Assembly: GCA_024137785.1 (NCBI GenBank)
Contig: JAHRHZ010000092.1
Span: 563,770-627,769, forward strand
From: Ginglymostoma cirratum
Lineage: Eukaryota
Direction of reading: 5' to 3'
DNA: 64,000 bases
In this document: piece by piece, positions 1 through 64,000 of the stretch
Numbering within the stretch: position 1 is the stretch's first letter
How the letters are laid out: every line of letters starts with the position of its first letter
Translations under genes and position numbers: made by a program
The notes under the pieces: generated by a model
The model's input: the letters and a program-made list of their open reading frames with translations, nothing else
Database searches by the model: none
What the model was told of the DNA's origin: nothing

Positions 1-1655
1 GCTTTGCTTTCCCTTGGCTATGAAACTTAAGGGGTTAACTGGCTTGCGGTAATTTTTGGCATTCCATGACGCATCAATAGCATTTATGAGACATTGTTTT
101 TCATTTGTCAGGCTTTAATTCCAGTTTCCTCTATGCTTTCATAATCCTTGACTCCCTTGCGAATCCAATATCTAAGACAGCCTCAAATCTATTCAATGAG
201 ATAGCCATCATTGCTCTCAGGGAAAGTGAATCCAAAGTTTAATGACTGAGAGACAAAAAACAAGTCCTCATCTCAATTATTTTGAAACTATCCCCCAGCT
301 CTAGATTCCTTAGTGAGGGGTAACATGCTGTTATATGTATCCATCCTCTCAAGTCCCTGCAGAATCTTAGACATTTCAATAATATCACCTCTCATTGTTT
401 GCAACTCCAATGGTTATAGAACCAACCTACTAAGCTTTCCTCATAACGCAGCTCTGCCATCCCAGGGATCAACCCAGTGCAATTTCTCTGAATTGTCTCC
501 AATCAAGTACATTCATCCTTAAATAAAGGAAGAGAAACTACACACAATATTCTAGATGTGGGTTCATTAATGTCCTATACAGTTGCTGCAAAACATTTCT
601 ACTCTAAACTTTGTATCCCTTACAATAAAGGGCAACATTCAATTTGCCTTCTTAATTACTTGTTATCCCACAATAAAAACTTTGATATTTGTGATCATGT
701 TCATGCATGAGGAGACCCAAAACAATTTGTGTTGCAGCATTTTTCAGTCTCTCTAATACTATTCTGCTTTTCCATTTGTTAGGGCTGCCCATGACTGAGC
801 AGCACAAAATGGCCAACAGCTGCCCCTCTAGTTCTGCAGAACATGGCTGAAAGTAGTTAGAGAGCTTTGCAAATATTTTCTTAATGTAGTTTCCACATGT
901 GGAACAATAGCGGGTCTGTATAATCAAGGTTACTAGTTGGGATGGAACATGCACCTGCAGTGGCTTACATAGATAAGAATGTTTCACACTAATTAGTTGC
1001 TTTTTGAATTACTTAAATAAGCCTGATACAATATTAAGAGTATGTTTTAGTTAAGATCCTTCAGATAATCATAGACGTAGATTCCAATGTAGTTTTCGAT
1101 CCACATATATACAAAAAAGAAGTCACTAAAAGCATTACAGCAAAAGGTTCAAGCCGTTTCAAGCTGTTAGAAGTGTCCCTCTTCCCCACCCTTATCATTA
1201 CAGGGAGGACAGAGATTATCAGACATTGGAATGTGAATTGAATGAACACATCGAGGCACAACTTGTTGGCTAAAGAATTCTAACATTAGATGAAACTGCA
1301 CAACTTTGCTGGAACTGATCAAAATCAATACCTTTTGTATTCCCTGTCATGAGAAATTTAAAAGTTCCTGATCTAATTAATTGGCAGTTCAACACATGGC
1401 AGCAAGCAACTTGTTAATATAGAATACCAAGGATCCACTCACAGTTGGACAACCCAATGCTATTGACCACTAGTATACAGGGGGAAGGGATGTACACTGT
1501 GGTTTCAGGGCGGGGCAAGGAAAATATATAAAATGAGAATCTGCTTGCACTAGGGTAGAGTGCATTCAACACAACCCTGTGTGGAGTGTCTCAAATGCCT
1601 CTCCCTGCATGGTAACGGTAAATGCTTGAATAAACAGCCATGTCCCCGAACTCTG

Positions 1656-2150
1656 AAAGAACAAGAACTGCAGATGCTGGAGTCAGTCGATACTGTGTGG
1701 AGCAGGAGCAACACAGCAGGTCAGGCGCAGAGGAGTAAGGAGAGTTGACATTTCAGGCCTAGAGCCTTCATCAGGACTGGGGAGTGGGAGGGAGCTGGGA
1801 AATAAATAGCTGGAAGAAGGGTGGGGCTAGGGGAAGGTGGATGCAGGTAGGGGTCATGGGGATTGGTCAGTGGGAAGGGTGGGGCAGATAGGTGGGGAAG
1901 GAGATAGACAGGTAGTGTCAGGTCAAGGAGGTGGGGATGAGAGGGAGGGTTGGACATGCGATAAGGCCAGGGGTGGGGAGATTTTGAAACTAATGAATTC
2001 TTTGGTTAGGCTATCAGGCTGTCAGCTCCTGATGCAGAATATGAGGTGCTTTTCCTCCAGTTTTCATGTGGCATCATTGTGGCACTGGAGGAGACCAGGA
2101 TAGGCATTCACTAAGGGAGTGGGAGAGACAGTTAAAATGGTTAGCAACCG
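1656..2150 (-). mobile_element. Penelope 3' fragment
   Basis: Homologous to 49452-50060; TSD gaactctg at 1648-1655 and 2151-2158. Confidence 0.8.
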
Positions 2151-2339
2151 GAACTCTGCATCCTCCTGAAATTTACTCCTGGTCGGGTCGCTCCCACACT
2201 ATTTGTCTTGACAAAATCCAAAATCTCACATCTTTCCACATCACATTCTTCCTTCCAAATGTTTCCTCACTCACTTCACCTACCTTTGTCTATTTGAAGA
2301 CTGTTTGAGTTCTTTCCTTCAGCTTGCTTTCCTATCAAA

Positions 2340-3270
2340 GACTCCAACGATGTATACCTCTCAATTTTGTAAACCTCTACTAAGTTACACCTCATCTCTC
2401 AATGTTCAAGTGCAAACAAATTAAGTCTGTCCAATATCTCCTCATAGTTAATACGGTCAAAACTAACCAACATCCTGGTAAACTGTTCCTGTAGTCTCTC
2501 CAAAGCCTTCACATCCTTCTGGTATTACGGTGGCTAGAATTGTATACAATATTCAAAATGTGGCCAAACTGAAGTTTTACACAGCAGCAACATGATGTGC
2601 TAATTTTTATAATCAATGCCCTAACCGATGAAGGCAAGCATGCTATATCCTTCTTGACCACCTTATCCACTTATATTGCCACTTTCAGGGAACTGTGGAC
2701 CTGTAAGGCTAAATCCCTCTATGTTGATGTTACTAAGAGTTCTGCAATTTATTGTATAGTTCCCTCCTGCATTAGAACTTCCAAAATGCTATCACCTCAC
2801 ATTTTTCAGATGCCTAAGTCTCCACCCTATCTATATCCTGCTGTATCTTCTAGCAATCCTTTTCCCTATCCACAGCTCCCTCAATCTTTTTGTGATCCAC
2901 AAATTTAGTAATCAGGCAACCTGTGTTTTCCTCCATATCATTTATACATGTATTACAAACAACAGGGGTCCCTGCACTGATTCCTGTGGAATACCAGGGT
3001 AACAAATCTCCAGCCAGAAAAATACCCTTCCATTGTTATTCTCTATCTGCTATGATTAAGTCAGTTCTGTCACCTTCTCACCAGCTCACGCATATCACAT
3101 ATTACTTCACCTTTTGATTCAGCCTGCCAACTCTTACCAAAGATCTTGCTAAACCCGATATAGACAACATCTACCACCCTACACGCATCAATCACCTTTG
3201 TCACTTCTACAAAAAAACTTAATTTGTGAGATATAAACTTCCCTGCAGAAGTCCATGCTGCCTATTGTTA
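2340..3270 (-). mobile_element. Decayed CR1 LINE fragment (continues ~4450-5620)
   Basis: Nucleotide similarity to the CR1 at 36285-38030 (catcctggtaaa, gatgaaggcaagcatg, ccctgcagaagtccatgc). Confidence 0.75.
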
Positions 3271-3408
3271 TCGACCAGACTAAACCCATTGAAAACATGT
3301 CAAGGCGATAGCCTAGATCCTAGGTAAAAGGTACTGCAGATGCTGGAGAATCCGAGATAACAAGCATGGGGCTGGATGAACACAGCAGGTCAAGCAGCAT
3401 CATAGGAG

Positions 3409-3808
3409 NNNNNNNNNNNNNNNNNNNNNNNNNNNNNNNNNNNNNNNNNNNNNNNNNNNNNNNNNNNNNNNNNNNNNNNNNNNNNNNNNNNNNNNNNNNN
3501 NNNNNNNNNNNNNNNNNNNNNNNNNNNNNNNNNNNNNNNNNNNNNNNNNNNNNNNNNNNNNNNNNNNNNNNNNNNNNNNNNNNNNNNNNNNNNNNNNNNN
3601 NNNNNNNNNNNNNNNNNNNNNNNNNNNNNNNNNNNNNNNNNNNNNNNNNNNNNNNNNNNNNNNNNNNNNNNNNNNNNNNNNNNNNNNNNNNNNNNNNNNN
3701 NNNNNNNNNNNNNNNNNNNNNNNNNNNNNNNNNNNNNNNNNNNNNNNNNNNNNNNNNNNNNNNNNNNNNNNNNNNNNNNNNNNNNNNNNNNNNNNNNNNN
3801 NNNNNNNN
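3409..3808. other. Assembly gap (400 N)
   Basis: N run; left side ends inside a PLE terminus. Confidence 1.
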
Positions 3809-6040
3809 ACAGGATTTCAGAAGTCTCACACCTTTACAAACGCTTCCCACCTAATCTTATTTGAGACAGTTTCCTCATACACCTGTGCAGGAAGATAAAG
3901 ATTTACAAAGTTTATACCTAATTCTAGTCGGGCAGGAAGTTTTAAGGCAGTGTCTGCATACCTTTGTGGAAGCAGATAAAGAGCATTAAATTATAGAGAA
4001 TATAGAAATCAAAGGGATGTTATCCCAATAACATCTCACTCCAATATAGTAACACACCATAAACACATCCGTGCAAAGGCAAATTCAGTAATATAGATTG
4101 TCTCACATGCAATCTCACAGTGGAAGAGAACCCCAACTTTTAGCTGTAATAGAGAGGAATAAGATTTTCCACATCCAGCTTCAAGACCCCAGCAACAGCT
4201 ACTGAAATCTAAACTAAATATTCTGGTTCTGTGGGAGCTTGACCCCACATATTCAGGCTCCTTCTATTATTCCAACTTTAAAAAAACCCAAGGCCTCACA
4301 AGTTGTTTATTTTATTTGATCTGAGCAGACTGCTATATACCTCTGTCTAAACCTTTCCTCAATAAAAGGACAAAATACATCACTAATAAGTCCATACTTT
4401 TCAAAATGAGAAAATCCCATGCCTAAGAATCTTCTCCAATAGTTTCCCTGTCACTAATGTAAGGCTCAACGGCCTGTAATTTTTCAGATTATCCCTATTG
4501 CCCTTCTTAAGTAAAGGAACATTATGCTGGCTATTCTTCAGTCCCCTGGGACCTCACCTGTGATTAAACAGTATACAAAGATTTCATACGAGGCCTCAAC
4601 AATTTCCTCACCTGCCTCCCTCGCATTTGGGATAGAATCCATTAGGTCCTTGAGGACTTGTTTACCTTAATGCATTTAAAAACACATATTGACAAGCCCC
4701 AGAAGATCAATATACCCCTCTTGAGGCTCACCATCCACCATGTCCTTCTCCTTTGTGAATACCAATGGAAAGTATTTGGTAAGGACCTCACACACTTCTG
4801 TTGGCTCCATACATAAGGCTCCATACATCCTTTGTCCTTGAATGGACCTGCTCTAATTCTAGCTACCCTCTTGTTCCTTATCTACGTATAAAACATCTTG
4901 GGACTTTCCTTTATCCTGTTGGCCAAAGACATTTTATGGCCCCTTTTACCCCTCTTAATTTGTTGTTTGAGTTCTTTCCTGCCATCTTTCTCTTCTTTGT
5001 GGGGTCTTTAATTTATCTCTCAATTTCTCTTGTACCTAAGGTTCCTAAAACTTACCACCCTTATTGCACAGGAACATGCTGGTCCTGAACTCTATTTCAT
5101 TTAACCTTTAAAAGATTCCCACTTGCTAGATTTACCTTCAAACAACTGCCTCAGTGTATATTCCCCAGTTCCTGCCTTATATTGTTGTAATTAGCCTTCC
5201 CCCAATTTAGTACTTTCTCTTGACAACTATTCTTATCCATACCCACTTAAACTCACAGAATGAGGGATACTGTTCCCAAAATGCTCCTGCACTGAATTTT
5301 CAATCATATGGCCAGCATCATTCTTCATTACCAGATTTAGCATGGCCCTTCCCTAGTCGTTTCAAGCATCTATCCTGATTACACCTAACAAATCCCCCTC
5401 CCCCCTCATCCAAGCCCCTGGCACGAAGCCAGTCGCAGTCAATATCGAAGTTAAAATCACTCACCAGAGCAATCCTGTTGCCACGCTTTTTTCCACAATC
5501 TGTCCACATATCTGTTCCTCTACCACCCACTAGCTATTGAGAGGTATGTAGTTCAATCCCATCTAAGTGATTTGACCCTTCCTATTCCTGAGTTCTATCT
5601 ATATGGCCTTTGGTTATTGTTTTAGTGAATATGAGCCAATCCCTCCACTCTATTAGAGATAGTAGGAGCTGCAGATGCTGGAGAATCTGAGATAACAAGG
5701 TGTAGAGCTGGATGAACACAGCAGGGCCAAACAGCATCTGAGGAGCAGGAAGGCTGACGTTTCGGGCCTAGACCCTTCTTCAGAAATTTTTCTGAAACTT
5801 CTGAAGCTCTACACCCTCCACTGAATTGTCAGATCCACCAACCTTCAAGGTGTCTTGACAACTTCGGACTGCCGGCAGCATCCAATCAGGGAGTGAGGGG
5901 CGGGGAGGATGTTTGGTTGGGGCGGGGCTATCAATGTGAGTAAAGGGTCTGGGCTCGGCTCTCAATCAGAAGTGCACTGTCTGTTGAATGTTGTCTCACT
6001 AGTGATAAAGATTGCTAAAAAGCGAACCTTGAAGTGGAAG

Positions 6041-6560
6041 ATGTATCCGTTGTTAGTTCTGTTCATCGTATTTTACTGTAAGGGACTTTCTAATTTACAA
6101 TTATATTTCAACCTCTAATTTTCTTTCAACTGGCTATCCTTCACTCCTGCTCTCATTCTATTTCTCTAGATTCCTCTTTTTTCATTTGTTACTTTCTTTT
6201 TCCTTTCTCGACTTTGTCCCCATTTACTGACCTCTTCCTCTCCCCGTCTTTTCCTTAGATGTGAAATCACAGTATATCCACCAGAACCCCGCCGCCGTCT
6301 CCAAATTTCCCGAAGAGGGTGTGAACCTGCAATGCAGCGTGGAGGGGAGCAGCAGTAGTAGTCTCTACTTGTACTGGTACAGACAGTCCCCCGGAAAAGA
6401 ACTAAAGCTGATGTTTTACTCCAGTACAGCACAATACGTGAATCCACAGAAGCCGGTGGACGGTTTCACCGCCGAGCGACCGAGTAGCTACGAGTTCTAC
6501 CTGAAGGCCTCCAGCCTGTGGGTGAATCACTCGGCCGTGTATTACTGCGCCTGGAGTCTT
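6041..6560 (+). CDS. TRBV: TCR beta V gene segment V1 (TRBV30-like family), apparently functional; leader exon 6041-6077, intron 6078-6258, V exon 6259-6560
   Basis: Leader ATG TAT CCG TTG...TAC T|gtaag (MYPLLVLFIVFY); acceptor ttccttag|AT; open V-set domain with Cys (LQCSV), YWYRQ and YYCAWS; followed by a perfect 23-RSS. Confidence 0.93.
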
Positions 6561-6599
6561 CACAGTGACTCGGAGAGAGGAAGCAGCTCAACAAAAACC
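6561..6599 (+). promoter_or_regulatory. 23-bp-spacer recombination signal sequence of V1
   Basis: CACAGTG + 23 nt (actcggagagaggaagcagctca) + ACAAAAACC. Confidence 0.97.
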
Positions 6600-9500
6600 C
6601 CAAAGGCGAAAGGAAGCAACTTTTATTGTCAAAACCTGATGGTCAGAAATGCAACAGCAACCAGAGACAACTGTTTATACAATCGTTAAGTGTTCTCAGG
6701 TGCTCCTATTTTAAGGGGAAATAATCCAGCCCAAAATATGTTTTCCACTTCCCCCGACACCAGCACCTGCCACTGATCAGCTGCTATCTCTTTCATCACA
6801 ACTGAAGTTCTCATCTTGCTGCCGTGCTGATTGAAGTCTGTGTATTCTGTTCTAATTCCTAATAATTATCCCCCAGAGTCTTAATGAAGCGGATTCACTC
6901 CCAACCTTTCTCAATGTCAGATCAGCTTTCTCATGCTATCGCCTGGAGCTCAGGCTGTAAGGCCCTGAAGGCTTTACATTTCAAATACAATGGATTTAAT
7001 GCTTGGATATGCCACATCATCGATACCAGTCATGCATGATCTTGTAAGCACATCCTTTATTCAAATAAAAACCTTCCAAACTTCAATCTTTGCCTGAGCA
7101 ACTTGCAGCCTTGAATTGTGATAAACTCCATGCTAAATTATTTTGTTCTTTACACATTTTGCAATAATGATAAAGTGAAAGAATGAATAGAACGAGAAAA
7201 AAAAGAAACTGAAAATTTAAAAAATGGTGTAGATCAAGTGAGATAGTTTATTTTTCTTCTCAGAACTGTTTGTGTAATCCAGCAGCAACTTCAAAGTAGT
7301 AAAGCATCTCTGGCCATGAACGTTAACGGATAAAGTTTGACACAGAACTTCCTAAGAACGGGCGACCAAAGCTCGATAAGAGACATTGGTCTTAAGGAGC
7401 ATCTTAAAAGGAGAACAAAAGAGGGGGAAGGTTTCGAAAGCCAAATCCAGAGTTTAGGGCTGAGACACTCGAAAGCACAGCCATTGACCATGGAGCAAAG
7501 AAAACCGAGGTTATCCAAAATGCTGGAATTGCCAGATTGCAACATTCTCTGAAGGTTTTAGAGCTAGTGGAGGTGACAGTGATAGGGAGAGACAAGACCC
7601 ATGTGGGGGCTTTAAGATAATAAGATGAGAATTTTAAAAGTTGAGGCATGCTGTACTCGGAGATCAGTGAACCATGGTCTGACGGATGAACAGCTTTGGA
7701 TGAGCTGAAAAGCGGATACAAACAAAGTCTAGTCAAAGCCTGGATGTAACAAACTACGGCTGAAGGTTTCAGCAGCAGATGGGTTGAGGCAGGGTCAGAA
7801 ATGCAACAGCAACCAGAGACAACTGTTTATACAACAGCTTCCCTTGGGAATATACCAATAATATTAACCACATGCTTCACTTTAAGTCAGTTATTTGAAA
7901 GCAATAAATTGCATTTAAATATTTAGTTACAGCATAAAAATGAGGTTGTAGTCAATTGGTTATAGTCTGTTCCAACACACTCTATTCAAGCTTACTGTAA
8001 AAGGCAGCTTACACAGATCTCTTCTATAAAAAGTGAAACATCACCTTCGGTGTGAAGTGACATTGGACAACACTTCTCAGGAGTAATAAATTATCCTTAT
8101 TCTGTTCGCACATAACCACAAGTAGTAAATGTGCTCCATTGTGTATTTCTAACTTAGTACAAACCACCTAACTTCAGAATTCTTTATGGTTCTTTTATTC
8201 AGACTTCAGGGGTCAGTCGATAGCACATGGACTGTAATGGTTCAAGAAGGCAGCTCACCACCACCTTCTCAACTAGGGACGGGCAATAATTACTGGCCAG
8301 CCACTGGTGCCTATTTCCCACAAATGTAACAAGGATGCTTAGCTCCACGGAATTCCATTGCAACATTCTGAAATGAGGTGAGCCGTTGGAACAAGCCAAG
8401 TATTCCAAAATGCTACTGTCTTCATGGTAGACAAAAGGAATCTCTAGTTACATCAATCAAGCTGGATCAATAACAATGATTAGGCATGTTCACATTCTTT
8501 GTTAATACACGGTACTGTCTCATACTTTTGGTAGAATCATGGGCAACAAGGAAGAGGATAGAAAGTAATTACGTGTAGAGATACTGTCAGAACAAAGAAC
8601 AGTACAGCACAGGAACAGGCCCTTCAATTCTGAGCCAACACTCGATGCCTTTACAGCTAAAACCTTTTGCTGTCCGCTGTCTGTACCCCTCTGTCCCCTG
8701 CTTCTTTGTGTATGCGTCAAGATGACTGTCAAAAGTTGCAGTTGCATCCGTCTCCGCCACGTTCTCTAGTAACGCATTCCAGCACTGACCATCCTGTGTT
8801 TTAAATCAAAAAAACTTGCCTCTCACATTTCCTTTAAACTTACCCCTTTTACCTTAAACTTCTGTCCCCCTAGTGATTAACATTTCTGGCCGGGGAAGAA
8901 CTATCCGTTCCATTCATGCCTGTCAATTTTGTGAACTTTTGGCAGATTGCCCTTCATCCTTCGACGTTCAGTACCCTCCAAGGCAGGCCAGTGAATCATT
9001 TCTACACCCTGTCAAAGTCGGTAGTGTGGTAGCGTTGAGGGTGTATATGAAATTGAAAACGATCAAGCTCTCAACTACCAAGAAAGTTTGAACAGGTTCG
9101 TATCGGTTGAAAAGCCGGAAACTGTTTCAAATTCTGAAGTGGGTTCAATAGTTTAGGCTCTGCGGAACTTCTAAACTCGTCGTCACGGCCGTCCTTTCTA
9201 AGAGTAAATCCAACTGGAAAAAGTCAACAGAAACATTTTTTTTTAACCGAGATAGTAGTAAGAATGTGGAATTCGTGGAATTCGCAGAATCATAGAATGG
9301 ATTCGGAACAAGGCATTGAAAATAAGCGACTGACAGAAAATGGAAGGGAAAATACCAGGACGATTTAAAATTATTTTTCTATTGGTGCAACAGAGGGCGC
9401 TCTAGCAACATGAAATTCACCTGGGGTTGGTTCAGCTTTAACCGTTTAACGTAGAAATATAATTACTAGGAATAGAGTAAGCCATTCAGATCTTTAAAGC

Positions 9501-10259
9501 TATTCTGCGATTCAGTACGATCATGGCTGATCCTCTGTTTCAATACCAAATTCCTGCTTTCTCCCCCACCTGCCCCCAAACCCTGACGCCTTTGAAATTA
9601 AAATTAAACTATCTCTTTCTTGAATACATTCAGTGACTAGGCCTCCACGGCCTTCTGTAGTAGAGAACTTCACAAGTTCACCTATTGAAAGAATCTTTGG
9701 GAGAAAAGCGGGAGGGTCCAAGGAAATGAGGCCCCATCTAAATTGGGGGAAGACCAGGAGTTACTCCACATCAGCCCGAGGATAGAATAAGTCCATTATA
9801 ATCAAAGACTATCACCAACGAGTCCATGACTTCAGGCACGACCCAAAACCGCCGCTCAGACTCCGCCATTCTACAGAACTGTTTCGGGATCGGTGAAATG
9901 TTTCTCATCTGTCACGATTGTATATTTTCTTTATCTAATGAAACTGCTGCTCCTTCACAAATTCAACAAAATAGCAGTAGTTGCTACAACACAATTGCAC
10001 AAATCAACAGATTCCCACTTTAAGCTGTAACTGCCAGCGCTTTGGACACTGTTCCACTGGAGGTTCCACATGCAACAAATCACACGGAGAGCGGGGCTTT
10101 CAGTCCGGATGGGAGGGGCATGTGTACACACAAGTCATTTCCTGAATCCTTCAGGAGGTTTCTCATTGATTTGCAAAAAGCTGGTTTCAGTTCCAAACAA
10201 GATTGGACTCTGCTGTTCACGTTTAGTCCCCCACGACAGGAAAAGCTTAAAGTAAAAAG

Positions 10260-10723
10260 ATGTATCTCTTAATGAGCCTCATGATGTTATTTCAATGTAA
10301 GTGATTATTCATCGAATAAATTGAGGGAACAGCCATCCTTTACGCATTATTTTCTTTTAGAAAAAAACACTTCCTTTCTCCTTCTTGGTAACAATTGCCC
10401 TGTTTACTGACCTGTTCCCTTTCTCAGACGTGAAGACAGCGAGGGTCAATCAGACGCCCAGCAGTGTCACCAGGTCCCTCGGGAAGGCAGTCGAGTTGAA
10501 ATGCACGGTGGAGGATGAGAGTAGCGATTACATGTACTGGTACAGACAATACCCGGGAAAAGAGCGGCAGTTTATGTTTTATTCTGCAGGTGCAGAAAAT
10601 GTGAATGAAGAAGGAGCTGCGGACGGTTTCACCGCTAGGCGACCGAGTGGCTCTGACTTTAACATGGAGTCTCGCAGCCTGCAGGCGCGTCACTCGGCTG
10701 TTTACTACTGCGGCTGGAGTGCT
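10260..10723 (+). CDS. TRBV: TCR beta V segment V2 (TRBV30-like, divergent); leader 10260-10296, V exon 10428-10723
   Basis: Leader MYLLMSLMMLFQ T|gtaagt; acceptor ttctcag|AC; open frame VKTARVNQTP...LKCTV...YMYWYRQ...HSAVYYCGWSA. Confidence 0.9.
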
Positions 10724-10763
10724 CACAGTGACTCAAGAGAAACGGAGCAGCTCAACAAAAACC
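10724..10763 (+). promoter_or_regulatory. RSS of V2 with 24-bp spacer
   Basis: CACAGTG + 24 nt (actcaagagaaacggagcagctca) + ACAAAAACC. Confidence 0.92.
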
Positions 10764-10945
10764 CCAAAGATAGCAAGAAGCAGCTGTCAACGATACCGCT
10801 CATACTTTCATCCTGCTGAGGAAGCTCTTGCATCCTAAAGCCGCAGCTCTCTCCCCTCCCCATTTAGAGAGACAGGACAGCTGTACAACCGGAGATTTTT
10901 TTTTAAAAGATGACGTTACAGCAATGATGCGAAAGTTGAGGGATT

Positions 10946-11495
10946 AGAACATAGAACAGTACAGCAGAGTGCAGGCCCTTCAGCCCACGATGTTGTGCCG
11001 AACTTTTACCCTAAATCTAAGGTCTATCTAACCTCCGCCCCTACCTTATAGTATCATCCATATGCCTATCTAATAGCTGCTTAAATGCCCCGAATGAGGC
11101 CGACTCTACTATCTTCTCCGTCAATGCATTCCACGCCCCTACCACTCTCTGAGTAAAGAACCTACCTCTGACGTCTCCCCGATATCTACCTCCACTCACT
11201 TTAAAACTATGCCCCCACCCCCTCATAATAGCTACCTACACCCGAGGAAAAATCCTCTGGCTGTGTACTCTATCTATACCTCTGATCATTTTGTACACCT
11301 CTATCAAGTCACCTCTCATGCTTTGTCGTTCTAAAGAGAAAAGTCCTCGCTCTCTCAACCTTTCCTCGTAAGACCGTCCCTCCATTCCAGGCAACATCCT
11401 GGTAAATCCCCTCTGCACCTTTTCCAACGCTTCCACATCTTTCCTGTAATGAGGCGACCAGAACTGGACACAATACTCCAGATGTGGCCGAACCA
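10946..11495 (-). mobile_element. CR1 LINE 3' fragment
   Basis: RPHLEYCVQFWSPHYRKDVEALEKVQRGFTRMLPG; RFFTQRVVGAWNAL; tagaacatagaac tail. Confidence 0.9.
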
Positions 11496-11784
11496 GGATT
11501 ATAACTATCGGAAAGAACTGAATGACATAGACGAACATTTTGCTGAGTCTAACTCCTTCCTGAAAACATGCATTTTTTTTTGGTCTCAACACGTTTCTGA
11601 TTGAGAGAATTCCATAGGCTCATTATTCTCTGGATGCAGAAATTTCCCTTCATGTCAGTTCTAAATGGCCTACCCTGTATCATTAAACTGTGGCCCTGGT
11701 TCTGGACTCCTTGATCATCGAAAATGTGCTTCCTGCGTTTGTGTTGCTATTTTATGGATTTCTATGAGATTCCATCCCCACCCC

Positions 11785-12372
11785 GGTCAAACCCCCTCAA
11801 AGTATATTAAGAAGGTAGTCTAGACCCTAACTTTTACTTATTTTAAAGGTAAGTCGTTGCGTTCGGATGCAATTTGATTGGTCAAACTACTCGATGCAAG
11901 CAAACTTCATTTTTACACTACAGTTAAAGTACAGGCAAAATAAAAACAAAACTGGTTTAACTGTAACCTCATCAAAATGCTTAACAAAATAATATATAAC
12001 TATTAATAATGAAGTGTTCCAACATAGTAATATACTATGTACACGCCCTTGGCAAAGGTAAATTCAGTAAAATAGATTGTCTCACGTGCAATTCTAGCAG
12101 CAGGAAGAGAACCCCAGCTTTTAACTGTAAGAGACAGAGGAAGAAGCGTTTCCACCTTCAACACTCCAGCGACTGCCGAAATCTAAATCTAAAAATCCTT
12201 TTTCTGTAGGAGTTTGGCCCTACCCACTCAGACTGTTTCTATTGTTCCAACTTTAAAACAAAGGCCCAAGGTCTCAACAGCTATTTACTTCATTGATTTT
12301 GTGCCTCTGTCTCCACCTTCTTCATTAAAAAGCAGGACAAAACACACCTCTTCAAGCCATAATATCATGACA
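11785..12372 (-). mobile_element. Probable solo LTR; related copy at ~3265-4385 spans gap 1
   Basis: Starts TGTCATGA on the minus strand, flanked by cccacccc on both sides; block gcaaaggtaaattcagtaaaatagattgtctcac...gaagagaacccca shared with 4070-4380. Confidence 0.55.
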
Positions 12373-12755
12373 CCCACCCCTCTTTTAAAAATGAACCATC
12401 AATATACAAAGATGGCTTCATCTTTCATAGCCTTTAGTTTTTACGCTATTAAAAAACTACAATACGTTACATTGACTCATGCAGATATGCAGATAAAAGC
12501 ATGCAGATATTCACTACTATTTCAGTCCGTTTTTCCCGCCACCGAATGCCTCTATCTTCCTTCTATAATGTCACGACAATGCACCGGCAATTATGTTCCC
12601 TCCTCCTGCGACAACTATAATTTTCAAACTGAATGGATGCAATAATAAGCTCTACACAAAGCAGTTTGGATTTTTTATCCCTATATTTTCCAAAAACTTT
12701 AGGGGGTTATGATCAGTATATACAACTGTCTCAGACACATTACTAGCAATATAAA

Positions 12756-13237
12756 GACAACGCAGTATGGAGCTGGAGGAACACAGCAGGTCACGCAATA
12801 TCTGAGGAGTTGGAAAGTCGACGTTTGCAGTAGGGACTCTTCTTCAGTCTTTGAAGACTCTGGATGTACTGCAGGTAGTGGTTGTCGTGATTTGGGCCAA
12901 ATTGGGATGGCTTGAATGTTGTTTGGAGTCCGTTGGGGATGACCTAGCTGCGTGGGCAGGTACCTAGAAAGGAGCTGTGGCTGTAGTACCGGGTTTGTTT
13001 GAGTACATAGTGGAACAGCTTCAGGACGGAGGAGATTACCAGTGGGTTGCGGTGGGCGAGAGATCCACTTAGATCTTTCCAGAGGGAGGAGGACAACTTC
13101 TTCAAGGTAGGCATCCTTGGAAGAAGCTTCACGGTGGAAGTCGACTTCCCTACTCCTCTGATGCTGCCTGACCCGATGTGTTCCTCCAGATCCACACTGT
13201 GTTGTCTCTGACTTCAGCATCTGCAGTTCTTGTTGTC
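12756..13237. mobile_element. Inverted Penelope-derived element
   Basis: Opposing PLE ends; 15-bp TSD tactagcaatataaa at 12741-12755 and 13238-13252. Confidence 0.85.
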
Positions 13238-13279
13238 TACTAGCAATATAAATGTTGCATTGCCAACACCAAACTGAGG

Positions 13280-13585
13280 TGACACAGCGATTAGCAGTGC
13301 TTAGCACGGCTCCCTCACGGCACCAGGAACATGGGTTCACTCCAGTCTCGAGTCTGGCGTCTTTGTGGAATTTCTCCTCGTGAACCTCGAGAAACACATT
13401 CTCCCCGTGTTTGCGTGGGTTTCCTCCGGGTGCTCCAGTTTCGTCCCACAGTCCAAATATGTGCAGGTTAGGGTGGATTGGCCACGGGATAGGGTCGAGG
13501 AGTTGGTTTGGTTTGGATTCTATTTGAAGGGTTGGTATGACTTGATGGGTCGAGTGACCTGTTTCCACGCAGTAGGGATTCTATG
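13280..13585 (+). mobile_element. V-SINE (HE1-like)
   Basis: V-domain ttctccccgtgtttgcgtgggtttcctccgggtgctcc; same tail as the 62573 copy. Confidence 0.8.
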
Positions 13586-13981
13586 AAACTCAAGGTCTCC
13601 TCAATTGTGGAATATTTCGGGTGATGATTATTTAATTTTCTGGAAGAATACCCAATAGGCCTTTCCGTCTTTGGTTTGTTTACTGGTTAGGGTCAAACTC
13701 CAATTTTTTTCTTCATATGCTACTGTACAGAACCGAACTGTTTTAGTGACTATGTTTGAAATAAAGATATAGTCAGGAATAAAGTATATTTTTTGAAATA
13801 AAAAATGGAAACAGAAAAGAGATCTTCTCAGTTCCTCCAAACTGCTATTCTGTATTAGAAGTCATGTCACGTCTACTTGTGAATGCACTTGGGACTATTT
13901 GGGAATCCAGTCGTGATTGCTTGCATTTTCATTAACATAGTCTGAGGAGGAATTTCAAATAAACAAGCACGCTAATTCTGA

Positions 13982-14071
13982 GACAGCAAGGTGTGGGGCT
14001 GGATGGACACAGCAGGCCAAGCAGCATCAGAGGAGCAGGAAGGCTGATGTTTCGGGCCTAGACCCTTCTTC
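13982..14071 (-). mobile_element. 90-bp Penelope 3'-end insertion in the V3 promoter
   Basis: 16-bp TSD agcacgctaattctga at 13966-13981 and 14072-14087. Confidence 0.88.
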
Positions 14072-14178
14072 AGCACGCTAATTCTGATTGGATAGAACGA
14101 GGTAGAGATTCCTCAGTAAGCGGGTGTCGCATTGCAAGATCCCAAATTTCCTGTTCTCGATACGTCCCTTATTAAGGG

Positions 14179-14488
14179 GATAACGCCGTGTGGAGCTGGA
14201 GGAACACAGCAGGCCACGCAGCATCAGAGGAGCAGGAAAGTTGACGTTTCGGGACCCTTCTTCAGAAATGGGGGAGGGGTAAGGGAGCTCCGAAATAAAT
14301 AGAAGAAATGTGGGGCTGGTGAAGGTAGATTTCGGAGCTCCCTTCCCCCTCCTCCATTTCTGAAGAAGAGTTCCGACCCGAAACGTCAACTTTCCGGCTC
14401 TCCTAAAGCTGCCTGGCCTGCTGTGTTCCTCCAGCTCCGTACTGCGTTATCTCTGACTTCAGCATCGGCAGTGCTTACTATCTCTGAG
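14179..14488. mobile_element. Short inverted Penelope-derived element just upstream of the V3 ATG
   Basis: Palindromic PLE 3' ends; TSD cttattaaggg at 14168-14178 and 14489-14499. Confidence 0.88.
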
Positions 14489-14516
14489 CTTATTAAGGGA
14501 AAATTGGAGACACAAG

Positions 14517-14991
14517 ATGTATCTGTTACTGGGCATTATGATCATATTTCACTGTAAGAAGGTTTACAAACGATATTTTCTGTTGTTCAGCTTTACTTTC
14601 TCCTTCGCTTTTTACGTTTCTCTCATACTCTCACCTCCCTTTGGTTCTTCAACGTTGACCTAAATGTTCCAATTTACTAGTTTTGTTTGTCCTAGTTGCC
14701 GACTCGCAGACGATCCAACAAACTCCCGCAGCTGTCTCCAGCAATCCTTGGGAGAGAGTAGAACTGAATTGCACTGTGCTGGGTACCAGCGATCCTTACA
14801 TTTACTGGTACAGGCAACTCCCGGGGAAAGAGCCGCAGCTGATGTTTCACTCCCTTACTGCACGAAATGTGATTCCTAAGAAGCCGGTGGACGGTTTTAC
14901 CGCCTCCAGACCGAGTGACTCTGAGTTCTACCTGAAGACCTCCAGCCTGTGGCTAAATCACTCGGGCATGTACTACTGCGCCTGGAGTGTT
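14517..14991 (+). CDS. TRBV: TCR beta V segment V3 (TRBV30-like); leader 14517-14553, V exon 14696-14991
   Basis: Leader MYLLLGIMIIFH T|gtaag; acceptor gtcctag|TT; open frame DSQTIQQTP...LNCTV...YWYRQ...NHSGMYYCAWSV. Confidence 0.93.
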
Positions 14992-15030
14992 CACAGTGAC
15001 TCAGAGAGATGAAGTAGTTCAACAAAAACC
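14992..15030 (+). promoter_or_regulatory. 23-RSS of V3
   Basis: CACAGTG + 23 nt + ACAAAAACC. Confidence 0.97.
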
Positions 15031-15419
15031 CCAAAATTGGCAGGAAACAGCTGTTTTCGTCAAAACAGTGCTTTGCCTTGATCCGCTGTATTTGCTTGCA
15101 GAGCGAACATGTTCTTCAATGTGAGAGAAGAGTTACTGGAAGCTAAGTTGAGGAATACTGAGAAGCGTGAAAAGGGAACTGCGCAAGGAGGTTCCCAGAA
15201 ACGAGAAACTACAAGAAAGACTCAAAGTGATCAATTCATTTGTGTTGAAACTGCAACATTGAGAACAAAACCTAAAAAGCTCTTTATAATCATGAAAAGA
15301 TTGCTTTCAGAAAAGTTTGTGATCTGGAAGGCCAGGATCAGAATAAGTATGAGTCACAAATAATCCTGAAAGGAAATCCAGGAGAAACACGGCGAGTGTA
15401 AAATAAAGGGATATAAAAT

Positions 15420-16140
15420 TAAATAAAATTCTACAGGATGTGCAGGAGCAGTGTGACCTGCGTGTACGTGTGTTTTAGTTATTAAATGTGGTGGAGGGAG
15501 CCGTTATTAAAACATACAGTATTCTAGTCTTCGTAAATAGGGAAGGTAAAGTGCAAGAGCAGGGAGATTCTTACGGATTTATTTAACTTTATTTAAGTTA
15601 GATCTCAGCTGCAGCAGTGTGAACAGTTCTGGGCTTGAAGCTGTGAATGCAATCGAGAGAGTGCAGAAGAGGTTTATGAGAATAGTCCCAGGGATGTGAC
15701 ATTTCAGTTCTGGGGATAGACTGACAAAATTAGAACTGGTCTCCTTGGTGGGGAGAAGGCAAACGAAGATTTGATAGAAGTTTTGAAAATCGAGGCATGT
15801 TGACAGAGTAGATAGGGTGAAATAGTTCCCACTTAGAAAATGGTCGAGAACCAGAGGGTACACTTGAAAGGTGTTTTGCAAAAGAAGCAATTACGAGCCG
15901 AGGAAAAACTTTTCAACACAAGAGAGTAATTAGGATATGGAAGGCACTACTTGGAATTATGGCGGAGGCAAGTTTTACTGAGGTACTCAAGAGGACGTTA
16001 GACGTTTATTTAACAGAAACAATGGGCAGGGTTATGAGGAAACAACATAAGACTTTTAACGAAGTTAAGATGCTCGGAACTCCTCGCAGACTTGATGGGC
16101 TGAATGATTTCTTCTTACACTGTAATGATCCTGTGATTTG
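15420..16140 (+). mobile_element. Old CR1 3' fragment
   Basis: gagagagtgcagaagaggtttatgagaatag and other CR1 C-terminal motifs, heavily decayed. Confidence 0.65.
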
Positions 16141-17220
16141 AACGTGAACCTCCTACAAAGAGGTTAGAGAAAACAGAGTGGTGCATTAAATATGTTGGTG
16201 TGAGGTTTAGAAACAGGTGGCAGCAAAATTCAACAAGGCTATATGACCATACATTGATGGGTCCAGCATGATTTCCATGGGTTGAGCTCGTTCAGCCAGT
16301 AGACCTTGTCCGTTTTAAACAGTTGGCGAATTTCGGTCTGCATAAAACACATGACAATGACATATATGGAAAGAAAGAAAACAAAAGAACTGGTGATTTC
16401 TTTCAGCAATTGTACAGCCCAGCGCGTTCTTGGACAATGTTACGCTGCAAGAACACAGGCGCAGGAAGAGATCGGAAACCTCTTAAGAGTCCCCTCCACG
16501 ACTCTAATGAGGTTAGAGCTGGTTATTAACCTAGATGCATTAATCCAGCTCCCATCCTAAATATTATTCGTGTCAAAGTGGAAAAACAAAACTTCAACGT
16601 TTTTCACCCTCAATTTTCTTTACTCAACACAGACAAGTTGGTGTAAATTGTCCTTATTAATTAAATCCTTAAATCCTTAATTCACTAAGCACTCCCTCTA
16701 AGTCTAATGCATCCTCCCTGTGTTATGTGCCCAGGACTGACATACATTTTCTAAGTGGAATCTGCTCAGTATTCTCAATAACAACTTCTTCCACGTTGAA
16801 TTCCGTTCTCTTGAAATAGAGGCTAGCCTTTGATTAGATTTCATGATGCATTCTAAAATTATCCAGAAGTGGCACCTGCAGAGTTATTTGTTTTCCACCA
16901 ATTTGTAGGAAACTGATTTCTTTTGCTTTGGCAGATCGTGGATAACCCGAGAGATGTCCATGTTAAACTATCCGCTCCTGTTTTGTCCACCTATTTCTAC
17001 TTCTACTTCTACTTTGAAACCCCCCGCTTAATTCTACTTTCCTTCAGCCAATCACGGAGGATGGGGTGCGATTTTCAGACAGAGTGGGAGGAGTATGTTG
17101 TTCAAACCTGCATCACTTCCTCGCTCCCTTTATATTTTCTAAGTCATTTGAAAGCTTTCGTTTGGTTGGATTTTGTTCATTTGACTATTTTTCGGGTTAC
17201 AAGAAAACTTGAAATAAAAT

Positions 17221-17680
17221 ATGCATCTGTTAGTGAGTCTCATAATTTTATTTCGATGTGTGATATTTTTATCAGTTCCTTTCTTAAAGTTATAATTTGT
17301 TTCATTTATCTTTCTCCAACTACTTGACTGATCTTCTCTTCTCTCCATCTCTTCCTCAGACGGGAACTCAGCGACAGTCCATCCGACACCCCCATCCGTT
17401 CCCAATGTTGTTCAGGAGAGAGGGGAACTGAAGTGCATTGTAGAGTTGGCCAGCAATGATTATATATACTGGTACATACAATACCCGGGGAACGAGCTAT
17501 AGCTGATGCTTTACTCCAGTACTGTCGAGTATTTGATTCCAGAGTGGACGATTTCACCGCTGAGCGACCAAATACTTCTGAGACCAATCTGAAGTCCTCC
17601 AGCCTCCGAGCGAATCACTCGGCCGTATTTTCCTGCACCCGGACACTAACTCAGAGAGAGGGTGCAGCTCAACAAAAACT
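17221..17680 (+). pseudogene. TRBV: TRBV30-like pseudogene V4 (leader 17221-17257, V exon from 17360)
   Basis: Leader MHLLVSLIILFR; ELKCIV...YIYWYIQYPG; in-frame TAG, frameshift before VDDFTAERP, ends NHSAVFSC; heptamer decayed (gacacta) but family spacer and ACAAAAACT nonamer retained. Confidence 0.9.
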
Positions 17681-19139
17681 GACAAAGACAACAGGAAAAA
17701 TATGACAGAAGCAGACACAGCTTTGTTCACCTTTTGAAGAGTGACCGTTTCGATTACAATGAGAATAGGCTGCTCGAATAAATAAAACAAAATGTTGATA
17801 TAAAGGCATTGGAATTGGATTAATAAAGATGAGTCCGCAACTGAAAGTCGATGACTGTTGTCGAGTGGAACTGTATTTTTTTTTCTCTGCAGAATCAGCA
17901 GATGGCTCTCGAGGTCACATGTCTCGTCCATGGTTCCTCAAGGCCATGGATAGAGGAGGAGGCTATTCAGCTGGGACGGAAAGAAAGACAATTCGTTTTT
18001 CATGGATTTATCCTGGAAACGTGGGAACTGCTCAGCTTTTCTTGAAGTTATTACTCAGGAATATCAGGAGATTATTTAACTATTTGCATCTATGAAGGGA
18101 TGGATTCTATGCCTTGAGATTTTTCAGTAATCGTGGCAGATCCAGTTCTTTGCTCTTTCTCCCCGTCATATTTATTACTTCGCGAAGTGTTACAAGCAAA
18201 ATCTACCAGCATGAAGGTTGAAACCTTCAATTAAACCCACAACCTCGTGGGCATTCTGCGGGTGCAGACTTCCACTTTGTATGATCTTTACTCTTATTTG
18301 TCTGTATGGTATTTAACTGCAATTAGTCTCTAAAATGCTGCTGTTTGAGTCCTAGCTGTTTCCAATTTAAAATAAAAACTGCAAGTTCAGAAATTTCTGG
18401 CCACCAAACTGGCAGTTGCACGCTTGAATAACACTTTGTAATGGCTAAATGATCTAGCTGAATTCTCTGAAGAGTTTCAGATATTACTGCTCCTGGTATC
18501 ACTAATTACTCTTCGAAAATCATTGATGACAGTAAGGTATCAACTCAGCTCCAATTAGTGGCAGAAGATGTAAGATTTTATTCTACAGTCTGGGCAACTC
18601 CATCGAGAACTTAAGATACATTCTACATACTTATCAAGATATATTCTACATCACAGTTTTGAGCTTCCTGAAATTTGTACTTTTCTTTCTGTAGATGGTA
18701 ATTCTCTTGTGACATCTGAGATTTAGACTTCAATTTCCGAAATGAAGTCGAAATCTGTTTTCACTCTGCAATTACTATTACCTTGAATGGTGTCTGGTAC
18801 TTCACCTGCACGGATTCAATGGCTGAGCCACACCTCGTCAGCCTCGATTGAATTCAGAGGTGGCGTCTTAGTTGTCTCTATTTTGTATTCAGCAGTGACC
18901 AATGGTTTATAGTCGGTTTCAACCTTAAACAATAATTAGAGTTGTTGGTTAGTTCGCCGATATGACTGGTTTTCATGCAAAAGTTTCATATCCCTCGTCG
19001 GTGACAGCACCATCAGTCCGTTGAAGGGTTGGACAGCACTGACGATGTCACCTAGAAATCAAACGAAACGTTTGCATGAAAACCACTCAGCTCCGCGAAC
19101 CAACCAACAACTCCAACCACAAACCGGGCTACAGATCTT

Positions 19140-19330
19140 CGTTAAAACCTTAGACGATAATCTTATCATATAGTCAGAAGATTTTTTGCACGCCCACGCT
19201 AAAATCTCCGCTTCAATCCATGCATATTGCTGATCCGTCTCAACGAGTGGTCTAGGAGCATAATGGGCAGGCTTCTTCTTTTCATCTTCCTTTACCTGAA
19301 AGAGTACAGTCTCCAATCCTGGTGAAAATG
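19140..19330 (-). mobile_element. Ty3/Gypsy pol (RNase H) remnant
   Basis: KPAHYAPRPLVETDQQYAWIEAEILAWACKKSSDY resembles the Gypsy RNase H consensus PVAYASRxLxxxEQRYAQIEKExLAxxWAC. Confidence 0.65.
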
Positions 19331-19489
19331 CATTGGGTGCTATTATGGTCACAAACTGTGGATCAATGTATGCCAGAACTTCTAATCATGAATTGCCTGA
19401 GTGAATCACTCTTTTCACTGTTAACCTTCGTGTGCTCCCTGTCTCAAAGACCGATTTGCTTCTGCCATATTTGGCAATGGCAGTTCATA

Positions 19490-20220
19490 AAAACATAGAA
19501 AATAGGAGCAGGAGGGAGCTATTCGGCCCTTCGAGCCTGCTCCGTCATTCTTCACAATCATGGCTGATCGTCCAACTCAATAACCTAATCCAACTTCCTC
19601 CCCATAACCTCTGATCCCATTCGGCCCAAGTGCTATATGTAATCGCCTTTTGAATACATTCACTGTTTTGGCATCAACTACTTCCTGTGGTAATGAATTC
19701 CACAGGCTCACAACTCCACCTGGTACACCTTCGAGGGAATATTTGAAACTCCGTAATTTGCTGGTGACGGAAAATCTTTATTAGACCATAAGACCATAAG
19801 AAATAGGAGCAGAAATTAGGCCATTTGGCCCATCGAGTCTGCTCCACCATTCAATCATGGATGATAAGTTCCTCAACCCCATTCTCCTGCTTTCTCCCGT
19901 AACCCTTGATCCCCTTGATAATCAAGAACCTGTCTATCTTAGTCTTAAATATACTCAATGACCTGGCCTCCACAGCCTTCTGTGGCAGTGAATTCCATAG
20001 ATTCACCACTCTCCAGCTGAAGATGTTTGTCCTTATCTCCATCCTAAAAGGTCTTCCCTTTACTCTAAGGCTGTGCCCTCAGGTCCTAGTCTCTCCTACC
20101 AATGGAAGCATCTCCACAGCATCCACTTTTTCCAGGCCATTCGGTATGATATAAGTTTCAATTAGACCACCACCACCACCCCCCCCCAATCCTTCTAAAC
20201 TCCAATAAGTATAGTCCCAG
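19490..20220 (-). mobile_element. CR1 3'-end fragments (two copies)
   Basis: WRVVNLWNSLPQKAVEA; catagaaaataggagcagg and agaccataag tails. Confidence 0.8.
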
Positions 20221-23054
20221 TATTGGTCGTGGTGTTCTGGGGTTGATTGGGATCCCAGGAGCTTGGAGTTTATGCAAACTCCCACTTCTTATTCAACATT
20301 GGAGTTGCAATCTGACGTAATCTCCTGACTGCCCTAACTCTTCAGTCATGTTCTCCAAGGTAGTGCCATGTCGTTCATGTGACATATTACACCATTAATG
20401 CACACCCATCAGTTTGTAGGAATGCTTTGGCAAATTCCAGGGGCATATGCTATTTAAAAGTGGTTGACTTCTTTAATTGATATCACCTTAAACGGTGAGA
20501 CAAAGTTAGTCAGATTTCTGGAATCTGCATTGGGTTGTTGCTGGAAACAACTGTTGTATCCATTTTGGTGAATAGTATTCTCACCTAGATTTTCACCTAT
20601 TGAAGGTCAACCTGCTAAGTCAAAATATGCGTTTAACCAAATAAACAAAACAGCGGACCGTTAGATTTGGCTAAATGTCATTGCTTTTGATTCAGATTAT
20701 TACTGTCCCAGTAGAATTAGGAACTGTAGCCATTACTGAACACTGAACTCTCGAAACTGTAACCGGTGAAATTACACCTTGTCTGAGTCGATAATATTTT
20801 TAGAACTTATACAGAAGTAGATGCGACCTTTGTAGTGTGACAGTGGGTTGGTTTTACATTCTCTCTGAGGCATTGTGATATTCTATCTTCAATTTTCCCA
20901 AATCTATCAACCATCTTGGGAACTCCCTTCCAAAATCACGTCCTCTATCTGCACCTGTCATTCCTGTGAATTAACTTTATCTTTAAGCATATATTCCTTA
21001 ATTAAGCAGGGGAACATTTCTGGATGTCAAACTGAGACTCAGTTGTTTCTTTTGAATCTGACCTTCGATGTGATATGGCCCTCTGAGTTAATTTCCTCCA
21101 AATCCCCGTTATTTAATTGAGGAACGTTGCAATGTTTTCTTTTAAAGCCACGGAAACTGGCCTGATAACACCGAGACACTGTCTGCTGACCAGCTTAACA
21201 CACTTTAGAATTTATTTCCAGAATTGTTTATTTCTCCCATAAATATTGAACTTTTAAGCGTTTATGGCGTTTCCACTTCATAGACCTGCTTTGGTTTCAC
21301 AGACATTGTCTGTTCATTAACTTCAACACACTGGACCTGTTGTACTCTGAAACCCTTAGAAAGTAAAGTGGTCAACCCTCTATCTGGTCTGGGTTGGAAA
21401 TAGGGATTCCAACGCAGTGGAGATTCTAGTCACTGTCTGCTTCATGGAATGTGTTGGGAATTGAGGTCCACGTAAAGGCGAATTTTCCTATTTTTCCTAT
21501 TCAGCATGAGATATAATTTCACTGTTGCTAGAGCAGTAACTGGCTTTCTAAACTTCCAAATCCAGATGAAGATAGAGCGCAGACTGTGTGAAGACTCAGG
21601 GAAGAATTTCTTACACTTAAGATGGAGAATAGGATATTTTCTTCAACGTACTTTAATGAGAACGACCATAGTCTGTGCCAACAACCTGTTTATTCGCTAG
21701 CAGCTTTGTCATAGGCTACGTATTCTTCTTTGTATTGTAAATAATTAATTTACTTAATGTATTGCTATTGTCGGCTAAATGTATTAAATGCATCTCTAAA
21801 CGTATTGTCTACTTTATACTAGCTAAATTGTTGCTTCTTATGCTTAAACTATCCAGAAATTCTTTACACACAAACACAGAGAGAGAGAGGAGGGTGGGGT
21901 GAGGGGGGAGAGAGAGAATTATTTACAAGTAGCCGGCTGCATAGATCTCGGGCATTGTGGTCACGAGCTCGCAAAACCTAACGCAGGATCTTATCAGAAA
22001 ATGTCAAGCTTTGAAAGGTCTAATAAGAAAGGTATTGCGTCCCCCGCCCCAACTTCGCTCCCCCACCCCAGCGGACTTCTCTCACATCCATAAAACACAA
22101 TTGAATGCATTAGTTCCTTTGGCTAAGCAACTTATTTGCAAGCCACGCAGAGCGAGTTCATTTTGGGTACCAGCTGAGGTCAGCATGACGGGCTCACTCC
22201 TCGACCGACGGTTGAATGAGAGACTACTCTGTAGTATTATGGAAACATTCAATCAGAACATAATCGGATCATAATCGCTGTTTCCACAGTGAACCTGAAC
22301 TTTCCCCTTCAACTGATTCGTCATGTGCCTTTCAATATTTGTGTGGGCGGTGGCGTAGCGGTAATGTCACCAGTAATCCAGAAGCCCAGGTTAATATTCT
22401 GGGGACAAAAACAGAAGTTGCTGGAAAAGCTCAGTAGGTCTGGCAGCATCCGTGAAGAAAACAAAATCAAAGTTAACGTTTCGGGTCCCGTGACCCTTCC
22501 TCAGAATATTCTGGGAACATCGTTTCGATGGTGAAATTTTAAATGAATTTAAATCGGAATAAAAAGCAACCTTCGTAGCAACCATGTGAGCAGTATCGAT
22601 TGTCGCAAAAATGTCTTCTCTAATGAATTCCCTTCAGGCAAAAAAATCTGCGTCCCTTACCTGGTCTGGCCTACATATGACTCCAGACCCAGAGCCATGT
22701 TGCAAATAGAAAATGCTAGAGCTCACAGCGGGTCAGGCAATATCCATGGAGATAGAGAGCAAGCTAAAGTTTCGAGTCTAGACGACTTTTCATCTGAGCA
22801 ATATGACTGACTCTTAACTGTCCTTTGGGTAGTTATGGATGGGCAATAAATACCGCCCACATTCCAAGCACGAATTTTTAAAAAAAGTCGCGTTTCTCCC
22901 AATAAACCAATCGGAGATCAAGGGGCGGTGCTGATATTGGGAAAAGCCGAATCTATTGGGAGTAGCTGGATTGTCAATCAAGGAGCGAGGGGTGGAGCAC
23001 TATATTTCAATACAGTTTCGCAAATGCGATTGTTTAAACAGAAATCTTGCAGTG

Positions 23055-23093
23055 CACAGTGACTCAGACAGAGGGAGCAGCTCAGCAAAAACC
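23055..23093 (+). promoter_or_regulatory. Orphan V-type 23-RSS with no leader or V exon upstream
   Basis: CACAGTG + actcagacagagggagcagctca (23 nt, family spacer) + GCAAAAACC; downstream flank resembles other V flanks; upstream is promoter-like DNA only. Confidence 0.92.
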
Positions 23094-23929
23094 ATTAAGG
23101 TTGCACGAAACAGGTGAGAACGCGAAAACAGGTGTTGCGTTCGGTTTCTCTTCGACGCAGTGAATGCGTTTTGACAGAAAAGGAAGTGCGGTAACATTAA
23201 ATGGTGAGCGAATAGATAGTGGGGATGATTAACAAGGATTCGCCTGAATTTGAGAGTTTTGGTCCCTGTAGACAGTGTGCCATTCCACAGAATTCAACCA
23301 TCAACAGATGGCGCTGGAAAAGCACGAAAATGACCCGTGCCGAACACACAGTTAAAGGGGAACACAGGTACACAGAAAGATATTCAGTCCTTGTGAACTG
23401 ATAATGTAAGGAAAGAAAGAGGCCGCTTGTTTTCCCTGAATTTGTTGTTCAGGGTCTGGAAGAAGCCATTGAAGTTGAAGGGGCTGCCAGGAGAAAGAAA
23501 TTCTTGTTTTATTCGTACATACGATGTGGGCGACTCTGGCTAGGCCAGCATTTATCACTCATTTGATTGAAGCCATTCCTGGAGTTGTTACACAGGACTG
23601 CGAGCAATCTATTCAGCCGTTAGCGTCTGAGAAGGAGGCGATACAGGACCTTGATACTGTTCAGTCATACATTTAGGTCATGTGCCATCATGAATGATTG
23701 GGTTCTTAGCTTCACTTGAGGCCTTTCGACGCTATATCTGAATGTACGAGTACAGCAAAAATGTTCCAGTTTGATTTGGTGTTGAAACCTCCGAGCATCA
23801 CCACGATATGTGCCTCATAATAACATCCCAAAGAGCCTGGTTTAGACTTGTTGATATTTCAGATGTTTCAGACACAGTTCCCCTCCTCCCATCCGCCCCC
23901 GCCCCCTCCCACCCTCCTCCCCCTCAGAT

Positions 23930-25230
23930 ACATAGAACATAGGACAGTACAGCACAGGAGCAAGCCCTTCGACCCACGAAATACCAAATTAAACTAATCC
24001 CTTCTGCCTGCTCATGGTTCCTTGATGAACCCACCATTCCTGGCTTATTCATGTGCTTCTCTCAAAGACCCTTAAACTCTCCTATCGTATCTGCCTCCAC
24101 TACAATCCCCGGCAGCGTCCAGACACCTATAGCTGTCTGTTTAAAAAAAAAACTTGGCTGTCATATCTCCTTTGAACTTTCCCTTCTCACCTTAAATGAA
24201 TGCCCCCTAGCATTTGACATTTGAAGGCTGGGGGAAAAAAGATTCTGCCAACACTATTTATGTATCTGCTAATTTTATACTGCTATCAGGTCTCCCCTCA
24301 GCCTACACCGCTCCAGAGAAAGCAACCCGAGTTTGCCCAGCCTCTCCTTTTAGCTCATAATCTCTAATCTAGGCAGCATCCTGGTAAACCAGGATTGGCC
24401 TCTCCAAAGCCTCCTCATCTGCGATAGGGTTAGGGTTAGGGTTCCTGTAATGTGGCAAGCAGAATTGAAAACAATACAAAACGTGCGGCCTGACCAAGTT
24501 TTATAAAGCTGAAAAATGACTCTTGTACTGAATTTACCGACCATTAAAGACAAGCATGCCATACGCCTTCTTTAACACCCTATCTACTTGTGAGGTCACT
24601 TTCAGGGAGCTATAGACTAGGACCCCAAGATCCCTCTGGACATCAATGTTGTTAAGGGCCTTGCCATTAACTGTACACTTTCCCAGAAATCACACGACAC
24701 CAGTTTACAGTGCAGTAGGTTTATTTGAAATCACAAGCTTTCGAAGCGTAGCCCTTCGTCACCTGATTTCAAATAAACCTGTTGGACTGTAACCTGGTGT
24801 CGTGAGAATTCTGACTTTGTCCATCCCAGTCCAACACTGGTACCTCCACATCCTGTATACTTTGCCTTAACATTTGATCTCCCAAAGCGCAGAACTATCC
24901 GAATTAAACTCCACCTGCCATTCCTCCGTCCATATCTGCAACTGGTCTATATCCCACTGTATCCTTAACATTGTCCACAAATCTCGCGGTCTTTGTGTCG
25001 TCTGCAAATTTACTAACCCAACCATCTTTTCTTCATCATTTTCACCATCATCGTTTTCTTCCAAGTCATTTATATCAATCACAAACAACAGTGATCCCTG
25101 CGGAACACCACTAGTCACGGACCTCCAGCCAGAAAAATACCTATCCATCACTACTTTCTGTTTCTTATGGACAAGGCAATTCTGAATCCAAACGGCCAAA
25201 TCACCGTGAAACTGATGCATCCTATACCTG
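23930..25230 (-). mobile_element. CR1 LINE 3' fragment
   Basis: WRSVTSGVPQGS, WQVEFN; CR1 tail catagaacatagg. Confidence 0.85.
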
Positions 25231-26906
25231 AAGATGCCAAACGAATCTTCCTCCCCCTATCATGCGTAAAAAAAGCCTTTTAAAATAAAGCTGCTTAATG
25301 ATTTGTAACACTAATCAATTTTGATATTCTATAAAAACATTTGTTATCGGTTACGGTAAAAAGCCCAGTCTCTTTTGAAGATCAAACAAAATGTCTGCAA
25401 TGGGAGGTTGTTTGGGTGGTGGTGGAGGCGGGGGTGGGGTGGGGCGCCGGTCGTAGTATGGTGGGAGTAGGCGATGCGGCGGGTTGGAGATAGTGGCGGT
25501 GGTGGTCGTCATGTAGGTGTATTGAGCACTCCGGAGACGACCATGTGATATGGTTGTAACCAGGAACACCTCCAACGTGTATAGAATCTCAACAGCAGTT
25601 TTCATGCCTTAACGCAAAAGAGACACCGATGTTTAGGCCTTGACAGGAAGGGAGAGAGAGGCAGAAGAAGGTGGAGAGATGGAAATGTACGTTCGATGAT
25701 GAAGCAGACACATTATTTTTGTAAGAGAATTTGCTAGAGAACTTTTTCTATTGCTTGGAGAAATTGAAGTTGTGGAAGTTTAAGCGCTTTGAAATTAATA
25801 GAGTGGCGCTTGCAACGGTTCGAAAATTGTCAGGAGGCTAAGTGAAATGGCTTTCAAAAGCCTCTGGAAGGCTCACCCTCAGCTGACAAGGAGACGGATC
25901 CTGCGGGAAATCTTGAAGCAGTTTGGAACTTAATCTGCTGCTACATAGGCATATAGTAGCTGAGAATTGACGATCTCAATTAACAAGAGTAACCATTTTC
26001 GTCGTGTTAATTAGTGTATGAGAGTTTTTCCTTAGATTTCCATTTTAATTGTCTTTTAAGTGAGGTTTCGTCTACCTTGAAGTTCATTTGTTTGCCACGG
26101 TAAAAGTTTATTGTTTGCCCGAAATTTAGCTTCCCGAGCTACTCTGCCATTCAGTAAGAGCAGAACGGACCTGATTGTGGCCTTATCTCTGCATTTCTGA
26201 ACTGCCTTACTCCTCTTTAACCTAGACTCCTCACAACTTCAAATCTCTGTACACCTTCCGTTTGAATATATTCCATGACAGTGCCACAACTCGCTGAAGT
26301 CGTGAATTCCAAAGATTCATGACCGCTGAGAACTATTCATTTTCTCCGTTTTAAATGAGTTGTCCCCAATCAACGTAAACTTAACGTTTTAGATTCTCGA
26401 CACGGGCGACATATCCTGTCAAAACCTACACTGACAATTAATCCTCAACATTATATGTTGGAATAAGATAAACTTCTAAACTGCATTTTAAGCACGTGGT
26501 GGGCATCACCGCGGAGAGAACACTTTCTCTTGATTAAACTTCTTCTGCCCATCATTCACAGTTCAATTCGATAATCCATTTAATTCGATAATCTTTAATA
26601 TTTTAAATTCAAAGCAATGCCAGCGATGTCGGGCATGCTCCAAACTCACCGGCCCCCAGCCTTTTAAACCTCGCGATAATTCTGATTAACTTTGATCCCT
26701 GCAGTTTTGACCGGACCGCTAATTTCTTCAGCTGTCTTTGCAACTTCCTGCTCCTGGCAGCTCCTGATATTCCACGAGGAAGTGAGGCGCGGTTCTAATA
26801 ATGGAGAAGGGTGAGGCCATTATCTCAGGGGGAAGAGGCTGGACGCCAATCAAAAAGAAGAGGTAGGAGGTTAGTATCTTCTGCGTTCACATTACCGACC
26901 ATAAAG

Positions 26907-28264
26907 ATCGTCTCTGGCTGGGGCTGTCCATCATATTTCACCGTAAGCTTTTGTTTTCAAACGACAATTCGCATTCTGAACTCTTATTTCTCTATTTTTC
27001 TAATATATTGTTGTATATTTTATTTCTGTATTTTTCTATTCTTTTCCCCAAGAATGCGTACTTAAGAAAACCCGAAAGAACTGCGGACGCTGTAAATCAG
27101 GACCAAAACAAGAGTTGGTGGAAAAGCTCTGTAGGTCTGGCAGCAACTGTGAAGAAACAAATCAGAGTTAACGTTTCGGGTCCGGGGACCCTTCCTCAGA
27201 ACTGTTGGTTGCTCTGGACAACGTCGGTTTATATGCAGAAAATAGGAAGGGGGTGGAGTAGAGAGTAAACAATAGGATAAAGGATAGAGCCCAAAGAGAA
27301 AGAAGAGCATAGACAAAGGAATTGATAACGATCTGGCTAGGAGAGTGAATGGTTGTTAGTGGGGACTGTCAGTGACTAACAATAGGTAGTGTGTAATGGC
27401 AGGCTACGTGATAACAAGGCCTGATATTTGGGGTAGGGGGCTAAGACATTGGAGTGTTTAGGCTCTAAAATTATTGAACTGGGTATTGATTCTGGAGGGC
27501 TGCAGGGTCCACAAGCGGAAAATGAGCTGTTGGTCCTCCAGCTTGCATGAGCTTCGCTGGAACACTGCAGCAAGCCTGAGACAGAGGGAGGGTGGTGTGT
27601 TAAACAGGCCAGGGAGCAGGGTGGTGTGTTAAATTGGCAGGCAACTGGAAGCTCAGGATCTTTGTACCTAGGTACCTTGCTGCCTAAGATAGCGCTGTTA
27701 AGTGGTTAGTTGTAAACTCTTCACTGTACTCGTGTGAGCATACGTGCCAATAAAGCTAATTCTAAATTGTCAAATTCTTTATTGAACACCTAACATTCGT
27801 TTACACAGGATTCCCTCCTCCTGCTCACTTTTTGTCCTCTTTCTATTTCTCTTAATTTAACTTTCTTTTCCCTCCTTCTTGTTTCTCCACGGTTCATGGT
27901 GTTGTTATTTTCCGATGTCTTCCTATCCCTGCCTTTTCTACAACTGTGAGGTCGCACACTTTGCCAGTTTCCCTTCGCCGTCTCCAAATGACCTGGGAAT
28001 AGAATGAACTGCAGTGTACATATGAGAGGAGTGGTGCCTTTGATGTTGACGAAAGCAGACAATCCTTGGGAACGGTGCTGCACTTCTCGTTTCACTTTGG
28101 TGCTGCATATCATGTGAATCCAGAGAGCCAGTGGATGGTTTCACCGCCGAGCGACCAACAGGTTCCACGTTCTAGTTGAAGACCGCACGCCTCGAGGTGA
28201 TTCATTCGGCCGTTGATTATTGTGTTCACAGTGACAGAGAGATGTGAGCAGGTCAACAAAAACT
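26907..28264 (+). pseudogene. TRBV: TRBV30-like pseudogene V6; decayed leader ~26907-26942, intron expanded by repeat insertions, V exon ~27943-28226, RSS 28227-28264
   Basis: Leader remnant ...atcatatttcacc|gtaag; V remnants gaactgcagtgt, gtggatggtttcaccgccgagcgacc, cattcggccg; stops and frameshifts; CACAGTG + 22 nt + ACAAAAACT. Confidence 0.85.
27066..27662 (-). mobile_element. Penelope 3' fragment (second family) in the V6 intron; short relatives at 22404-22504 and 61489-61648
   Basis: LEDQQLIFRLWTLQPSRINTQFNNF on the minus strand; end aaccgaaagaactgcgga; relatives have TSDs aatattctggg and ctatcaacat. Confidence 0.8.
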
Positions 28265-28879
28265 CCAAAGATGGCATAAATATCTGTTTAATTAAAAAAA
28301 CATACATTACTATGTGTTCACAGGGAATGCTAACAGAAGACATAAGCGAAGTCTTCAAACTAGGGTTTTAAGAAGGATCCCGACCCGAATCATTGACTTT
28401 CCTACTCTGATGCTGCCTTACCTACTGTGCTCCTCCAGCTCCAGACTGTGTTGACTCTGACTCCAGCATCTGCAGTTCCTATTATCTCTTTAAAATTCTG
28501 ACATGGAATGCAAGGGGTAAACGGTCAGCTGCACATAAATTCAGAAGTAGACGTTATAAAGATGAAATGGGAAGACGTTGACATATTGGGATTGTGTCTA
28601 GATCACTGTATCGGAATTGGAATTTAAAACAATGGTGTTAAACATATACAAGGCAATTGTGCACCATTGTCTCATCTCCATTAGACCATAAGACATAGAG
28701 CCAGAAGTAGCCATTCAGCTCATTCAGTCTGCTCCGCCATTCAATGAGGTCATGGCTTATCTGCTTACTTTGTTGCCTTCTCTCATAACCCTTACTGAAA
28801 TATTGTGTATCTTAGCCTTGAGTGTACGGAATGACCCAGCTTCAATAGTCCTCCGTGGCAAACAATTCCCTAGATACAT

Positions 28880-30335
28880 GGCTCTGACAACACTCTAGCA
28901 ATAGCAGTGACGATTTGTGATCCTGAACTAGCCGCACTCCTGGGCCAACTTGTACGTGCACAGCTGCAGCACTGGCATTTACCTGACAATGTGGAAAGTT
29001 GTCTTGGAATATCCTGTATACGAAACGGGAACAATCCGACACAGCCAGTCACTGCCTCATCAGTCTACTCTTGATCATCATTAAGGTGATGGAAGTGGTC
29101 ACAACAGCACTTGTTTAGAAATAACCTGTTTCCTGACGTTCAGTTTGAATTCCTTCAAAGACACTCCGCTCTTGACCTCATTACAATTTTTGTTAAATAT
29201 GGCAAAAATAGCTGAATTCCAGTGGTGATATAAAAACAACTGTTCTTGGCATCAAGACAGCATGAATGTGACATCAATTAACCCCTAGCTAAATTACAGT
29301 TAGTGGGAACAAAAGGAAACCGTCCATTGGCTGCAGTCACACCTGGCACAAAGGATGACTGTGGTGGTAATTGCAGGCCAGTCATCTCAATCCCAGGATA
29401 TCACAGCAGGTGATCCTCAGGGTAATGTCCTCAGCCCAACCATCTTCAGCTTCTTCATAAACGACCTTCCTTCCAACATCAGGTCAGAAGTGATGTTGTT
29501 CAGCATCATTTGGGACTCCTCAGAAAGCGAAGCAGTCAATGTCCATATGCAGGAAGTTTGGTGAAACATCAAGATTGTGCTGACAAGTGGCAATTAACAT
29601 CCCCATCATACAAACGCCAGACAAACATCATCTCCGGCAACAGAGAATCGAACCATCACTGCCTAGCATTCAAATACATTACCATCACTGAATCAGCCAC
29701 TGCCAACAGGCCTGAATTGACCAGAAATAAAATTGGACTATTCATATGAATTCATATCAGCAGCAGGTCAAAGTTGAGGAATTCTGCTAAGAACAATTCA
29801 CTTCATGTTTCCTCAAAGCATGCCGACCATTTACAAGGCACGAGGTGCATGGGAGTGTGATGGAATATGTCCCACTTGCCTGGATGGGTGCACTCCAACA
29901 ATGCTCAAGAAGGTCGGAAGCATCCAAGGCAAAGCAACCTGCTTGATCTCACCATGCCTTCAACATCTCAGGTTCACTCCCTTTTTTTAACCAACGGGCA
30001 GTGGAAGTAGTGAGCACCATCCAAATGATGCAAAGTTGTAACTCACCAAGGCTTCTTTGACAGTATGTTCCTAACCCACAACTACTATCATCTGGAAGGA
30101 CAAGGGCAGCAGATGCTTAGGAACACAACCAACCGCAAATGCCCATCCAAGTCACGCAGCATCCTAACTTGGAAATATGTCATGTTGCTTTACAAGGGCT
30201 GGGTCTAACTTTTGCAAACACTGAGGGTGGTACCACCACTTCGGTTCAAGAAGGCTGTCGCATTCTACAGGGTAATTAGGGATGGACAATACATGCTGGC
30301 ATGACCAACGGCCACCAAGTCCCATGAATAAATAA
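28880..30335 (+). mobile_element. Decayed non-LTR retrotransposon (clade not assigned) sharing its 3' tail with SINEs
   Basis: RT remnants (GDPQGNVLSPTIFSFFINDL, ADKWQLT); tail gggtaattagggatggacaata...cccatgaataaataaaa. Confidence 0.7.
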
Positions 30336-31401
30336 AAAGGGATAACGAAACATATTCTTCTCCCAGCACCAGTTCTGACGTATTTGAATCCAATTTAAAC
30401 CTAGAGATGGAATCGAATTGAGAGATTTAGGTATGGAGTTGCAAAGTCAGAGAAGCTACAAAATAATTGTACATTCGTGGTCGATGGACAAAAGGAGCTG
30501 ATTAAACAAGAAAGAAGGATAGAAATAATCGCAAGAAGACTGAAAGAAGGATGAAGGGAAGAAAGGAAAACCGAAGGTGACGAAAATAACAAGACGTGGG
30601 TTTTTTGTTCTGAAGACAAGAATGCTGGAAATCTCAGCGTGTCAGGCAGCATTCGCAGAGAGAGAGAGAGCAAGCTAACATTTCGAGTCTAGACGACTCT
30701 TCATCATGGGGTTTTGTTCTGTGATGCCGATTTATTTCTCCACAGGTTCAGCAGAAGGCACTCTTCACCAACGTCTGACCGTTTTCGGACAGGAGGAGAT
30801 GATTCAGCGTATCTATAGCCTGTTACAAATGAAGAAGGCGAAGCCACTTAGCCCTCATTGCGAGCTTTTTACGCAGAAACGCGAGGAACCCATCTCGATA
30901 ACGTGAAACAGGAATTATTTTCCATTCAACCCCATTGGTCGTGTTACATATTCTTAGGAGGAGACTAATTCGACACCCCCCCTCCCCGAGGCATCAATAC
31001 AGGAATAGAGGGGAAAGTTTTGCCCACTGAGATATGTTTACTAGAACAAGATGAGGAGGAGGCATTCAACACATTGCGTTTCTTGCACTGGATCACCATA
31101 AGTTCCTTTCAGTTCTTCGAAGCTGTTACACAGGATGTTAGGTTGTAACTCGCCAAGGCAATCATTCAGATAAGACATCTTCAGGAATTCTGTGTGTAAG
31201 TGGGAATCCAGATACGTTTAATCGAGCTTTCCTTAAAATAGCTAAAGAGGAATTCAACTTAATTTGCACACTGATTCTGATAGGGTAGAACGGCAAGGGG
31301 TGTGTCCACGTTCTTGATATCTTGGGCTTTTGCTGATTGATTTCAGAAGATTCCACGCTCCTCCGACAATTGATTTACTAAGATAAAATTGCAAATACAA
31401 G

Positions 31402-31894
31402 ATGTATCTGTTACTTGGTCTATTGATCATCTTCCACAGTAAGCAAATTTTCAAAAGAAAACTCCTATATTTGATCTTTCTTTACTTTCATTTATTTCGT
31501 TTTTTTATATTTTGTTTCGTTCTTTCTATCTCCATCTCTCCTTTTTTTCCGTTATCCGAATGATCGAACTTAACGAGTTTTCTCCTCTCTTTGTACAGGG
31601 GTAGATTCGCAGACTATTCGCCAGACTCCAGCAGCCGTATCGAACAATCCTGGGGAAAAAGTCGAACTGAAGTGCACTGTACTGAGCACCAGCAATACTA
31701 ACATGTACTGGTACAGGCAACACCCGGGGAGAGAGCCGCAGCTGATGTTTTACTCCTTGATAACTAAGTCTGTGGATCCAGCGACTGCGCTTGACGGTTT
31801 CACCGCCGAGCGACCGAGTAGCTCCGAGTTCTACCTGAAGGCCGCCAGCCTGTGGGTGAATCACTCGGCCGTGTATTACTGCGCCTGGAGTCTT
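31402..31894 (+). CDS. TRBV: TCR beta V segment V7 (TRBV30-like); leader 31402-31438, V exon 31599-31894
   Basis: Leader MYLLLGLLIIFH A|gtaag; acceptor ttgtacag|GG; open frame VDSQTIRQTP...LKCTV...MYWYRQ...NHSAVYYCAWSL. Confidence 0.93.
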
Positions 31895-31933
31895 CACGGT
31901 GACTCGGAGAGAGGGAGCAGCTCAACAAAAACC
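31895..31933 (+). promoter_or_regulatory. 23-RSS of V7 (variant heptamer CACGGTG)
   Basis: CACGGTG + 23 nt + ACAAAAACC. Confidence 0.94.
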
Positions 31934-32374
31934 CCAAAGCCTGCCGGCAATTACCGTTCTGAACAAACCGCTGTACAGGCTGGGCACGCTGTTATTTTGT
32001 AGAACGAACACGTTTGTCACATTAAGAATTACTATGCAAGGAAAAGAGCGATTTATTGGCGGATTTAAGATAAGTGCACCCTGTTCTTGAAAATGGAATC
32101 AGCAGATCAGGATGATTTTGAACAGTTGACAAAGTTAGCTCTGTGTAAAACATTAAAATACCAAACACAGAAAAAACGAAAGATAGAATCAAAACAGAAA
32201 CCAACTGATATTTAGATAAGAACAAATCGAAAGGGAAAAAGTCTTCGGTTTTGGCGCAGAGTCGGAGTTTCCATTCCCAAAATGGTCACCAGAGGCCGCT
32301 ATAGCACAACGCAATACATTGAGGAGCACTGGAGAAGGTGAAAGGAAAAATTAGCGGGAGACTGAGAAAAAAGG

Positions 32375-32774
32375 NNNNNNNNNNNNNNNNNNNNNNNNNN
32401 NNNNNNNNNNNNNNNNNNNNNNNNNNNNNNNNNNNNNNNNNNNNNNNNNNNNNNNNNNNNNNNNNNNNNNNNNNNNNNNNNNNNNNNNNNNNNNNNNNNN
32501 NNNNNNNNNNNNNNNNNNNNNNNNNNNNNNNNNNNNNNNNNNNNNNNNNNNNNNNNNNNNNNNNNNNNNNNNNNNNNNNNNNNNNNNNNNNNNNNNNNNN
32601 NNNNNNNNNNNNNNNNNNNNNNNNNNNNNNNNNNNNNNNNNNNNNNNNNNNNNNNNNNNNNNNNNNNNNNNNNNNNNNNNNNNNNNNNNNNNNNNNNNNN
32701 NNNNNNNNNNNNNNNNNNNNNNNNNNNNNNNNNNNNNNNNNNNNNNNNNNNNNNNNNNNNNNNNNNNNNNNNNN
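32375..32774. other. Assembly gap (400 N)
   Basis: N run; right side begins inside a PLE terminus. Confidence 1.
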
Positions 32775-32847
32775 TCCTCTCCTCTATCCATCCTCTATCC
32801 GCCTCCCCCTCTCTCCCTATTTATTTCAGAACCCTCTTCCCCTCCCC

Positions 32848-32885
32848 CATTTCTGATGAAGGGTTTAGGCCCGAAACGTCAAGTG
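32848..32885 (+). ncRNA. Minimal hammerhead ribozyme motif in a PLE terminus (representative copy)
   Basis: cattt-CTGATGA-a-GGGT ttag GCCC-GAAA-cg-TC-aagtg: core, stem II, ACGT palindrome in place of stem III, stem I cattt/aagtg. Confidence 0.7.
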
Positions 32886-33036
32886 TTCCTGCTCCTATGA
32901 TGCTGCTTGACCTGCTGTGTTCATCCTGCCCCATGCTTGTTAGCGGGAGACTGTTAGGGTTCAGACATTACAATTATCAGGCAAGGTACATTTTTTAAAA
33001 TGTGAATGGAACAAGAAGATTGAGTGCAGAACTGAT

Positions 33037-33163
33037 CGGTATTGCCTGTACCAGTGCATGTGAGGATCGCTGGTGCTTAGTAAGTTGCTCTTCAGTTCCA
33101 TTCCTCTCTGAGGATTGCTGGACACCGCTCCTGGAGTCTGGCGCATAGTCTTCGAATCAATGC
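33037..33163 (-). pseudogene. TRBV: Inverted, 3'-truncated TRBV30-like fragment V8
   Basis: Minus strand: acceptor gtcccag, then IDSKTMRQTPGAVSSNPQRGMELKSNLLSTSDPHMHWYRQY (aligns to V3/V7 FR1-FR2, Cys lost); no 3' half and no RSS. Confidence 0.85.
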
Positions 33164-35409
33164 CTGGGACAAAGACAAAGACAAAGAACTGGTACAAGGG
33201 ACACATGTTTAAGGTGAAAGGCAGGAGGTTTAGACAGCACTTGAGGAAAGAAAATCACCCAGAGGGTGTTAGGGAACTGAACAGTTAATAGTTAACGTAT
33301 AGTTTGAGTTATAGGGACAAGTTGAACTGGCTGGGGCTTTTTTCCCTGAAGCGTTGAAGGCCGAGGGGTGACCTTACAGAAGTTTACAAAGTTCTCAGGG
33401 GCGTGGATAGGCTGAATAGACAAGGTCGTTTTCCTAGGGTGGGATTGCATTTAAGGAGCAGTGGCACCTATCTTTCAGATATAGATGAAGATGGTGAGAG
33501 GCAAAGATTTAAAAAGGACCTGAGGGACATTTTTTTCACGCAGAAGGTGGTGCGTGTAGGGTGATGGGTACAATAACAACATTTCAAAGGTATCTGGATG
33601 GGTGTATGAATAGGAAGGATTTAGATGGACATGGATCAAATGCTGGCAAATGGGATTATGTTAGATTGGGATGAATGGTCAGCGTGGAAGAGTTGGACAA
33701 AAGGGTCTGTTTCTATGCTGTATGAGTCTATAACTATGGCTCCATGACTCTTCATTTTCTGGATGAACTCAATCCATTCCTGCTGGAGTTATCATTGCAT
33801 TTAAGGACAAGTGGCACCTATCTTTCAGATAGAGATGGAGATGGTACAAATCAATCTAAGCTATGCAACAAAAATAGAGAAGGAAGAAGAAAACAATGAT
33901 GAAAAAAGAGAATGGCTGGGGAAAGAACAATAGAGATGTGGGATAATGGAATGACTGATAACCTCTGAGAAGCTAAAATTCCGTTTATTTCTTCAAATGT
34001 ACTCTAGATGACAGAGGAGCAGGAAAGTCGGGTTTCAGGTCGAGACCCTTCATCAGGACTCTGCTGTTTCTTCAGCTCCACATCGTATCGACTCTGACCC
34101 TCTGAGGCTGCCTGACCTGTTGTGCTCCTTCAGCTCCGCACTGTATTCCAGCATCTGCAGTTCTTGCTATCTTCAGTAAAGATCAATGTCAGTTTTGAAA
34201 TGTAAAATTGTCCCAACTACCCACAACCTTTTGCCTGGTGATAGTTCCAGATTTTCATCATTTTCTATGCAGCAAAATACTCCTGATATCACCACCATTG
34301 AAAGACGTGGTTATTTCTGTGAAGTATCGTCTCGTGGTTCTGTGTGGATTTTGCAAATACTCCCTGTGTCTGTGTGGGTTTCCATCAGGTGCTATGGTTT
34401 CCGCCCAGAGTCCAAAGATGTGCAAGTTAAGTAGATTAAACGTAGAAACATAGAAGATAGGAGCAGAGGAGGCTATTTGGCCCTTAGACCCTGCTCCACC
34501 ATTCTTCACCATCGTAGCTGATCGTCCAACCCAATAGCCTAATCCTGATTTCTCCCCATAACCTTTGATTCCATTCGCACCAAGTGCTATATTTTGTCAC
34601 CCCTTGAATATATTCAGTGTTCTGGCATCAACTACTTCCTGTGGTAATAATTTCACAGGGTCACCACTCTTTGGATGAAGAAAGTTGCCTCATCTCCGTC
34701 CTAAATCGTCTACTCTGAATCCTCATATTGTGATCCCTGGTTTTGGATACACCAACCACCGGGAACATCTTCCCTGCATCTACCCTGTCCAGTCCTAATA
34801 GACAGGGTAGATGTAGCCATGGTAACTTACAGCGTAGTGCCCAGCAATATGCAGGCTAGGTGGGTTAACTATGGTAAAAGTGGGGATAGGGAGGGCTTGC
34901 TGTGCCTGGGTAGGGAGCTCTTCAGAGAGTCAATGCAGTATTGGTGGCAAAATGGCCAATTTCTGTACTGTAGGGATTTTATTCCATGATTATTTCTATG
35001 TTCTGCTTTCTGAAATGCTTCAAAGTCCTTGTTTTGTTAATACATCAATATTTAATACCGAAGAAAGACAAAGAAATGTTGGTTCACTGTTCATCATGGT
35101 TCCTCTCTTTAGGGCAAGGTTTAGTTTTAGTGAATGAGTTTTGCCACTCCTTGTAAGTCTAATTCATTTTTCTGGGGAATGTGCCCAGGAGTGATGTTCC
35201 TGATGGAAACTGCAGAGTTTTCAACAACTGAAGTAGAACAAACTCCGTTTTGTTTTCCAATTTCATTCAATTAAAAATGCTAGCATTTGATTATAACTTT
35301 ATATTATAGTACTTTACAACATTTTTGCGCATGACTATCAGTTTTTAATAATTAGTAAATCTGAACAACTATAGTTCTTCACAGAATATACTCCGCTAAG
35401 ACAATAAGT

Positions 35410-38400
35410 TCATAAGAAAAATGAACATTATGCCATTCGGCCCCATGAGCCTGTTCACCATTCATTAGGATCATGGTTGATTCAGCATTTCTCACACCCA
35501 CTTTCCTGCCTTTCCTCCAACCATTGATTCCCCTATGCACCAAGGATCAATCTATCCTATCTTTAAATATAAACAAGAACTTTGCCTCGACAAGTCTCTG
35601 TGGCAAGGAATTCCAAAGACTCACAATCTTCTGAGAGAAAAATTCCTCTTTATCAGTCTTAAATTGACATCCCTTTATTCTGATACTGTGCCCTCTGCTC
35701 CTAGACTTTCACATGAGGGAAACATCCTCTCAGCTTTTACCCTGTCGAGCTCTGTAAGAATCCTAAACGTTTCAATTGGACCACCTCTCATTCTTCTAAA
35801 CTCCAGTGAGTAGAGCACCAAACCTTTTTGCTTTTGCTCCTAAGACAATCTGCCCATACTAGGTATCATCTGAGTGAACCTTCTCCGAACTGCCTCCAAA
35901 GAAATAATGTCTTTTTTAAAATAATGGGACCAAAACTGCTCACAGTGCTCCAGATTTGGTCTCACTAGCATCTGGTACAGTTGCAGTAAGACGTCCCTAC
36001 TTTTATATGACAATCACTTTGCAATAAGGGTCAACGTTCCATTAGTCATCCTAATTACCTGCTGCACCCGTGTGTTAGCTTTCTGCATTTTGTGCACAAG
36101 TACGCAGACATTCCTTTGTATTGCATCGTTCTGCATCTTTCCTTCATTTAAATAACACTCAGTTCTTTTGTTCCCCCTTCTAAAAAGGACAAAGAACAAA
36201 CAAAGAACAAAGAAAATTACAGCACAGGAACAGGTCCTTCGGCCCTCCAAGCCTGCGCCGATCGAGATCCTCTGTCTAAACCTGTCATCTATTTTCTAAG
36301 GGTCTGTAGCCCTTTGCTCCCTGTCCATCCATGTACCTGTCCAGATACATCTTAAAAGACACTAACATGTCTGCGTCTACCACCTCCGCTGGCAACATGT
36401 TCCAGGCACCCACCACCCTCTGTGTAAAGAACTTTCCACGCATATCTCCCGTAAACTTTCCTCCTCTGACTTTGAACTCATGACCGCTAGTAAGTGAGTC
36501 CCCCACTCTGGGAAAAAGCTTCTTGCTATCCATCTTGTCTATACCCCTTATGATTTTGTAGACCTCAATCAGGTCCCCCCTCAATCTCCGTATTTCTAAT
36601 GAAAATAATCCTAGTCTACTCAACCTTTCTTCATAGCTAGCGCCCTCCATACCAGGCAACATCCTGGTGAACCTCCTCTGCACCCTCTCCAAAGCATCCA
36701 CATCCTTATGGTAATGTGGCGACCAGAACTGTATGCAGTACTTTAAATGTGGCTGAACCAAAGTCTTATACAACTGTAACATGACCTGCCAACTCTTGTA
36801 CTCAATACCCCGTCCGATGAAGGAAAGCATGCCGTATGCCTTCTTGACCACTCTATTGACCTGCGTTGCCACCTTCAGGGAACAATGGATCTGAACACCC
36901 AGATCTCTCTGCACATCAATTTTCCCCAGGACCTTTCCATTTACTGTATAGTTTGCTCTTGAATTAGATCTTCCAAAATGCATCACTTCGCATTTTCCCG
37001 GATTGAACTCCATCTGCCATTTATCTGTCCAACTCTCCAATCTATCTATATCCTGTTGTAATCTCTGACAGTCTGCTACTCCACCAATCTTCATGTCATC
37101 TGCAAACTTGCTAATCAGACCACCTATACCTTCCTCCAAATCATTTACGTATATCACAAACAACAGTAGTCCCAGCACAGATCCCTGTGGATTACCACTG
37201 GTCACAGGTCTCCAATTTGAGAAATCCCCTTCCACTACTACTCTCTGTCTCCTATTGCCTAGCCAGTTTTTTATCCATCTAGCTAGCACACCCTGGACCC
37301 CATGCGACTTCACTTTCTCCATCAGCCTGCCATGGGGAACCTTATCATACGCCTTACTGAAGTCCATGTATATGACATCTACAGCCTTTCCCTCATCAAT
37401 CAACTTTGTCACGTCCTCAAAGAATTCTACTAAGTTGGTAAGATATGATCTTCCCTGCACAAAACCATGTTGTCTATCACTGATAAGCCCATTTTCTTCC
37501 AAATGGGAATAGATCCTATCCCTCAGTATCTTCTCCAGTAGCTTCCCTACCACTGACGTCAGGCTCACTGGTCGATAATTACCTGGATTATCTCTGCTAC
37601 CCTTCTCAAACAAGGGGACAACAGTAGCAATTCTCCAGTCCTCCCGGACCTCACCTGTGTTTAATGATGCTGCAAAGATATCTGTTAAGGCCCCAGCTAT
37701 TTCCCCTCTCGCTTCCTTCAATAACCTGGGATAGATCCCATCAGGACCTGGGGACTTGTCCACCTTAATGCCTTTTAGGATACCCAACACTTCCTCCCTC
37801 CTTATGCCAACTTGACCTAAAGTAATCAAACATCTATCTCTAACCTCAATATCCGTCATGTCCCTCTCCTTGGTGAATACCGATGCAAAGTATTTGTTAA
37901 GAATGCCACCCATTTTCTCTGACTCAACGCATAACTTTCCTTCTTTGTCCTTAAGTGGGCCAATCCTTTCTCTAGTTACCCTCTTGCCCTTTATATATGA
38001 ATAAAAGGCTTTGGGATTTTCTTTAACCATGTTTGCTAAAGATATCTCATGTCCCCTTTTACTACTTGGTTACTACCTCCTTTCTGTCCAATATTTGGTT
38101 CCCATCCCCCTGCCACATTAGTTTAAACCCTCCCCCACAGCATTAGCAAATTTGTAATAGTCCCACCTTCCCCAGAACCGGTCCCAATGTCCCAAAAATC
38201 TGAACTCCTCCCTCCTGCACCATCTTTCAAGCCACGCATTCATCCTGGCTATTCTTTCATTTCTGCTCTGACTAGCACGTGGCACTAGTAGCAATCCTGA
38301 GATTACTTACTTTGAGGTCTTACTTTTTAACGTGGCTCCTAACTCCCTAAATTTTGCTTGTAGGACCTCATCCCGTTTTCTACCTATATCATTGGTGTCT

Positions 38401-39800
38401 ATATGCACCACGACAACTGGCTGTTCGCCCTCCCCCTTCGGAATGTTCTGCAGCCAATCTGAGACATCCCTGACCCGTGCACCTGGGAGGCAACATACCA
38501 TTCGGGAGTCTCGTTTTCGACCACAGAACCGCCTATCTACTCCCCTTACAATTGAATCCCCAATGACTATAGCCCTTCCACTCTTTTTCCCGCCCTTCTG
38601 TACAGCAGAGCCAGCCACGGCGCCATGAACCTGGCTACAGCTGCCTTCCCCTGGTGAGCCATCTGCCCCAATAGTATCCTTAACGGTATACCTGTCTTGG
38701 AGGGAGATGACCGTTGGGGACACCTACACTGCCTTCCTGCTCTTTCTCTGCGTTTTGGTCACCCATTCCCTTTCTTCCTCAGCAATCCTAATCTGCGGTG
38801 TGACCAATTCGCTAAACGTGCTATCCACGACCCCCTCATCATCGCGTATGCTCCAAAGTGAGTCCATCTGCAGCTCCAGAGCCATCATGCAGTCTAACAA
38901 GAGCAACTTCACCTTATTCCACATTGTATTCAATTTTCCAAGTTTTTGCCCACTTCCTTAACTTATCGATATTGCTCTGCAAACTGTTTGCATCTCCTTT
39001 GTAATTTGCCTTTCCACCTATTTTGTCTTGTCTGTAAATTTGACTATCACATATTTGCTTCCCTCCTCCAAGTCAGTAATATATGTATTGTAAACAGGTC
39101 CCATCCCAGAGCTGATCCTTGTGGAACTCCACTGGTTACAGGTTGCCAACCTGAAAAAGGGTTCAGACACGAAATGTTGACTTTCCTGCTCCTCAGGTGC
39201 TGTCTGACCTGCTGCGCTTTTCTAGCTCCACATTTTTTGGACTTTAGCTTCCAGTGTGTGCAGTCCTTATCTCCACCTGCTGTTTCCTGCCCTTCAGTCA
39301 ATATTCTATCTGCACCAATGTGCTACCTCAAACACCGTGGGCTCTTATCTTATGGCTTAACATTTTGTGAGGTACCTTATCAAACACCTTCTGGAATTGC
39401 AAATGAAATACATCTACACAGTTCCCTTTATCCACTCTGGTTGAAACTTTCTCGAAGACAGGCACATCGTTCCTTTCATAAGCCATGCTAACTCATTTCG
39501 ATTACATTTTGATTCTCCAAATGTGCTATTACTTCCTTGATAACTGATTTCAGAATTTTCCCATTAATAGATTTTACGTTAATTGGCTATTGTTACTTTT
39601 TGCCTCCCTCCCTTTTTGAATAGGACTGTCATATTGACAGTTTTCCAATCCTCCAGTACTTCTCTGGATTCCAAGGATTTTTGGAAATTTACAGCCAAAG
39701 CATTCACTATCCTGTAGCTAATTTTTTGAATCCTCGAATGCAAGTCATCAGGGCCAGAGAGAATTTATCTGCCCTTATCTCCGTTAGTTTGCCTAATACT
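35410..39800 (-). mobile_element. Older CR1 LINE (35410-36180 and 38900-39800) split by the younger CR1
   Basis: Decayed RT remnants continue on both sides (WQPVTSGVPQGSALG at 39047-39301; CR1 3' region at 35420-36180). Confidence 0.75.
36185..38900 (-). mobile_element. Young CR1-clade LINE with internal deletion, nested in an older CR1
   Basis: ORF 36285-38030 has RT motifs (KSPGPDG, NYRPVSLTS, QHGF, DFSKAYD, PQGSVLG, FADD); ORF1 with coiled coil (38724-38933) and SGNH esterase GDSIVR (38307-38723); 3' (TTCTTTG)n-like tail near 36185-36215. Confidence 0.93.
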
Positions 39801-40208
39801 AGTTCTCTTGTGTTGCTAATGGTACGTAATTAGTCCCCCTTATTCGTTAGTATTAAGGGAACGTTGATGACTTCTTACCAGTTAGAAAGTACTCTCAACT
39901 TTCGAATTAGGTTGAATGAAAATGACCTTCGAATTTCGATATTAAACTACATCTGCCGCTGTTTTGCCCACTCACTTTATTTCAGTATCATTTGAAAACT
40001 CCTGCTCTGACACGTTTCGCTTACATCCAATCATGAGGGAACGGATGTGTGATGTCAATCAGCGTAGGAGAACTGTGGCCTTCCACAACTGCATCACTTC
40101 CTTAACCCCTTCATATTTAATCAATGACTTGAAAAGAGCAGAGAACTTGCACCGAGGCCGAACGCCCTTAATTTCACTCATATCTCTATTACAAGACCAG
40201 CTTACAAG

Positions 40209-40709
40209 ATGTATATCTTATTGACTCTCGTCAGCTTGTTTCAATGTAAGTGTCTTTTTCAGATAATATCATTTCTTAACAACCTTTGTGTGCCGTTTCT
40301 TTCATTTACTCGTTATTTCTTTCCATATTTCATTCTTACTTTCTTACCTCCTACACTTTACAGATCCACCCCGGTTCTGATTTGGTTCTCTCTCATTTCT
40401 TTTCCCCAAGCCGTGAACGCACAGACTATCCGCCAGGTTCCAACCGCTGTCTCCAAATTACTCAACGACAGTGTGGAAATGAAATGTCTTTTCGATGGGA
40501 GCAACAGTAACCCTGCAATGTACTGGTACAGACAATACCCGGGGAAGGAGCCGCAGGAGATGTTTTATTCCGTTGCAATCGGTTCCGTGAGCCCAGATGA
40601 AGCAGTGGACGGTTTCACTGCCAAGCGACCTACTGGCTTTGAGTTCAGCCTGAAATCCTCCAGCCTGTGGGTGAATCACTCGGCCGTGTATTACTGCGCC
40701 TGGAGTGTT
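40209..40709 (+). CDS. TRBV: TCR beta V segment V9 (TRBV30-like); leader 40209-40245, V exon 40411-40709
   Basis: Leader MYILLTLVSLFQ T|gtaagt; acceptor ttccccaag|CC; open frame VNAQTIRQVP...MKCLF...MYWYRQ...NHSAVYYCAWSV. Confidence 0.93.
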
Positions 40710-40748
40710 CACAGTGACTCAGAGAGCTGGCGCCGCACAACAAAAACC
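40710..40748 (+). promoter_or_regulatory. 23-RSS of V9
   Basis: CACAGTG + 23 nt + ACAAAAACC. Confidence 0.96.
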
Positions 40749-42038
40749 CCAAGGGCTGCAGCTGTTTTAGATAATGCTGCGCGGTACCTCCACCCACTTT
40801 GTTGAGTTCATGCAAAACAACATGGTCTTGATAATAACAGCCAGTTTACAATGAGCGTTAGTGATTAGATATATAATTGCACTTGGAAAATATGGATCGA
40901 AAATCTAAAGCGATGTTGCCAGAACTGAGAGCTTCTGACTACCAAAAAAAGAAGGAACGTGTTCATTTTCCCGAGAAAGCAAAAAGCTTGCGACTCAGAG
41001 AAGGGTTTTATAGGCAGAGAGAAAATGTTGCCCCGGTTGAAAACACAGACTGAGGGAACCATAAATATAAATTCCCCCAAGAATCTAATGGACATGCGGG
41101 AGAAGATTCAATGGTGAGATTGTGCGACTAGCTACCTCAGAGACAAAAATAGAAATGGCTGGAGAAACGCAGCAGATCGGGCAGCATCTGTGGAAAGAAA
41201 ACAGATTTAACGTCTCTAGTCGAGTGACCCATAGAATAGCTATCTCAGGGAGTGTCTTGAGCTGAGCGACGTTGTTACAGTTTAGGAACAAAGTGGATAA
41301 ACGGGTGATATAAAACAGATAGAAAAACTAGTTTTGGGATATGACTGGAACCCGACTGGAGCAAATCTTTTGGAAGCGTTCGGTGAGCAGAGGGCAATTG
41401 CGTCCAGGTCAAGGTTAATTGTGACTGAAACAAATAATGATAACACACGCAGACAAGATAAATAGAAATAGCAGGGCGTGAAAAAGGAAAGCAATAGAAA
41501 ACAAGGGTACTTAAAAATGCAAAGATGAAAACAGTGAAGAAATTTAAATTTTGGGAGGAAGGTAGCAGCGGCCACTCCAGGACCATAAACTGCAACACCC
41601 GCGACAAAGATCACCAGCGGGAAATTCTGCCCTTCTAGTCTGAAACCGTGTTTTTACTTCCGATATTGCTTCCAAAATGATGAAACTGAAGTCAACATTC
41701 CCTTAATCCTTTATAACCGAGCGTATGCACGGAACTACATGCCTTTGTAGTCATCGTCTCGGAAATCATTCGGCTGACTGTGTATTGCACTCACTGTTAG
41801 GCAAAAATATGCTCTTTGAGGTGCTCCAGCCAGTATTGATGGCATTGTTCCACACATCCGTCTGTTCGCGACAAACGACAACATCTCCCTGTCGCGAACC
41901 ACTTCAACTTTCCCTCCACTCCCTGGCGACAATGTCCATCCGGGCCTCCTCCAGTGTCGCAATGATGTCACACGCAGACAAGATAAATAGAAATAGCAGG
42001 ACGTGGAAAAGGAAAGCAGTAGAAAACAAGGGTGTTTT

Positions 42039-42128
42039 CTCCGATGGTACAAATATAGTGGACCCGAAGGAAGAGGTGGACAGTTAGACCTCCGAACAAC
42101 CGATCGGCATCCCGTCTAACCTGAAGTC
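42039..42128 (+). pseudogene. Duplicated internal fragment of relic V10, fused to a Penelope fragment
   Basis: About 90 nt near-identical to 43178-43268, including the same in-frame TAG (gtggacagttag). Confidence 0.8.
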
Positions 42129-43089
42129 TTCCTGGAGGAGAAGCACCTCATATTCTGCCTTGGAAGTCTACAACCAAATGGTCTCAATGTGGACTTAACT
42201 AGTTTCAAAATCTCCCCACTCCCGGCCTCATCCCATGACCAACTCTCCCTCTCATCCCCGCCTCCTTGACCTGACACAACCTATCCGCTCCTCCCACCTC
42301 ACCGACCTATCCCCACCACTGCCTACCTGTGCTCACCTACCACCATCCCGCCTACCTTTCCAAGCCCCACCCCACCTCTCCATTTATTTCAGAGCTCCCT
42401 TCCCCCATTTCTGAAGAAGGGTCCCGACCCGAAACATCAACTCGACTGCTTCTCTGATGCTGCCTGACCTACCGTGTTCCTCCAGCTCCACACTGTTGTC
42501 TCTGACTCCAGCATCGGCAGTTCTTACTATCTCACAAGCAGAAGCTCCTCCATTTTGTATGTTATACTCTTGATAAAAACGCTGAACTCGATTTGACCTG
42601 ATGATTTCTTTGTGTCTCCGTCCACCTTTTTCAGTGTTATGTAGATTTGGACAACTAAACGCCTTCGTTGTTTCTCGCCAGTTGGAAAGTGCCCTGTTCT
42701 ATCTGCCTTCGACCTATCTTTGTTCAAATTCGAACCCCCATAAAATTCACCATATTTTAGTAGTCGGTTTAGGGACAGCTACCAACTTCTTCCTCCCATT
42801 TCGCATCCAATATTAGAGAGCGTTAGGGTGGCGTAGGGAGGTTTTTAGCAGATAGGGAGGTGCTGGGCAGCCAGAAAGTGAGTTTTCCTGGCAACCAATC
42901 ACAAAGAGGGAGGCACAGGGTTATTGGAGAGGTTGGTAGTGTCGAAAACCGAGTCACTTAAGAATATTAGAAATAAAAATAACTGCCTGCTGTTTCTGAT
43001 TTCTACAGGGATTTGAAAACAGCTGATTATTCCTCAAGTTTCTGTATTCCAGTTATCGTTCACTTTAAAATCTGACCGCTGAATCTACA

Positions 43090-43303
43090 TTTCCTGCAAA
43101 GGGAGAGGAACTGCAGTGGAGCAAGGAGGAGCGCAGAAGCGGCTACATTACCGGTACGGCCAACAGTGCATGTTTAGCTCCGATGATACACATATAGTGG
43201 ACCCGAAGGAAGAGGTGGACAGTTAGACCTCCGAACAACCGATCGGCAACCCGTTTAACCTGAAGTCCACCAGGTCAAGTCAGAGCATTCGGCTGGAGTC
43301 TTC
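43090..43303 (+). pseudogene. Highly decayed TRBV30-like relic V10
   Basis: Remnants gaactgcagtgg (ELQC), tacattaccggtacggccaa (YIYWYRQ), atgtttagctcc (MFYS), gtggacccgaag...gtggac, aacctgaagtcc, cattcggc..tggagtctt; CCAATCA upstream at 42895; RSS not recognisable. Confidence 0.7.
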
Positions 43304-44454
43304 AAAATCAGTCCGCGTAATTGACAAAAAAAGAAGCTCCAAAATGGCGTACAAAAATTGTTCGAAGTTTCAGCTGGTTTTGTTGTTACAGAGGTGAAGC
43401 GTTTATGACAATACGAAATGATTAAGGCTTAGAATAAGAGCGAGACAGTGAAAATACAGATATATTGGGGAAAGTTCAAAGAAAGATGAACAAAAATAAA
43501 CAAAACAGAGGAGCTACATAGTTCAGGAATGATTGCCAGTTGAGAAACAGAACTTTCTGCTCAGCGTCGTAACTTTGGGAAGCGAGAGGAAGACATTCAG
43601 CTCCGGTTGGGCCCCTAGACAGGGGGGGCAAGGAGGCCATTCAGTTCCCTCTGACTCTGTTAGATATCTGCTAGACACCCCTACATCCTCTAAAGTCACG
43701 TACACAGGAACAAGCTCGAAGGACCCCTTGCACCGTCGCAGAAGGGGGCAAACTTGACCACCTGAGGATCTGACAGATATTTTCAAATCAACCCGTTTAG
43801 AGATGCTGTTACACAACTTTGGAGCAGGTAGGGCTTGAACCCAAGCCTCCTGACTCAGAGGTAGGGAAGTTACCATTGCACCATAAAAGTCCTTCTGAGG
43901 CTGTTACACGGGAACTGGAGGCCGAGCCAGCATCTGTGAGTCTACTACACAGGAATGTCAGGCGGGCTATTGTGACACTAATCTTGAACAGGATGTCATT
44001 TCATCCTTGTCCTTCTATTCAGTCCCAACATGACTCATGAGTCTTAACTCAATTTACCCACTATATTCATTAACAGTTGATATGATCATTTGACAATAAT
44101 ATCCCAATCCCAGAACTGAATGCCCCATCGGAAACATAACGTCACAAGACTGTCGAGGGGAGAGAGTTCTCGATTTCCGTTAATCTTGGCCTGAGGATGC
44201 GATTTCTGACTTCATACCTGCATTTACAACCTTGAAGATAAGAGACATTTCCCCGTGTCATGGGAACGTTCGCCTGAGGTATTACTTCCTTTCTTTACCA
44301 TAGAAACATTAAAAAAAAGGATTAACCGTCGGCCATCGAGCCCTCAAACCTCACCACTATTCAAGGTGATCGCATCTGATCTCTTATGCCAATGCTATAC
44401 TTCTGCTCTCTCGTCATATCCTTCGATGCCTTTAGTACAAAGAACAGTACAGCA

Positions 44455-45960
44455 CAAGAACAGGCAATTCGGAATACCAAGACTGCAATTGACTCATGAT
44501 GCATTTCTAAACTAAAAACCCTCCGCTTTAAGGGGTCGGTATTCTTCTATTCCCTGTCTATTCATGTATCTGTCATGTATCTTAAACGTTGCTATTAAAC
44601 GCCCCACCAGCTCCTCTCGTAGTGCATTCCAGGCACGTACCACTCTCTGTATTAAAAAAAAAACCTGCCACTCACATCTTTAAACTTATCCTCTTTTTAC
44701 CTTGAGCCTACATCCCCTAGTAATTGACATAACCACTCTGGAAAAAAAGACTCCAACTATCCTTTCTTTCCGTGTTTCTCATAATTTTATAAACTTTTAT
44801 CCGGCCGCCCGTCATCTTTTGACGTTCAAATGAAAACAAACTAAATTTGCCCAATCTCTCCTCACAGCTAATACCTTGGAAACCAGGTAACATCCTGGTA
44901 AAGCGTTTCTGACTCTCTGCAAAGCTTCCACATCCTTCTGGTATTGTGAAGACCAGAACTGTACAAAATATTCTAACTGTGGCTTAGCTCAAGTTTTACA
45001 CACCTGCAACATGACCTGCAAATTTCTTTTTTTTATTTATTTCGACCGATGAAGGCAAGTGTGCCATTTGTCTTCTTGATCACCTTATCCACCTGTGTTG
45101 CCACTATCTGGGAATGGTGGATCTGTGTGCCTACATCTCCCTGCATGTTGATGCCACTAAGTGTTCTGATATTTGCTGTATATTTCTCTCCTAAACTAGA
45201 TCTTCTAGACTGCATCACTGTGCAGTTATCTGCATTAAACTCCATCTGCTGATTCTCCACCCAAATCTCCAGACTATGTGTATCTTCCTATATCCTGTGG
45301 CAATCCTCCTCACTGTCTGCAACTCCCCCAATCTTTGTGTCATTCACAAACTTGTTAATTAGAACACCTACATTCTCCTTCAAATCATTTATTTGTACTA
45401 CAAACAACAAGGGTTCCAGCACTGTTCCCCACAAAACACCACTGGTCACAGATCTCCAGTCAGAAAAACACCCTTCCACCACCACTCCCTGTCTTCTACG
45501 ACTAAACCAGTTCTGTATCCATCTTACCAGTTCATTGCAGATCCCATCTTTTGTATCAGCATGCCAAGAGGGACGTTGTCAAAGACATTGCTAAAGCTCT
45601 GCCTTCACCAATTATCTTTATCAATGCTTAATAAATATTGAGTTTGTGAGACATGACCTTCCCTGCACAAAGCCATGCTGCCCATTGCTAATAGATCTTA
45701 TTTCTTCAAATGTGAACAAATACTCACCCTAATAATCTTCAAAAATAATTTCTCTACAACAGACGTGACGCTCACCAGTTTGTAAATTCCCAGATTATCC
45801 CTGTGGGCCTTTTTAAACAAAGGAACGCCGTTGGCTATTCCCCAGTCCACTGGGACCCTCCCGTGAATAAAGATGATAGAAAGATTTCGTACGAGACTGA
45901 GCAATTTCCTCAACTGCCTCCCTTGGCATTCTGGGATGGATCTCATCAGGTCCTGTGGAC
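44455..45960 (-). mobile_element. CR1 LINE fragment
   Basis: WRSVTSGVLWGTVLEPLLF, NDTKIGG, GPDEIHPR remnants. Confidence 0.85.
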
Positions 45961-46858
45961 AAGAGATCTAGTCTTTCTTTCTTAAATGAGTTCATCTCCA
46001 CGGCCCTACACTGAAGAGACTTCACAGGTTCACCAGTCACTGAGTGAAGAAATTATTCCTCGTCTCAGTCTGAAATTGTCTATACTGTATCCTGAGATAG
46101 TGGCTCTTGTTCTAGATGCCCATATCCCCAAAACAGGGGGAGAACGTCATACCATCCTTGCTGTTCAACCCTCCCAAAGCTTTATACATTTTACTGACAT
46201 TCTTTTTCATTCTTTCGAAGAACAGTGAATGCAGCATAGTTCACCCATTCTTTCCTCAGGGGACAAGCTTGCGATCCCATCATCGGAAATGCATTTTACA
46301 TCATACACAATTCAATTAGACCACACCTCGATCTTCTGAATTCAAAGGAATGCAGGTCAGATTTGTCCAACCTCTCTACTCAAGGCAAAATACTGAGCAT
46401 GCTGGAGAACCAAAATACTTTTAAAAGGCAGAAATTGTTGGGGAAGCTCAGCAAGTCTAGCAGCATTTGTGAAGCGAGAAATAGGGCTAATTTCGAGTCG
46501 AATGACTCTTCCTCCGAACATTTTGAAAAACTTTCTGAAGCAGGGTCATCGAACTGGAAACGTTAATCCTGTTTCTCGCTCCCCAGATGCTGCCAGATCT
46601 GTGAGTTTCTCCAGCACTTTTCTGTATTTATTTCGGCCGTACCGATACTATACCACCGGTAAATCACTACATCTACCTTCTCAATTCATCTCTGAAAGTC
46701 CCTGCCCTCTGTTCCCAGCATTCTTTATGTGCAACCAATCAGGGAGGGAGAAAAGTCGGCATAAACTGCGCTTTATATTTTCGTCCAAGACCAGACTCTA
46801 GCTTCTCACATGATTTCAGTTCACAATCCTATTATTATGAGGGAAAGGTCAACCAAAG

Positions 46859-47371
46859 ATGCACCTATTACTGGGTCTGATGATCATGTTTCGCTGTAAG
46901 AATAGTTGTTCAACTTTTCCGCTTTTTTCTCTCTCTTTATTTACCACTTTCTTTCTTCTCTCGTTTACTGTTTCTTCTCTCCTCTGCCTCCAATGTTGCG
47001 CAAACTAACCGTCTCCGCTCCCTGTAGCTTTCCCAGACTTGAACTCACAGACTATCCGCCAATGTCCCGCCGCCGCCTCTAAATCTTCCGGAGAGGAAGT
47101 AGAACTGACGTACGTCCTGGATGGCAGCAGCGCAGATGCAATGTACTGGTACAGACAATTCCTGGGGAGCGGACTGCAATTGCTGTTTTACTCCGTTACC
47201 ACTGGTACTGTGGATCCATGAGGGACAGTGGGCGGTTTTGCTGCCGAGAGAACGAGTGGCTCCATGTTTAAACTGAAGACCTCCAGGCTCCAAGCCAATC
47301 ACTCAGCCACGTATTACAGCGCCTGGAGTCTTCACAGCGACTCAAAGAGATGAAGCAGCTCAACAAGAACT
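46859..47371 (+). pseudogene. TRBV: TRBV30-like pseudogene V11; leader 46859-46895, V exon 47037-47332, RSS 47333-47371
   Basis: Leader MHLLLGLMIMFR T|gtaag; NSQTIRQ...MYWYRQFLGSGLQLLFYSV; TGA at 47219-47221; both domain Cys lost (TAC, AGC); CACAGCG + 23 nt + ACAAGAACT. Confidence 0.92.
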
Positions 47372-48155
47372 TGAAAGGCCTCTGGAAACATCTAACTATG
47401 AATAATAAAGCCGCATCCGCTACGGGTCATTTTGCAAAGTGAATGAGTTTTTAGAATAACAACAGGCAAAGACAAAGACTCAAGGAAGGCATATAAAAAC
47501 AAAGAATGTGCGCTTGTAAGAAAATAAGACAGAATGCAATGTAGAGTGTAAAATTAAACGGACGAAGGGAGAGTAAAAAATAGTGGTCTGACATTGTGTT
47601 GCACTTCTGCAAAAGAGCAGCAGAGATCAATGAAACAAAATTCTTTAATTAGGCTTATAGGATCCCAGAGGCCAATAATCCCTGACGCGACTGGTTACAC
47701 GGTTATAGAAAGAAGCAATTTAAACATCCCCTAATTCTGTTATACCAAAGCAGGAGGAGACGCGGTCAGTATTCAGATCAATTACATCGGCACAGGAAGA
47801 TGCCATTTTGCCTCTAGACACTGTACAACATAATTAGATAATCCATTCATTCATGAAAGTTGTTTTACTTTTCAATTTGATCATGGATTTTCAATTTTCA
47901 ATTTGGCATGTCCTTACTATATCTTCCTGCTTTGGTTTTATATAGTTGTCTTGAAAGTATCATTTCGCCTGAGCCCCAACAACTCACCCAATAACGTGCA
48001 TAAAGGAATGAATCCTCATAGAGCGCCCAGGACTCCTAGTTCTTAAGTTTATGTTTGCCTCATCGTCTAGATGTATCATCACAGGGAATCATTTCTCTTT
48101 ATCGAATTTATTGGTACACAACTTTCATTCTAATCCTTAATTTGTTAACCAGGGG

Positions 48156-48495
48156 AGGCGACGGCCTCATGGTATTATCTCCGGACTGTTTGCCCAAAGC
48201 CTCAAATAACGTTCCGGGGACTCGGGTTCGAATCCTGCCACGGCAGATGATGGAATTTGAATCCAATAAATATCTGGAACTGTGAATCCATTGTCCATTG
48301 TCCATTGTCTTGGGGGGAGGGGGGAAAACATCTGGTTCACTAATGCCCTTTAGGGAAGGAAACTGCCATCCTTACTTGGCCTGGCCTACATGTGACTGCA
48401 GACCCACAACAATGCCCACTGCCCACTGGGCAATTAGGGATGGGCAATAAATACTGCCTAGCCAGTGACGCCTTGATCCCGTGAATGAATAAAGG
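48156..48495 (+). mobile_element. tRNA-derived SINE (second family); related copy at ~22346-22885
   Basis: B box gggttcgaatcc; body ccttcagg/tagggaaggaaactgcc..ccttac..ggcctaca; tail gggcaattagggatgggcaataaat. Confidence 0.75.
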
Positions 48496-49451
48496 AACCA
48501 GCAAAATATATCAGACTAAGTATATGCTTACCTAAGTAAAGCTGCATGCAATCCAAAGGCATTACCATAGAATGACTCATCATGAACATCATGTAATGAA
48601 TTACTGACCTGAAACATAACTAGCCCTGCCGCTTAAATTTTATGTTTGAAAGAGCAGCTCGGAAACCAACAATTCTGCAGGGACTAACTGACTTGACTCC
48701 CCAAAGACTGTCCCACTTTTCAAGTCACAAATCACAAGTCGGGAATGTGGTGGAATGTTCTCCACTCACCTGGATGAGTCGAGCCCCAACAGCTCCTAAG
48801 AAGCTTGCTGTCAACCAGAACAAGGTTGCCACAATCAGTTGGCAGCTTATCCACTCCCTTGAAATTTCAATCTCTCCACCAACAGCACACAATAGAGTAG
48901 TGTGCCCCACATACACGAAGTACTCCGGATATGGTCTCACCAACTCACTGTACAATTGCAACAAAACGTTTTTACTTCTATTTCCCTTACAAGAAACGAC
49001 AATTCATTTGCTTTCCCAATTACTTGTTGCATACTAACTCTTATGAATCATCAGGACACCCACATTCTCCTGCGCCCTCAGAGCTCACTCAAACATAAAT
49101 GATATGCTCTGTTACTATATTTCCTGCCAAAGTTGACAGCCCCACATTTTCCCACGTTATATACCAATTGACAATTTTTGTCCATTCACTTAGCCTCAAC
49201 CGATTATTTCCGTTCTCAGATTCATAATGTCCTCTTCTCAATTTACTATCCTAACTATTGTTGTATCATCGGCAGACTTTGCCACCACTTATTCTGGCTC
49301 ATGAACAACGTCGTTGATATCGATAGTAAATAGTCGACGCCTGAGTAGTGATTGTTATGGACTTTATTTGGTTCATCTTGCCAATGCAAAAATGGCTCAT
49401 TCATGCCTCCTCCCTATTTTCTGATAGATAAAAGATCCGCCATCTAAGGTA

Positions 49452-52400
49452 GTAGGAACTGCAGATGCTGGAGAATCTGATACAACAAGGTGTAGAGCTG
49501 GATGAACACAGCAGGCCAAGCAGCATCAGAGGAGCAGGAAAGCTGACGTTTCGGGCCTAGACCCTTCTTCAGAAATGGGGGAGGGGAAGGGGGTTCTGAA
49601 ATAAATAGGGAGAGAGGGGGAGGCGGATAGAAGATGGATAGAGGAGAAGATAGGTGGAGAGGAGACAGACAGGTCAAAGAGGCGGAGATGGAGCCAGTTA
49701 AGGCGAGTGTAGGTGGGGAGGTAGGGAGGCGATAGGTCAGTCCAGGGAGGATGGACAGGTCAAGGGGGCAGGATGAGGTTAGTAGGGAGGAAATGGGGGT
49801 GGGGCTTGAGGTAGGAGGAGGGGAAGATGAGAGGAAGGACAGGTTAGGGAGGCGGGATGAGCTGGGCTGGCTTTGGGATGCGGTAGGGGGAGGGGAGATT
49901 TTGAAGCTTGTGAAGTCCACATTGATACCAAAAGGCTGCAGGGCTCCCAAGCGGAATATAAGTTGCTGTTCCTGCAACCTTTGGGTAACATCGTCGTGGT
50001 ACTGCAGGAGGCCCAGGATGGACATGTCGTCTGAGGAATGGGAGGGGGAGTTGAAATGGTTCGTGATGGGGAGCTGCAGTTGTTTATTGCAAACCGAGCA
50101 TAGGTGTTCTGCAAAGCGGCCCCCAAGCCTCCGCTTGCTTTCCCCGATGTAGAGGAGACAACAACGGGAACAGCAGAAGCAGTATACCACATTAGCAGAT
50201 GTGCAGGTGAACATTTGCTTGATGTGGAAAGTCTTCTTGGGGGCCTGGAATGGGGTTGACGGGGGAGGTGTACGGGCAGATGTAGCACTTCCTGCGATTG
50301 CATGGAAAAGTGCAGGGTGAGGTGGGGCTTGAGGGGAGTGTGGAGTGGACAAAGGCGTCACAGAGAGAGTGGTCCCTCTGGAAAGCAGATAAGGGTGGGG
50401 ATGAAAAAATGTCTTTGGTGGTGGGGTCGGATTGCAGATGGCAGAAGTGTCGGAGGATGATGCGTTGGATGGGGGGGTGGGGTGGGGTGATACGTGAGGA
50501 CGAGGGAGATTCTGTTTTGGTTGTTATTGCGGGGAGGGGGTGTGAGGGATGAGTTGTGGGAAATGCAGGAGACACCATCGAGGGTGTTCTTGACCACTGA
50601 ATGGGGGAAGTTGGGGTCCTTGAAAAACGAGGACATCTGAGATGTACCGGAGTGGAATGCTTCATCCTGGGAGAAGATGCAGCAGAGGCGAAGGAATTGG
50701 GAATAGGGGATGGCATTTTTGCAGAAAGGTGGGTGGGAGGAGGTGTATTCTAGGTAGCTGTGGGAGTCAGTGGGCTTGAAATGGATATCGGTTTCTAGGT
50801 GGTTGCCGGAGATGGAGACAGAGAGGTCCAGGAAGGAGACAGAGGCATTAGAGATGGTCCAGGTGAACTTCAGGTTGGGGTGGAATGTGTTGGTGAAGTG
50901 GATGAACTGTTCGAGCTCCTCGTGGGAACACGAGGCGACGCCAATACAGTCATCAATGTAACGGAGGAAGAGGTGGGGTTTAGGGCCAGTGTAGGTAAGG
51001 AAGAGGGATTGTTCCCCATAACCTACAAAGAGGCAGGCATAGCTTGGGCCCCTGGAGGTACCCATGGTCACCCCCTTTGTCTGTAGGAAATGGGAGGAAT
51101 TGAAAGAGGAGTTGTTGAGGGTGAGGACAAGTTCAGCTAAGCGGATGAGGGTGTCAGTGGAGGGGGACTGGTCGGGCCTTTGGGACAGGAAGAAGCGGTG
51201 GGTCCTTAGGCCATCAAAAAACCATAGGTACAATAAACGTACTGGTGCCCACCACCCAAAATGGGCTTCCTCCACCTCCCAAATCCCCAACCCTACCCAG
51301 GACCTTCCCCACAATGTGCCCACTGCCATTGGCCATGTGGCCACTGTCAGAGCAACCACGGATGAGGTCACATCCTCTGCCGCCCGGTACACCATTTCCG
51401 GGACAGTGAACGCCATCGACACCGCTGCTGATGCCACCGCCTCCATTTCCAAGGCCAACACCATAGAGATGGATGACGCACCTACCGTCACCGTTGCTGC
51501 TGCCTCCTACCCCGCTCCGCCCACCGCCAACGTCAATGCAACTCCACCCACCGCCAACACTGACGCAACGTCGCCCACCACTGCCGACGCAACTCCGCCC
51601 ACAGCTGTCTCCAACATCGCTCCGCCCACCGCCTCCACAGCTAGCAGCTCCAGAGAAGACAACAACACCCAGCCCTGCCGAGTCTTCACCATTCTCCCAG
51701 ATCTCCCCCTTACTGAAGACGAATGGTCAGTCCTCAGTAAAGGGCTCACCTTTGTCCCCTCCACCCACACATCAATGAATACAGGTCACGTTTGGACATA
51801 GAGCAGTTTTTCCGTTGCCTCCGCCTCCACATTTACTTCTTCAAACGTGAGCCTAACCCATCCTCTACTTCCCCGTTCTCCCATCTCCAACACACCCCCT
51901 CTTCCTGGACACCACCCCAAGGCCTCTTACCCTTCCTCGACCTCTTCATCTCCAACTGTCATCGTGACATCAATTGCCTCAACCTCTCCACCCCTCTCAC
52001 CCACTCCAACCTCTAACCCACAGAACATGCAGCCCTCCGCTCCCTCTACTCCTATCCCAACCTCACTATAAAACCCGCAGACAAGGGAGGCGCAGTTGTA
52101 GTATGGCACACTGACCTCTACTTCGCCGAGGCCAAGCACCAACTCTCTGACACCTCCTCCTACCGCCCCCTTGATTATGACCCCACACCTGACCACCAAA
52201 CCATTATCTCCCAATCCATCCACAACCTCAACACTTCAGGTGACTTCCCACCCACTGCCTCCAACCTCATTGTTCCCCAACCCCACACTGCCCACTTCTA
52301 TCTCCTTCCCAAAATCCACAAACCTGAATGCCCTGGTCGACCCATTGTCTCCGCCTCCTCCTGCCCCACCGAACTTACCTCCACCTATCTGGACTCCATT

Positions 52401-54280
52401 TTCTCCCCTTTGGTCCAGGAACTCGTTACCTACGTCCATGACACCACCCATGTGCTCCACCTCCTCCAGAACTTCCCATTCCTCGGTCCCCAACACCTCG
52501 TCTCTACCATGGACGTCCAGTCCCTATACACCTGCATTCCCCATACAGATGGCCTAATGGTCCCCCGTTTCTTCCTGTCCCGCAGGCCCGACCAGTCCCC
52601 CTCCACTGACACCCTCATCCACTTAGCTGAGCTCGTCCTCACCCTCAATAAATTCTCTTTCAATTCCTCCACTTTCCTACAGACAAAGGAGGGGGGGGGC
52701 ATGGGTACCCACATGGGCCCAAGCTATGCCTGCCTCTTTGTAGGTTACGTGGAACAATCCCTCTTCTGTACCTACACTGGCCCTAAACCCCACCCCTTCC
52801 TCTGTTACTTGACTGTATTGGCATCGCCTCGTGCTCCCACGAGGAGCTCGAACAGTTCATCCACTTCACCAACACCTTCCACCCCAACCTTAAGTTCACC
52901 TGGACCATCTCTAATACTGCTCTCTCCTTCCTGGACCTCTCTGTCTCCATCTCCAGCAACCACCTAGAAACCGATATCCATTTCAAGCCCATCGACTCCC
53001 ACAGCTACCTAGAATACACCTCCTCCCACCCACCTTCCTGCAAAAATGCCATCCCCTATTCCCAATTCCTTCACCTCTGCTGCGTCTTCTGCCAGGATGA
53101 GGCATTCCATTCCCAAACATCTCAGATGTCCTCATTTATCAAGGACCGCAACTTCCCCAACTCAATGGTCAAGAACACCCTCGATCATGTCTCCTGCATT
53201 TCCGGCAACTCATCCCTCACACGCTCTCCCCGCAATAACAACCAAAACAGAATCCCCCTCATCCTCACAGATCAGCCCGCCAAGCTCTGGATCCAACACA
53301 TCATCCTCCAACACTTCTGCCATCTGCAAATCGACCCCACCACCAAAGACATTTTTCCCTCCCGACCCATATCCGCTTTCCAGGGGGACCACTCTCTCTG
53401 TGACGCCCTTGTCCACTCCACACTCCCCTCCAGCCTCACCTCACCCTACACATTTCCCTGCAATCACAGGAAGTGCTACACCTGCCCGTACACCTTCCTC
53501 CTCAACCCCATCCCAGGCCCCCAAGAAGACATTCCACAGCAAGCAGATGTTCACCTGCACATCTGCTAATGTGGTATACTGCATCTGCTGTTCCCGTTGT
53601 TGTCTCCTCTACATCGGGGACACCAAGTGATGGCTTGGGGATGGCTTTGCAGAACACCTACACTCAGTTTGCAATAAACAACTGCACGTCCCAGTTGCGA
53701 ACCATTTCAACTCCCCCTCCCATTCCTCAGACGACATGTCCATCCTGGGCCTCCTGCAGTACCATGACGATGTTACCTAAAGGTTGCAGGAACAGCAACT
53801 TATATTCCACTTGGGAACCCTGCAGCCCAATGGTATCAATGTGGACTTCACAAGCTTCAAAATCTCCCCTCCCCCGCATCCCAAAACCAGCCCAGCTCAT
53901 CCCGCCTCCCTAACCTGTCCTTCCTCCCACCTATCCCCTTCTCCCACCTCAAGTTCCACCCCCATCTCCTCCCTACTAACCTCATCCTGCCCCCTTGACC
54001 TGTCCACCCTCCCTGGACTGACCTATCTCCTCCCTGCCTCCCCACCTACACTCACCTTTACTGGCTCCATCCCCGCCTCTTTGACCTGTCTGTCTCCTCT
54101 CCACCTATCTTCTCCTCTATCCATCTTCTATCCGCCTCCCCCTCTCTCCCTATTTATTTCAGAACCCCCTTCCCCTCCCCCATTTCTGAAGAAGGGCCTA
54201 GGCCCGAAACGTCAGCCTTCCTGCTCCTCTGATGTTGCTTGGCCTGCTGTGTTCATCCCGCTCTACACCTTGTTATCTCT
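49452..54280. mobile_element. Penelope-like retroelement (RT + GIY-YIG), head-to-head inverted structure, decayed
   Basis: RT motifs TMDVQSLYT, MGTHMGPSYACLFVG, LRYIDDC; GIY-YIG-type FTCTSANVVYC...LLYIGE..RRLGGRFAEH; ~1.7 kb inverted arms (~49480-51215 minus, ~52550-54280 plus); 12-bp TSD ccatctaaggta at 49440-49451 and 54281-54292. Confidence 0.92.
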
Positions 54281-57200
54281 CCATCTAAGGTAATCTGTTA
54301 ACACTTACATCATGAGTTCTTAGGTTATTCAGTAACCTTAAAATGGCACCTTATAAAATGCCTTGTGGATATCCAAGGAAAACACTGCTATCGTATTATG
54401 TTTTATGCATGTTGCTTGTTACTGCCTTAAAGAACTTCAATAAATTCATTCAAAACAATTTCCTTAATACAGAACTATCTTAATTCTGCCTGGAAACATG
54501 GATGTTTTAAGACCTCTGTCATGACCTCCTGAATAGTAGATTCCAGAGTGTTGTTGCCCAGGACAGATGTCGAGCTAACTGCCCCATAGCTTCTTCCAGG
54601 CTACTGCCTTCCTTATGGAGAATAGTGGTCTTCCAATGCCATGTGACATTTCGGAACATGGAAAATTTTGTAAGAATAAAACCAATGAATCTGATGTCTC
54701 AGCAGCCACTATTATTAAACATTTGTGGATGAATTCCATACCTGTTTATGTTTTACCTTGTAGTTCAAGTAATTGCTCTCAATGTATTTTCCATGATTGC
54801 CGTTGGTCCAAGTTCATCCTTCCCTTTCACTCCCTAATTTGTGAGAGTTTCTGACATGTAATTTGTGTCCTCTACAGTGAAGACCGATGCAAAATGGGCA
54901 GGTTAGGTGAATTGACCATGTTAAATTATCCATAATGCCCAGGGTTATTCAGGTTGCGTACATCCGCCATGGGAATGCAGGGAATGGTCTAGGTGGGGTG
55001 CTCTTCGGAGGTTTGGTGTGGACTTGTTGGGCCAAATGGCACATTTCCACACTCTAGGGATTCCAAGATTCTTAAGCTTCTGTTTAATTCAGCTGCTATT
55101 TTTTTACTTTCTATTAATAATTCCTTAGACTCATTCTCCAGAGAAACACTGCTCAATTAACTTGTTTGTTTAATTTTTAAATGCCTGTGGTAATTTTCAC
55201 TCTCTGGTTTTAGATTTAAATTAGAATTTTCTTGTATAATAGTCACTTCCCCATTCTTTAGCCGTCTTTGCCTTTAGCAGACAATAATTGCCCTTATTAA
55301 AATTTTGAAACATGAGTCTTCATCACAATCTTTGTCCCTTAAACTAATGTGAAAGTCAACTATATTATGATTATTGCTACCAAGGGGATCCCTTGGCAAG
55401 ATTACCAAAACTTGTATCATCTATCTACTGGAAGGATAACTGCAGCAGATAAATTGGAACATCATCATCTGTGAGTTCACCTCCAAACCAATGCACCATT
55501 CTGAAAATGTATCATAGTTCCCTCAATGTTGCTGAGTCAAAATCCTGAAACCTCCTTTCCAACAAAATGTGGGTGACCCTACATTCAAGAACTGAACAAG
55601 TTCAATAAGGCAGCACGCATCCAGTTTTTCCAGGAAAATTCAGGGGTGGGCAACGATCCCATGAACGAAATCATGAAAGGAAAACGACCCTGAATGTATA
55701 TGTGTTAGTTCACTGAAAGTGGTAGGACAGGTTGACAGACTGGCTCGTCAAGTGCACAGTATCCTAATAGGGCTTTTTGTGGTGCAGTATTATTGTTCCT
55801 ACTTCTGGTCCAAGAGAATTGGATTCAAATCCCACTTACTCCATGGATGTGTAACAACATCTCTAAATAGGTTGATTGCATATATCTACAACACCCTAGT
55901 CTTCATTGCTAATGGGATATAGACAAATGTGAGACAATTACATTGAAATTGTATCAGTCATTGATTAGACCTCGTTTAGAACATTATGACCAGTCAATCT
56001 CCACTCTTTAAGAAGGATCTGAAGGCATTGCAGAAAGTACAGACCAAATTGGTAAGAATTGATCCCGTTATGAGGATGTAGTAAAAATGTCCTAAGACAC
56101 ATTACAAGGGTATGATCAAGAAACTTGTGATAAAGGATAATATACAATATAATATGGTAGACCACCAACTTTTGCTCAAATAGGTATGTTTACAAGACTA
56201 TCTTAAAAGAGGAAAATGAAGTAGAGAGGCACAGAGAATAAGGGAATAAACGCAAGTGATTATTATCTCATAGTTGCAACTGGGGTCGCCGGTGGCAGAA
56301 CAATGGAAATCCAGAATGATGAACATGCAAAAGTTATCATAGCGTTTTGGAGATGAAGAAGATCACATAGATAGACAGGTTGTAGGATTTGCAGAGGATT
56401 ACAGGGACAGGGGGTTTGCAAGGGCTGAAGGAGTTTACACAAATAAGGTTTGTTTGAAGGCCAAGAGGAGTTTCCTGAGATAGGAACAATTTAGGGGTAA
56501 GACGAAGAAACTGTGTAAGGGAAGTATGAGGTCCTGGAGGAATTGCAAACACAAGCTATAGCAGTTCTAAAATCAAGATGTTGCTTAAATGAAAAAAAAA
56601 GTGGAGATATCTTGCCAAACCATGCAGAAACTGATGAACTCACACCTTGGGTTCTGTGGACAATTTTGCCTTACATAAATAGGAATATAGCTGCATTAGA
56701 AGCAGTCCAGAGAATGTTCACTGGTCTGTTCATAGGATGTGAGATTTGTCTAATGAGGAAAGATTAAGCAGTTTGTGTTTATCTGCATTAGAATCAAGAA
56801 AAATCAGAAATGATCTTACTGAAATACATATAATTCCAGAGGGAAAGTGGCAGGGTAAATGTTGAGAGAAACTGTTCTCTTTTGGTGGAATCTGAAATTG
56901 TGGGAACACTTTCACTTAAGATGGAAATGAGGAGTAACTTCACAGGAGAACATAAGGAAGATAAGAGGAACATAAGGAAGAGAACGTAAGGTGAAAGCAG
57001 TCTGGGCCAGTATGCACTGGCCAGTGTGAGGAATCAACCAATCCAGTTCAGGAGTAGCTATTCATTCTTATTATGAGGAGAGAGAAAAATCCAAAGGACA
57101 TGAATGCAAAGCATGTTGGTACCACTGTTCGAAGGAAAGAAAAACATTCATGACATCAAATATCAAGGAGTTCAGCTTTACCACATATCTTCAAAATATG

Positions 57201-57427
57201 GGAGATTTAGGGATCAGGGTGGGCATGCAATCCTGGAATTTGTGCAGGTTGATTCACAGCCACGCTGAGAAAAGCACCACTGACACAATTTTATGTTCCA
57301 TGAACTAATGAAGAACTATCTGGAAAGAGAATGCAACAATGCAGAGAAGCTGTATGAATGGCTATCTGAGAAAAGGTCCACTAACAAGCCTTGACCAGAA
57401 ACAAAACTGGACTGGTCATTTATGTTT

Positions 57428-57688
57428 GATAGGAGCAGGAAAACTTGATGTTTCGGGCCTAAACCCTTCATCAGAAATGGGGGAGGGAAAGAGGGTTCTG
57501 AAATAAATAGGCCTCCCCCTCTCTACTTATTTATTTCAGAACCCTCTTCCCCTCCCCCATTTCTGATGAAGGGTTTAGGCCCGAAAAGTCAAGTTTTCCT
57601 GCTCCTATGATGCTGCTTGGCCTGCTGTGTTCATCCAGCCCCATGCTTGTTATCTCGGATTCTCCAGCATCTGCGGTACCTTTTATCT
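57428..57688. mobile_element. Inverted Penelope-derived element
   Basis: 16-bp TSD ctggtcatttatgttt at 57412-57427 and 57689-57704. Confidence 0.88.
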
Positions 57689-58177
57689 CTGGTCATTTAT
57701 GTTTCTTGGCTACAATAATGTTTCAAAATTCTGTGGTCTCTGCAACTTTGAAGAACTAGGGAAGCAGATAGATGGGAAAATCGCCACTTGCAAGTTCCTG
57801 TCTAAGTCACATAAAATCCTAATTCCTCTTGGAATTATATTGCCATTCCTTCACTGTCATGAGATAGCAAAATCATGGAACTGTCTTCCAAGCAGTGCCA
57901 TTCATGTTTTTATAGGAAGAAAAGTGGAATTGAGGCCACAATCTAATCATCCAATATGTTATTAAATAGAATCACAGAAATTTACAGCACAGAATGAAGC
58001 CATTTAACCCACTGTGATACTGAACTAGTCTCAGTCTCCAATGCTATCTCTGTAGCCCTCCAACATCACCTCTTTCAAATATATATCCAGCTCCCTTTTG
58101 AAAACTCCGATGGAATCTGCCTCCAACACTGTCCCAGGCATTGCATTTCAAATCCAAACAACTATCTGAGCAAAGAA

Positions 58178-59120
58178 GAGATAGTAAGAACTGCCCATGT
58201 TGGAGTCACAGATAACACAGTGTGGAGCTGGAGGAACACAGCAGGCCAGGCAGCACCATAGGAGCAGGAAAATTGACGTTCTGGGTCGGGACCCTTCTTC
58301 AGAAATAGGAGCAGGGAAAAGGAGCTCAGAACTAAACAGAGAGGAGGGATGGGGCTGGAGAAGGTAAGTGGGATGGTGATAGATGGGTGCAGGTAGGGAG
58401 TGGTGGGGATAGGTCAGTGAGGTGGGAGGAGTGGATAGGTGGAAGAGAAGAAGAACAGGTTGTGCCAGGTCAAGGAGGCAGGGATGAGAGGGAGGGTTGG
58501 TCATGGGATGAGGCCATGGTGGGGAGATTTTAAAACTGGTAAAATCCACATTTAGACCATTGGACCATAGGCTCCTGAGGCAGAATATGAGGTGCTGCTC
58601 CTCCAGTTTGAGGGCGGTGTCATTCTGACACTGGAGGAAGCCCAGGATGGAAATGTCACCCAGGGAGTGGAAGGGGGAGTTGAAATGGTTCAATTGGAAG
58701 GTGTTGTCCTTTGTCGCGAACCTGCGGTCTGTTCAGAAACTGGAGGAGCAGCACCTCATATTCCGTCTTGGGAGCCGACAGCCCAATGGCCTAAATGTGG
58801 ATTTTACCAGTTTCAAAATCTCCCCACTCCCGGCATCTCAACCCCCTCCTTGACCTGACACAACCTGTCCATCTTCTCTCCCACCTATTCACCTATCTCT
58901 CCCTCCTACCTCACTGATCAATCCCCATCACTCCCTACCTGCATCACCTATAACCATCCCACCTACCTCCCCCAGCCTCACCCCTCCTCTCTATTTATTT
59001 CTGAACTCCATTCCCCCTCCCACATTTCTGAAGAAGGGTCCCAAACCGAAACATCAACTTTCCCGCTCCTCTAATGCTGCCTGGCCTGCTGTGTTCCTCA
59101 AGCTCCACATTGTGTTTTCA
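58178..59120. mobile_element. Inverted Penelope-derived element
   Basis: Two opposing PLE 3' ends (LEEQHLIF.LGS.QPNGLNVDF); TSD ctgagc/taaagaa at 58166-58177 and 59121-59132. Confidence 0.85.
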
Positions 59121-59770
59121 CTGAGTAAAGAATTTCCTCCTAATCTCATTCCTAGCTCTCTTGCTGACAATGTTGAAGTCATAACTCCCAGTTACTAACA
59201 TACCAACTAGCGGAAGTAAAATATCCTACTTTACCTTGTCAAAATTGTGCATGATTTTGAGCACCTCAGTAGGATCCCCCCCTAATCTTGGTGTTGAATG
59301 AGGGCATTTCCTCGATTGGTCGAATGCTCTACATCTGCTTCGATTTCTTATGTTATTAATTTAATCACATAATTCAGCAAGCACAGTAGAGATGATCAGT
59401 AACTATATCCCCCAAAGGTGTGGTCAGTTCCACCTTATCAGGGTCAGGGTTCAAGTCTCAGCCGCCCCAGAAGTGTGTCAAAATATGTCAGAATAGTTCG
59501 TTTAAAATTAAGCTGCATCAGACACTGCTCAGTTAATCTGTCTGAGTCTTTTGAAACCTTGTATTCCCATAAATTATCCTTACAGTGTACATGGTGGGAG
59601 TGCAGCGCTATGTGGGAGCTGCGGACTTGAGCTGTCAATTCGGGATTGGGGCGGGATTTTACGAGGTTCACTGCTCACTTGCGAAAAGATTAAGTTGATT
59701 ATGTTCACATTGCCTGATTCAGGCCTCCAGGCAACAGTCTCACTGGCATTAACAGCCCCTTTACTACATC

Positions 59771-60482
59771 ATGCGGACATTGCTTCTGTCCTGCCTGTTC
59801 CTGTTCATCCATTTGGCAGGTAAAGTAATTTCGAATCACACAAAGGCTTTTTACGGTTTGGAGCAAAATCTGTGAAACAGTTTGCAAAATATTATAAAAC
59901 AAATCTCGAGGGCCGAAGGGCCTGTTCTGCGCTGTATTGTTCTATGTTCTAAATCTATACACTGAGATAAGGATATAGAATGAGACAATGAAAGAATGGG
60001 AAAGATTGGATGGTGGAAAGAAAGAATGAATGGGTGACTGAGGAATATCAGTCACAAAACAACTAATTTTTGAACAGGTCCGCACAGCATATTTTGGTGA
60101 AGTAGCAATCTTCAGTTTCTAATTATTTCCGTTTTCTTTCGAAGATTCTGCGGGTCTCAGAAGATTGTGCAGTCGCGGCGGCATGTGTCGGTGAAACTGG
60201 AAGGGCCTGCGACTACTCCTTGTACCCAACGCGGCAGTGATACTTACATGTACTAGCATCGTCAGATTCCGGGCCAGGGATTCCAAAATCTCTAGTAAGT
60301 AGTGCATGGAGAGGACCCGACCAGGTCGGAAAGGATCACCGAGAGATTTTTCGCCAAGAAGACTGAAGACGGCTCTTTCGATCTGAATACAGAGAAAGTA
60401 CAACCAAGCGACACGGCTCAGTATTTCTGTGCCTGTGGTGATGCACAGCAGTGAAGTGGGGCTGAACCGTGTGACAAAACAC
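59771..60482 (+). pseudogene. TRBV: Pseudogene V12 of a second, conventional TRBV family; leader 59771-59819, V exon ~60144-60443, RSS 60444-60482
   Basis: Leader MRTLLLSCLFLFIHLA G|gtaaag; exon reads SQKIVQ...PCTQRGSDTYMY*HRQIPGQG...ERFFAKK...VQPSDTAQYFCACGD with 3 in-frame stops; acceptor AG apparently mutated; CACAGCA + 23 nt + ACAAAACAC. Absent from the ORF track. Confidence 0.88.
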
Positions 60483-60631
60483 ACCTAAGACATTACTGTT
60501 TAACGAATTTTAATAACATGTAGGACAGGCTCAGAGTGCAGAGGCCTGTAAATCAATTTGGCTATGCAAGCAAAGATAAAATTGTCAATCTTCTACCTTT
60601 CTATGTTTCATCGATCGCCCATTTCTCGTGC

Positions 60632-60720
60632 ATTATCGATCTATCTATTTATTTATCCAGGCACAATCTGTTTATCTACCTGTCTATCTATGTCTGTACT
60701 TATCTGTCTCGCTATTTGCC
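60632..60720. repeat. Degenerate (TCTA)n/(TATC)n microsatellite
   Basis: atctatctatttatttatcc...tatctacctgtctatctatgtctg. Confidence 0.6.
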
Positions 60721-61974
60721 TCCATATTTTCTCGCCTATTATAACTTACTCTAACTTAAAAATAGATAAATCTGTATCAACGTGAATTATGCTGCTCCTT
60801 TCAGATACAACTTAATTTTAAACAAGTAGATTATGTTATTGAGATAAATGTGTTAACAAGTTTTAGGAGAAATGAAAATCCGTATAATTTGACAATCTTC
60901 TATTCTTATTGTGTCAGTCTTAGCTGGTAAAGAGAGGTTTAGTAAGACCATATTCAGTCTGCTTCCACCACCCTTAAAACGTAACGTCGTGTAGAAGATA
61001 AAAACTCACTCTGTTAAGGAATTCCACCTTGCTGCTCCAATTATTGTCCTTTGGTTGTCGAATCATCTGCAGGTGGAAACAATTCCTCCTCATTCACTCT
61101 CAATTGCCTTCATGACTTTGAGGAACTCCATGAAATCTCCCGTTAAACTTCTCGATTGTGAAGAGAAGTATCTCGTTGTCTCCGGTCTCTCCACACAAAC
61201 ATGTCTCTGATGTTTCACATTATACAAAAGCCTCTAAAGATAGGTTTATCATTGGGACACCTGCACTTTGATGGCAGTTTCAGCACCTGTTGAAAACCGT
61301 TAACTCACTTCTCTCAGACTGAAATCTTGTTTGATGTGGTTAGCAAGTGACTGTAGAATTGTTGGCAGAGAAGTATTTTAAGCCATTATTTCTGTTTTCC
61401 CATATTAGCCTGAACTAGATGAGCTCAGGGGTCCTTCCCTCAGATCGTAGAATCTATCAAATTAGATATTTAGGCTCTCTATCAACATAAAAACCGAAAG
61501 AACTGCGGATGCTGTAAATCAGGAACAAAAACAAAGTTGCTGGAAAAGTTCAGCAGGCCTGGCAGCATCTGTGAAGGGAAAAAAAAAGAGTTAACGTTTC
61601 GGGTCTGGTGACCCTTCCTCAGAACTTTCTGGACCGAAACGTTAACTGCTATCAACATGTTCCTATTACCTTCTCACTTCTCCAGCTTCTCGATATTAAT
61701 TATTTCAGCTCTGTTTATTCGACCAGTCTTCGAGCTATTACTTTCCACAGTCTCGCCATCTTCCGTGCAAAATATTTCTCCCGATACGTGACTGGTTAGA
61801 TGCGACCATCCTGCATATATGGCCAGACGTTAGATTCGCCTATCATTTAGTCTCTGTTCCTTGTTCTTTGTCCATTGCCTTCTTTTATTTTCCAAACATC
61901 TTCCATTCAAGTAATTAATCATTTCCATTCAGAAAGCCACGATTGCACCTGCAGCGAACACATTATCAACGGAA

Positions 61975-62219
61975 ATAGTAGGAACTGCCGATGCCGGAGA
62001 TTCTAAGATAACAAGGTATAGAGCTGGATGAACACAGCAGGCCAAGCAGTATCAGAGGAGCAGGAAAGCTGATGTTTCGGGTCTGGACCTTTCTTCAGAA
62101 ATGCATTTCTGAACCCTTCTTCATTTTTGAAGAAGGGTCCAGACCCGAAATATCAGCTTTCCTGCTCCTCTGATGCTGCTTGGCCCGCTGTGTTCATCCA
62201 GCTCTACACCTTATCATCT
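61975..62219. mobile_element. Inverted Penelope-derived element
   Basis: Palindromic PLE ends; TSD-like cacattatca at 61959-61968 and 62220-62229. Confidence 0.82.
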
Positions 62220-62572
62220 CACATTATCACACGGTATATTTTGTGTCACAAGAATTTTCTGCCTCCATTTCTTCTCAATACCTTATTAAGCAATTGGCTT
62301 GGAATGTTGCATTCTATAGCCAACTGGTGATATCGGCTATTTTACACCTGGTGATGAGCAATGAGTCAGCATTAATCATTAAACCTTACAAAAACTGCAG
62401 GTGATAATGCCTCCAATAGGATGATGTTGCAACTTTAATTTGAAAGGGGTAGTGTGGATCTAAGATTAGAGTAAGTTTTACATCTGAATAAAGGTAGATG
62501 TAAGGTTATAAAGGGAGAACTAGCTAAAATGAGCATTTAAACTAAACATATTAAACTATACTAAACTTGCAT

Positions 62573-62895
62573 GGCACAGTGGCTCAGTGGTTAGCACTGT
62601 TGCCTCACAGCGCCAGTGACCCGCGTTCTATCCCACCCTCGGGCGACTGTCTGCGTAGAGTTTGTGCATTCTCCCCGTATCTATGTGGGTTTCCCCCCGG
62701 TGCTCTGGCTTCCTCCCACAGTACAAAGATGTGTAGGCTAAGTGAGTTGGCCATGCTAAATTGCCCATAGTGTTCAGGGATGTGTAGATTAGGTGGGTGT
62801 ATAGCGGAATGGGTTGGGTTGGGGTGGAATGCTCTGTGGGTCGGTGCGGACTTGTTGGACCGAAGGGCCTGTTCTCACACTGTAGGGATTCTATG
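62573..62895 (+). mobile_element. tRNA-derived V-SINE (HE1-like)
   Basis: A-box-like ggctcagtggttagcac; V-domain ttctccccgt..tgtgggtttcc..cggtgctctggcttcctcccacag; CR1-like tail gggcctgtt...gggattctatg. Confidence 0.85.
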
Positions 62896-64000
62896 ATAAA
62901 GATATCTCAGTCGATATGCGGCAGCTGGTTTTAAAGGAGAGATTGAATTACTCACAGCAAAATTTCATCCCAATGAGGAAAAACAAGGCTTATTAAGAAA
63001 GAATATTTATTCAGAAATATATAAGGAAGTAAAAGATAGTGTCAAAATTTAAACAAAGACTGTCAACCTTTGCAAAATTTATTTTAAATAGAAGATTGGT
63101 CACATTTTAAGAACCATGAAAGAATCAGCAAAATCATGGAGAAAGTAAAGTATGAGTGAAAGCAAACGTAAACATAATAAAAACAGACTTTGTACAAGTA
63201 CTTGCACAGGAAAATAATAGCTAAAGCTAATGTTTCTCTTCTGGAGTGTGAGCCTGGAGAATTTACAATGGAAAATGAGCAAATACTAGAAATATTGAAC
63301 AAGCGTTTGGGTATGTCCTCACAACAGAAGATACAAGTAACATCCCAGATATACTAGCAAATCAGGAAGGAATGGGGGGAGGTTCTTGAAGCAATTCTAA
63401 TTGTCAGGGAAAATATGCGAAGAAAACTTGGACCTTATGACTGGCAAATTCCCAGGATCTAATGGCTTCTATCCTAGGGCCTTAAAATAACTGTCTACAG
63501 ATGTCATAGGTACATGGTTTATCAATTTCCAAATTTCATCAGACTACAAAAGGATCCTAGCATTTTGTAAAAATAGGTAATGTAACATGTTTGTTCAAGA
63601 AAAGAGGGAAACAGAAAATAGGAAAGTTGGCCTAACATTCGTCATAATTGCTACTATCTTTTATTAAGTGTTGTAAAAATTTTTATTTTTACTTAACTAA
63701 TAATGAGACTTGACTCCAGCTCTCGTTCTAAGCAGTTTATTTTCTTACTTGGTACCAGGGAGAGTGAGTGTCGATCTCCACCGGCACCCGACTCTACTAG
63801 TACAGAGTATAACAATCTCGTTCATACCATTAACTTCAGAGCAGGGTGTTGCCGTGACATCTTGTGTTTGTTGATTCATTTCATTGTAAGTTTAAAGAAA
63901 ACAGACGCTGCTCGAGGTAACAGGAATTCTGTCTTACAGATACCTTAATAATTACTTCTTCAAATGACCTTCGGCATGAAGCTAGCATAGGGAGTGATAC

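Follow-up and report, generated by a model that had tools for sequence, protein, structure and literature searches.

A 64,000-nt stretch of the nurse shark genome (Ginglymostoma cirratum, contig JAHRHZ010000092.1, here C92, positions 563770-627769; hereafter the window) carries an array of T-cell receptor beta variable (TRBV) genes whose family is likely co-orthologous with mammalian TRBV30. The array stands behind one D-J-C unit (unit A) and before a second, opposed one (unit B), an arrangement that likely stems from a mirror duplication; we put the probability of this reading as a whole at about 0.8. The findings suggest that a backwards-facing block of such genes is as old as the jawed vertebrates.

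V genes and remnants in the window

Six-frame translation, signal scans and BLAST inside the window identified 11 related elements of one V family within 6041-47371, comprising five intact V genes (V1, V2, V3, V7 and V9) and six remnants (Table 1). This agrees with an earlier note on this DNA, which had counted at least 10 related segments with five intact. In each intact gene, a GT..AG intron separates a 37-nt leader exon from an open V exon, which is followed by a recombination signal. The spacer of this signal is 23 nt in V1, V3, V7 and V9 and 24 nt in V2. Both cysteines, the conserved tryptophan, a leader exon and a 3′ signal thus accompany an open frame in 5 of the 11 elements. The five genes are 49-69% identical in pairwise comparison, and V genes of the family end in C-x-W-S.

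The motifs that the earlier note had described as shared (SQTIxQ, C-(T/S)-V, YWYRQ, L(M/L)FYS, (A/S)RP and CAWS) are typical of the family, but they are not common to all of its members. SQTIxQ is exact in only two of the five intact genes (V3 and V7), V2 ends in CGWS, V9 has C-L-F and V3 has LMFHS. The string GLQLLFYSV is present in V11 as claimed; V11, however, is a pseudogene. The human TRBV30 sequence given in the same note matches the alignment of PDB chain 3hg1_E, which we take to be TRBV30. A TRBV30 with a CAWS start is given for another clone in the literature.

Table 1. Features of the window (positions within the window) and of contig C92 (kb along the contig)
Feature	Position	Strand	Remarks
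V1, intact	6041..6599	+	leader 6041-6077, V exon 6259-6560, 23-nt-spacer signal 6561-6599
V2, open frame	10260..10763	+	CGWS end; 24-nt-spacer signal
V3, intact	14517..15030	+	23-nt-spacer signal
Pseudogene	17365..17679	+	stop, frameshift, heptamer gone
Orphan 23-nt-spacer signal, family type	23055..23093	+	90% match to V1 signal; no V exon recognised beside it
Pseudogene	27953..28264	+	frameshifts and stops; 22-nt-spacer signal
V7, open frame	31402..31933	+	heptamer CACGGTG
Truncated inverted remnant, family member	33039..33161	-	5′ third of V exon
V9, intact	40209..40748	+	23-nt-spacer signal
Decayed family fragment	43140..43273	+	tblastn E 0.003; blastn 73% over 60 nt
V11, pseudogene	46859..47371	+	both cysteines lost, TGA stop, weak signal; contains GLQLLFYSV
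Pseudogene V, different family	60152..60439	+	25-29% identity to array; same orientation as array
Window array	C92 570-611 kb	+	
Unit A	C92 D 695.5 kb, six J 695-687 kb, C 680 kb, TM exon 678.5 kb	-	
Unit B	C92 D 820.7 kb, six J 821.5-824.2 kb, C 840 kb, TM exon 842.5 kb	+	
Second array, same family	C92 880-978 kb	-	7 open frames, 4 remnants; mirror position behind C-B

Two opposed D-J-C units on contig C92

A map of C92 from 364 to 1228 kb places the array in a locus with two D-J-C units that stand head-to-head. In both units the D has 12/23 signals and a GGGACAG core, the J segments carry FGxG and a 12-nt spacer, and a single C1 exon is followed by a TM exon. Their D core agrees with the conserved TRBD given in PMC11754216. 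Since unit A lies on the minus strand and the array on the plus strand, the array is 3′ of and inverted to the constant gene of unit A (C-A), 67-108 kb past its TM exon, and at the same time 5′ of and direct to unit B. The choice posed in the earlier note, between a direct 5′ and an inverted 3′ array, therefore has both as its answer, because there are two opposed units.

The place behind C-A is the textbook position of TRBV30, with the orientation across the intervening N runs putative. Such runs lie between the array and C-A, their flanks failed to fix the orientation of the array, and one of them is flanked by inverted copies of one repeat. These features, and the several N runs of the region in general, would suit an explanation of the head-to-head double locus as an assembly artefact, a haplotype copy or a mis-oriented join. 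That explanation is nevertheless very improbable. C-A and the constant gene of unit B (C-B) are only 52% identical, so that one is not a haplotype copy of the other, and the two J sets differ. The C-A exon is also present in 11 of the 14 runs listed (none of those with the exon is recorded as RNA), and in Chiloscyllium members of both arrays lie on one scaffold, with a gene model collinear with the C92 map.

Between the two units, four further family members (two open, two broken) are interspersed among V genes of other families, and some of them are in direct orientation. The family on C92 thus comprises, over three places, 14 open frames and 12 remnants, to which N stretches may add more; this bears out the proposal of a multi-member, birth-and-death family rather than a singleton. 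Two of the 14 open frames have poor signals, with a 19-nt spacer at 734 kb and CATAGTG at 953 kb. Strong matches to V7 in the genome all lie on C92 (150 of 187 candidates scored). The stretches from 364 to 564 kb and from 978 to 1228 kb of C92, and 680-880 kb of a second contig, C150, yielded no further members.

On its outer side the array is flanked, at 549 kb, by a C1s-like protease exon. None of the 14 genome matches to the Eph ligand-binding domain and none of the five to DBH/MOXD lie on C92, and the only trypsin-family match on this contig among the 150 listed is C1s-like. TRBV30 is typically flanked by EPHB6, and trypsinogens and MOXD2 mark the 5′ end of its locus; synteny with these genes, of which the earlier note named EPHB6 and trypsinogens, was not found on C92. 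With a C1s-like flank and without EPHB6 on the contig, the shark array differs from mammalian TRBV30.

Relationship to TRBV30

In a tree of 100 rows, one clade of 50 rows unites all 48 C-x-W rows with V11 and one sturgeon V (support 96/96). This clade is sister to a shark family marked by YVEQSP and is placed, with weaker support, inside TRBV. A smaller tree of 42 rows recovers a C-x-W clade of 21 rows (96/98), within which the bony vertebrate members form a clade of their own (95/95). The companions of the shark family are TRBV30-type genes of an equid, a turtle, amphibians, gar, bichir and sturgeon, the equid sequence, from a cluster named TRBV30, being the only mammalian one. The trees rest on 95 columns, which limits their power; two degraded pseudogenes were left out of the protein tree, and one junk row (Stor_P0020_7) was kept in the larger one. 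These clades support the claim that the lineage predates the split between sharks and bony vertebrates.

Approximately unbiased (AU) tests of family placement used 42 of the 100 rows. Forcing the bony TRBV30-type genes among other TRBV was rejected in this set (p-AU 0.004). Forcing the shark family together with the YVEQSP family was not rejected (p 0.23; 0.59 in a quick run), nor was forcing it together with TRAV/TRDV (p 0.20). In the best trees the family groups with neither TRAV/TRDV nor TRGV, in a set assembled without NAR-TCR sequence; the earlier note had named a grouping with TRAV, TRDV or NAR-TCR as evidence against its reading. TRAV/TRDV-like (C115, C116 and C282) and TRG-like (C76) V sequences of the same genome belong to other clades, and a profile of the family gives them 35-54 bits. 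Against that profile, equid TRBV30 reaches 97 bits, and among the 85 reference domains no V from outside the family exceeds 85 bits.

Pairwise identity separates these groups little. For V1, identity is 41% both with equid TRBV30 and with a quail TRBV, and 40% with a mouse TRAV; in the family, pairwise identity with equid TRBV30 spans 38-45%. The best single-V-domain matches in the PDB are the 5xov_J and Mel5 beta chains, in rankings where multi-domain scFv chains, whose scores are summed, take up many places. The C exons alone match only immunoglobulin chains in the PDB and are uninformative on beta identity.

A family confined to sharks could resemble TRBV30 through convergence or through slow evolution of a few motifs, and the low identity to TRBV30 and the two constrained trees that were not rejected are in keeping with this. 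Such an origin is unlikely, as the clade is supported in two taxon sets, graded intermediates occur in sturgeon, bichir, gar, tarpon, newt, frog, caecilian and turtle, and the bony group cannot sit among other TRBV. Judged on these comparisons of sequence, the shark family is very probably co-orthologous with TRBV30. The relationship is many-to-one and not one-to-one orthology.

Relatives in other genomes

Several copies of the family occur in Chiloscyllium (two species), Heterodontus, Scyliorhinus, Mobula and Hypanus. The expansion proposed in the earlier note therefore holds, but it is not peculiar to this shark, as other sharks and rays also have several copies. Among other fishes, homologues were found in sturgeons, in bichir and reedfish (named TVB30/TRBV30 by their sources), in gar, in tarpon and in an elephantfish, and among tetrapods in newt, frog, caecilian, turtle and equid. 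A homologue search with a single protein returned one match; queries built from an alignment were needed to recover the family.

V2 is 82% identical to a V of Chiloscyllium plagiosum, and a gene model of this species, P0011, combines a V of the far array with a unit-A-like J and an orthologue of C-A (65%) on one strand. The order of the model fits the C92 map, though a genome-based model can only show direct order.

History of the arrays

Neither outer array forms a clade in a DNA tree built from 20 members of the family (p-AU 0.0085 and 0.0072). The partner of V1 is F973 and that of V2 is F950, and both pairs also have Chiloscyllium partners. An atypical V at 640 kb, next to C-A, recurs as a remnant behind C-B (73% over 138 nt). 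When the two halves of the locus were compared in blocks, only C, TM and one V remnant matched, the paucity of matches being due to masking of the V family itself as a repeat. In a tree of C exons, only the pairings of C-A with Chiloscyllium and of a broken exon on C150 with Scyliorhinus were resolved, which leaves the mirror duplication without a date.

The simplest reading of these data is likely an old mirror duplication of a D-J-C unit together with an inverted block that already had several members. Under this scheme, a multi-member backwards block and its D-J-C would have been duplicated in mirror image, after which copies were presumably born and lost by local duplication, leaving remnants such as the 6 of 11 elements in the window. 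Gene conversion or transposition between the arrays could yield the same DNA tree.

Leader splicing and joining of V1

Runs X1, X2 and X5 are only presumed to be RNA. In contigs of X1 and X2, the V1 leader is spliced to its V exon. One contig of X5 (n=1, depth 8.6) contains a V-N-D junction in which the end of V1 is followed by 10 N letters and a D, in frame; neither J nor C is in view (30 of 98 letters). The V part comprises 51 nt unique to V1 among the mapped DNA (or to V9, if one base was trimmed). The D part matches 11 of 12 letters of the unit B D, compared to 9 for the D of C150 and 7 for that of unit A. This single junction fits the D of unit B best and favours deletion onto unit B, while a trimmed unit A D with G-rich N letters could mimic it. 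Run X13 has no coverage on three V exons.

According to the 12/23 rule, a V with a 23-nt-spacer signal joins a D with a 12-nt spacer, and two routes would therefore be open to the V genes of the window. RAG would join them to the D of unit A by inversion (about 125 kb from V1), or may instead join them to the D of unit B by deletion (about 250 kb), excising unit A. In the two joins available, those of the X5 contig (V1 with a D-B-like D) and of model P0011, no inversional join onto the near unit is seen; both are direct and span the opposite unit.

Direct joins are what would be expected if the TRBV30-like lineage were real and its backwards position here a mere by-product of two overlapping, opposed translocons, with the inverted position in bony vertebrates of separate origin. 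Each outer array would then serve the far unit as its 5′ array and would always join by deletion, and the direct family members between the units also fit this explanation. We regard it as possible but doubtful. The outer arrays share subfamilies, and each lies behind a C gene with a matching atypical V nearest to it, a pattern expected if C and the inverted block were duplicated in one piece; two joins are moreover too few to decide, and one of them comes from a model limited to direct order. Given the direct members between the units, the 3′ position need not be ancestral.

A more far-reaching version of the mirror duplication is tentative. It holds that the inverted block is ancestral to jawed vertebrates and that its mirror copy in carpet sharks created a second TCR-beta locus, in which inversion onto the near unit and deletion onto the far one would allow C-beta choice and editing. 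If true, the V genes of the outer arrays could choose between two old, divergent C-beta isotypes, with room for sequential beta-chain editing.

Comparison with known loci

Human TRBV30, mouse TRBV31 and opossum TRBV28 have in common with the shark array the C-x-W-S end, the clade and the 23-nt-spacer signal. The opossum gene is an inverted TRBV30 orthologue (PMC2275272), and mammalian TRBV30, like the window array, lies 3′ of and inverted to a TRBC. It is a single gene in mammals, in contrast to the 14 open frames and 12 remnants spread over three places on C92. A clade of 3′-inverted TRBV genes has been described in amniotes and amphibians, including five genes in tuatara and representatives in alligator and axolotl (PMC11754216; PMC12698447), and the newt has three inverted TRBV clusters that are used in rearrangements (PMC12698447). 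In tuatara and newt, as in the shark, inverted TRBV genes are thus present in multiple copies behind TRBC. The inversion has been traced to salmonids and some amphibians (PMC11754216); the TRBV tree of that paper held three nurse shark sequences, none of which its available text names in the inverted clade. Inverted V genes past C have also been noted for beta and delta loci generally (PMC12227049).

Head-to-head duplicated TRB loci are known from pike and salmonids (PMC10464911), where, as on C92, V genes lie between opposed D-J-C units. In these fishes nearly all V genes are in the middle and some J segments are identical between the units, whereas the shark locus has large arrays outside both C genes and its units are old, as the identity of their C genes indicates. 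The literature compared also took in PMC5278385 (duck) and PMC12529555, and the available text of PMC10322711, PMC6795676, PMC13433984 and PMC5857646 contained nothing on shark TRB layout. A literature search found no shark TRBV30 family or shark TRB map; older papers on horned shark and skate may mention the family. Each ingredient has a precedent in bony vertebrates, and the occurrence in a shark and the mirrored layout with outer arrays appear to be undescribed. If the present reading is true, the origin of the inverted TRBV30 lineage shifts from bony vertebrates to the jawed vertebrate ancestor, and the mammalian singleton represents a reduced state.

A third beta unit on contig C150

Catshark is said to have two TCR-beta genes, as described by Pettinello in 2017, and the nurse shark genome likewise has more than one C-beta. 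Apart from units A and B, C150 carries another intact beta unit, the third of this genome (V, D, five J, C and TM).

Six TCR-beta V families have been reported from nurse shark cDNA (PMC5931798). The receptor described there has a D-J-C organization like that of C92; its V-beta primers that were tested, with sequences from the same paper, instead all match C150 (5 of 5; four exactly and one with a single mismatch), and none matches the mapped region of C92. The published nurse shark V families thus belong to the C150 locus. This points to a large part of the shark TCR-beta repertoire, with two more C-beta genes and 14 open frames of one V family, beyond the reach of the published primers tested. 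The gap bears on conclusions drawn from that cDNA, for instance that shark TCR-beta lacks hypermutation, and the presence of three beta units bears on how allelic exclusion works.

Tail-to-tail behind the intact unit on C150 lies a broken J-C; a gene model of Scyliorhinus torazame contains its orthologue in intact form. In all, this genome holds three intact C exons and one broken one.

A separate TCR-beta locus

On another contig of the same genome (C150), the 680-880 kb interval holds a TCR-beta locus separate from that on C92, the contig of the array; it comprises V, D, five J, C and TM segments, and the V families it carries are those published for the nurse shark. After this locus, and tail to tail with it, come one J and one broken C. 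In Scyliorhinus torazame the orthologue of this broken C is intact and, in one gene model, is linked to a TRBV30-type V.

Additional segments on the array contig

Features outside the array are collected in the table. The atypical V pair behind C-A, the constant region of unit A, fell outside both TRBV and TRAV/TRDV in our trees, and a remnant of the V at 640 kb also lies behind C-B of unit B (C92, 886.8 kb). The J-like segment has a splice donor and no clear signal. The C1s-like gene has exons that appear CUB-like by eye and a protease domain that is contained in a single exon and finds C1s as its top PDB matches.

Features on contig C92 outside the V array
Feature	Position	Orientation	Remarks
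Pseudogene V, family other than the array's	window 60152-60439	as array	three stops
Two open V genes, atypical family	C92 637847-640011	inverted	behind C-A
J-like segment	C92 694085	plus	amid the clustered minus-strand J segments of unit A
C1s-like gene	C92 513-550 kb		flanks the array
Non-repeat open frame	C92 446055-447788		578 codons
Putative galectin-like exon	C92 1169781-1170098		likeness by eye

Across V1-V3 (window 5900-15100), contigs from run X2, which is only guessed to be RNA, cover introns and intergenic DNA in 30 of 30 bins, reflecting either that the array is transcribed in germline form or that the run contains DNA.

What the first reader, a model, noticed from the sequence alone, without database searches (positions are those of the whole stretch)
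22900..23125. V-less promoter + RSS whose junction looks like a RAG signal joint fixed in the germline
Seen: a V-family promoter (CCAATC 22907, GC box, TATATTT 23001) runs directly into an intact family 23-RSS at 23055 with its usual downstream flank. In V4, V9 and V11 the TATA-like motif lies ~85-100 bp before the ATG, so leader, intron and V exon (~0.5 kb) are missing exactly up to the first heptamer base. The junction is TGCAGTG|CACAGTG (GTGCAC, the ApaLI site diagnostic of signal joints). Read on the minus strand, the left side is a cryptic 12-RSS: heptamer CACTGCA (23054-23048), 12-nt spacer, nonamer AAACAATCG (23035-23027, 5/9 consensus). Established: sharks carry germline-joined Ig genes attributed to RAG activity in germ cells. 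Inference: RAG paired a cryptic 12-RSS in the 5' UTR with the V 23-RSS, excised the V and left a heritable signal joint, i.e. RAG-driven V-gene loss at a TCR locus. The leftover promoter-RSS could still recombine as a decoy. Alternative: microhomology deletion at CAC (the V1 5' region natively contains agtgcac near 5971).
Basis: partly seen in the sequence, partly recalled or inferred. Interest (0 to 1): 0.85.

Follow-up and report, generated by a model that had tools for sequence, protein, structure and literature searches.

The report
Shark TCR V gene deletion scar
In a nurse-shark T-cell-receptor V-gene array, one unit has lost about 0.5 kb (leader, intron and V exon), so its promoter and 5' untranslated leader run straight into its intact recombination signal; the break lies exactly where the V(D)J recombinase cuts, which makes a germ-line recombinase accident the leading but unproven explanation.

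Summary
An intact family 23-RSS (23055-93) has its usual flank to ~23122 and no V exon upstream.

The 155 nt before it are not generic promoter motifs. They align collinearly with the promoter and 5'UTR of the paralogue whose RSS is at 6561 ("V6561"): 66% identity, z 5.3, 0/1000 shuffles.

- **Left breakpoint:** it maps 4 nt before the start codon, so the 5'UTR is almost complete.
- **Right breakpoint:** it is the first heptamer base.
- **What is missing:** about 0.5 kb, comprising leader, intron and V exon.

Two alternatives fail. A "V 3' remnant" reading has no homology beyond 9 nt.

A blunt GTG|CAC fusion at the heptamer border is what a chromosome-retained RAG signal joint would look like. 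The evidence for it is limited:
- The cryptic 12-RSS is ordinary: 4.6% of CAC sites score as well.
- Relatives carry CAAG before the ATG, so 2-4 nt of microhomology (CA/CACA) cannot be excluded.
- No reads of the source animal and no orthologue could be obtained, so germ-line status and the ancestral state are unverified.

An earlier, unchecked scan note reports a second such scar in this locus.

My odds are RAG signal joint ~0.45, ordinary deletion ~0.40, artefact or other ~0.15.

The parts
22336..22887 (.). Block of high-copy transposon fragments directly upstream of the promoter remnant: a SINE-like piece at 22402-22514, and a second element at 22626-22857 that carries a nested piece at 22712-22794.
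   Evidence: Self-BLAST finds copies at 61522, 27100, 48342-48458 and 30621. Depth in contigs of related species is 10^4 to 10^6 over 22336-22923 and falls to 0-8 from 22924.
22888..23054 (+). Single-copy V-family promoter plus nearly complete 5'UTR, homologous to that of the V whose RSS is at 6561. CCAAT/GC motifs lie at 22907-22927 and 22974-22994; a TATA-like TATATTT lies at 23001-23007.
   Evidence: Global alignment of 22900-23054 to 5872-6036 gives 66% identity, z 5.3, 0/1000 shuffles. The last 30 nt match the V6561 5'UTR ending at -5 in 19/30 positions ungapped (null P < 5e-5). Motif count is 4 against 0.03 expected.
23027..23054 (-). Proposed cryptic 12-RSS, read on the minus strand: heptamer CACTGCA (23054-23048), 12-nt spacer (23047-23036), nonamer AAACAATCG (23035-23027).
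   Evidence: The sequence is as stated. Heptamer 4/7 and nonamer 5/9 are reached or exceeded by 4.6% of the 1804 CAC sites in the window. Nonamer positions 4-6 (C-A-A) do not fit the purine-A/T-purine rule of PMC12711392.
23054..23055 (.). Deletion junction GTG|CAC (ApaLI site GTGCAC). On the left is position -5 of the 5'UTR; on the right is the first heptamer base.
   Evidence: In V6561 the homologous GTG is followed by GAAG and then ATG.
23055..23093 (+). Intact V-family 23-RSS: heptamer 23055-23061, spacer 23062-23084, nonamer 23085-23093.
   Evidence: Pattern search with 0 mismatches. It is 35/39 identical to the RSSs at 6561 and 31895.
23094..23122 (+). Family-typical flank downstream of the RSS.
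   Evidence: BLAST: 23055-23122 matches 10724-10792 at 78% and 23052-23116 matches 14989-15053 at 77%.
5872..6599 (+). Closest intact paralogue, used as a proxy for the undeleted state: promoter and 5'UTR 5872-6040, ATG 6041, V exon 6264-6560, RSS 6561-6599.
   Evidence: The interval equivalent to what is missing here is 6037-6560, or 524 bp; it is 468-524 bp across the six family units measured.

Best explanation
A TCR-beta-type V unit of the V6561 lineage lost about 0.5 kb: the last ~4 nt of the 5'UTR, the leader exon, the intron and the whole V exon. Its promoter and 5'UTR are now joined bluntly to the first base of its own 23-RSS.

The most likely single mechanism is RAG1/2 acting in a germ-line cell. 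RAG would have synapsed the V 23-RSS with a weak, essentially CAC-only cryptic 12-type site 0.5 kb upstream on the opposite strand. It cut both sites, released the V as a fragment with coding ends, and left the two blunt signal ends to be ligated precisely into a chromosome-retained signal joint (GTG|CAC).

Shown here: the deletion, both breakpoints mapped by paralogue homology, and the intact RSS. Inferred: RAG authorship, germ-line timing, and any present activity of the remnant, such as accessibility from its promoter or use as a non-productive recombination partner.
For: - **Right breakpoint.** It is exactly the first heptamer base, and family homology starts there.
- **Left side is native 5'UTR.** It runs up to a GTG that the closest paralogue also has at the same place (TTGAAGTG|GAAG ATG). 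The anchored match is 8/9 and 19/30, with null P < 5e-5.
- **No microhomology against the paralogue.** With V6561 as the ancestral proxy there are no shared bases at the junction and no inserted bases, as expected for a precise signal joint.
- **Geometry.** The signals point away from each other, the 12/23 pairing is possible (the 23-spaced alternative nonamer on the left is 1/9 by eye), and the sites are 0.5 kb apart.
- **A V-remnant reading is excluded.** The match is 7/9, but only 10/30 beyond that.
- **Precedent in this species.** Germ-line RAG-like joining is documented for nurse shark NS4 light-chain genes (PMC2193156). Germ-line signal joints were postulated but not evidenced (PMC2193153).
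- **Weak sites can be used.** Cryptic sites in mouse Tcrb are used even when RSS resemblance is poor (bioRxiv 10.64898/2026.09.01.748595).
- **Possible second case.** An earlier, unchecked scan note (s1-879516) reports another own-RSS-to-inverted-heptamer scar in a V of the same locus.
- **Rough odds (my inference).** A generic deletion that leaves a lone RSS would be exact and also GTG-flanked in well under 1% of cases.
Against: - **The cryptic 12-RSS is ordinary.** 4.6% of CAC sites score as well. Its nonamer fails the position 4-6 rule. The homologous site in V6561 is weaker still (heptamer 3/7, nonamer 3/9).
- **Microhomology is possible.** Three of seven family members have CAAG at -4..-1, and one has CACAAG. 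The ancestor could therefore have read GTG-CA(CA)-, giving 2-4 nt of microhomology with CACAGTG. The ATG region even aligns column by column with the heptamer.
- **No independent check.** Germ-line status and the ancestral sequence are unverified.
- **No TCR precedent.** I know of no documented germ-line RAG event at a TCR locus (own knowledge).
- **Selection bias.** The case was picked out by a reader who was looking for such patterns.
Confidence: 0.45

Rival explanations
1. An ordinary germ-line deletion of about 0.5 kb, by end-joining or replication slippage with 0-4 nt of microhomology (CA or CACA), that happened to end at the heptamer border. RAG played no part. The GTG is simply native 5'UTR sequence.
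For: - Family members carry (C)ACAAG immediately before the ATG, and MAFFT aligns that stretch with the heptamer.
- The cryptic RSS is no better than about 5% of CAC sites.
- Other V pseudogenes in the window carry small deletions near the V end that are not at the RAG cut site: near 28230, at 17640 and near 43270. Generic deletions are therefore common in this array.
- There are many V segments genome-wide and the finding was picked post hoc.
Against: - The closest paralogue has GAAG, not CA, after the GTG. With that proxy there is no microhomology.
- The breakpoint must coincide within 0-4 nt with the heptamer start and also sit right after a GTG. I estimate roughly 1e-4 to 1e-3 per deletion (inference).
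Confidence: 0.4
2. The junction is not a germ-line allele. It would then be an assembly error, or a somatic or rare haplotype captured by the assembler.
For: No sequencing run of the source animal could be laid on the junction. The best runs hold only 5% of the sampled words, all from repeats.
Against: - A clean 0.5-kb loss between unique sequences is not a typical collapse. Paralogues are only 60-75% alike.
- A related species (organism B) holds single-copy pieces matching both sides, 22947-23012 and 23161-23264, so the flanks are real.
- A polyclonal somatic event would not reach consensus (own knowledge).
Confidence: 0.07
3. No deletion took place. In this reading the RSS plus flank was copied or moved next to an unrelated CCAAT-rich sequence, or it is a D-like element or a signal joint with a true D 12-RSS.
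For: The promoter motifs are short. PMC2193153 speculates that D segments arose from germ-line signal joints.
Against: - The left flank is collinear along its full length with a V promoter and 5'UTR, ending 4 nt before where the ATG should be.
- The RSS spacer and flank are V-family.
- No 12-RSS within 3 mismatches of consensus exists anywhere in the window.
Confidence: 0.03

Closest known systems
Germ-line-joined Ig genes of cartilaginous fish (nurse shark NS4 VJ genes; Lee et al. 2000, PMC2193156)
   Same: Same species. Both are heritable changes at an antigen-receptor gene whose breakpoints sit at RSS borders and are attributed to RAG activity in germ cells.
   Different: Those are coding joints: the RSSs were excised and P-nucleotides or trimming are seen at the joint. 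Here the RSS is retained and the coding DNA is lost, which is a signal-joint-type product. The partner is a cryptic site rather than a true RSS. The locus is a TCR locus, not an Ig locus.
Chromosome-retained signal joints in V(D)J recombination (signal-joint-retaining plasmid substrates of the pJH200 type; inversional joining). Recalled from my own knowledge, not tested here.
   Same: Head-to-head heptamer fusion giving GTGCAC, with no loss or addition of bases, and loss of the DNA between two signals that point away from each other.
   Different: Those are somatic or experimental events with two good RSSs. Here one side has only CAC plus a 5/9 nonamer, and RAG dependence is not shown.
Off-target RAG deletions at cryptic RSS or CAC sites in lymphocytes (for example cryptic sites across mouse Tcrb; bioRxiv 10.64898/2026.09.01.748595)
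   Same: A bona fide RSS paired with a weak site whose RSS resemblance is a poor predictor of use, at a TCR-beta locus.
   Different: Those are somatic, low-frequency events detected by PCR. This case would be fixed in, or at least present in, the germ line.
Ordinary V pseudogenes and relics of birth-and-death evolution
   Same: A non-functional member of a tandem V array, with neighbouring pseudogenes at 17.3-17.7, 28.0-28.3, 43.1-43.3 and 47.0-47.4 kb.
   Different: The coding part is missing exactly from -4 of the ATG to the heptamer border, while the promoter, 5'UTR and RSS remain intact.

Membership tests
RAG signal joint | Precise heptamer-to-heptamer fusion (GTG|CAC) without loss or addition of bases | tested here: met
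   The sequence reads TGCAGTG|CACAGTG at 23048-23061. Family homology begins at the first heptamer base. The left side is 5'UTR up to the GTG. There is an ambiguity of 2-4 nt if the ancestor had CA(CA) after the GTG.
RAG signal joint | Two recognisable RSSs that obey the 12/23 rule | tested here: inconclusive
   The 23-RSS is perfect. The 12-type partner has heptamer 4/7 and nonamer 5/9, matched or beaten by 4.6% of CAC sites. Its nonamer lacks the purine-A/T-purine core.
RAG signal joint | Signals oriented so that the signal joint stays on the chromosome | tested here: met
   The left signal reads on the minus strand with its coding side to the right. The V RSS reads on the plus strand with its coding side to the left.
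RAG signal joint | Dependence on RAG1/2, and existence of the reciprocal coding-joint product | not testable with these tools
   This needs a recombination assay. The excised circle is not heritable.
Germ-line (heritable) rearrangement | Present in non-lymphoid or germ-cell DNA and in several individuals or related species | tested here: inconclusive
   No run of the source animal was found. Contigs of a relative cover both flanks but not the junction. The protein route to orthologues was blank or closed.
V-gene promoter of this family | Collinear homology to the region upstream of an intact family V, ending at the start codon | tested here: met
   The match to V6561 5872-6036 is 66% over 144 aligned pairs, z 5.3, 0/1000 shuffles; z is <=1.3 for the other six V promoters. 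Promoter activity itself was not tested.
Microhomology-mediated deletion | Bases shared by both parental sequences at the junction | tested here: inconclusive
   There are none when V6561 (GAAG) is the proxy. There are 2-4 nt (CA/CACA) if the ancestor resembled V14992, V31895 or V40710. The true ancestor is unknown.
TCR-beta V (TRBV) array | V-set exon ending YYCAWS with a 23-RSS, lying in the TRB locus | tested here: met
   Translations, Pfam V-set E 5.5e-13 and the RSS family support the V-exon and RSS features. Assignment to the TRB locus rests on earlier scan notes and was not tested by me. The PDB search did not discriminate chain type.

The most novel reading that the evidence does not exclude
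This would be a heritable RAG signal joint. In a shark germ cell, RAG paired a TRBV 23-RSS with a CAC-only cryptic site at the end of the same gene's 5'UTR, excised the whole V and left a precise signal joint on the chromosome. Together with the second scar noted elsewhere in this locus, it would mean that germ-line RAG activity recurrently deletes V genes and helps drive birth-and-death of TCR V arrays. The remnant would also be a promoter-driven, V-less RSS that can still enter non-productive joins.
Probability: 0.4. Interest if true: 0.75.

Novelty: new variant of a known kind. Interest (0 to 1): 0.52.

Why it matters
Germ-line RAG activity in sharks is so far known from coding joints and one hybrid-joint inversion at Ig loci. 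A germ-line signal joint has only been postulated, as a possible origin of D segments (PMC2193153).

A fixed signal-joint scar at a TCR locus would show three things:
- RAG also removes gene segments in the germ line.
- RAG can use CAC-only sites there.
- RAG is a mutagen that shapes antigen-receptor loci.

It would also give a concrete search image, namely a promoter or 5'UTR fused exactly to a V RSS with GTG|CAC, for a genome-wide and cross-species census. That census would turn the idea into a testable statistic.

If the cause is instead an ordinary deletion, this is just one more V relic.

Tried and rejected
**Readings tested and rejected**
That motif aligns to Q ~22993 (GGAGCAC), 55 nt upstream of the junction.
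- **TGCAGTG as a remnant of the V 3' end TGGAGTG(TT).** The match is 7/9 after a 2-nt trim, but only 10/30 beyond that. The 5'UTR reading gives 8/9 and 19/30.
- **Promoter-like stretch as part of the upstream transposon.** The stretch is single-copy in relatives' contigs, while 22336-22923 is extremely high-copy.
- **Conserved DNA at 23933-25190 as part of the V unit or a D-J-C element.** It is a LINE fragment. It resembles the RT-bearing LINE at 36285-38030, although the short ORF at 24867-25217 alone gave no Pfam hit.
- **D-segment or true 12-RSS partner.** No 12-RSS within 3 mismatches of consensus exists in the window.
- **Other signal-joint-like junctions in the window.** None besides this one.

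**Searches that gave nothing usable**
- **Reads.** The only runs found hold 5% of the sampled words, all repeats from related species. The junction is not resolved, and both read tools are now at their cap.
- **tRNA scan of the SINE.** No hits.
- **PDB sequence search for chain type.** The list was swamped by multi-domain scFv entries and was uninformative.
- **Word searches of earlier findings.** No further cases turned up.
Full report
**What is there**

The window holds a tandem array of V segments on the + strand. Their exons end in YYCAWS and are followed by a conserved 23-RSS. A pattern search finds seven family RSSs, at 6561, 10724, 14992, 23055, 31895, 40710 and 47333, against 1.4 expected. 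No 12-RSS lies within 3 mismatches of consensus. The exons translate as V domains and match Pfam V-set at E 5.5e-13. Further decayed V copies lie at 17.36-17.65, 28.0-28.23, 43.1-43.3 and 60.2-60.4 kb, and on the minus strand at 33.16-32.98 kb. Earlier scan notes place the window in the nurse shark TCR-beta locus. I did not test that assignment independently, and a PDB sequence search did not discriminate chain type.

**The observation**

The RSS at 23055-23093 is intact: CACAGTG, a 23-nt spacer, then GCAAAAACC. It is 35/39 identical to the RSSs at 6561 and 31895. Family homology begins at 23052/23055 and continues to ~23122. tblastn with five family V exons finds no V exon between 18.0 and 28.0 kb. 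The junction reads TGCAGTG|CACAGTG. So the V-less RSS is real.

**What lies upstream**

- 22336-22887 is a mosaic of transposon fragments. Copies occur elsewhere in the window. Contig depth in related sharks is 10^4 to 10^6 there and drops to 0-8 from 22924 onward.
- The remaining 167 nt (22888-23054) are single-copy.
- BLAST found no paralogue for this stretch. However, V promoters in the array are barely alignable with one another: local scores are 16-30 for most pairs (61 for V6561-V14992 and 68 for V17643-V40710) against a self-score of 600.
- A CCAAT/GC composite, AATC..GGAG..GGGG[CT]G, occurs four times in 128 kb of both strands. Two copies lie in bona fide V promoters (5884, 17050) and two lie here (22909, 22976). 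Shuffles give 0.03. The motif was derived post hoc.
- The decisive result is a global alignment of 22900-23054 with the promoter and 5'UTR of the V whose RSS is at 6561 (5872-6036). It gives 95/144 identical pairs and a score z of 5.3. None of 1000 dinucleotide shuffles reaches it, and only 0.14% of random window segments do. The other six V promoters give z <= 1.3.

**Mapping the breakpoints**

- The last 28 nt before the junction are GATTGTTTAAACAGAAATCTTGCAGTG. They match V6561's GATTGCTAAAAAGCGAACCTTGAAGTG, which ends 4 nt before its ATG (GAAG ATG).
- Anchored at the junction and ungapped, the match is 8/9, 10/15 and 19/30. The null P for >=19/30 is below 5e-5.
- The left breakpoint is therefore at -4/-5 of the start codon, and the 5'UTR is nearly complete.
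- The right breakpoint is the first heptamer base.
- The missing interval corresponds to 6037-6560 in V6561, or 524 bp. It is 468-524 bp across the six family units measured.

Two alternatives fail:
- The V 3' end TGGAGTG(TT) matches 7/9 after a 2-nt trim but only 10/30 beyond that, so the left side is not a V remnant.

**Mechanism**

The product is what a RAG deletion would leave when the two signals point away from each other. The intervening DNA, carrying both coding ends, is lost, and the blunt signal ends are joined precisely on the chromosome as GTG|CAC. With V6561 as the proxy for the ancestor there are no inserted bases and no microhomology. The left GTG is native 5'UTR sequence, since V6561 has it at the same place.

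Nurse shark is the species in which germ-line RAG-like joining was documented for NS4 light-chain genes (PMC2193156). The accompanying commentary lists germ-line signal joints as postulated but not supported by data (PMC2193153).

Evidence against giving the cryptic site much weight:
- Heptamer CACTGCA (4/7) with a 12-spaced nonamer AAACAATCG (5/9) is equalled or beaten by 4.6% of the 1804 CAC sites in the window.
- Nonamer positions 4-6 do not fit the purine-A/T-purine core reported for functional nonamers (PMC12711392).
- The homologous site in V6561 is weaker still: heptamer 3/7 and nonamer 3/9 by my reading of the sequence.

On the other hand, RSS resemblance is a poor predictor of which cryptic sites are used in mouse Tcrb (bioRxiv 10.64898/2026.09.01.748595). 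A weak score is therefore not strong evidence against RAG either.

**The main rival**

Three of the seven family members carry CAAG at -4..-1, and one carries CACAAG. MAFFT even aligns the heptamer column by column with this pre-ATG stretch. If the lost V's 5'UTR read ...GCAGTG-CA(CA)AG-ATG, an ordinary end-joining or slippage deletion using 2-4 nt of microhomology with CACAGTG would give the same sequence. Only the undeleted ancestor, as an orthologue or allele, can decide this.

My rough reasoning is inference, not computation. A generic deletion that leaves a lone RSS would be exact to within the microhomology ambiguity and also sit right after a GTG in well under 1% of cases. A RAG event gives this pattern almost always. 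Against that stand a low prior for cryptic-site RAG events becoming fixed and the post-hoc selection of the case. That leaves the two about even, with RAG slightly ahead. An earlier scan note of a second own-RSS-to-inverted-heptamer scar in a V of the same locus (s1-879516) would tip the balance further toward RAG, but I could not check it.

**What could not be done**

- No sequencing run of the source animal was found. The twelve runs listed share 5% of the sampled words, all from repeats.
- Contigs of related species show that one relative (organism B) has single-copy pieces matching 22947-23012, 23161-23264 and 23437-23717. The junction itself is not covered.
- Germ-line status, population frequency, age and any present use of the lone RSS therefore remain untested.

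**Verdict**

This is a V6561-type TRBV unit whose coding part was removed from -4 of the ATG to the heptamer border.

A RAG signal joint fixed in the germ line is the single most likely mechanism (~0.45). An ordinary deletion with short microhomology is nearly as likely (~0.40), and an artefact or another origin takes the rest.

If the RAG reading is true, this is a new variant of a known phenomenon, germ-line RAG activity in sharks. It would be the first signal-joint-type footprint of that activity and the first at a TCR locus.

Noticed in passing
window 17221-17690: This V is a pseudogene. It has an in-frame TAG (~17500) and small deletions that remove the end of the V exon and part of the heptamer (..CCCGGACACTAACTCAG..), while the spacer and nonamer stay family-like. 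Its promoter carries the same CCAATCA..GGAG..GGGGTG motif plus TATATTT.
   Followed up: partly
window 28009-28270 and 43140-43300: Two further decayed V copies. The one at 28 kb keeps an intact heptamer but lacks 9 nt just before the final TT of the exon. The one at 43 kb lacks 16 nt in the YYCA region and has a degenerate RSS. Including the V at 17.6 kb, three pseudogenes with small deletions in the last ~30 nt of the V may be more than chance, but this was not tested.
   Followed up: partly
window 32979-33164 (minus strand), next to the N run 32375-32774: An inverted partial V exon is the only minus-strand family member in the window. It abuts an assembly gap.
   Followed up: no
window 49444-51491 (minus) and 52410-54293 (plus): A GC-rich pair of inverted retroelement copies. 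Their ORFs contain a Cys-rich ..VVYC.CCSRCCLLYIG(E/D).. motif that recalls the GIY-YIG endonuclease of Penelope-like elements (from memory). Pfam gave no hit for the two minus-strand ORFs tested.
   Followed up: partly
window 36285-38030 (minus); fragments at 23933-25220, 8589-8885, 44433-44934, 2424-3069: A LINE with an intact 581-aa ORF (RVT_1, E 1.6e-33). Fragments of the same family are scattered between the V units. They account for the inter-V similarity downstream of the lone RSS.
   Followed up: yes
window 22900-23010: The promoter remnant contains several CCAAT boxes in both orientations (CCCAATA 22897, CCAATC 22907, ATTGGG 22937 and 22956, TCAATCA 22973). It also has a duplicated ~19-nt unit TATTGGGA(A/G)(A/T)AGC(C/T)G(A/G)AT.
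   Followed up: partly
window 5968-5978: The V6561 5' region holds an 8-nt palindrome AGTGCACT, whose core is the signal-joint-like GTGCAC. It aligns to GGAGCACT in the remnant, so it is an old family feature rather than a scar.
   Followed up: partly
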